Source: Somniosus microcephalus (Eukaryota). Taken from it: a DNA stretch of 64,000 nt. The notes under the pieces were generated by a model. It had not been told where the DNA came from and did not search any database. It worked only from the letters and a program-made list of their open reading frames with translations. The translations under genes and the position numbers were made by a program. Location: NCBI GenBank assembly GCA_052327205.1, contig CM126228.1, positions 8,618,001 to 8,682,000 on the forward strand. Reading direction: 5' to 3'. Within the stretch, counting starts at the first letter, position 1, and the number at the start of each line of letters is the position of its first letter. Below are positions 1 through 64,000 of the stretch, in pieces.

Positions 1-427
1 CTGATGGAACTGTACCCCATCGTGAATCAACGCTTAAGAAGAGGAGGGCAAATTGGGAGAAACGAGTACTTGCCATGCATAAGATATATTTGTGAAATAT
101 CTAATAGCACATTAATGGCTTATGGTTGTCTAACAAATGACGGTATTTAATCATGTATGTAAGTGGCACATTCTATTTATAATCCAGTTTCTACAGAGTA
201 TTTTTGTAACCCAAGAAAATGTATTGCAACTGCTTTGATTTAATTTCTTCCGGTATCTCTCAGGATTTATTATAAATTTAATAAGCTGGCATAACAGTGG
301 CAGAAAGCGGCATCTCTTGTGGTTGCTAAGCAGACGTCTAAAAGAGCATTTCATAATTGCTTACCTTTACGTGGCCTGAGATCTCAAAATAAGATGTTGA
401 AACAAGCTGTAGCTTTTCTAATATATA

Positions 428-931
428 AACTGGAAATGCTCAGCTAGTCAGGCAGCATCTATGGAGAGAGAAGCGGAGTTAACGTTTCAGGTCTGTGACC
501 CTTCATCAGAACTGGAAAATATTACAGATGTAACAGGTTTAAAGCAAGTACAGAGGGAGGGGAGGGGAGGAAAGAACAAAAGGGAAGGTCTGTGATAGGG
601 TGGAAGGCAGGAGAGATTAAATGACAAAAGGGGTGATGGTGCAAAGCAAAAGGGGGTAGTAATGAGACGAGTAAAGAAGCAAAAGATGGGTCTGGAGGAG
701 CTGTAAATGGCAACAGCAGAATCGTTACCAGCATCTGCTGACTGGAAAATGTGGGAGCGGTGGTTATGGTCTGAAATTGTTGAACTCGATGTTGAGTCCG
801 GCAGGCTGTAAAGTGCCTAATCGAAAGATGAGGTGCTGTTCCTCAAGCTTCCATTGGGCTTCATTGGAACAGTGCAAGAGGCTGAGGACAGAAAGTTCAC
901 AGTGGGAGTGGGGCAAGCAGCCGGAAGCTCA
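428..931 (-). mobile_element. Penelope-like element 3' fragment
   Basis: Minus strand encodes HCSNEAQWKLEEQHLIFRLGTLQPAGLNIEFNNFR (GIY-YIG C-terminus) followed by the same type of 3' end as 42150-42247. Confidence 0.9.
477..513 (-). ncRNA. Minimal type I hammerhead ribozyme motif (intact core)
   Basis: AGUU-CUGAUGA-a-GGGUC-aca-GACCU-GAAAC-GUU-AACU: stem I AGUU/AACU, stem II, palindromic ACGU stem III, as described for Penelope-like element hammerheads. Confidence 0.8.
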
Positions 932-1561
932 GTGTCACGCTTTCCTACCTGTTCCAAATGCAACCAGCCCTACATTGTGAGGCAGTTGCCATGTAACACA
1001 TGTGCCATTATGATGTCATAGATCCAACACTGTCCTTTTCTTGAGAGGACAGTGCAGTGGGGCTTAGTTCGGAATGAGGTTCCTGTCCAGGAACACATGG
1101 AAGGCATAGTGATGGAGAAGTTGTTTTTTTGTGTATGTTTCTGCCTGAAAGATTTTCTGTTGCCTTCACCTCTAGCCCTTGTACTAAACCACACGCATCT
1201 TTTGGAATCGAGATGGTCTGCTTGTGAGGTTTCAGCAATTTCTCTGTCATCCGTGCCCATTCAGGAAGCCTAGTTGGTGACCAGGTTTTTTTTTTAAGTG
1301 GGAAAAGTCAGTGGACTTTGATGGGAGACTGTTGCGATGTAAATGAGCCACACTGTTTATTGGTTTAAGTGTAGCTTGAAAAAAAGAAAATATTTATTAG
1401 ATGGCGTTAGACTACCAACATAAATGTTGCTTGGAGAGCACCGTTTGCAGTAGATAGGTGAACACGTGGTGGTGACACCTTTTCCGTTTGTTTACCTCCT
1501 CTTCCTCCCCCTCAAAAACCCTGTTTTTACTGTTGTGATCTTAACAGGATTTAGTTTACTT

Positions 1562-2102
1562 AAGAACATAAGAACGTAAGAATTAGGAGCAGGAGTAGGC
1601 CATATGGCCCCTCGAGCCTGCTCCGCCATTCAATAAGATCATGGCTGATCTTCGACCTCAACCCCACTTTCCTGCCTGATCCCCATATCCTTTGATTCCC
1701 CTAGAGTCCAAAAATGTATCGATCTCAGCCTTGAATATACTCCATAACTCAGCATCTGCAGCCTTTCGGGGTAGAGAATTCCAAAGATTCACAACCCGCT
1801 GAGTGAAGAAATTCCTCCTCATCTCAGTCTTAAATGGCCTACCCCTTATCCTGAGACTATGCCCCCTAGTTCTAGACTCTCCGGCCAGGGGAAACAACCT
1901 CTCGGCATCTACCCTGTCAATCCCCCTCAGTATCTTCTGTATTTCAATGAGATCACCTCCCGTTCATCTAAACGCCAGAGAGTACAGGCTCAATCTCTCC
2001 TCGTTGAACAACCCTCTCATCCCAGGGATCAATCTAGTGAACCTTCGTTGCAATGCTGCTAAGGCAATTTTGTCCTTCCTCAGATAAGGAGACCAAAGCT
2101 GG
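1562..2102 (-). mobile_element. CR1 LINE 3' fragment
   Basis: aagaacataagaac tail; MFPLAGESRTRGHSLRIRGRPFKTEMRRNFFTQRVVNLWNSLP. Confidence 0.92.
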
Positions 2103-2637
2103 ACTTTTTGGCATCATTTTTAAAATGATGATTTTTGAACTCTGTGCTCTCAAGGGTACTTTTAAAATATTTTAAATTTTAAGTTGCTATAACATGCCAA
2201 AGTGACCCCTGCTGGGAGGTGCAAGTGTTTGGCCATCGGGTGAAGGTAGGATTGTTGCCAGCTGTAATGCCTATTATAGTCAAATAGCATTTATTGAAAA
2301 ACTATGGGGAAGGGCTCTGAAAACAGACTAGGTGATGTACAGTTTGGGTTTTAAAAGCCTGAAGATTATAAGATTTTAAGTCTGCTAGTTGTTTAGGTTC
2401 ACTCCTGGAAAAATGACCACTTGGGTGAAGTATCAGATTGCTGGTGATTATGAACCCATATCCTAGCAAGAATCGATGCTTTAGGAGACGAGGGAGCAAA
2501 ATTAGGGTGGGTGGAAGAGTATTTGTTGCTCTTGCCTTCCTCCATGGAAGATTGAACTCGATCAGACTGCAGGAGAGTGGGAGAACATGCTCTGCATGCT
2601 CACACTGGAAGCAGGAGTTTTACTCTGCTTGAAAGTA

Positions 2638-2946
2638 CAGGAATCTTTCGATTTACCGGCACCTAAATAACGGGAAATCTCGGTTAACCGGCAAAATTCA
2701 GGAGTAGGTTCAGGTAACTTTTATTACTTGCCTTCCTCCATCTGTTGCTGTGCAAGGGTGTGGCTGCAGCTGTTGCTAAGCTACAGAGACGCTTGCAACT
2801 TGTGCCATTGTTCTGAACCATTTGCTAAGCAACAGGGTTTGTTACTTTAGCTCCGTATCTTTTACTATAGCTTTCGGTTATCTGGAATTTTTGATGAACC
2901 GGCACCACGTCGGTCCCGTCCGTGCCGGATAAAAAAAAGTTTCCTG
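2638..2946. mobile_element. Tc1/mariner (Tigger/pogo-like) MITE
   Basis: TA|CAGGAATCTTT...AAAGTTTCCTG|TA; interior homologous (opposite orientation) to 9744-10078. Confidence 0.8.
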
Positions 2947-3707
2947 TAGTTTTAATCTATGATGGGCGTGATTATGACAGCAATTCTCCTAATTAAAAAA
3001 TATCTCTGCTGTCCCAATCACAGAGCTTGTTAACTAGCAGACACTTGTGACTTTCTATGTTTTTAATCTTTTATTTTTGCCACGGTATAGATTAAACAAC
3101 CAAACCATTTTGGGTTTTTTCCCCCCAATTCTCTTCCCTTCTGGGCACCAACTGAAGCTCATCCAGTTCCACAGGCATCCACAGCCTTGAAGTGGACATT
3201 CTTCACGTGAACTTACACAGCTAATGTCGGTAATCAACTGTGGACATTATGGTAGCTAAGGCAAATCTCTGTATTGGATACCAGTTGTCCCGGTGGGTCT
3301 TCGCCCCCCCCCCCCCCCCCTCTCCCCACCAAACTACGATCTACAACACAGACCAGCTATTGAACCTGAATCTTCTGGTCTCCATGCTGCTTTACCACAC
3401 AGACAAACACTAGTAGTTTAGTGTGAAATGCAACTCTGAAAACATTCCGCATAACCACTGTTCCACCCTCAACAATTCTGTCTGCTGAATTCTGCTTACA
3501 CCCCTGGGCCTCAGTAAAACTGGCCTGTCAATCATCCTTTAGACATATGGCCAAACCTGATGCTGCTGTTCAGGATTGAAAGTTAGCTCACCTTAACTTT
3601 CAGAATATTTAAAATTTGCTTGATTTATATGTCCATTGAACTTTATTGAGCAAATAAAGTGGCTTTAGGCCAGCTTGTTCCAAGCAAAGTAGTCTTGTCT
3701 AGTATAA

Positions 3708-3988
3708 GGCTTCTTTGACAGCACCTCCCAAGCCCATGGCCTCTACCACCTAGAAGGACAAGGGTGCCATGGGAACACCACCAACTCCCAAGTTCCCCTC
3801 CAAGCCGCACACCATCCTGACTTTGAAATATATTGCTGTCACTGGGTCAAAATCCTGGCACACACACTCCCAGCAGCGGTTCAAGAAGGCGGCTCACCAC
3901 CACCTTCTCAAGGGCAATTAGGGATGGGCAATAAATGCTGGCCTTGTCAGCGACGCCCACATCCCGTGAATGAGTTTTTAAAAAAAAT
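3708..3988 (+). mobile_element. 3' end of a non-LTR retrotransposon (RTE-X-like)
   Basis: cagcggttcaagaaggcggctcaccaccaccttctcaagggcaattagggatgggcaataaatgctggcc, a common elasmobranch LINE 3' end; clade assignment is from memory. Confidence 0.6.
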
Positions 3989-5956
3989 ACTGATTTCCCT
4001 GCCTTGTGGATTTTATATAGACTGCTAGATTTCCTGTGGCATCCATTTAAGGTTAGATGAATTTATGCGGACTATATTATATACCATGTAACACAAAATG
4101 CATTAATCTGCTGTTGAGTAAACTCTGAGTGCGGTCAGACTTTTCTCAATCATAAGTCAGAGCTGTGGCTTTTTTTTAACGTGTGTGACTGGCAAGGCAA
4201 CTCTCAAGTTAAACAGGAAATGTGCACTAGATGTGCTGTTTTTATGACAATTAACCTTTAATAGTTTTATCTTGTGCACTGAATTGATTAATTTGATTCA
4301 AAAACATTGTCTGAAAGAAACTAGCTCCCTTGAATTTTACATTTTTTTTTCTTTTTGTGAAGTGATTTGGGGATTTACCTGTCAATCCTAGTTGCCTAGT
4401 CCAGAGTATATGAAAGACAGCATTATAAAGGGTAATGCTGTCCTTACTCTGTTTCAGAAACGTCAAAGCTTTGCAAGGACTTTCTAAGGTTCCTTTTTAT
4501 GGGGGGAAAAAAACAGCAAAGGTGTTCAAAGAGAATTGCCATTTTTTTTTTACAAGACCAGTGTCAATATACCTTGTTATACTTGTCTAAATATATCTCG
4601 TGATTTCTTAATTTATTTTTCGTCGGTGTGATTATGCGGCTTTGCCTTCTATACAAATAAAATAGGCTTTGCATTACACGAGTACTTTATCTTTTCAGGT
4701 TAATTTGTCTACATTAATTGTTTTTTGGGAGAGTTCCCAGATACTTGGGTGCTAGGACCTAACTATGGTAGGAATAGATTGTAAATACTAATTAGCTTTA
4801 GAGCAGATATCTTGAATACGTATTACTGACTTTTCAGTCTGATATAACATCTGTTTTCTTTTTTGCTGATAATCTCCTTTCCCTCTCCTAAAGACGATGC
4901 TTCTTGCTGGGTTACATTTGCATGAATACCACTCTTGCCCAAGTGGTCATTCTTTATGTATGATTGTAGACAGTAAATATTGACGGGTTATTTAAGTGTG
5001 GAGAGGTGCAGAGCCGAGCCTGATCCTGTCCTCGTCCAACATCCTTGTCTAAGCACCACCCAGCAGAGACCACAGAGTAGGACCAGAAATCCAAACTGAT
5101 TTGTCTCCTACATAACCCAGTGTTACTAAGGTCAGTTCTGATGCCTGTAACACTGACCTTGTTGAGATCAGGTAACTCAGCAAAGAACAGCGATTGAAAC
5201 TGGGACTTGCTGGGCTATTTGCATGCTGCCTTTGCCACCTAAGCATTTGCAGAAAGTTAGATCTGTTGTTTCAGGTGTAGATGTGCTGTCATTTTTCTTT
5301 GTCTTTAAGCATTCTGTAGTTGCAATGCTGGTGATGATCCTGAATAAAATGCCACCCAGATGAGGTTGATCTGTATTATCTCTTTGATAGAAAGTGGTTC
5401 TGCTTCTAACACTTTGTTAGTGTTTAGAGAGGATCACCTGTGATCTCAACAATTTCAGACTTTGAGAGAGGCACTTTCACTTTAGCATATATATCTTGTA
5501 ATATTTGCCTTCAAATGTTTTCACTTTTCACCCTCTTCAAAATTCCATCCCTCTAATATCTCAAACAAATGTGCACAAGCTTAGACAATGTTGGCAGGCT
5601 ATCCTACGCTTGATCCTGTCCAAGCCCATTATCAAGGTACGTACACGTTCAGGCAGGGATCATTGGATCGCCATCCTTCCTCACTGCTTTCACAAAAAGC
5701 CAAGTTAGTGGCGACTGCTTGGCTACGAGAGCGAACAGCATAATTCAGAGATCTAACTTGGGATGTTACTGATTTGTAGAGCTCAACACACCATGCATAA
5801 CAAATGTGATGCAGCAACATTTGAGAAACTGAAAAGATTATGATTAAACTGTGGAATAATTTATGAAATTTGACCTTTATTGTACACCTCGTAAAAACTG
5901 AGACTTTGAGCTACATTGCACATATCAGGGAAATATACTGTGTATGCACAGCTACA

Positions 5957-6225
5957 GAATCATAGAAATTTACAGCACGGAAGGAGGCCATTTCAGCCCG
6001 TCGTGTCCACCCCTGCCGACAAAGAGCTATCTAGCCTAATCCCACTTTCGCTCTTGGTCTGTAGCCCTGTAGGTTACAGCACTTCAAGTGCACATCCAAG
6101 CACTTTTTAAATGTGGTGAGGATTTCTGCCTCTACCACCCTTTCAGGCAGTGAGTTCCAGACCCCCACCCCCCTCTGGGTGAAGAAATTCCCCTCAAATC
6201 CCCTCTAAACCTCCTACCAATTACT
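5957..6225 (-). mobile_element. CR1 LINE 3' fragment
   Basis: gaatcatagaaatttacagcacggaaggaggccatt tail and 'ctctgggtgaagaaatt' CR1 3' motif. Confidence 0.8.
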
Positions 6226-6756
6226 ACAGCATCCTATCTGAAATACTGCACAAGTACTGTTTCCACCATCCGCTTGTATGGGAATCTCTTCAATGGTGGG
6301 CACGTAACCTGTATGTGATAACAAGAGTTGAGATGGAGACCTACATAAACAGATTAATACCAGATGTACTCTGAGCATTCACTGTTTGCATGGTGGTTTT
6401 CTCTTTACTCAATTCTTCATGCTCTTTCACTTCACTGTGCCAGCAGTGAAAAATGTCTGAGGAGGAGCTAATTGGATCCCAACCTCTTGTTCTTTTTTAA
6501 ATCTTTGATTCTCTGAAATATTCTAACTTCCTGTTATGCTGTAACAAGAGCTGATTATTGGGGGGGGGGGGAATGGAGTGAATTTGCAGAATTAGTGTGC
6601 TCACCAAAGTGGTTAATACCGTGGCGACATAACCACTTCAAATACATACAGATGTGGCAGTTTAACACTTTTGTATCTGATGCAATATACAAGATTAAAA
6701 AACAATATTGAGGGCTGGCTGGTAGCAGTGAGTTATACGCTGGCATTTCACCTCTG

Positions 6757-8912
6757 ATCCGAAACTAGGGTCCTAAATCTAAACAAAGGAAACTACGAAG
6801 GTATGAGGAGTGAGTTGGCTATGATAGATTGGGGAGCTTCATTAAAATGGTGGATAGGCAATGGCTAACATTTAAGGAACGAATGCATGAATTGCAACAG
6901 TTATACATTCCTTTCTGGCGCAAAAACACAAAGGAAAAGCGGCCTAACCATGGCTAACAAAATAAATTAAGGATAGCATTAGATCCAAAGAGGAGTCATA
7001 TAAAGTTGTCAGAAAAAGTAGCAAGCCTGAGGATTGGGAGCAGTTTAGAGTATGAGAGTAAACTTGCAAGAAACATAAAAGCGGACTGTAAAAGCTTCTG
7101 CAAGTATGGAAAAAGATTAGTGAAGACAGATGTAGGTCCCTTACAGTCAGAAACGGGAGAATTTATAATGGGGAACAAGGAAATGGCAGAGCAATTAAAC
7201 AAATACTTTGGTTCTGTCTTCACGGAAGAGGACACATACCTTCCCAGAAATGCTAGAGAACCCAAGGGTCTAGTGAGAAGGAGGAATTAAAGGAAATTAG
7301 TATTAGTAAAAAAAAATAGTGCTGGAAAAATTAATGGGACTGAAAGCTGATAAATTCCCAGGGCCTGATAATCTGCATCCCAGAGTACTAAAAGAGGTAG
7401 TCATGGAAATAGTGGATGCATTGGTCGTCATCTTCCAAAATTCTATAGATTATGGAACAGTTCCTGCAGATTGGAGGGTGGCAAATGTAACCCCACTATT
7501 TAAAAAAGGAGGGAGAGAGAAAACTGGGAACTACAGACCAGTTAGCCTAACATCAGTAGTAGGGAAAATGCTAGAGTCTATTATAAAGGATGTGATAACA
7601 GGACACTTAAAAAATATCAACGGGATTAGACAAAGTCAACATGGATTTATGAAAAGGAAATAGTGTTTGACAAACCTACTGGAGTTTTTTGAGGATGTAA
7701 CTGGTAGAATAGATAAGGGAGAACCAGTGGATGTGGTGTATTTGGATTTTCAGAAGGCCTTTGATAAAGTCCCACAAGAGGTTAGTGTGCAAAATTAAAA
7801 CATATGGGATTGGTGGTAATATACTGGCATGGATTGAAAATTGGTTAACAGACAGGAAACAGAGTAGAAATAAATGGGTCATTTTCGGGTTGGCAAGCGG
7901 TGGCTAGTGGGGTACCGCAGGGATCAGTGCTTGGGCCCCAGCTATTCACAATATACATCAATGATTTGGATGAGGGAACCAAATGTAATATTTCCAAGTT
8001 TGCTGACGACACAAAACTAGGTGGGGTTGTGAGGAAGATGCAAAGAGGCTTCAAGGCGATTTAGACAAGTTGAGTGAGTGGGCAAATACATGGTAGATGC
8101 AGCATAACGTGGATAAGTATGAAGTTATCCACTTCGGTAGGAAAAACAGAAAGTTAGAGTATTATTTAAATGGTGATAGATTGGGAAATGTTGGTGTACA
8201 AAGGGACCTGGGTGTCCTTGTACACCAGTCACTGAAAGCAAACATGCAGGTGCAAGCAGTTAGGAAGGTAAATGGTATGTTGGCCTTCATTGTAAGAGGA
8301 TTTGAGGACAGGAGCAAGGATGTCTTACTACAGTTATACAGGGCCTTGGTGAGACCTAACCTGGAGTACTGTGCAGTTTTGGTCTCCTTACCTAAGAGAG
8401 GATATACTTGCCATAGAGGGAGTGCAGCGAAGGTTCACCAGACTGATTCCTGGGATGGCAGGACTGTCGTATGAGGAGAGATTGGGTCGACTAGGCCTGT
8501 ATTCACTAGCGTTTAGAAGAATGAGAGGGGATCTCATTGAAACGTATAAAATTCTGACGGGGCTAGACAGACTGGATGCAGCGTGGAAGTTTCCCCTGGC
8601 TTTGGGGGGGGGGGGCGGTCTAGAACGAGAGGTCACAGTCTCAGGATACGGGGTAGGACATTTATGACTGAGATGAGGAGAAATTTCTTCACTCAGAGGG
8701 TGGTGAACCTGTGGAATTCTCTACCACAGAAGGCTGTAGAGGCCAAGTCACTGAATATATTTAAGAAGGAGAGATTTCTAGACACAAGGCATCAAGGGGT
8801 ATGGGGAGAGAGCGCGAATATCTTATTGAAATAGAGGATCCGCCATAATCATATTGAATGGCGTAGCAGGCTCGAAGGGCCAAATGGCCTACTCCTGCTC
8901 TTATGTTTCTAT
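6757..8912 (+). mobile_element. 5'-truncated CR1 LINE (ORF2 RT region and 3' UTR)
   Basis: [68 protein letters not shown]; frameshifted; ends with cctgctcttatgtttctat. Confidence 0.95.
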
Positions 8913-8919
8913 CTAGATG

Positions 8920-9524
8920 TCCTGCCTGGCAGCGCCTCAATTTTAAAATTCTCATCATTGTTTTCAAATCCCTCCATGGCCTTGCCCCTCCCTATCTCTA
9001 ATCTATTCCAGCCCTACAACCCTCCGAGATCTCTCTGCTCCTCCAATTCTGAAAGGGTTAATTAATAACCTTGTAGTAAAGGGGCCTTTAGGGAAGGGTG
9101 ACCATAATATGATAGAATTTTATATTGAGTTTGAAAGTGACTTGACAAAGGGTTTCGACCTGAAACGTTGACTCTTTCTCTCTCCATGGATGTTGCCTGG
9201 CCTGCTGAGTTTTTCCAGCATTTCCTGCTGTTTCTATTTCTTATGTTCTGGCCTCCTGTGCATCCCCAATTTTAATCGCTCCACCATTGGTGGCCATGCT
9301 TTTAGCTGCCTAAGCCCTAAGCTCTGGAATTCCCTCCCTAAACCCCTTCGCAACTCTCTCCTTTAAGATGCTCCTTAAAACCTACCTCTTTGACCAAGCT
9401 TTTGGTCATCTATCCTGATATCTCCTTCTGTGGCATGGTGTCAAATTTTGATGATTAAAGCTCTTGTGAAGAGCCGTGGGACGTTTGCTACGTTAAAGGT
9501 GTTCTATAAATGCAAGTTGTTGTT
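8920..9524 (+). mobile_element. L2-type LINE 3' fragment, interrupted at 9052-9245
   Basis: FKILIIVFKSLHGLAPPYL and KLWNSLP reading; ends ataaatgcaagttgttgtt. Confidence 0.8.
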
Positions 9525-9743
9525 CAAATTTGGTTCAGACTAATGGGTTGAAAGTCTTCTCTTTCTGTTGCCTGTAAGAGTCCAAAGTGGAATTGATTTA
9601 GGCAATTTTAATCAAGTTCCCAGTGAGCATGGACCCACCACATAGAACTGTGTCAAATCTACACTCATTGGCAATTTCATTTAGAGGCCACAGATTACTA
9701 GCATGGGAAATGAAAAAATATCCTACTGGTGCAGTAGCAAGTA

Positions 9744-10078
9744 CAGGAAACTTTGTTATATCCGGCACCGACGGGACTGAGCTGTTGCCGATCTATCAAA
9801 ACTGCCGGACATACAAAGTTAATGTTGAAGCATACGGAGGTTTTCATCTCCGTATCTGACAACAAACACTGTTGCTTAGCAACAGCTTCTAAACAGTCGG
9901 CCCGTACCTTGGAAGCGTCTCTGTAGCTTAGCAACAGCTTCAGAGAGACTTTCCAGAGCCTGACTGTTGGGGGAAAAAAAAGCCACGAGAAGAAAAAAAA
10001 CCTAACAAAACGGCTCCTGATTTCTGCCGGTAGATCGAGGTTTCCGGACATACAACCCGGATAAACCAAAGTCTCCTG
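9744..10078. mobile_element. Tigger-like MITE
   Basis: TA|CAGGAAACTTTGTTATATCCGG...CCGGATAAACCAAAGTCTCCTG|TA. Confidence 0.87.
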
Positions 10079-11364
10079 TAGTCTTCTGAAGTTGGGCTGA
10101 GGTATTTTGTGCATAGTAGAAGGAATTGTAATTTGCATCTAACCATGCTATACCTGACCTGGGAGTGCTTGATGCTGACTGAGCACCAGAAGTGGAAAGT
10201 CTTCTATTTCCCAAGAGTAACTTCAGCGCACAATTCACAAAAAATAACCACGAAATAGTGTGGCACCACTGAGTTTGTGTAATGTGCGTTTGTGTAATGT
10301 GCATTATATATGCCACTGTCAGTTCCAGACTCTCATGCTCCAATGGGCTGCCTACTCTGTCTCTTCCTTCAAGCTTCACAATGCTAATGGGAAATTAAAT
10401 ATGGAGAAGGAAAGAAATGGAAAACTTCTGGATGTAGGAAGGTTTTTAGAAAGGAGTACTAGGGATTTTAACTTGATTCCACACAGCATAGTGGTTGTCT
10501 TCGAGTATAATCAGGCAATAATTACTGATCAGGCTCAGACGACTTAACTAGCAAGTTCAAGTAGTTCATCAAGTCTCTGAATCCGATTGTTAACACGGAG
10601 TAATTTCAGGTCTGTTAACTAGCAGTATCTTGTAATGTGTTTTTTTAATGCTTTTATTTTAGTTTTGGTTTCTTTGTTATGCCACCTCACGAACTTCCAT
10701 GACATTATTGTTGTGACATCTTGGTATCAACTAAGTTGTGTTTGCAAAATTACTGCTTGCCAGTTAATTACCAGGCAGGAATTTTATTGCTTTCATGTTG
10801 AACTCAACTCTTCTAGGGAGTAGGTACTGTACAGTACACATTTGAACGGAACATTTTCAGACGTGATGCTGAAAAGTATTTTTAGTTTTAACAAGGTTGT
10901 GTAGTTTTTCTGCTATTCCATTGCTCACTATGGATAAACCAGAATAGAACACTCTTTGCTAATGTCGCTTGGTTAAGATTTCATAACTAGTAAATCCTGC
11001 TACCTTTCTATACAGTATATTGGTCAGTTTCCCTTTCCCTTATTACTCCCTATAAACGGGGCCGGTGGGCTTTGGGTAAATCTCACCCAAATGCACTATT
11101 ATCTTTAGATTCTACATCTTACTCAATGTTACGTATGTCAGTGGTTACTTGAGTTTTATTTGCCTATTTTCACGTCTTTTAAACATAAAAAGCCACAATC
11201 TAGTGGAAAGGTTGAACGTTGCTGGGCATGACTGACAGTTCTCCCTTTTTGTATTTTCTTAATTTTAAAAGATCTGGTGAGTTTTACATTTTACATGATT
11301 GAGATTTTCTAAAGTAAGTTGGATAAATGTGGTTTATGAATTCTATTACCATAATTAACATAAT

Positions 11365-11700
11365 TGACGTGCTGAATTTTCACCTCTGAACGTTGGGTTT
11401 GAATCCAGGATGGATTGATGGGTTACAGGCCCTCTCTGCTTGCTGACAGTAAAGGTCCTAGATGAAATGAGATTGGGAAATCTCCATCCGGCTCCTAGTT
11501 GTCTTGGGCCCACAATTTGTACTAGGTTGACAAGATCACAGGGTTGCTGATGTGAGAAATGCAGGTTGGAAGAAATCACAATGGTGCAATAAGAGGTGCT
11601 TTTCTGAGTTTGGGCTGAGGCAAATTGTTCAGCAAAGTAAAGGGAGCTTTTCTCTGCTTCTGTCTGTGCTGTACCTGACTGGGGATGCTTAATGCTTAAA
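11365..11700 (+). mobile_element. LF-SINE-like ancient SINE
   Basis: tttcacctctg..gggtttgaatccag..cctagatgaaatgag..gggctgaggcaaattg..tgctgtacctg resembles the LF-SINE consensus as recalled; related pieces at 6715-10185 and ~61125-61290. Confidence 0.55.
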
Positions 11701-12542
11701 CTGGGTTCACAAAGTAGAAAATATTAATTTCCCCAACACTAACGCCCTGAGCGCAAAATTCACAAAAATAAGTAAGTTTAAAATTCTGCATATATCAGAA
11801 TTGTGAGTTTCACCACTGCATGTGAACCTGACTATTACTGTAAGTTGCTGAAGGTGATTCAACAAAACTGGTACCATTTTACATGTGTTTTGATCAATCC
11901 TTAAGATATGCTGATTCTGGGGAATGTTCAGTGCTACCTTTATACAGTTCCAGTATTGAAGCAATTCCTCTTTATCCATCCGGAGACATCAGAATAAACA
12001 ATGGTGGTTGTTTTGCTTTTTGTAAATGTAGAGCTCTTCCTAAGCCTATGTCCCTGAGCCCCCCAATCAATTTTTTAGTGGTGAATTATTACTGCCGACT
12101 CCTGCCTATTTCCTGTTCTGGTCACCTTTTGAAGTGGTTCGAAAGGCATGCAAGTGCAATGTTCTCCTTCACATAGTGAACTGAAAAAGAAGCAAGTCCT
12201 TTTATTTAACAAAGAATATACACTTTTGAAGAACCTTTCTTGTCGTTTCAGAATGATATGAAGAGGAACTACGTTTTAAGCAAATTCCATTATATTTTGA
12301 CGGCTGAGAGGTGGGCTGGAGATGGCTGTGGTTTTTTCCCTCCATTTGGTAAAAGAGCCCCTGCAGTGTAAAGGGACAGTTTCTACCTCCCAGTTGTGGT
12401 TCTCAACTTAGTCAGTTTAATATTAAGGACACTATTTCAGTATTTTACATCAGCAATGATTGTGGCTCAGAATAGAATTAAAAATTGTAAATGAGAAGTG
12501 CAGGTTTCTAGCTGTTAACATACACAAAATGCTTTGCGAAAT

Positions 12543-12712
12543 AATGCATTTAAGGGGAGGCTAGACAAGTACATGAGGAAGAAAAGAATGAAAGGATATG
12601 CTGATTAGAATTAGATGAAGTAGGGTGGGAGGAGGCTTGTGTGAAGCATAAACCCCAGCACAGACCAGTTGGGCCGAATGGCCTGTTTCTGTGCTGTAAA
12701 TTCTATGTAAAA
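12543..12712 (+). mobile_element. Short CR1 3' end
   Basis: gcatttaaggggaggctagacaagtacatgagg...gggccgaatggcctgtttctgtgctgtaaattctatgtaa; near-twin at 43958-44128. Confidence 0.85.
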
Positions 12713-14991
12713 ATATGGCTCAACATGACTAGCAGAAAATTTCTTTGGAGAGATTGAGATTCTGCAACTAGAATTTGAGTTTAGGAGTATTTGTCTAATA
12801 TTTTATCCGCCCCATCCAGTCAGGCTTAAACACTCACTTTTTCACTAGTCCCGATACAATTAACAAAATAGCGCTTGTGTTGTCCATTGTGTCTGCAGGA
12901 AATTGGAAGTTTGAGCATGAGCCAGACTTGTGGTTTTTGGTGTCTTTCCTTTTCTGTTACTGCCAGGATCTTGATGAAAAATGAAGCTGTTACAATATAT
13001 TTGGAAAATGTAGGTGTTGACTGAAATGCTAACTGAAAAAGCAAAAACATCATGACCTTTCTTTTTCATCTTCAGTAAATCACTGAAATTGGAACTAGTG
13101 CATCTCCTGAGGCACTTCTCGTGGGTCCAAGGCTGAGATGGGTTGTACTCCCTCACAGCCTTTCTCTACTCAAGACGGTCGTTCTGTCTGTCCAGGTGCG
13201 CTGTTGTGCCACTTTGTCTATCGCAGTCTCTTCGTAAAGATACAAATGTTTAAAAATGATCATTGTTTTGGTGCATCACAGCTAGGTCAGTGATGTCGCA
13301 GCAGGACAGTCATGTTGCAGCAACTGCAGTTTCCCCAGAGACACTCACTGGCATACTGGCTGCAAATAGGGATTTCTGACAAAGCAAAGAAGAGGGTACA
13401 ACATTAAACACTGAAGTTCATTATGGTCTTGAGTCTGACAGGTAATCCGCTTTGGATTTATGAACATTTGTGCAGGTTGTTGCATCATAAACTTGGTGAA
13501 TGCCTGACTCACCTGAAATCCACCTAGACTGTCAGTTGGTGCAGAGCCCTGACAGACATTGAACAATGGGAACGATTACAATTGGCTATTGGATTGCAAG
13601 AAAGCAGCAATGGCAAATAATCTTTCTCAAAAGTAGTACCACATTTAAAAAATGTGTGTATATATACATAATAAATTTAAAAGTAATGCTGAATCCATGT
13701 TTTTTATGCTAATTATATTCTGGCCTTGAGTGTACTTTAAGGCTTATGATGCTAAAAATCACTCTGGAAATTGAATTTGTTTTGGCAGCCAAAATCAATT
13801 TGTGCACAGAGTGCGTCATATAGTTTGAAGCTTGTTCATCGTAACACAACAAACAGACTAATGGCCAATGTTGGGTATAACTTGTTATGCAGCTTTCATA
13901 ACTGATAACCACTACAAGGTGCACACATTTCTGTTCGTATAAAAGTTGTTCCGCTAGATCTGTGATGGTGGCAGATATGTTGAACATGCAGAGATGCTGC
14001 TGATTTATCGTATATCCACTTTAAAGGTAGTTCACCATTGTATTGTGCCTTCCTGTTGCCTGTCATTTTACCTGTGAAAAAGTAACCACAATTGGTGGTG
14101 TGACGGCACTGATGATTCCATGATGTATTTATCCTGTTTAGTTAAACTGCAGCTTTTCAATTGTACGTTTAGGTAAACCTGCAGATGCTTGCTGCTGTTG
14201 CACACCTGGAATGCACACTTTGTTACAAAACCGCAGTTACAAGTTGCAGTTTATTTAAAAGATTTCTTTTTCAAAAATCAGTTAACGGGAATAGTTTGGA
14301 AAGGAAAAGCAGCAAAAAGTAGAATCTTACTCTACTGCATAAACTACAAATAGGATCGTTTTTCCTAATCTAAAAAGAGAAATCTGTATTGAATCTTGCA
14401 TCCAAAATTATATCCTGTAGCAGTTTAATCTGGCAAACTTGTAAAATTTGATCATGCAGTTGGGTAATTTCTATGCTGATATCCAATTATAACCAAGATT
14501 CCAATGTTAATATTTGAATTGAAACAGAGAGGCTATCCGATAATGTGCTGATGCAAGCGAAGTGAGGATATGGTTGGGTTGGTATTCTGGAAGAGGGGTC
14601 AAATTGGCCAATGGCCTTCCTTCATCCGTGATGAAGACCCTAAGTATTTATATCTGTAAATATCTTGTGAAGTGTACTGTAACTGTAAAACCCAAGAAAG
14701 ACTAAACTTTGAATTCAATTTTGAAAAATCTTTACTTAAACGAGGTCGCTTGCTGCTGCAGATTAGGCTTGCTTTAGGGTATTGGATGCTACTTAATGCA
14801 TCAACCCTTGCTTGGACTGGGTACTCATTTGAAATCTTGAATTGATTTGTGATGGGATGCATGAGGTGTAATTTTTTTTTTGTAGTACAGACCCCCGTGG
14901 ATGTAAGAACATTGCATTAATCCATCAAGAGACCGAGCATTTTCCTATTAATGATTTTCTCTTTTCCTTTTTTCCCCTCCCTCCTTTAAAG

Positions 14992-15442
14992 CAAATGGTT
15001 ATGAGCCTTAGAGTGTCGGAGCTCCAAGTGTTATTGGGCTATGCTGGACGGAACAAACACGGTCGTAAACACGAACTCCTGACAAAGGCACTGCATTTGT
15101 TGAAAGCTGGCTGCAGCCCAGCTGTTCAGATGAAAATTAAGGAACTATATAGGCGGAGATTCCCACAGAAGATTGTGACCCCCACCGACCTGACCCTTTC
15201 TTCTGTCCATACAACATCCGCTTCCATGACTACGCCACTGTCGCCATCTGCTATCCCGCAGCTCTCCTATGATGGGCATGCAACAACATCTCCGCTGCTT
15301 GCTGTTTCTCTGTTGGGACCTAAACACGAACTAGACCTGCCACACCTGACGTCATCGCTCCATCCTGTCCACCCGGATGTAAAACTGCAGAAACTGCCCT
15401 TTTATGACATTCTTGATGAGCTGATCAAACCAACTAGTCTAG
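14992..15442 (+). CDS. PIAS1: PIAS1 coding exon (human exon 2 equivalent): SAP domain with LxxLL (LQVLL) and start of PINIT
   Basis: Long polypyrimidine tract + AG at 14990-14991; reads QMVMSLRVSELQVLLGYAGRNKHGRKHELLTKALHLLKAGCSPAVQMKIKELYRRRFPQK...KLPFYDILDELIKPTSL, then G|GTAAG. 451 nt, phase 0 to 1. Confidence 0.97.
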
Positions 15443-18400
15443 GTAAGAAAAAAATACCCAAAATAGGCTTGTTCTGTTGGCATTGCTGTAACCTTAGTGG
15501 TGAAAATAAAAAACACAATTTAATAAACACATTTTATTCTATTTGTGAATACTTTTTAGGTTTACCTAAATTTAGGTTATATCTATCATGCCTTGCTTTA
15601 TAAATGGCTGAAATGAAATTCCTTGAAATCGTAAATGTCAGATTTCTTTTGAATCTCTATTTTAAGATGCGAGTGAGTGGTGTTCATAATCTTTCTGCCT
15701 TTTACTCACCAATGGTTTCTCCAACATCAATTGCATGTTGAAGGAAGTGATGAATTTAATTCTACATCTACACTTTCATGTTCACACCAAGAACAATTAC
15801 CAATTTTGAGACCTATTTTAATGCTAATTTTTCTTTTATCATGCTAATTGCACATTGAATTGAATTCATTTGGCTGTTTGGAGAAGAACCGTGACACGAT
15901 GCTTTTGCAACCTGGGAGCTGGGTCTGCAACTTCCATTTTCTTTGGACTCTTCACATTGTGCTTTGAAGAGTGCTCTGACTCTTGCAGAAAGAATGGAAC
16001 AGTGTTATACGGGACAATATCGGAAGCCATGGCTTTTGTTCAGATGTTTTTGGGGGGTGGGTGGGCAGTGGTTAAAGGAGGAGGATTTTCGATGCATCAG
16101 TCAATCTGACTCGGTAAGCTTACCATGACCGCGATAGGCCCTCCTATCTGCAGCCACTCCCAAACAAAACTCATCAATTTTTGTCCTTCAGCTCAAAGGG
16201 AGATGGTTTGGATTCAACGGTTGCAAGCAACTAAAGTTTTAGGAACTAATATGTTAGCCTGTCATTCATTCCCAGGTCTCGTTTGATCTTCAGTTGGCGA
16301 GATGACTTTTCAGTCCCATGTAGTTGGGCAATGTTTGCCTTTCACAATTTTGTAACTTGCTTACACAATATTTTGTAATACTTGAGCAATTAGAAATGTT
16401 TACACAAACTTGCTTTTGGGTTAAGTGTGCAGTTGTGTTCTTTATAAAGGTATGATCAAATAAAAATTGAATAATTCATTGGCCTCTGGCTATCTAACAT
16501 TTAGTAGCCATTCTAGCTCCTTTGTTATACCAGAATATTGGAAGATTCCCATGTCTAGTTTCCACTTGCCTAATTTTAGTCATTGTTTCAATGTTGTTTA
16601 TTCTGTCTTCCTCATTGATGCCCAACAACCCCACATTGTAAAATTATCCAGTCTCCTCCTGTGCCTTTATTAGGGTTGACTGGACACTGGCCTCTTGTGC
16701 ATACTGGTATGTGAAAACTAATGTACTTTTTTTTTGTAGTCATGACCATCGCAAGTGTTTCATTATAAAATTAGAAAATATGGAACCAAATGTTGACCGT
16801 TTTCTTGGGGGCACTTTTCCTACTTCTATACTTCTCTCTTCTGTTTCCTGCCCCCAGCCACAAACCCTCTTCCAAAACTAGCTTGCTAAGAGTTGAAGTT
16901 CCTGGTTTTTACACTTCATTCTATCCTCCTTCTCCACACCCCCCCCCTTTCCCACTTATCACAACAATTGAGTCTTGATCAGTTTTTTTTTTAACATTGG
17001 TATCTTTAGCTATCGAGTAATGTAAATTAACCATTGCTATATTTAGTCACTTGTTACTTTCCACTGCAGTTTAGGAATGCAGCTCCCGTGCCTTGAGAGT
17101 GCTATCTATGTTTAACTGTGCAATATCGATGGTACTTCAAAGTTTACTAGAAACGGGCGCTTTAGTAGATGTGTTTACATTTTTTCGAACTACATAAACC
17201 TTTGCATTAGTCCAAACCAATTAGAATGTACTGACTGCAGTTGGAGTCTTGTATGAAATTGTTGGTCCTGTAGTGCAGCGCTTGTAATCTTGGCTATACC
17301 AATTGTGTACTTTGTGTTTTATTTGGGGAGAGGACATTTTTGATTTTGTGAATTAAAAATGAGTTTTTTCCACTACAGTTTTTGATATTTTCAGTTTTAT
17401 AATGTATAGAAACACCTGCCTCAGGTTTCAAGTGTAACCAAGTGCCTCCTTGCTGCATTTTATTCATTTGCAGTCCGATTTTGAGATGGAACAGAAGTCA
17501 CAAATGCACTTCAAGGACTTTGTTCTCTGGGAACATGGCACTGCTGATTACGATGAGTCTTAAGAGTTAAGATAGTAAACGCCCGAGTTATTTATAGCGG
17601 ACGGGTAGATTGCGAAGTATGTTGCTATCAGCAGTAACCTGAAACTCTGTCTCCATATTTCGGCATGGAATCCTGCCAGCTTGTTCACTGGAAACATACA
17701 GCACTTGAAGAAACCACTTCGATATTTACAACAGCTACCTATCGAAATAGGATTTTGAGTTCTTGCAGGCCATCTTCATATCAACGGTTTTTGTTCGTGT
17801 GAAAGCATAACAAAGTTTAAAAAAAAGTGTTGGATTATAGCTTTCAAGTTAGATATGCCTATTTTGGATTCCAAAGGTAGGGTTTCCTTTCTCCACCTAC
17901 CCCACCCCCAACCAATATATTCCTCCTCCAAAGGTGATGACATACGGGGCTAAAGGTAAATGGACACTGGTTGCCCTTCGGTACCTCAATGGCTATTCTC
18001 CATGTGAAGTTCCACGCAATGAATGTCAGCAGGTTGTTTGACTATGGCTGAATAGCTTACGCCTGTTCCTGTTCCTATGGGAGGAGTGGTGGGGTGAAGC
18101 GATTTAAAAAGGGAGAAAATAGGATTTTTTAATTCACATTTTGGTGATTTTTAAACTGAAGCTAAATCCGTTCACACAAACTCTGTTATTTAATCCTCCT
18201 CACTTATGGGCTACAGATGGTTTCCCACAGAAATGTATTTTGATACGTGTAACTTGTCCAGGATGGGCAGTAATAAGTTGGCCTCCACTGTAGCTTAAAG
18301 ACTTTCTGGTGTCTTGGAAACGAGGTTTGGTTACAGTGTACTCCACCCTGTAAAGGAAACGCTTAGCACTTTGCCCTAATTTTCTTTTGAAACAGACCAC

Positions 18401-18627
18401 AAAATCTTTATATAGGTGCTGTTTGCTTTTTTTATTGTGTAAGAAAGATACAATGCTGACGTTGTATTGGTTTGTTTGAAGAAATGGCCCTCTTGGTAAC
18501 GACTCGTTCATGCTTATGGAGAGTGCAGATATTTTTTATTTGAATTCTCATAAGGGCTGACATACATATTTTATGAAGCGATTGTTCGATGCTTGCATTG
18601 ATACATCCAGGGTTCTTGGCATTACTA

Positions 18628-18757
18628 CGATAGCAAAATACTGCAGATGTTGGAAATCCGAAATAACAACAGAAAATGCTGGAAAAACTCAGCAAGTCAG
18701 GCAACATCCGTGGAGAGAAATTTGAGTTGACGTTTCGGGTTTGACCCTTCTTCAAAA
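18628..18757 (-). mobile_element. Short Penelope-derived unit with hammerhead motif (18725-18759)
   Basis: Matches 42150-42247 over about 98 nt; 13-bp TSD CTTGGCATTACTA (18615-18627, 18758-18770). Confidence 0.88.
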
Positions 18758-19898
18758 CTTGGCATTACTATTTGACTTGGGAGCATTGTGAGATAGCTGG
18801 TTTGGTCTTGGTTTCTGGGAATGAGGGGACAGAGGAAGTTCTGCATACTCGTGTTTATGTTGGTTGGCACTGTTGCCATATTGATTTCTTGAGGATCGTG
18901 GGGGCAAGGGTCTGATTCTCCTCCGGCTGTTGTGTGGCATAAGTCGAGGTTATATAAGTTTAAAAAGTAGGAAATTAAGTCGTCAGATGGAATAATTTTT
19001 ACCCAAAGGATAAGCAAAATTGTAGAATGTTACCAGGAAAGATTTTTAAACAGATTTTTAAAAAGTTTGAGATAATTGGATCTATTTCTGGAGAGAGTTA
19101 GGAATGAAGAATAGGATGGGTAGGTGGTGGTAGTGGTCTATGAAAAGGTACAGCTTGTTTGGGCTTGATGGTCTCTTCCTGTGCATCAATGTGAACTAAC
19201 AAAATAGGGTACACCTTGCATGGAGAATGCTGTAAAGTCATGATTGTTCTCCGTAAGTAAGCCTAAAGGGCAGTATAGAAATGAGCTTTGATCGACTCTG
19301 CCTGCTTTTTTTTTTACATGAGCTATTTTATATCCTTGGATTGAAGTGCCAAATGTGAGGGGCATTCGCTTTATTTGTTGCATGCTTACTTGGGCAATAA
19401 ATCTTTACTGAATAATATCAATGGCCAATAGAATAAAGAGCATATAGCTCCTCTAATGGTTTTGTGGAAAAATACATCTCCCAGGTGTGGTTTTCCGTGT
19501 GACTCTATGAAGCACCGTGGCACAATTTTCCACATTTGCCATTGGTGCCTCTGATAGGTTGGGAATATGAGTCAAGGTTCACATTTCTGGTCACTATATA
19601 GCAACAGCTAAAGGAACGTGCACGTATGGATGTTGGGTGAGGGCAGGATCACACCTAACTGTGATGCTTCCTCGGTCAAATAGTCTGATGTTCATTGTCT
19701 TGAATCCCACATGAAGAATGGCAGATTGTCGAAGGTACTGGCGAGTTGCTGGTGGAATTCCATCCCAGCAAGTATTGGTGCCTCTGAAAGAGGAGTGGAA
19801 CAATTGGCAGGAAGCGGTTTGGAACAAACTGCCTGTGGGTGTGACAAAGCAGAGTAAAGTGATAAAACTGATTCCAGTTAATATTTTTTTTTAAGGAC

Positions 19899-20108
19899 GT
19901 GACTGCTGCCAATGAACTGGAAGCGTTCTGCGCATGTGCACTGCCGGTTCGTCACTGGAGCGGGTTTGTTAAAAATGTTTTTTTAAAGCTGGGAAGAGAG
20001 CCGGCTTGTTAGTGTCATCGTTTTTAAAAAAGCAGAAACGTCATGCTTCCGGTTGTTGGAGAGCGCAGTATGCTTCTGCGCAGCTTCCAGTTCGTTGGCA
20101 GCAGTCAC
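19899..20108. mobile_element. Small fold-back MITE, unclassified
   Basis: 26-bp inverted repeats GTGACTGCTGCCAATGAACTGGAAGC / GCTTCCAGTTCGTTGGCAGCAGTCAC (1 mismatch); TTAA close to both ends. Confidence 0.7.
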
Positions 20109-20215
20109 TCTATCTTTTTAAACAGTGGCAGATATAACCGAACCTTGAGTATGCAGTAGTTACTTCTGACAACATAGACTCCAGTTTCTGGGCTATAGTG
20201 GCAAATCGAGCCCAT

Positions 20216-21418
20216 GGGCCGGATTTTGCTCTGTGGCGAACGGATGTCACCAACCCTTCATTACACTTACACTTGCCCATAGACTTTCTATGGGATTTTG
20301 CACTGGAACTTACTGTAAATTAGAGACAATAAGTGTAGTGCCCTCCACAGACATCTAGGACCTATGTGAATAGGGCAAGCAACTATGTATCTCCTTAACT
20401 CACCAGACTGAAGAATCGTTAATGAGCAACACAGAGACTGAACCAGGAAGTGGCAGTTAGCATATCTGGTTCAGAAAGCAAAATAAAGAGCGGGAAAGAA
20501 AGATACAGGAAACTTTGTGCTATCCGGCACCCACGGGACCGAGCTGCTGCCGTTGCCTCAAAACTTCCGGATAGACCAGAGTCAATGTTATCAGATAGGA
20601 GCTTTTCATCTCCGTATCTGACAACAAAGACTGTTGCTTAGCAACAGCTTGTCAACACTCGGCCCGTGGCTTGGAAGCGTCTCTGAAGCTGTTGCTAAGA
20701 TACAGAGACACCTTCCAGAGCCTGCCGTATCTGACCACAAACACTGTTGCTCAGCAACAGCTTGTAAACACTCGGCCCAGTAGCTTGGAAGCGTCTCTGA
20801 AGCTGTTGCTAAGCTACAAAGACGCTTTCCAGAGCCTGCCTGTGAAAAGAATGCTAGGAGAAGAAAAAAAACCTAACCAAAACGGCTGCTGATTTCTGCC
20901 GTTAGATTGAAGCTGCCAGACATTCAACCTCCGGATAGCACAAAGTTTCCTGTACAAAGATATCAGAGAGCGACAAAAGAGACAGAAGGAAAAAGTATAT
21001 TTTTTATTTAAATGTTTTTAGTTTTTAAAATCACCAACAATAATTAAAATCTGAAGGAATGAGACTCCACACTTGTAAAAGTTAATTTTCAGTACCAGAG
21101 AGGTTGTTTGGCAGTAATTAAGACTTACCACGCCGTTAAAAGGGCACTTACACTGGAATGGACAAGCCCTAACTTTTTCTGACGAGTTTAATTCCTATCT
21201 CTCAGTTAAGTACAGCAGCTTCACGCCGTTCAATGTATTTGAACAGTGAGTCAGTGGGCGGGGTACCATTTATAGCAGATCTTTGGAGGAGCAGGGCATC
21301 TTGGACAGCAGATTACGGAATTCTGTGTTTAGCTGCGCATGTGCGGTTGCTGGAAGTTGCTGTCCGAATTCCATGTAAATAACGGTGAGCACATTATTTC
21401 TACTGCAGAATCCGGCCC
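20216..21418. mobile_element. Non-autonomous DNA transposon, PIF/Harbinger-like (hosts the Tigger-like MITE)
   Basis: Termini GGGCCGGATTTTGC / GCAGAATCCGGCCC; AT-rich centre; TSD not clean. Confidence 0.65.
20506..20952. mobile_element. Tigger-like MITE with an internal ~113-bp tandem duplication
   Basis: Perfect 22-bp TIRs CAGGAAACTTTGTGCTATCCGG and TA TSD; repeat units start at 20612 and 20725. Confidence 0.92.
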
Positions 21419-22739
21419 AGTATATCTATTTTTGTTGTCCTGTTTACAGTAATTGCATTATCCCAGAACACTGAAAATGCAATTATTTTTGTTATGTTTC
21501 TAATTTAGCAGAAAATTTAGATGAACCGATATGGGAGGGAAATTATCTTTAGCCTAATTTTCAGTAGGCTCTTGTTACAAGAATATGATGTGCTAGTAAG
21601 AATTTTAGATTGATCAGAAAAATCTAGAGGTGCATGTGGGTATCTAAAAATGTAGCACCAGTTTGAATTGTGCTTATTGAGCTGAGGGATGTCTGTGCTG
21701 GGGAATGGAATGCTTTCTCATTGTTGACACTAAAAGCCAGTATCAAGTTAGTTTTGGAATGGCTATGTGTAGAGCAAAGCATCTTCTCCTCCCTAATAAC
21801 CCACTGCTCCACCAGTGTGCATTTTTCCGTTTCCTATACCAGCCATCCAGCGGCTTCTCTGAAATTGACAGTTAGTGGTGACGTGCGATTGTTTTGTGCT
21901 ATGGACCTTTGGCTACTTGGAACTGTGGTTGAGCTGTCCAAAATAATTTCTCGTAGGAGCCTTACAGAAGCAGGGAAAGGTCTCGGACATGATGGGGGCA
22001 GTGTGTTATACACTATGTGCCATCCCCTCCCAAAATATGTAATCGTATATTGTTTTGTACTGAATTTAATTTCCATCTAGGACTTTTCCTAATGAGTTGT
22101 GGAGTCCGTCTCCCTCTGGGAATCCGAAGCTGCAGTGTTCTTTGTGTTATGCCATATTTGTGAAACAATAAATTGCTTCGCAGGTTGCTTATTTTCTTTG
22201 GCAAGGGACTAGAAGTACGGGTTATGCAGTAAAAATGTTAAGCTTGCAAATTAAAATGCTAGTTGAGTTTACTTGAATTTGTTTTGTTTTCTTACAGTAA
22301 ATTTCAATAATTCACAGGTTGAAGGATGTACTAAACACAAACACAGAAAATGCTGGAAATATTTTTCTGGAACTGTCGGCATGTGAAAAGATAAAATTGA
22401 TTAATTTTTGGGACCCTTCAACAGAATTACTAGAAACTTATATTGTTTTTATTACCTGTTAGATACAACAGTATAACTAAGGAGAAAACTGTAATGCAAG
22501 GCTATATATATTCATTGTATTGTATATTTGTTCAAGTACACTGGTTATTATTTAAGTCTTAAACACAAACTCAATTTACAACTTGATTAGGAATGCCAGT
22601 AATTTTTATAAATGGTAAAATCAGACTTTATCACAGTTTTAAGAATCTAGATGAAAATCCTAATAGTTTTGAAATTCTATAATATGCCAAGGTTTGAGAT
22701 TTTGATGATTATTCTCACCAGCATACTTTTGAATTACAG

Positions 22740-23220
22740 CGCACAATTCAGCTCATTGTGCCTGTACAGCTGCTAGTTCAACTGGAGATGCCTACACTAA
22801 TTCCATTTCTCTGCTCTTTCCCTGTGTTCTTCCTTTCCAAATACTTATCCAATTTAAATGATATAGTTTCTGCCACAATAGCCATTTGTGGTAAAGTGTT
22901 CCATGTCCTAATAACGTTCTGTGTGGATAAACTTCTAAGTTACCACTTCATTCTTCCAGTAGTCATCCTGGGTTTGCAGATTTGCCACTGTGAAACAACC
23001 TTTCACTATTTATCCTCTCAAAACCGTTCATAATTTTGACAACCTTTCTTGGAGCCCTTTCTAACCATCTCTGTTCTATTGGAAACAAAAGCTTCAGTTT
23101 TTCAAGTCTTCATAACTATAAATGTTAATTCTTGGCATTATTGTAGTGAATCTTTCCGTGGCTCTAACATCCTTCCTATAATTGAGTGCCCAGAACTCTA
23201 CACACCATGGCTTACTGAGT
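22740..23220 (-). mobile_element. Very degenerate CR1 3' fragment
   Basis: Residual motifs (gtgttccatgtcctaataac, gtgcccagaactctacac); a similar remnant lies at ~29020-29530. Confidence 0.55.
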
Positions 23221-23664
23221 GATGGGTAATAATCCAAAGCCATCAAAGTCCATTGGTGACCTTCTGATGCCCTAGCACGTGCCATCGCTCAAACATTAAT
23301 GATATTCTTGCTCCTGTGAGTGAGAGGTTGCCTGTGTTACTGCACCTGTGTTCAGCTTCTGGTATGTGTTCTAGTTACAGTGTAAGTGTTTGAATAGATG
23401 TTGAGCCCTGTCTTTAGTATTTGCTTTAGTTGTGAGAGGGCCTTTTCTATTTAACTGGCATGACTGGTGCCTGCCATTCTCTTGCAACTTCACAAATTGT
23501 GCCTAAAATTTCAAGCAGGGTCAAACATTAGCTTCAGGAACCTGTATAGAAATCTTAGACTGTCTATAAGAGTGATTGCTGCTTGATGTGATTGTAATAA
23601 TACTTGCTGTAAATTCCCTTCACGTTTCTATTCCTTCCCCCATCAGAAACTTTTTGTAGCAATG

Positions 23665-24055
23665 AGCTTGCTATAGTTAGCAGCACTTTTGTCTCGGAGA
23701 TAGAAGATTGTGGGTTCAAATTCCATTTTAGCACTTTAAGGTATAAACTAGGCTGGCACTCCATGCAGTACTGAAGAAGTGCTGCATCATCTGAGGTTCT
23801 GTCCTTTAGATGAGACACTAAATCAAGGCCATGTGCCCATGATGTAGGTAGATGTTACAGGTTGCATGACACTACGAAGAGGAGCAGGCAATTGTACTGA
23901 TGTCCTGGCCCACTGTCAAAAGCAGATTAACTGGTTATTTCTCCCATTGTTTGCAAAATGACTTCTATATATTTCCATGTAACTACAATCCAAATAGATT
24001 AATCGTGTGAAACTGAGACATGATGGGCACGTTATATTTTTTATAAATGCGGGTC
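23665..24055 (+). mobile_element. Degenerate SacSINE1/DeuSINE-type copy
   Basis: Colinear with 48474-48945. Confidence 0.7.
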
Positions 24056-24815
24056 TCTTTAGCTGAGGAAATGGGTGTTCTCTTTTCAGGTGTCTGTCGG
24101 GGAACTCCTGGCAATCCATTGGTTGTGCAAGAGTCACTGGGAGGAACTGTCCTCTTGTTTCTTTCCCCTGGGAGGAAGTGTTTGACTGCTGTTCAGTACT
24201 TTCCTACAGGACAATGCTCAGATTGGCAACTTGAACAGGGGGAAGGGGGTTACATCAGCATTACGCTTAAATCTCCACTATTCCAAACGCAAGATAGCAA
24301 ACAAAAATCAGGATGGTGGAAGACGACAATCATTGGGATTGAAATTCGGTAATCATAAGTAAATTCTGCATTATAGACTTTTTTTTAAACGTGTACTTTA
24401 CAATAAAGAAAAGTTGTAGGGATATTCTGTACTTTTCTCCCCTTCTCCTGAGGGAGTCATCCTTGTTTGGGAACAATGCCAGAAGCTGTAAACCCTCACT
24501 TACCTTTTGAAGTTGCAGCTCTCCGTGAATGAACCTGGATACTGCACGTCTTGGGGCTGTTTAACCATTTGAGGGAAAAGGGACCTCAACTAAACCCAAT
24601 CATGTCCTTTCCCCACATCAGTACTTTTCAACAGGCTTCAGTGTGTGCCATTCATGTGGGACTAACTCCATATATCGGGGCTAGAAGCGGTGAGATTTTT
24701 GGTTTGTGTGGCTCAGTGCCCCTTCGAACCGTGCATTTTCCCACTGTAATATTTGAGAAGCCCGAGTGGAACGATCCTTTAGTTGATCAAAATTGTGGTT
24801 GCCACGCTGACTTAT

Positions 24816-25507
24816 GGGCCCGTATTTTCCAGTGCCTATGGGTGCATAGGCGCCCATAAGGGCCCCGCAAGTTCCAGGGTTTTGCGTATGAAGCGCATGT
24901 GTGAAAACCAGGAACTTGCAACCTGTCAAGAATCTTTTGACAGATGATCTGCATCCCCGGGCTATTTGCCCAACTACTGCCCAGCGCATGCCTATGAAAT
25001 TCTTATGCCTGGTAAAAGCAGGTGTAAGGCCTGCTTTTACCAGCGTAAGAGTTTAAATGAATATTAAAATATTTTTTTCCCAATTATTTAAACATTAAAA
25101 CACCTGTAGAATAAGTTAGTTATTTTTAGCCCCTTTAAAACATTTAAATTTATTTTTCAAAAAATTAAATTTTTGTTTTAAATGTTTAACTAAATTGTAT
25201 TTTTGTTAATTGTAAATTTTTTTAAAATTTATTTGGTATGTAAATGTATTTTTTTATGCGATCCCCATTCATGCTTCTGGGGATTCCATACGGGATCCCC
25301 CTTTCATTGGTTGGGCCGGCCCACGTGATCCCAGGGGTGCTTGCGAACCACCTGTGCCCCTGGGGTACGTGGGTCTCTACACATGCCTACGCGTAGAGGC
25401 CCAGGAGTGCGAGTCTCCATGGATCCAGGACCATCAGTAGGTGCATAGATTTATTGCTGTTTGGAGCCATCCGCCTGCGGAAAGCCTCCGACTGCAAATT
25501 CGGGCCC
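24816..25507. mobile_element. Non-autonomous DNA transposon, PIF/Harbinger-like
   Basis: Termini GGGCCCGTATTTTCCAGT / ACTGCAAATTCGGGCCC; GC-rich arms with small palindromes around a very AT-rich core. Confidence 0.65.
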
Positions 25508-26097
25508 ATAGTGATTACAAAGGAGACTTTACATATGCTTCTGCCAAGGCAATTCATTGGGAATCACTTCTTTGTTGTGTATTTTAATGAATTATTGGGC
25601 ATTTCAGGATTGAGAGTGTTTCCCACTGGCTAGTTATAACTAGTGCCTTCACATGATCTTTCTTGACTATGCTAGACTGTGACCTAGCCTTTAACCTGCC
25701 AAACACACTTATTGAGCAGTGAAAAGAATAAGTGCATACCGGCAGAATTATTAAGCTTAGCTGTTTACTTGAGGGACTAGACGATAACAAATACCTGTAG
25801 TTGTAACTACGGCGCTAAATTATAATGTATTTTTAGATAGTGGTTCTTTTTTGTCCCTCACCTGAAGTAATCTGGCCTGACTATATCTCAATTTAACGCA
25901 GAAAAGTGTGATATCAACTGTAATAATTAACCTTGGACTGTTTATAAATGATCTCTGGGTAATGCTATATTTCAGCATTGAAATTATCGTGCTTGATATT
26001 TAATACAATCCATATGCTTTAATTTTGTGTAGGGATTATTCAGTTTTTGTCCCTCTTTTGTGCTACTTGTGACCATCTATGTAGACAGCTGCCAAGT

Positions 26098-27792
26098 CAT
26101 AGAATCATAGAATGGTTACAGCACAGAAGGAGGCCATTCAGCCCCTCGAGCCCGTGCCAGCTCTCTGCAAGAGCACTTCAGCTAGTCCCACTCCCCCGCC
26201 CTTTCCCTGTAGCCCTGCAATTTTTTTTTCCTTCAGGTACTTATCCAAATCCCTTTTGAAAGCCACAATTGAATCTGCCTCCACCACCCTTTTAGGCAGT
26301 GCATTCCAAATCCTAATCACTCGCTGCGTAAAAATGTTTTTCTCATGTTGCCTTTTGGTTCTTCTGCCAATCACCTTAAATCTGTGTCCTCTGGTTCTCG
26401 ACCCTTCCGCCAATGGGAACAGTTTCTCTCTATCTACTCTGTCTAGACCCCTCATGATTTTGAACACCTATATCAAATCTCTTCTCAACTTCTCTGCTCT
26501 AAGGAGAACAACCCCAGCTTCTCTAGTCTATCCACGTAACTGAAGTCCCTCATCCCTGGAACCATTCTTGTAAATCTTTTCTGCACCATCTCTAAAGCCT
26601 TCACATCCTCCCTAAAGTGTGGTGCCCAGAATTGGACACAATACTCCAGTTGAGGCCAAACCAGTGTTTTATAAAGGTTCATCATAACTTCCTTGCTTTT
26701 GTACTCTATGCCTCTATTTATGAAGCTCAGGGTCCTGTATGCTTTTTTAACCGCTTTCTCAACCTGCCCTGCCACTTTCAATGATTTGTGCACATATACC
26801 CCCAGGTCTCTCTGTTCATGCACCCCCTTTAGGATTGTACCCTTTAGTTTATATTGCCTCTCCTCGTTCTTCCTACCAAAATGTATCACTTCACACTTTT
26901 CTGCGTTAAATTTCATCTGCCACGTGTCCACCCATTCCACCAGCCTGTCTGTCTGTCTTGAAGTCTATCACTATCCTCCTCACTGTTCACTATACTTCCA
27001 GTTTTTGTGTCATCTATAAATGTTGAAATTGTGCCCTGTACACCCAAGTCTAGGTCATTAATAAATATCAAGAAAAGCAGTGGTCCTAGTACTGACCCCT
27101 GGGGAACACCACTGTATACCTTCCTCCAGTCCAAAAAATAACCGTTTACCACTACCTTCTGTTTCTTGTCACTTAGCCAATTTCGTATCCATGCTACCAC
27201 TGTCCCTTTTATTCCATGGGCTTCAACTTTGCTGACAAGCCTATTATGTGGCACTTTATCAAATGCCTTTTGGAAGTCCATGTACACCACATCAACTGCA
27301 TTGCCCTCATCAACCCTCCCTGTTACCTCATCAAAAAACTCAATCAAGTTCGTTGAACACGATTTGCCTTTAACAAATCCGTGCTGGCTTTCCTTAATTA
27401 ATCCATACTTGTCCAAGTGACTGTTAATTTTGTCCCTGATTATCGTTTCTAAAAGCTTCCCCATGACCAAGGTTAAACTGACTGGCCTGTAGTTGCTGGA
27501 TTTATCCTTGCACCCTTTTTTGAACAACGGTAGAACATTTGCAATTCTCCAGTCTTTTGACACCAGCCCCCTATCCAAGGAGGATTGGAAGATTATGGCC
27601 AGCACCACCACAATTTCCACCTTTACTTCCCTCAGCATCCTAGGAGGCATCCCATCTGGTCCTGGTGACTTATCAACTTTAAGTACAGCCAGCCTTTCTA
27701 GTTCCTCCTCCTCCTCATCAATTTTTATCCCATCCAATATCTCAACTACCTACTTTTTCACAGACTTTGGCAGCATCTTATTCCTTGGCAAA
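26098..27792 (-). mobile_element. 5'-truncated CR1 LINE
   Basis: ORFs 26913-27737, 26485-26940 and 26138-26467 encode CR1 RT ([35 protein letters not shown]); catagaat tandem tail. Confidence 0.95.
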
Positions 27793-28497
27793 GTCCACTG
27801 CTCATTAATGTGTGATGCTGCAATAACTGTTCCTATAATGGGAACTGCCATCCTACAAATTAATGGAAAATAATCTGACATTGATTACTGTTTGCCACTA
27901 GAATTTCAATAACAAGAAATGTGTACAAAATGTTCCTACTTTTCATTAGAACTGTGGAACGCCTGGCAATTTGCTTGCAAATGTTGTCTTTCAAAACTTG
28001 GATTATTATCTGGGGAGACTTTTGAGTTGTGTAATACTAAGGTAAAGCACAGGTTCTGCCACTGAGATGGGTTTGGAAGCAAGTTGAGATCATTGAAGAG
28101 AATTCCAAAAGAAGTGTCTTGTACAGAATTGCATTTCTGCTATTGTATTTTGGTACCAATGTTCTAAATAAACCCACTGACCACATTGGAGGGTGCAGAG
28201 GAAGATGAATATTACAAATATACAAATAAAGCTGTCTCATCTAAGAGAACAGGTTTCTGGATATGTGAATAATGGTGAGCCTGTAGCCAATAAATCTGCC
28301 TTGACAATAAATTCACGGTGTGCCAATTGTTATTACTCAGACTATTCTATGGGCCAGAGATAATTCCATTGAGATTGCAGCAACTGACTGAACAAACTAG
28401 GATCACCATACGTTGCATTTGTCTCATTCAAAACCACAAACTACATCTAGATTTTAAAGTATATTGACTGTAAACTCAAGATTTCTTTCTTCTTAAG

Positions 28498-28582
28498 CTT
28501 CAGATAATGGTCAGCGGTTTCAGGAGACTTGCTTCGCATTCGCACTGACACCACAACAAGTTCAGCAGATTAGCAACTCCAT
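28498..28582 (+). CDS. PIAS1: PIAS1 exon 3 equivalent (PINIT domain)
   Basis: ttcttaag|CT TCA GAT AAT...AAC TCC AT|gtaagt; (A)SDNGQRFQETCFAFALTPQQVQQISNS(M); 85 nt, phase matches previous exon. Confidence 0.96.
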
Positions 28583-29661
28583 GTAAGTAGTTAGCCGTCT
28601 TCGATTTTGCATAGCTTGGTCTTAACTGACTATAATTGCATGCTAAACTGAAACAGTGGGAAACTTGAGTGGCTCAGGTAAAGATGTTGTAGTTTTGTGT
28701 ATGCAGTTCAAATCAAACATCTGGTCTGTTTCAATTTCTCCAATAAAGTAGTTAAGATGCTGACTACTTCTCATCTCTTGGTCTGGGACTACATTTGGCC
28801 TCAGTGCCCTAGGAAAGGGAGGAGAGAAATCATTATCCAATTTAAAATAGAGTTTTTGACAGTAAGACTAAAGTAAAATACTTGGTGTTTTAATTTAAAC
28901 TGTTCTAATGTATTTGCATAAATAAACCTATTTGAGAATTAAAATTGCCAGTTTGAAATTTTATGCCATAGCACAACCTGCTCATAAAGACCACATACAC
29001 ATGCCGCCCGCACAAACCCACATCCGCTAAGAACAGCTCGGCTATTTTGTTAGCCGTGGCAGCTCTTAATCCCAATTCCCTGCCCCTTATCTGTGTCCCT
29101 TAATACCAATACCTATCTCCCTTTTAAATGCCTGTGGTGATTTTTGCATCCATAAACCTCCGAGACATTGCAATCCATGTTCTCACAACCTTTTTGTGAA
29201 GACATCGTTTCTGGATTTGCTTTGAACCAGCTTAGTTTGAATATTAATATACTGCCTCCTTGTTCTGGAAAGAGTGATTCACTATCTGCCTTGTTATTTT
29301 ATACACTCCAGTCTCTCAACCTCTTAATTTCCAGGCAATTTAACCACAGTTTACCCACTCCTAGCTCAGCCCCTTCATCCAGGTATTATCCTGGCGAATC
29401 ATCACTGGACTTTCTCCAAGGCCTGTATATACTTCTACGGTGGAGTACTGAGCACAATATAGCAAATGAGGCTTGACCATTGCTATATCAAAGCAGTAGT
29501 ACTTCCTTGCTTTTATATTCTAGGTAAAGGGCAAAACAGTCTCATTATATTGTAAAACTACTGGTTAGTGGAGTGATTTCAAGGATATGATCTCATCTTG
29601 GGATTCACACAACTATTGTAAACTGCTCAAGCATTGCCCTGGATTCAGTTACCTGCATTAT

Positions 29662-29858
29662 CACTCCCAGGCGTTCACGGTTCCCCATGTAACACTCCCA
29701 GGCGTTCACGGTTCCCCATGTAACACTCCCAGGCGTTCACGGCTCCCCATGTAACACTCCCAGGCGTTCACGGCTCCCCATGTAACACTCCCAGGCGTTC
29801 ACGGTTCCCCATGTAACACTCCCAGGCGTTCACGGTTCCCCATGTAACACTCCCAGGC
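29662..29858. repeat. 31-bp minisatellite, about 6.3 copies
   Basis: Unit CACTCCCAGGCGTTCACGG(T/C)TCCCCATGTAA; variant order T,T,C,C,T,T. Confidence 0.97.
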
Positions 29859-30311
29859 AGCTCTCCTATATAACAAAATTTTGAGCATCAACAAAATAAT
29901 TATTAGGCATTCATAGCATCAATCTTCCACCTCCTCTGCTGATTATAAGAGTTTCTGGGATTTAAGGAAAGCTGTGAGCGAAGTTTTCTGATACAGAAAT
30001 AAAGATGAATGCTGTTCAGTAGGTTACTACTTGTTTCGATCCCAACCTTACTTTAAAGCATAATTTTAATGAAAGAAACAGGAACTATTTCTGGCACTAT
30101 TACCATCTTTTTAATAGCTCTGTTTAAAAATAAAAAAAAAATAAAAAAAATATTGTTTGGTTTACAAAGTTTCTAATGGGTTATCAAGAAGCAAATTGTA
30201 TAAATCATTCGATTCAGTACTCATGAATGATATTTTGAACTGTCCTGTACGATTTCCTTTACTAATATAAATTTGAAATGTGTGAAAAATATATCTTTCA
30301 ATTTTATTTAG

Positions 30312-30359
30312 GGACATATCGGGGACCAAGTGTGACTTCACAGTTCAGGTTCAGTTAAG
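30312..30359 (+). CDS. PIAS1: PIAS1 exon 4 equivalent (PINIT domain)
   Basis: tttag|G GAC ATA TCG...TTA AG|gtaaat; (M)DISGTKCDFTVQVQL(R); 48 nt. Confidence 0.95.
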
Positions 30360-31139
30360 GTAAATGCACATTATTTAGCTTATCTTCACTCGTTCTGTTT
30401 ATCTTTTCTTTCTCTCTCGGGTATTTTTCATTTGTGGGGCAGTACACAGTATCCACAGTTTGCAGGAATATGATTTCATTAAATGAAGCTGGTGTGGTAA
30501 TCATCTTGCAGCAACTTAACATTTTGGGAGAAGTGTAAAATAGCCATGTTTGGGGGAAAAAACCTTTGATACTGGTTTTCATAGTTTTTGCTGTTTTAAA
30601 AAAAAATTGGTATTCAAAAAGATTGGATTACATAAAAAGTCAACACCCAGTGATCAGCTCTGATGATGTTAGCAGTATGCAAAGATGCCATTCACAACAT
30701 AATCCGTAACCTAGCAGACTGAGACAGTACGGGGCTCAGTCCTTTGAGTATATGGCTTGTACTTGTGGTATAGTTAAATCAGCAATGCAGGAATGCTCTG
30801 CTTGTTTTTTTTAAAAGCATAATGCACACTGGAATCTCCATCAATGGGCAGCCCATGCACTAACGGTTGCTTTGCCAAGACAGTGCTGTGAGGAGATTTA
30901 ATGATGGTCATGTTGACATTCACAGACTCACAATACAGTATAATACATGGTATAAAACATATCCTCTTCTAAATCAGATCTCTCTGAAACTCTGTTTCAT
31001 GAAGATAACATTTGAAAACAAATGTCACTCTGGAAAAAAAATTCAGTCATCACTGGAATTGGCCTACAGTGTATAAGTTTCTATTTGAAATATTTTCAAG
31101 TAACTTTACCTAACTTCTGTTATAAATGTGGTGAGAGCT

Positions 31140-31525
31140 TTGGCTCCCTGATGGCCTAGTAATTAAAGACACTGCCTGATGTCATATTAAGCCATGCAAA
31201 CTGTGTGGTCCCAGGTCCAATTTCCAGTCTGTGCTGAGTTCCTCATACTGATTCTCAGCTGGGCAGCATTTAGGAAATTAGAGTTGACCTATCTTCTGGG
31301 CTCGGAAGGAAAACAACACACCTGATTGCTATCCAGTGATCCTTGCTAGAAAGTTTACATGTGTGCTTATCAGGTTGGGATAGCATTGTGTTTGGCTGTG
31401 ATCTTGGTGTGAATAATCTGCTGCACATGGTTTACACATCAAGAATGCACTCTTAGATGAGGTACTAGAGTACTGATGACGCCCAGGGAACCATGCCCCA
31501 GCCTTCAGGAGAGATGGAGAGGAAA
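31140..31525 (+). mobile_element. Representative of an abundant, old ~400-bp tRNA-head SINE family (15 or more copies in the window)
   Basis: Shared motifs (gtgctgagtt..ctcagc, tgctatccagtga, ttggctgtga, aagaatggcca, ggaactgtaccccagc). Approximate other copies: 4860-5260(-), 17890-18070(-), 19590-19810(+), 24430-24640(-), 33270-33640(+), 35965-36340(-), 36940-37370(-), 37720-38050(-), 39350-39750(-), 41200-42400(+, split), 43380-43740(-), 45570-45950(+), 46590-46690(+), 52500-52860(-), 63760-63960(-). Confidence 0.65.
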
Positions 31526-31953
31526 TGCAAAGAAAATAAGTGAGGAGCAGGACCATTTCATCAATAATCCTTATTACATTAGCTTAGTCCTAGAATAAGA
31601 ATTGTAGCATGTGGCTCGCATTATTTTCAAAAATGTTTGGTAATAACAATTCACTTACAATATGGTACAGTATTTGTAAAGTTTATCATTGTTTGGTATA
31701 GAATGGTTGACATGTGTTAGTAACCTTAATGGATTCAGGGAGATGATCAGTCTAAGAAGCTGTATTAGAATTTGCTCAGTAATGGATGTTGTGCATATTG
31801 AGATGCTGAAGGTCAAGACTCAACTTCCTAGTCAAGTAAGCATTCAGTCCCCAGTATAGCTAGACAAGTATATCCATTATTGGTTAACAATTGCAGATCA
31901 GAATTATTGGAGATTATTTGAAGTTTGTAACTGATTATTTTTTCATTTTCAAG

Positions 31954-32044
31954 GTTTTGTTTATCAGAAACCAGTTGTCCACAGGAAGATCATTTCCCCC
32001 CGAATCTGTGTGTGAAAGTAAATGGAAAGACTTGTAACCTTCCA
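31954..32044 (+). CDS. PIAS1: PIAS1 exon 5 equivalent (PINIT domain)
   Basis: ttttcaag|G TTT TGT TTA...CTT CCA|gtaagt; [30 protein letters not shown]; 91 nt. Confidence 0.96.
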
Positions 32045-32141
32045 GTAAGTATTAAAGTAATTGGTCTAATAGATTTTTTTTGATTCATTCTTTAGATTCA
32101 TTCTTTTAGGAGAATTAAGTAACTTTTTGATTTCATCCTAG

Positions 32142-32276
32142 GGCTATCTACCACCAACCAAAAATGGTGTTGAACCAAAGCGACCTAGCCGGCCAATCAA
32201 TATTACCTCACTAGTCAGATTGTCCACGACGGTGCCGAACACTATTGTGGTTTCATGGTCGGCAGAAATTGGAAGA
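32142..32276 (+). CDS. PIAS1: PIAS1 exon 6 equivalent (contains the PINIT motif)
   Basis: cctag|GGC TAT CTA...GGA AGA|gtaagc; GYLPPTKNGVEPKRPSRPINITSLVRLSTTVPNTIVVSWSAEIGR; 135 nt, after a 97-bp intron. Confidence 0.97.
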
Positions 32277-32937
32277 GTAAGCTTTTCTTCATTTTCTCAA
32301 AGCAATTAATTAAAACAGCACAACACTTTATGGCCCAGATGCTGGGTTTTGTATCAGTCAGGAGCAGGTTTCAGATGTTCTGTTTAACTAAAATGAAGCT
32401 GGTCCTTGTGCCTTTTCCAGCATGCTCATTTGTATTCAATCTTAATCCTAATAAAACACTCATCATTGTTGTCCTAGGATTTCAGCGAAGTTTAATGAAT
32501 GTGAAATTTCCATACTATGTCCACAGTAGTACTTGAAGCATCTAGTAATACAATTTACATGGTTTGACTTTCTGAGCTTGGGTTGTGCCTGGGAGAACAT
32601 TTTGATATGTATAACAAGAGTTATATACTAATGGCTTGTTTGTCACTAGTTGTGGGAGCAATTTGAGAGGTTAATGAAGAGCGTCACAATAGAAGTGCTA
32701 TTGGCTTAAGTATGACTTTTTTCCTTAATTCTACCAACAATGACCGATACTGTGTGAAAGTTTTGTCTAAGTTTCAGGGAACCAAGTATCCTCCCTGAGG
32801 AACAGGAAACTGGGATGATGTAACCCAAAATGCAGGAAAAGCTTATGACCTAATGCCAGCAATAAAAACAAGGGTGTTATTTTATAACGTTACTGGTTTG
32901 TACAAGGGGAAGCAGCGTGTAAAAAACATTCAGTAGT

Positions 32938-33270
32938 TGGAAAATGTTTCCCCTGGCTGGGGAGCCTAGAACTAGGGGTCACAGTCTCAGAATAAGGGGT
33001 TGGCCATTTAGGACAGAGATGAGAAATTTCTTCACTCAGAGGGTTGTGAATCTTTGTAATTCTCTACCCAAGAGAGCTGTGGATGCTCAGTCGTTGAGTA
33101 TATTCAAAACAGATCGATAGATTTTTGGATACTAAAGGAATCAAGGGATATGTGGCTTGAGCAGGAAGGTGGAGTTGAGGTAAAAGATCAGCCATGATCT
33201 TATTAAATGGCGGAGCAGGCTTGAAGGGCTGAATGGCCCACTTGTGCCCCTATTTCTTATGTTCTTATGA
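32938..33270 (+). mobile_element. CR1 LINE 3' fragment
   Basis: Homologous to 8585-8910; ends tatttcttatgttcttatg. Confidence 0.88.
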
Positions 33271-36200
33271 GTGAGCTCCCCAATAGCTCATTTTGTAATT
33301 ATACTGCCCAGTATGGAATTGAATCATGAAAACCATAGATAGGGTTCCAGCTTCAATTACCAGTCTATGCTGAGTTAGTTGATTTCAGCCAGAGTAGCAG
33401 TTGGGCAGTAAGGTTAGCCTTGGGCTAGGGATGGAAAGAAACTGCCTTGGTTCTCATTCCTAATTGCTATCCAGTGACTCCATACAGGTGTGGGGACAAC
33501 AAGAGGATCAGGACTGCCCTTCAACACTCCTCGCACATGGAGGGAACTTAATTTGAGGCGCCAGGGAACAGTTGATGCCAGTGGAACCTTGTTAAAAAGA
33601 ATAAGTCAGGACATACGGAGTAGGTAGGAGAGGAAGGTACCTTTAAGTAAAGGGATAATTATTGCTTGATGATGCAGCTGCAGAAATGCAAGTAAAATGA
33701 CAGCAGCATGGTAGCCCAAAGGGTGGAACTTGAACTTGTTTGTAATTTTCCTCATATAGTATGTTCAACCCAATATTAACTCTCGACTAAGGAAAATGCT
33801 AAGTGGAGGCCGGGCATATTCCTGGAGTAAGGACCAGCCAGGTTTAGCTTCTCTTGTGCATCTCCACACAGCCTTGTGTCAGATGGCTGCAGCTACAGGA
33901 GCTGATGGTCTGCTTTTTGTCCTAACTGAGAAAGGTGCGTAGAATAAAGAGAGTACAGGTGGTGTGAAGTGGGTGGGAATAAATATTTTTAAATGCAAGC
34001 AAAGCTTTTCTCATAAGGGCAGCCTGATTTTCTTATCCACTCAGTGACTCTTGCGACACAATTACTGTACTAATTTTTGTACTCCAAATTTCTCTCTTAG
34101 CATTTGGGTTTTTTAAAGATGTATTTTCTCATTACACAGAGTTGGTACAAAATACTTAACTGGATTCTCCAGGGAAAGTCCTGTGATAAATGCAATTCTG
34201 TGCTTTGTATTCACTCTCCTGGGTTGACATGCTTCTTGAAATTATGTGCTTATTATGTGAGGCCTCTGCCTGAGATTTGTCCAATTTACTAAATCCACTA
34301 AAAAGAACCAGTTGTTTTGGAAGTGCCTTTGCATTTTGAAATGGGAAATATTTGTGGCATTTCAGTTTCAAACAGGAGCGACTTGGTTGAGGAGAACTTC
34401 AGTGAAGTAGGCTGGGCAGTGAAAACCATGCGTGGATTGCTTTGTCTTAATCTTTTGGTTCATGGTTGGTGTAAGAATGCAAGTCTGAACTGGGATAGCA
34501 CACTTTGCAACTCAGCACCAGCTGTTATGATTCTCAGATCATAACATTGTTGACAGATGTGGTTGTAACAGTTTTTGGCAAGCTCTAACTGTTCGAATTC
34601 ATGACAGAGTGGAACTTTTGGTTGTTAATTGTAATTTTTATCATATCTTAAGGGTGGCAAATTTCAGTCACGATCAAAAGTTGTCTTTGATCATCCCTAC
34701 TATGGTCTTGACTTGAGCTTTTACTTGAGTATTAGTGCTGATGGGTTAGAGTGCAATGTTTTGCTGGTTGCCATTTAAGCAGTGTTCTTAGAAAGAGCTG
34801 ATGTAATCTGAGATTCAAAAATTTGGCCGCAGTGGTTCCGGGCTTGGGAGCGAGACAAAATAGTTCAGAGGCTTGATCGGTTTAAGTATTGGATCAACAA
34901 ACAGCCCTCACTTTAAAAAAAAAATATTTCAAGAAACACTTTGCTTTCCAGGCCTGTTTATTTCCTTTTGCTTTGTAACAGAAATACACTTGCAAAAAGC
35001 AAATCAATGCCTGGAAAAGTACAGTATAGTGCAAGTGTTTCCATTTTCTCTTACATCAATAGCTTGATATCACACACTCTGCTGTGTATTCAGGATCTTT
35101 TGACAGCCAATAGCTCCTCCCCTCCATTAAATGTGATTTATACATTTATTTTATTGACTGCATGAACCAGGTTTGGGTATGACATAGTGAGATGTGCATT
35201 CAACAAAGTGTTAGATTTCTGTTAGAATAAGTTCATATAATTTTGATGTAAATACTTGAGGTACCATCCAGGTTTTATTTTTCTGCCTAGAATGTCATTA
35301 TTACCTGGGCCTAGATATTTATATCCTCCTTGGACAAAACTACTGTTCCTGCATCTAACTGTACAGTTCAACCCATATCTTTTGCCTTTGAAACAAGTTA
35401 ACCATGCAGAATTCTTTGAATCTGCATGCAAATACCTTTATGTATTTTAAATGTAATTTGTTTAGGAAGCTGTGCAGTTTGTAAATCCTAGATTTACAAA
35501 CAGCAGTCCACGCACGCTATGGGACCTTGGGGGTAGGGAGTCACAATATCATTTTCTGTTGGTTTGAAGCTAGGCATGCAGTGTGTCCATGAGCGCAGTG
35601 TCTCCAGAATTCCGTATTTTATATTTGTAGACTTACTAGCATTATTTGCGTTGTTGTAAATGATCATTTTCCACAACGACAGTATTTTTCTTTGGGCCGT
35701 TAAGTCTTTTGGAAGTTGGGGTAATGGGCCCCAGGAGTATGTCACTATTTGCCAGGGGTCCCCCGCACAGGAAAGTGGTCTTAACCAAACCTAATAAATC
35801 AGTAAATTTGAACCACATTGGATATTAGTTTGAAGTGGGCTTGGGTTTTCTATTTACTGACTACGTTAACTCTAGAAGTTTGAACGATTAGTTATTTTTG
35901 GACCCCTGTTTTGTACTCAAATAGTACATTGTGAAGAAGTTTTCTGTATTAAAATGTCATTACCAGCTTCCCCCCTCCTGAAGTAAAGACACTGACTCTG
36001 GAGTATGATGCCATGGGTAAGGGTTAGCCCAGCTCAGCTGTGCCTCACCCAGTTGACAATTCTTCGGGTGTGAGTCTAGACTGTGAATACTAGTGAACGA
36101 TTTGAGCACAGAGGTCACCACAGCCAAGCCCAGTCCTGTTCTCACCTGCTGTCTATCAGGAGTCGCTGGGTAACAGCTCGGAGTGAAAATCATGGTTGAT

Positions 36201-36589
36201 TTGCTTCTCCCCACCAAATCAGCAACACCAAGGGCAGTTGTAGTGTCACAAATGCCTGCTGAGATGAAGTAACTCAGACTAGGAATCAAAACTGGGACAT
36301 TCTTCTCTGCATGCTGTGGTACAACATGGGACAATGCCATTTCCATCATTGGATATAAATATATTTACTCTATAAAACCTTGTTGTCTTCATTTCCAAGA
36401 TGGTTATAAAATGTTAATGTACACATAATCCAGAAAAACAAATGCAAACTCCAAATTTAAATTTATAGGAAAATATGGTTATTTAGATTTGATAAGAGTA
36501 TATGGTTTAACTGCAATGCTTGGAGATGACGTGTTTGAACATTGATGCAGTTAACATGGTTGACGAGTGTGCACATGTTTTTTTTTCAG

Positions 36590-36695
36590 AACTACTCCAT
36601 GGCAGTTTACCTTGTAAAACAGCTATCTTCTGCAGTGTTGCTTCAAAGACTACGGGCAAAAGGAATAAGGAACCCGGACCATTCCAGAGCATTAA
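36590..36695 (+). CDS. PIAS1: PIAS1 exon 7 equivalent
   Basis: tttttcag|AAC TAC TCC...TTA A|gtatgt; NYSMAVYLVKQLSSAVLLQRLRAKGIRNPDHSRAL; 106 nt. Confidence 0.96.
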
Positions 36696-38879
36696 GTATG
36701 TACAAATTGTGGGCAGGTAGATGTTTACATAGGTACATTTGGCAGTTCCTTTGTGTGATAAAAGCCTCTGACACAGTTCAAAACTTTCTATCCTTTCTGT
36801 TCAGTATTGGTGTTAATCATTTCATCACAGAATTTAGTCTGAATCTAGTTAAAAATGCTCAGTTGGTTAATCATGTGTTGAAAGTATATGTTTGTTGCTC
36901 CCATGTAACTTGGGCCCGTAGGTCTAACTATATTTACCTTCGCCTCCCCTACTGGGTATATCTCCTTTCCATTCCATTCCATTCCAGTTCTGAAAGTATG
37001 ATGGGAGCTAGCTCTGTGGGTGACGGCAGCCTTCCAGTACCTCCCCCAAGTGTCCTTGGTTTTCCTCTGTATGGTTAGACAGTGAGTACCAGCAGGCCAT
37101 TTGACTGTAAGGGATGGATGGATGTCACAGCTGAATCTGAGCCTTTGGCATCCCTTGTCCCCCATGCACAATTTCCAGGACGGCTCACTGGCCAGTGACC
37201 GTTGTGAGAACCCTAGTTGGAGTTTTTCTTCTCCCTAGACCAAGCCACGGAGACTGGCTATAAAACTTCTACAACCACTGCAGCTGAGTTTGGTTGCTGA
37301 TTTAGCACTGGTCAGTGATCCAAACCCAGGTCTTCATGGGCCATGTGGCACTCTACCACACCATTTGAAACTTTCTACAATATATCACTGAGGAAGATTT
37401 CTGGAGAGCATCCCAATAGAAAGAACTTGTATAGCGTGCCATTTAGCCAAGTTATTTCAACTGGCACAATTCTCTAGCACTCTTTATGGGATTTGCTGTG
37501 TGCAAATTGGCTGCTGCATTTCCTACATTACAACTGACTACACTTCAAGAAGTACTTCATTGGCTGTAAAGCGCATTGGGACGTCCGGTAGTCGTGAAAG
37601 GTGCTACATAAATGCACATTTTTTCTCTCTCAAATGTCGAATGTTGAACCATGAGAGTTAGGGACCCAGGGAACACTACTTTTTTTTGTTTTCAACTTTT
37701 AGTTTTTAATTTTCTCCAGTTTTTTTCCCCCTCCCTTCCTTTGCTGAGCGTTTTTACTCCGGGTTTTATGATTCTACGGGTGCCAGGTTTTGTGCAGTAC
37801 CCTGTCCAAGTGGCCATTATTTATGAGAGTTTTGCCAAGCTATTCACTCGTGGTAATCATCACAGCTGAGCCCAATCCTGCCCTCACCCAATGTTCAGAA
37901 ATGCATTTACTGATGGATAATGTTCAGAAACTGACTGGTTTTTCTCTCCCCTAAGCCAAAGGGCGAATGTAGTGTTCTAGCTGAGATTGATTAACTTGGT
38001 GCAGACCGTTTTGGTCTGTATTCAGTTCTAACTAGCTGACCCACTGGGGGAATTCCCTGAGTGTTTTTTTGATCTCCCATTCATTAGGATCCTCCAGGAG
38101 TTAAAGCAGGAAATTATGTTTCCAGAAGCATACCAATTTTAAAAAGTCACTTTTGTTGAAACGTTAACCAAATTCACAATCTGCTTTGCCTTTTTGAAGT
38201 GTATCTGTGTTGGGATATGCCAGAATTGTATTTGCTCTTCCGCGTTTAACTGCTCTGCTGTCCTGACAGTTGATGTCGCATTAGAATCTGGCTGTAGCTA
38301 TTTTGGCCAGTAGCCCAAGCAGTCACTAATTGACTGATCAGGCTAAGTGATTTCTGTTTACAATACAGCTCAGCTATTTGAAGAGCTCAGAGCACTGCTG
38401 GTTTGCTGTTGAAAATGAGCAACTAAAAGTAGGACTAACCTTAAGAGCACCACCATTCTGAGTAGTGCATTGGTGAAACTGAGCATCTAATTACTGTTCA
38501 GCTCTTTAAATTAGAAATCACTTCACTGCTGGTCGACAACAATGAAGGTTCCAGCACAAACGATGAAAAATCTACAATTAATATAACTGGGGTTTGGCAA
38601 GTTTGATTTGAGGACTTATTCCTCATGATCACAAAGTAGATTCCACCGTACTCTTAGTATTTTATTTATTTTGAACTAGATACAAGGTAAAACAAGGTAT
38701 GTTGAGTTAAATTTGTTTCTTATTTTACCCCTTTTTGTTTTTATGCATGAGTGGATTCACTAATTTGATTATGAACATTTCAGTAGTTTGTGCTTACAGC
38801 AAACTCCCCAGGGCTGCTCAACTTGACTTGATGCAATCTAAAAGGACAAAGCCTTTCCTCCACCCCTTTCCACACACTT

Positions 38880-39215
38880 CACAGAATCCCCACAGTGCAG
38901 ATAGAGGCCATTTCGGCCCATCGAGCCTGCACCGACACACATCCCACCCGATCCCCGTAACCCCTACACCAACACATATCCCACCCTATCCCTGTAACCC
39001 CATGTATTTAGTCCCCCTAACACTAAGGGTCAATTTATCATAGCCAATCAACCTAACCCGCACATCTTTGGACTGTGGGAGGAAACCGGAGCACCCGGAG
39101 AAAACCCACGCAAACACGGGGAGAATGTGCAAACTCCACACAGACATTCGCCCGAGGCCGGATTCGAACCCGGGTCTCTGGCGCTGTGAGGCAACAGTGC
39201 TAACCACTATGCCAC
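38880..39215 (-). mobile_element. HE1-type V-SINE
   Basis: tRNA-like head (gtggttagcactgttgcctcacagcgccagagacccgggttcgaatcc), V-domain (tgtgtggagtttgcacattctccccgtg...tccggtttcctcccacagtccaaaga) and CR1-derived tail. Confidence 0.9.
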
Positions 39216-52500: not shown

Positions 52501-53620
52501 TTTAATGTAGAGGCTAGCTCTGTGTTATTTGCCAATTCATCTTGGGGTTTGATTCCTGAAGTGACAGCCCGTTCCGTATGATCCAAGGTGATGAGTGTCA
52601 ATGGGATGTTCAACGATGAAGGGCATTACGACAGGGCCTGATCCTTTCCTTGTCTGGAATCGTGCATTTTCAGCATACATCGCTGGATATCAGTCAGAAG
52701 AGGGCATTATTGTCTCCCCTCCCTTGTGCATGGTGGCCTGGCTGGCTGACAAAAACTAACTTGTTGCAAATTGGGAATTTAACCAGAGATCTTTCTGGTC
52801 TGTATGGCTTATTGCTATGCCATATGAGACATTTGCCTACTTCTAGGCCATTGGGGATTCTGTATATTTAAAATTTAAGGTGCTCTAAGAATTCACGTAC
52901 AGAAAGAACTTTATACATTGCAGTTAGCTGCAGTATATGGTTTATAGATGGGCATATGTATGCCTGATGTAATAAAACATGTTTAAGTAACTGAGGTATT
53001 TTGGTAATATTACTGTGTCTAAGTCAATGTTCTATCATTTGTACATCTTGTAGATGCTGACTGTTAATGACTGAAATGCTGTATTGTATAGTTTTCTGTT
53101 CATACAAATCCTTTGAAGAATTTAATAATCAAAGCCTGACGACACCATATAAATGCACAGAGATTAGAGATGTAAGGAGCAAAAAAGCCCAACTGGCATC
53201 AAATGATCCTCAAATATTCTCTGTTCCAGCTTGGAGACCTTGTTTAGAGTATTTGCATTTTTGCATGTTGGTGAATTCTTAGAATTTACCGAGGATATAC
53301 AGCACAGAAACAGGCCATTCAGCCCAACGAGTCTATGCCGGTGTTTATGCGCCACTCGAGCCACCTCCTGTCTTTTCTCATCTAACCCTATCAGCATAAC
53401 CCTCTAGTCCCTTCTCCCTCATATGCTTGTCTAGCCTCCCCTTAAATGCATCTATACTATTTGCTTCACCCACTGGTGAGTTCCATATTCTTGCCACTCC
53501 CTGGGTAAAGAAGCTTGTTCTGAATTCCCTATTTGATTTCTTGGTGACTATCTTATATTGATAGCCTCTAGTTTTGCTCTTCCCCACAAGTGGAAACACT
53601 CTCTGTATCTACTCTATCAG

Positions 53621-54646
53621 AACATAACATAAGAAATAGGAACAGGAGCAGGCCATTCGCCCCTCGAGCCTGCTCCGCCATTTAATGAGATCATGGCTGA
53701 TCCAATTTTGGCTTCAACTCCACTTTCCTGCCTGTTCCCCCTAACCCTCGACTCCCCTGTTGCTCAAAAACCTGTCTATCTCAGCCTTGAATATATTCAA
53801 TGACTCAGCTTCCACAGCTCTCTGGGGTAAAGAATTCCAAAGATTCACGACCCTCTGAGAAGAAATTCCTCCTCATCTCCGTCTTAAATGGGCGACCCCT
53901 TATTCTGAGATTATTATGCCCCCTCGTTCTAGATTCCCCCACAAGGGGAAACATCCTCTCGGCATCTACCCTGTCCAACCCCCTCAGAATCTTATGTTTC
54001 AATAAGATCACCTCTCATTCTTCTAAACTCCAATAAGTATAGGCCCAACCTTTCCTCATAAGACAACCCTTCCATCCCAGGAATCAACCTAGTGAACCTT
54101 CTCTGAACTGCTTCCAATGCAAGTATATCCCTCCTTAAATAAGGGGACCAAAACTGTACGCAGTACTCTAGGTGTAGTCTCACCAGCGCCCTGTACAGTT
54201 GTAGCAAGACTTCCCTACTATGATACTCTATCCCCCTTGAAATAAAGGCCAACATTCCATTTGCCTTCCTAATTATGTACTGCACTTGCATGTTAACTTT
54301 TTGTGTTTCATGTACGAAGACACCCAAATCCCTCTGTACCGCCGCATTCTGTAGTCTTTCTCCGTTTAAATATTTTTCTTTTCTATTCTTCCTACCAAAG
54401 TGGATAACTTCACATTTTCCTATATTATACTCCATCTGCCAAATTCTTGCCCACTCACTTAACCTATCGATATCTCTGTGCAGACTCTCGATATCCCTGT
54501 GCAGACTCTATGTCCTCCTCACAACTTGCTTTCCCACCTATCTTTGTATCCTCAGCAAATTTGGCAACAGTACACTTGGTCCCTTAATCCAAGCCATTAA
54601 TATAGATTGAAAATAGTTGAGGCCCCAGCACTGATCCCTGTGGCAC
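53621..54646 (-). mobile_element. 5'-truncated CR1 LINE copy B inserted into CR1 copy A
   Basis: 3' tail acataagaaataggaacagg; ORF2 C-terminus CEVIHFGRKNR...[33 protein letters not shown]; stops at the [10 protein letters not shown] region. Confidence 0.9.
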
Positions 54647-55640
54647 CCGTTTCATGATTTTAAAGACCTCTATTAGGTCACCCCTCAGCCTTCTCTTTTC
54701 AAGAGAAAAGAGACCCAGCCTGTTAATCCTTTCCTGATAGGTGTACCCTCACATTTCTGGTATCATCCTTGTAAATCTTCTCTGTACCCTCTCCAGTGCC
54801 TCTATATCCTTTTTATAATATGGTGACCAGAATTGCACACAGTACTCCCAAGTGTGGTCTAACCAAGGTTCGATACAGGTTTAACATAACTTCACTACTT
54901 TTCAATTCTATCCCTCTAGAAATAAACCCTAATGTTTGGTTTGCTTTTTTTATGGCCTTGTTAACCTGTGTCAATGCTTTATGATTTGTGTATTTGTACT
55001 CCTAGATTCCTTTGCTCCTCTGCCCCATTTAGATTCTTATTTTCCAAGTAATATGTGAACTCCCTATTTTTCTTACCAAAATATAATACCTCACATTTAT
55101 CTGTGTTGAGTTTCATTTGCCAATTACATGCCTATTCTGCAAGTTTATTAATGTCGTCTTGTAATTTGTTGCAGTCCTCCTCAGTATTGGCTATGCCCCC
55201 CAATTTGGGTCATCTGCAAATTCAGCAATTGGTTTTTTGACTCAAATCTAAATTGTTAATATAACTTGTGAACAACAGTGGTCCCAGCACTGATCCTTGT
55301 GAAACACCACTTCCCACCTTATGCCACTCTGAATAGCTACCCTATACTCCTACTCTCTGCTTTCTGTCTTGATGCCAGCTAGCTATCCATTCTGCTACTT
55401 GTCCCCTGACTCCGCATTCCCTGACATTCATTAGTCTATTATGTGGTACTTTATCAAAGGCCTTTTGAAAATCTAGATAAATTACATCTACTATATTACC
55501 CTTGTCTATTCTCTCTGTTACCTCTTCAAAAAATTCAATTAGGTTGGTCAAGCAAGACTTTCCCTTTTGAAATCCATGCTGACTATTTATTATTATTTTT
55601 CGTTTCTAGATGTTCTCTTTTCTCCTTTTAGTAGGGTTTC

Positions 55641-55816
55641 TGTAGTGTCCGTGTGTTGATAGAGACACTGAAGACAGGAGTTGGTTCATAGGTGTTTACT
55701 AAGCAAAGTCTGGAGGGGTACTAACGGATATAACACAATATGCAGGCTTATATAGCCCGAGTGGCCCTTACCGGCATTACAGCACATATGGGGCTCTTAA
55801 AGGCACATACACTACA
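55641..55816 (-). repeat. 3' LTR of the Gypsy element
   Basis: Direct repeat of 60175-60350; preceded on the minus strand by the polypurine tract AAAAGGGGAGGAAT (55817-55830). Confidence 0.96.
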
Positions 55817-55909
55817 ATTCCTCCCCTTTTAGCTAACCAGTACATCATATTTTAAGTAATTATTAATTACATGTTATAAGAAAAATAATATACACATTGC
55901 TGTAGTTAA

Positions 55910-58900
55910 TTAATTATAAGTCAGTCTCTCTGGAGGCTTCCTGACTCGGTCCGGATAACGCCTCGGTGGTGTAGTAGGTTCTTTTGGCAAGGCTGATTTG
56001 GCTTGAATGCCAGTGTCGGGTTCATCGGGTTCCAGTATCACCGGATCGGAGGTAGATATGGGTATCTCTACTTCATCGTTCGGCGTATAGAGTTGTGGTG
56101 TAGGTTGTCCCTTTTCGGATGACTTTATGATTTGGTCAGCATGGCGCCTTATTATGCTTTCTCCGATGTCCACGGTATACATCAGTGGTCCTAGTCGTGT
56201 GCAGATAGTTCCAGGCTGCCATTTCTCGGTACGGTAGTCCCGGGCCAAAACTTGTTGACCTATCTGGAAGGTTCTAGTTGGCCTTTCATTCATGCCTTGA
56301 AACTGCCGGTTCTCCACGTCCCTTCTGATGTTGGGCTTGACCAAATCCAGCCGGCATCTTAGGTTTCTATTGAAGAACATCATGGCGGGAGTTTAGTTGG
56401 TAACCATATGTGTTGCATTCCTGTATGTGAACAAGAATGTGCTGAAGTTTTATGTCTTCATTACCCATGGCCTTTATGGCCTTCTTGAAGGTCTGGACAA
56501 ACCTTTCAGCCAATCCATTGGTGGCGGGATGGTATGGGGCGGACGTGTAGTGCTTAACCCCATTGTTTTTTTAAGAACTTCCTGAATTCTTCAGACACAA
56601 ATTGCGGTCCATTATCAGAACAGATCTGTTCCGGCAGCCCATTCCTGGCAAATATGGTCCTTAATACTGTGATGGTTTTTTCCGGGGTGGTGGAGGACAT
56701 CTTTATTACCTCCGGCCACTTGGAGTGTGCATCAACCGCGATTAAGAACATTGAGTCCATAAATGGACCAGCAAAGCCGATGTGTACCCTTTGCCAGGGA
56801 GATGAGGGCCACTCCCATGGATGTAGAGGGGCTTGTGTGGAGCGTTTTGGACCTTCTGGCATCCTAGGCAGCTCTTGGTCATTTCTTCGATGTCTCCATC
56901 GATACCTGGCCACCATACAAACGCCCTGGCTAGGTTCTTCATTTTCACTCCACCCAGATGCCCCTCGTGAAGCTCTTTTAGCACTTTATCCTGGAGTTTG
57001 GGTGGAATTACCACTCTGGATCCACACATCAAGGTTCCTCGGCACACTGACAGCTGTTCTCTTCTTTGCGAGAATGCTGGCAACAGTGGTTCGCCATGTG
57101 CTGGCCATCCCTTCATTGTTAAATCGTAGACCCGTGAGAGAGTCGGGTGATTTCTCGTTTCCCTTTCAGTGGCAGAATTTGTTACTGGTAGACATTCCAC
57201 TATGGTAGAGTGGAACATCTCCACTGGGTCTACTGTAGGTGCCTCTTCTACCGTTGGCAACGGTAGGCGCAATAAACCGTCAGCATTCCCATGCTGTTTT
57301 GATCCTTTGTATTCTATGTTGTATTGGTGTGCCCCTAGAAAAAGGGACCACCTCTGTAGCCTTTGCGCTGTCATAATGGGAACACCCTTTTTAGGGTTGA
57401 ATATGGAGATGAGGGGTTGATGGTCAGTCAACAAGGTAAATTTTTGTCCGTGTAGGTAATGGTTGAATTTCTTCACTCCCCATACCAGGCTGAGTGCTTC
57501 CCTGTCGATTTGGGCATAGTTACGCTCAGCTGAGTTCAATGAGCGTGACGCAAAAGCTATCAGCCGTTCCGAGCCATCAGGAAATTAATGCGATAATACT
57601 GCTCCTATGCCGTAAGGGGATGCATCGCACGCCAGTCTGATTGGCAGTGATGGGTTGTAATGAGCCAAAACTTCTTTGGATGTGATTAAGTCTTTGCATT
57701 TATGGAAGGCACGTTTGCAGTCTTCGTTCCATTTCCAAATTACTCCTGTTTGTAGCAGTTCATTAAGAGGGTGTAGAAGAGTTGATAAGTTCGGTAAAAA
57801 TTTATGATAGTAATTTATTAATCCCAGGAACGACCTTAATTGTGAAACATTTTCAGGCGCTGGGGCTTTTATGACCGCTTCAATTTTTTCAGGTGACTTA
57901 TGCAACCCTTCCTTATTTATTATGTGGCCACAATATGATATTTGATTTTGGAAAAATTCGCACTTGGGGCGATTTGCTCGTAGGCCCCGTTCTCTCAGCC
58001 TAGTGAGCACCTGCTCTAAATTGGCAAGGTGCTCGTTGACGTTTTCTCCTGTTACAAGGATGTCGTCTAGGTAGCATTGAGTCCCCGGAATCCCTTGGAG
58101 GACTTGCTCCATAGCTCTTTGCCAGATAGCTGGAGCGGATGCTACTCCGAAAACCAGTCGATTGTACTGGTACAGACCTTTGTGTGTATTTGTCGTGAGA
58201 TTTTTTAGAGGCCTCTTCAACCTCCATCTGTAGATATGCCTGTGCCAAGTCAATTTTGGTGAAACGTTTCCCTCCGGATAGTGAGGCGAAAATATCTTCT
58301 ATCCTCGGAAGAGGATACTGTACCGTGTGAAGGACCGGGTTTACAGTCACCTTGAAGTCTCCACAGATGCGAATTTTTCTCTGTTCTTCAGATTTATCAT
58401 TCTTCAATGCTTTCTTCATGACTGGGACGATGGGTGTTGCCCACTCGCTCCAATCTATTTTAGATAATACGCCTGCCTTTTCCAAATTCTCCAGCTCTGC
58501 CTCGACTGCTGGACGAATTACGTATGGCACCGGTCTTGCCTTAAAAAACTTGGGAATTGCTGCATCTTCCACTTTTATTGAGGCGGTGATGCCTTTCAAG
58601 GTTCCTAGTTTCTCTTGAAACACTTCCTTGGCGTTGGCCAAGATGTCTTTTAATCGTTCAGGTATGACGTCATCATTTTTTTTCCTTACTGGTTACCGTC
58701 AGTGCCTGAATGGAGTGCCAGTCTAAACGTATTTTCCTGATCCATTCACGTCCCAAAAGCGGTGGACCACCATCTTGTAGAACGTATAAATACAACTTCT
58801 GTATTTCCTTGCCGTTGTATACAACAGGCACCCTTATTTTTCCTTTGGGGTATACTTTCTGCCCCGTATATGTTTTCAAGATAATGGATGTGTCTTTTAA

Positions 58901-59720
58901 AGGTATATGCGGAAATAGCCGCTCGTAATCCCGTCGATTTATGACGGTCAGAGCTGATCCTGTATCTAGCTCCATTTTAACTGGGGACCCTGCTATTGTG
59001 AGGGTAACCCAAATGGTCTGGTAATCTTCTTTGGCAATTACATTATGTAATTTGAGAGAGCTTAGTCTCTTGTTCCCGGAGTCGCTATCGCTCTCCTGGT
59101 CTTCGGAGCTACTGTCCGTCATCATTTGTACCTTTCTGTGCTTTTCCTTATTGATTCTTTTCCCGTTAGTGGATTTTTTGTTTCCAGATCGACACACACG
59201 TGGAATGTGTCCCATCTTTCCACATTGCCTGCATGCTTTGTCCTTGAACCAGCAGTCCCTCTGGTCATGGGTGGATCTGCCGCAGCGATAACATCTCTCG
59301 AAACCCCGTGTCATTTCATGGGTGCCGAAGTCCTGTGGCCTTTGCTGTATCTCTGCAGCTCCTCTTGCACTGAAAGCCTTGTCCAGTGTTAAATCTTTCT
59401 CAGAAAATAGCTTTTTTTTGTGTTCCTACACTTAGGAGACCGCAGACGAATTTGTCTCGCAGAGAATCTGCCAGTCCTGCCTCGAATTGGCAGTGTAGGG
59501 TATCAACAATCTCCTTAAAATTCTTGTCCATCGGTTCAGCTGGAGTGATTAAGTTTCGTAACAGCTTGTATGTCTTTGCGCCCATTAGATCCAGAAGTAC
59601 TGAAGCTTTTTTCTCATCTTCTATTCCATTTGCGGTGCAATATACCTCCACTCTTTCCACATATGTGGTCCAATCCGCTATCTCGTTATCAAAAGCATCA
59701 ATATTGCCAGAATTAGGCAT
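55910..59720 (-). pseudogene. Frameshifted gag-pol of the Gypsy element
   Basis: Gag start MPNSGNIDAFD; twin CCHC knuckles CYRCGRSTHDQRDC / CRQCGKMGHIPRVC; protease LDTGSA; RT KIDLAQAY and YLDD; RNase H LACDASPYGIGAVL; integrase HEGHLG..C..C, SDNGPQF; C-terminal PRRYPDRVRKPP. Split over about 7 ORFs. Confidence 0.93.
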
Positions 59721-60157
59721 CTTAGAAAAGATATGGCGCTTCCCGCGCTTTTCTTTCTTTTCTGCAGAAAAGATATGGCGCTTCCCGTGCTTTCCCGCTG
59801 CTGCTGCCGATGACAACGCTGTTTCCCACGGTTTCCGTTCTTTCTTTTATTTATTTATTTATTTACAGTTGGAGACTCGTTCCCGCCGGACTCTCTCTGT
59901 AGGTCTGAACGCCGACCTGCTTGCAGCCGCGGCCGTCTCCCGAGTGCTTCCTCCCCGTCTGTTACTGCTTGCCTCCGCTTTCGCTGCTTGGCCCAGCTGT
60001 AGAGCCAGCCGCCGGAGCCCCAGCCTGACGCCCAGGAAGGATTACCGCAGTACCTGCCACTAGCTTGGCCAGCTGGTGAAACAACAGCTTCTTGATTCTT
60101 CTGGACGCCAGAGGAATCGATGTCCTTGAGGTGCTGCCGAATTGTAGGTAAGTCTGT

Positions 60158-60173
60158 TTCCACTTCGTCGCCA
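60158..60173 (-). promoter_or_regulatory. Primer-binding site, probably tRNA-Ser(GCU)
   Basis: Minus strand TGGCGACGAAGTGGAA, 1 nt after the 5' LTR; complementary to a tRNA 3' end ...CGUCGCCA, as in vertebrate tRNA-Ser(GCU) (assignment from memory). Confidence 0.75.
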
Positions 60174-60174
60174 C

Positions 60175-60350
60175 TGTAGTGTCCGTGTGTTGATAGAGAC
60201 ACTGAAGACAGGAGTTGGTTCATAGGTGTTTACTAAGCAAAGTCTGGAGGGGTACTAACGGATATAACACAATATACAGGCTTATATAGCCCGAGTGGCC
60301 ATTACTGGCATTACAGCACATATAGGGCTCTTAAAGGCACATACACTACA
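60175..60350 (-). repeat. 5' LTR of the Gypsy element
   Basis: Direct repeat of 55641-55816 with 4 substitutions; minus strand has a TATATAA box and an AGTAAA poly(A)-like signal. Confidence 0.96.
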
Positions 60351-60865
60351 GTTTCCATTATTTTTCCTACCACCGATGTTAAGCTGACTATAAGTTCCCT
60401 GGACATGTTGTATCTCCCTTCTTAAATATAGGTATTACGTTAGCTATCTGCCAGTCCTCTGGCACGACACCTTTTTCTAACGAATTACTAAATATGTGTA
60501 GTAATGCTTCTGCTGTTTCTTCCCTAGATTCTTTAAAAATGCGTGGATGTAATCCGCCCGAACCAGGGGTTTTATCCTCTGAGTTTCATTAGTTTATTTA
60601 GTATATCTCCTCATTTTATTTTAAATGCAGTTAACTCATTACTAACCTCATCATCTGATGTCATCTCCACCTGTTCTATCTCCCTGGTAGATACTGAAGC
60701 AAAGTAATTATTTAATATCTCTGCCATCTCTCTTCCAAGCAATGTTAACACTCAAATGGCTTTTATACAGTTATTTTGTTCTAAAATGTTTACTAACAGT
60801 CGTTGCAAGGAATGGTTTTGTAGACTTTTTAATTAATCTGTAAATTCTTTTTTTTTTAAAAACAG

Positions 60866-60996
60866 ATTATTTATGGAAATCCTCAATTGTTGCACGGACT
60901 GTGACGAAATTCAGTTTAAGGAAGATGGAGCATGGTCACCGATGAGAATGAAGAAGGAGGTTCAGGAAGTGAATTCCTCTTTTAATGGTGTAGATG
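60866..60996 (+). CDS. PIAS1: PIAS1 exon 10 equivalent
   Basis: aaacag|A TTA TTT ATG...GAT G|gtacgc; LFMEILNCCTDCDEIQFKEDGAWSPMRMKKEVQEVNSSFNGVD; 131 nt. Confidence 0.95.
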
Positions 60997-62411
60997 GTAC
61001 GCAATTTTGTTACAAGGGTTATGGGGAACGAGCAGGGGTTAGAGGAATAGCTCCCACATGGCACAATGGACCAAGTGGCCTCTTGTACCAAATTATCCGA
61101 GAAAGCTTTGTTTTAACAGAATCTGGATAGTGGCATGGTCAAGGAGACTCCTTTTACCTCTTGGTTCAAATCCATATTACACTGATGGGATAAAAGCCTG
61201 TTGACTATAAGCCTGGCATGTGAAATATGGCCGCGCTGTCTCAATCCATTTCCAAGTGGACGTGGGTCTTCTAGCATAAAAATGGGTGGTGTAGGAAATA
61301 GGAAAAAAAGGGAATGCTATTACAAACCAGGCTTGCCCTCATTTCTAACCAGCAAGTGAAGGAGTACCAGTAGAAACGTTGGTCCTATAGTTTCTCTCCT
61401 TGAGCAAGTACCTAGCTCCACAGTGATTGGGGCCAAGAACTTACTATGGCCTCGACCTGCATTCCATCATTGTGTGTTCCAATATTCTTGACGCACTGGG
61501 ATTGTACTCGTGAACAAAAACTGAGCAGTATTGACAGAGGAGCAGTCGTCGTCCTCCAGTAAGACGGTCTAAAATCTCTTTGGGAGAATCACTAGAATCA
61601 GTTAAAACCATTTATTTCTATGTCTCTGTTTTATCAGGCTGTAGTGTTGGTTCTGCGGCTTAGAATTTTTTGATTCTAAATGCCTTCTGCAATCCAGTTT
61701 GGGAGGTGCAGAAGCATTATGCTAAGAAAAATAGTTTCTGACCACAAATTGTTACCTTTTGCTAAAACTGAATAGTAAAACAACACAGCTTAAATCTCAA
61801 ATGTAAACCTTTCTGGAAGCATCTTGTAATGGTCACTAAACCTCAAGTGTCTTATTTGCTTTTGCAGCTGTCTGAATGCTAGCTGCTTTCTGTGGTGTAA
61901 CATTTGCAAAATCAATACACTATTGCAAAATGTATAGAATCATGAAGTGGAAATGGAGTGAAGTATCAGACCACAAGATTTTTTTAAAATTGAGAGTACT
62001 AGGTGAAGAGCCAGGGAACATAGTATAGGACACCATCAATGTTGAAAAAAGAAAAGACAAGGTTATTGAAAATAGTTAATGGGTGATGCCATGTTTGGGA
62101 TTTAAAAGTCTGTAGATTGCTGGAGGTACCAAAGATTGAGGGAGGTGAGGAGTTGCATAGTTCTGGGAAAGGAAGAATTATGGTAGGACTGTGACATTGA
62201 GTTTCTCTCACTATAAGGTAGGGTCTATTATCTGAATCTTAAGGGATGGTGCCTCAAGCGAAATGCACTCACCAAGATTGGAAAGACATGTGTTATAGGT
62301 TAGCGTAGTCTTATTTAACCTTTGCGGGTGCACTGAATCAAATATACCTTACACTTCTAGTAGACAAAAAATACTACAAGCAAACCAGCTTCTAAACAGG
62401 CTAGATATCCA

Positions 62412-62513
62412 AAATAAAAGCAGAAAATTCTGGAAATACTCATCAGGTCAGGCAGCATCTGTGGCGACTGAAACCGAGTTAACGTTCCAGGTCGATGACA
62501 TTTCGTCAGAACT
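62412..62513 (-). mobile_element. Short Penelope-derived unit with degenerate hammerhead (62477-62513)
   Basis: AGUU-CUGACGA...GGAAC-GUU-AACU plus the same tail. Confidence 0.8.
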
Positions 62514-63129
62514 AAAATGTATAGAATCATGGTGGAAATGGAGTCAGGCTTAATATCCAGTCAGGTTTACAATTAAATGAGACAAAACACAAGCAATATT
62601 ATACTACAAAAGGTACAGCCAAACTATACAGAAGACAACCTTGACTGTCTCTTTTTGCTCAGTACTTGTCTGGTATTCAGTACACAGATGAACTTCTTGA
62701 AAATGTGGCCTTCAGCTGGGAACCATGTAAAACTCTGGCCCAGAAATGGTACGAACTAATACTGCAGAAAGACCTTCTATGCCCATTTAAAACTCATGTT
62801 CCCTGATGTCAGACAAGATTGCATTGTTCCTTCAAATCCCAGCATGGTAGTGAAACTTTAAAACGGGTTTGCCTGTCTTGTGTCAGGTGAAGGTTAAATA
62901 ATAATCCATAGTATGTTTTGCAAGTGCATTTAACTTTGTCTGGGGGCAGATTAACCTTTGCTGAAGGGAGATCGAAAAAAGAAAAACTGCCCAGAGATGA
63001 AGATGGAACTTGCCCCAGCAACAGAGAACTTTCATCGTTGCCACAAGTGCCCCAATTGCTGACACAGCCTGCTTTAAATGTGCCTTTGTTTTTGTACAAA
63101 ATTACCGACTATTTAAATTTGTTCACTAG

Positions 63130-63292
63130 GTGCGTGTAAAAGCTTGTCCGAGCACAGACATTCATCTCAAGATAATAGAACAGTTGAAGTGATTGATCTG
63201 ACGCTCGATAGTTCATCGGAAGAGGAGGAAGAGGAACCACCTGCGAAGAGGTACCCTTCGATGTCTTCTCCGTCGCCGCCCATCAACAAGGG
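63130..63292 (+). CDS. PIAS1: PIAS1 exon 11 equivalent (SUMO-interacting motif + acidic tract)
   Basis: cactag|GT GCG TGT...AAC AAG GG|gtaagc; (G)ACKSLSEHRHSSQDNRTVEVIDLTLDSSSEEEEEEPPAKRYPSMSSPSPPINK(G); VEVIDL SIM followed by SSS and an acidic run; 163 nt. Confidence 0.93.
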
Positions 63293-64000
63293 GTAAGCTT
63301 TGGGTTGGAATCACAGTCTTGTGTGAGGCTGTTTTTTGTTTGCCGTGAGCTTGGGTACAACAAAAATCCACGATTTGATTGACTTTCAGCAATCCCCTAT
63401 CCATGATCATCTGAAAGCTGGTAATACATGTCGAACAAAAGATAAATGAGCGTGTTCTTCACTCCAAAACCATGATTGTCGGTACATCCAGCATTCGCTA
63501 TGCCCCTACACTCTGGGATTTGCCTTTCTATCTACTTTCAAAAGTCTTCCCAAAGCTTAAACTCTGCTCTTACTTTAATTTGCCTAGTTCCTATTTGTAG
63601 AGCACCTTGAGACATTTCATTATGTGAAAGGCAGTATAGAAATGTCAGATGCAGTGTGTTACTCCAGCACTTAGAGCAGGACTGCAACATAGTTGTCAGG
63701 GTGCTGATCTTAATTGTTGACCATAATGGCCATTTTTATTCATTCAAACTCCCAAGGCTGCTACATGCTGTAACCACTCCTACATCGATTTTCTTAGAAT
63801 CTCCCCTTAATTTTCTCTGGTCTTTTGCGAGGGTGCTTACTCACGCTAAGGCATAGCTCCATGTTACCTGCCCAAATGGCCGTTCTTCATGTGTAAATCT
63901 AGGCAGCGATTGCATGACTCAAATCTCTGGAAATTTTCATCCAGCTGCAGTGTGAATCTTTATAGATCTGTGCATGTTGCTCCTGCAAATTAAAATCAAA

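What the first reader, a model, noticed from the sequence alone, without database searches (positions are those of the whole stretch)
477..62513. Family of ~100-130 bp hammerhead-ribozyme units that all begin right at the ribozyme
Seen: at least seven copies of one Penelope 3'-end module carry a minimal type I hammerhead fold (stem I AGUU/AACU, CUGANGA-type core, short stem II, GAAAC-GUH with palindromic stem III). Two are attached to GIY-YIG coding remnants (477-513, 42150-42184). The five short copies (9141, 18628-18757, ~22340-22428, 46963-47064, 62412-62513) all have their 5' boundary within a few nt of the core, and one has a clean 13-bp TSD. Known: Penelope-like elements carry minimal hammerheads in their pseudo-LTRs, thought to act as dimers. 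Inference: the shared 5' end is not random truncation. It suggests either a non-autonomous ribozyme-bounded mini-element (retrozyme/SINE-like) mobilised by the Penelope RT/endonuclease, or a fixed stop or template-switch point at the ribozyme. The copies keep the core, which lies upstream of the cleavage site, so they are not simple 3' cleavage products.
Basis: partly seen in the sequence, partly recalled or inferred. Interest (0 to 1): 0.7.

Follow-up and report, generated by a model that had tools for sequence, protein, structure and literature searches.

The report
Penelope stubs start at ribozyme edge
These short repeats are cut-short copies of an active Penelope-like jumping gene, and thousands of them begin at the front edge of its hammerhead ribozyme motif rather than at the cut site, likely because the RNA being copied begins there.

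Summary
The seven copies are real; four shorter pieces in the window were missed. All are ends of a Neptune-type Penelope-like element whose intact parent (955-aa RT plus GIY-YIG) is in this genome. The 'module' is a minimal hammerhead plus the first codons of the ORF, bounded by the element's two known 3' start points. The shared 5' boundary holds genome-wide. In 1.72 Mb of evenly spaced samples, 20 of 55 arms start at -2..+12 of the ribozyme, against 3 in the 43 nt upstream. About 15% of young-subfamily arms and about half of older-subfamily arms that reach this point stop there. No peak lies at the cut site. Short and long copies are intermixed on a tree, and each short palindrome has its own junction, so this is not a separate SINE or retrozyme family. 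Only one of the seven copies has a canonical core. Best reading: stubs are run-off cDNAs from RNA that begins at stem I; a protein-bound block is the main rival. RNA-seq did not decide. The scan noted this hot spot before (e1-9815464, same genome; e1-9996638, another genome). I found it in no paper searched.

The parts
430..915 (-). 5'-truncated long copy, older subfamily: end of GIY-YIG ORF (745-914), 3' UTR, module (430-513) with the only canonical hammerhead core of the window (477-513)
9141..9240 (+). short copy starting at +4; U3-A8 core variant; tail-less; no TSD; flanked by other repeats
18628..18759 (-). short tailed copy of the young subfamily, +1 to +132; U3.G8 core; 100% identical over 99 nt to 42150-42248
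18615..18627 (+). 13-bp target-site duplication, second copy at 18758-18770 (overlaps module +1,+2)
22335..22428 (-). heavily decayed copy (19.6 bits); no GAAA box; 5' end cannot be placed
41428..42248 (+). 5'-truncated long copy of the young subfamily, 98.7% identical to the full-length element L201: open ORF end with GIY-YIG (to 41913), 3' UTR, tail-less module 42150-42248; 14-bp TSD at 41415-41428 and 42248-42261
46961..47063 (-). short tail-less copy starting at +1; A6U core variant; no TSD found
62392..62513 (-). short copy of the older subfamily starting at +1, partial tail; GAAA box changed; no TSD found

Best explanation
The short units are 5'-truncated copies of an autonomous Neptune-type Penelope-like element, and their 5' ends pile up at the first bases of the hammerhead's stem I, likely because reverse transcription starts about 99 or 131 nt downstream and runs off an RNA that begins there. 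Shown: parent element, module anatomy, two fixed 3' ends, the pile-up with a sharp upstream cliff and a graded downstream shoulder, no peak at the cut site, no separate lineage. From literature: the two 3' ends are reverse-transcription start sites (Frangieh 2024, in a Poseidon element). Inferred: a fraction of bound RNAs start at +1, either as a transcription start or as an RNA trimmed back to the protein-bound ribozyme fold; joining and trimming then give ends at +1..+12. Long copies would come from RNAs that extend upstream (tandem read-through or circles).
For: Full-length copies with a 955-aa ORF starting at module +53, RVT_1 and GIY-YIG matches, CX4CxxC linker. Evenly spaced sample: 20 of 55 arms end at -2..+12, 3 at -45..-3. 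Young subfamily, rows selected for short arms: 52 of 93 vs 15 and 49 of 97 vs 21 (partly the same rows); calibrated 14.8% stop in 14 nt vs 7.3% in the next 43 nt. Older subfamily: 34 vs 3, with 34 long. In palindromes a short arm usually has a short partner (about 29 of 35 rows, by eye, some pairs counted twice), as expected from one shared template end. Junctions differ from case to case and carry no recurring upstream sequence. Palindromes have one tailed and one tail-less arm in 16 of 16 and TSDs of 11 bp or more in 11 of 20 (control 6 of 60 at score 9). Modules still joined to the ORF rarely stop at the edge: 3 of 72.
Against: No RNA 5' end was seen: two RNA-seq runs show no pile of read starts at +1, though such libraries and a repeat of this copy number are poorly suited. 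No excess of an extra G before +1 (G 25 of 95 non-C; p 0.56), so no sign of a copied cap. If the element's mRNA started at +1, full-length copies should end there; 69 of 72 ORF-linked modules and 4 of 4 full-length copies run further upstream. The contrast between first and second passage is modest for the young subfamily (p 0.04; p 0.35 against the rows). Only 3 of 13 single copies at the edge have a TSD. A head-to-tail trimer also begins at +2 (L241). A protein-bound block explains most of the same data. All listing counts were scored by eye on the first 100 rows.
Confidence: 0.5

Rival explanations
1. Leaky template boundary: the RNA continues upstream, but the protein holds the ribozyme fold of the module it primed on, and the reverse transcriptase often stops when it reaches the 5' edge of that bound fold, much as telomerase stops at its template boundary element (analogy recalled, not from a call).
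For: Stops are frequent at the first passage and rarer at the second (3 of 72). The edge coincides with the first paired base of stem I. In the anole element the ribozyme cleaves only with the protein present and the shortest active 5' end lies inside the ribozyme region (PMC11167929).
Against: A fold met from its 3' side should stop the enzyme at +20..+35, where ends are 3- to 6-fold rarer. The cliff at -2/+1 is sharp. Second-passage contrast is only p 0.04.
Confidence: 0.28
2. The boundary is a 3' splice site: a pyrimidine tract plus YAG ends at +2, and either bound splicing factors block the enzyme or spliced RNA is copied.
For: Pyrimidine tract and YAG precede the core in every subfamily seen. 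In D. virilis Penelope the intron ends at the 5' end of helix I (PMC4209133; PMC2377424).
Against: No GT..AG joint into +3 among listed RNA joints (15 of 20 shown). No recurring exon sequence upstream of short copies, and palindrome centres lack spacers.
Confidence: 0.1
3. A separate non-autonomous family (SINE- or retrozyme-like) bounded by the ribozyme and amplified from its own master copies.
For: Tens of thousands of dispersed short units, some with TSDs. Rare head-to-tail arrays exist (146-bp trimer L241, 262-bp units L242). Retrozymes derive from pLTRs (bioRxiv 10.64898/2026.07.22.740005).
Against: Short and long copies are intermixed: 13 label changes vs 13.3 shuffled, 262 of 500 shuffles as low (89 columns, low resolution). 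Window copy 18759 is identical to a long copy. 5' ends vary from -2 to +25. No array among 84 sampled arms.
Confidence: 0.06
4. The stubs are copies of RNA cut by the hammerhead, or the pile-up is an alignment artefact of a poorly conserved upstream region.
For: Four older-subfamily arms start at +34..+36, next to the cut. Upstream UTRs differ between subfamilies.
Against: Targeted search for ends at +29..+42 gave a flat profile (5 of about 31 at +34); none at +32 in the young subfamily. The pile-up holds within one young subfamily with near-identical upstream sequence read base by base.
Confidence: 0.04

Closest known systems
EN+ Penelope-like elements, Neptune clade; insertion anatomy of Arkhipova 2013 (PMC3846280) and Craig 2021 (PMC8557442)
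   Same: Single RT plus C-terminal GIY-YIG ORF with Cys-rich linker; heavy 5' truncation; partial tandems; inverted 5'-truncated partner; one-sided 30-40 nt tail; pLTR holding the first codons; TSDs.
   Different: The passages read describe variable truncation and give no hot spot of 5' ends at the ribozyme's 5' edge.
Minimal type I hammerheads of metazoan PLEs (Cervera and De la Pena 2014, PMC4209133)
   Same: Short stem I, extra base before stem II, palindromic 15.2-16.2 with no loop 3, U3-A8 variant, mostly single motifs ascribed to truncated PLEs.
   Different: The youngest subfamily with intact ORFs has U3.G8; breakpoints were not mapped there.
PAc Poseidon element of the green anole (Frangieh 2024, PMC11167929)
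   Same: Ribozyme at the ORF start; two internal start sites that define the tail; no sign that cleaved RNA is the template.
   Different: Here the ATG lies 21 nt after the cut site, not inside stem II; clade is Neptune-type; 5' ends of genomic stubs were not analysed in the text read.
Non-LTR retrozymes (PMC7229834; bioRxiv 10.64898/2026.07.22.740005)
   Same: Non-coding, ribozyme-bearing, related to pLTRs; rare tandem units exist in this genome.
   Different: Window copies are single or head-to-head, not tandem; minimal rather than canonical hammerheads; no own lineage; no circular RNA shown.

Membership tests
EN+ Penelope-like element (Neptune type) | Single ORF with RT and C-terminal GIY-YIG endonuclease | tested here: met
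   L201: 955 aa; RVT_1 E 6e-5 and GIY-YIG E 1e-3, both under Pfam's curated cut-offs; window fragment passes the GIY-YIG cut-off, 23 vs 22.6 bits
EN+ Penelope-like element (Neptune type) | Cys-rich linker (CX2-5CxxC) between RT and EN | tested here: met
   CX4CxxC at residue 821; clade trait; no RT tree was built
EN+ Penelope-like element (Neptune type) | Partial tandems, inverted truncated partner, one-sided tail, TSD | tested here: met
Minimal type I hammerhead | Stems I and II with pairing kept across variants; palindromic stem III | tested here: met
   45 rows: stem I position 4-34 T-A 22, C-G 4, T-G 4, unpaired 3; base of stem II G-T 18, G-C 14, A-T 10, unpaired 2; 3-8 pair C-G 23, T-G 5, T-A 4, other 3. 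Counts are rows, not independent events.
Minimal type I hammerhead | Intact catalytic core in each copy | tested here: not met
   1 of 7 window copies; 15 of 35 rows with a full core
Minimal type I hammerhead | Self-cleavage as a dimer | not testable with these tools
   needs an in vitro assay
Non-LTR retrozyme | Head-to-tail repeats with at least two complete ribozymes | tested here: not met
   no array in the window or among 84 sampled arms; rare arrays elsewhere (L241, L242)
Non-LTR retrozyme | Expressed as circular RNA | tested here: inconclusive
   RNA reads come from both strands; no joint at the cut site listed
SINE-like non-autonomous family | Own lineage amplified from master copies with a fixed 5' end | tested here: not met
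   intermixed with long copies; 5' ends spread from -2 to +25
SINE-like non-autonomous family | Internal polymerase III promoter | not tested
   no search for A/B boxes was run

The most novel reading that the evidence does not exclude
The ribozyme fold works in this retroelement mainly as a boundary, not as scissors: it marks where the protein-bound RNA begins or where the telomerase-like enzyme halts after about 100-130 nt, giving a strong-stop-like cDNA. That cDNA is either inserted as a stub or carried on to an upstream or circular template, which would explain how pseudo-LTRs and retrozyme-like tandem units arise.
Probability: 0.2. Interest if true: 0.7.

Novelty: new member of a known kind. 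Interest (0 to 1): 0.42.

Why it matters
How Penelope-like elements copy themselves, and what their hammerhead does, is still open. This genome holds roughly 300,000 module arms (extrapolated from 79 in 1.72 Mb), a natural record of where reverse transcription ended. It says that cut RNA is not the usual template and that something fixes a boundary at the 5' edge of the ribozyme. A young family with intact ORFs makes both readings testable in vitro. The elements themselves are ordinary, and the window copies are mostly dead.

Tried and rejected
Rfam scan: 7 weak matches, no hammerhead. DNA searches with the module's 3' part and with an ORF stretch returned nothing because common words are skipped. 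The top-30 hits were not used for breakpoint counts (selected for full query match). An ORF listing of the sample was uninformative. Cap-derived G: first 100 of 285 rows gave A 55, G 25, T 20 (A 50 after collapsing one tandem); no G excess. Splicing into +3 and read-start piles: not seen; the run search listed no RNA holder of the stretch, and the two RNA runs laid were added by species label. Peak at the cut site: rejected; about 45 of 100 rows are insertions of another element next to the cut and mimic 5' ends there. My first estimate that 22% of young arms stop at the edge (used, p 0.001 for the second-passage contrast) assumed half of flanks are purine; searches corrected it to 15% (p 0.04). 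The partner count typed (33 vs 5) was loose; a recount gave about 29 vs 6, so that p-value is not used. Monomer folding energy gave no signal. Lunse 2017 is not held; no paper on the effect of U3.G8 was found. Supplements of the bioRxiv preprint and of Frangieh 2024 (Fig. S2 maps genomic ends) were not seen and may bear on whether the hot spot is already visible in print.
Full report
Numbering: +1 is the first base of the 5' strand of stem I (window 42150 on +, 18759 on -). The predicted cut follows +31 in the young subfamily and +33 in the older one. An 'arm' is one copy of the module; a palindromic insertion has two.

Observation. A profile built from natural copies finds 11 pieces in the window and 84 in 172 evenly spaced 10-kb stretches of the genome, with 0 in the reversed sample; 5 of the 84 belong to another family. 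Of the five short copies, three start at +1, one at +4, and one is too decayed to place. One has a 13-bp TSD. Only the copy at 477-513 has a canonical core. Rfam finds no hammerhead and monomers fold no better than shuffles. Pairing is kept across subfamilies in stems I and II, and the 3-8 pair occurs as C-G 23, T-G 5, T-A 4, other 3 of 35 rows. This matches the minimal hammerheads of PMC4209133 (parts 1-2 of 4 read).

Parent element. A protein search with the window's ORF end gave 96,744 candidates, 150 scored; 4 of these have open frames of 977-994 codons. L201 is a partial tandem with a 955-aa ORF whose ATG lies at module +53, with RVT_1 and GIY-YIG matches below Pfam's cut-offs and a CX4CxxC linker. 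The linker points to the Neptune clade (PMC8557442 passages; PMC3846280 parts 1-3 of 5); no RT tree was built. The module is therefore the ribozyme plus the first ~26 codons. Copies end at about +99 or +131; RNA reads break off at the same two places. In the anole element these two ends are the start sites of reverse transcription, and ribozyme cleavage is dispensable in vitro (PMC11167929 parts 1-2 of 4). Palindromic insertions have one tailed and one tail-less arm in 16 of 16 (7 of these loci were selected for a tail-less arm) and TSDs of 11 bp or more in 11 of 20, against 6 of 60 random places at a lower threshold.

Is the 5' boundary random? No. In the sample, after dropping 5 other-family arms, 5 interrupted by insertions, 2 at stretch edges and 17 under 40 bits, 55 remain: 9 end beyond -240, 8 at -240..-46, 3 at -45..-3, 20 at -2..+12, 10 at +13..27, 5 further down. 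Exact-pattern searches of the whole genome agree; rows were scored by eye on the first 100 listed. Young subfamily, 13,286 matches: about 80 of 100 rows run past -38, 8 end at +1..+14, 4 at -1..-37. Selected for short arms (2,789 matches; 7 rows dropped as duplicates, internal deletions, ambiguous or other subfamily): 52 of 93 at -2..+12, 15 at -45..-3, 15 at +13..25, 6 at +26..35, 5 beyond. Complementary searches on tailed arms (987 and 4,086 matches; 3 rows dropped) give 14.8% stopping within those 14 nt and 7.3% in the next 43 nt, a 6-fold rate. Older subfamily, 10,597 matches: 34 long, 11 interrupted, 2 dropped, 34 at -2..+12, 3 upstream, 12 at +13..27, 4 at +34..36; about half stop at the edge. 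The profile is a cliff on the 5' side and a slope on the 3' side.

Not the cut site. None of 93 young rows starts at +32. A search aimed at ends +29..+42 in the canonical-core subfamily (509 matches) gave a flat spread, 5 of about 31 true ends at +34; about 45 of 100 rows were another element inserted beside the cut.

Not a separate family. On a tree of 45 arms (29 short, 16 long; 89 columns, 4 of 41 branches well supported) the label changes 13 times, as in shuffles; one 'short' row is really an interrupted long copy. The window stub at 18759 is identical to the long copy at 42150 over 99 nt. Palindrome centres differ from case to case. Retrozymes are defined by head-to-tail units (PMC7229834 passages; bioRxiv 10.64898/2026.07.22.740005 parts 1-3 of 5); none occurs among the 84 sampled arms, though a 146-bp trimer and 262-bp units exist elsewhere.

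Mechanism. Three features coincide at +1..+3: the first base of stem I, a YAG after a pyrimidine tract, and an initiator-like word (consensus recalled). For a physical RNA end: the sharp cliff, and short arms pairing with short arms (about 29 of 35 rows). Against a simple mRNA start: no cap-type G (cap copying recalled), no read-start pile, and 69 of 72 ORF-linked modules run on upstream (734 matches; 25 rows without the module in view, 3 ending at +13..39). That deficit against the young rate is modest (p 0.04; p 0.35 against rows). So the boundary seems to act mainly on the module where copying began. I commit to run-off from an RNA that begins at stem I (0.5), with a leaky protein-bound block (0.28) and the splice site (0.1) as rivals. 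In D. virilis Penelope an intron ends at helix I (PMC2377424 passages), but no spliced joint or recurring exon was seen here.

Novelty. The element, its ribozyme, palindromes and tail are known kinds. I found no report of a hot spot of 5' ends at the ribozyme edge in the listings or the texts read (also PMC6765202 passages); Lunse 2017 and all supplements were not seen. Earlier AI notes of this scan report the same pile-up in this genome and another; I had reached it before those calls and they are not independent support. Verdict: real, non-random, a by-product of a known class of element, with a testable clue to its mechanism. Interest 0.42.

Noticed in passing
L068:423-1160, L081:4764, L105:3536, L110:5156; rows: Another mobile element with GC-rich ends sits at one spot, between the GAAAC box and the cut triplet, in about 11 of 100 older-subfamily arms; it splits the ribozyme and mimics 5' ends at the cut site.
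   Followed up: partly
L241:163-552: Head-to-tail trimer of the module, period 146 bp, first unit starting at +2, last unit tail-less: a retrozyme-like arrangement that could fold as a dimer.
   Followed up: partly
L242:134-1126: Units of 262 bp (-52..+220, ribozyme plus ORF start) in tandem with an inverted arm; looks like repeated copying of a small template.
   Followed up: partly
G000:C1:401819360-401825864: Three modules 3,153 bp apart, probably a full tandem array of the element.
   Followed up: no
window 42150-42184 and L201: The youngest subfamily, which has intact ORFs, carries U3.G8 in the core; a sister subfamily has U3-A8 with a compensatory change in stem I.
   Followed up: partly
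L209:1793-1938 and 4896-5039, L210:8642-8785, L214:6346-6488, L217:506-651: A second repeat family with a related hammerhead-like start and a shared upstream sequence; probably another Penelope-like family.
   Followed up: no
window 61927-61959 and 62514-62544: A 31-33 bp near-identical direct repeat, one copy abutting the 5' end of the stub at 62513; the 430 bp between had no match in the sample, so a long TSD with carried flank is possible but unshown.
   Followed up: partly
L204:5316, L158:6357, L110:7104, L122:9780: Long copies with small internal deletions that remove part of the ribozyme, one at the 5' module of a full-length ORF.
   Followed up: no
window 29628-29875: Tandem array of a 31-bp unit.
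   Followed up: no
window 2764-2951, 9739-9964, 20499-20840: Repeat family with internal 52- and 113-bp periodic pieces, in direct and inverted copies.
   Followed up: no
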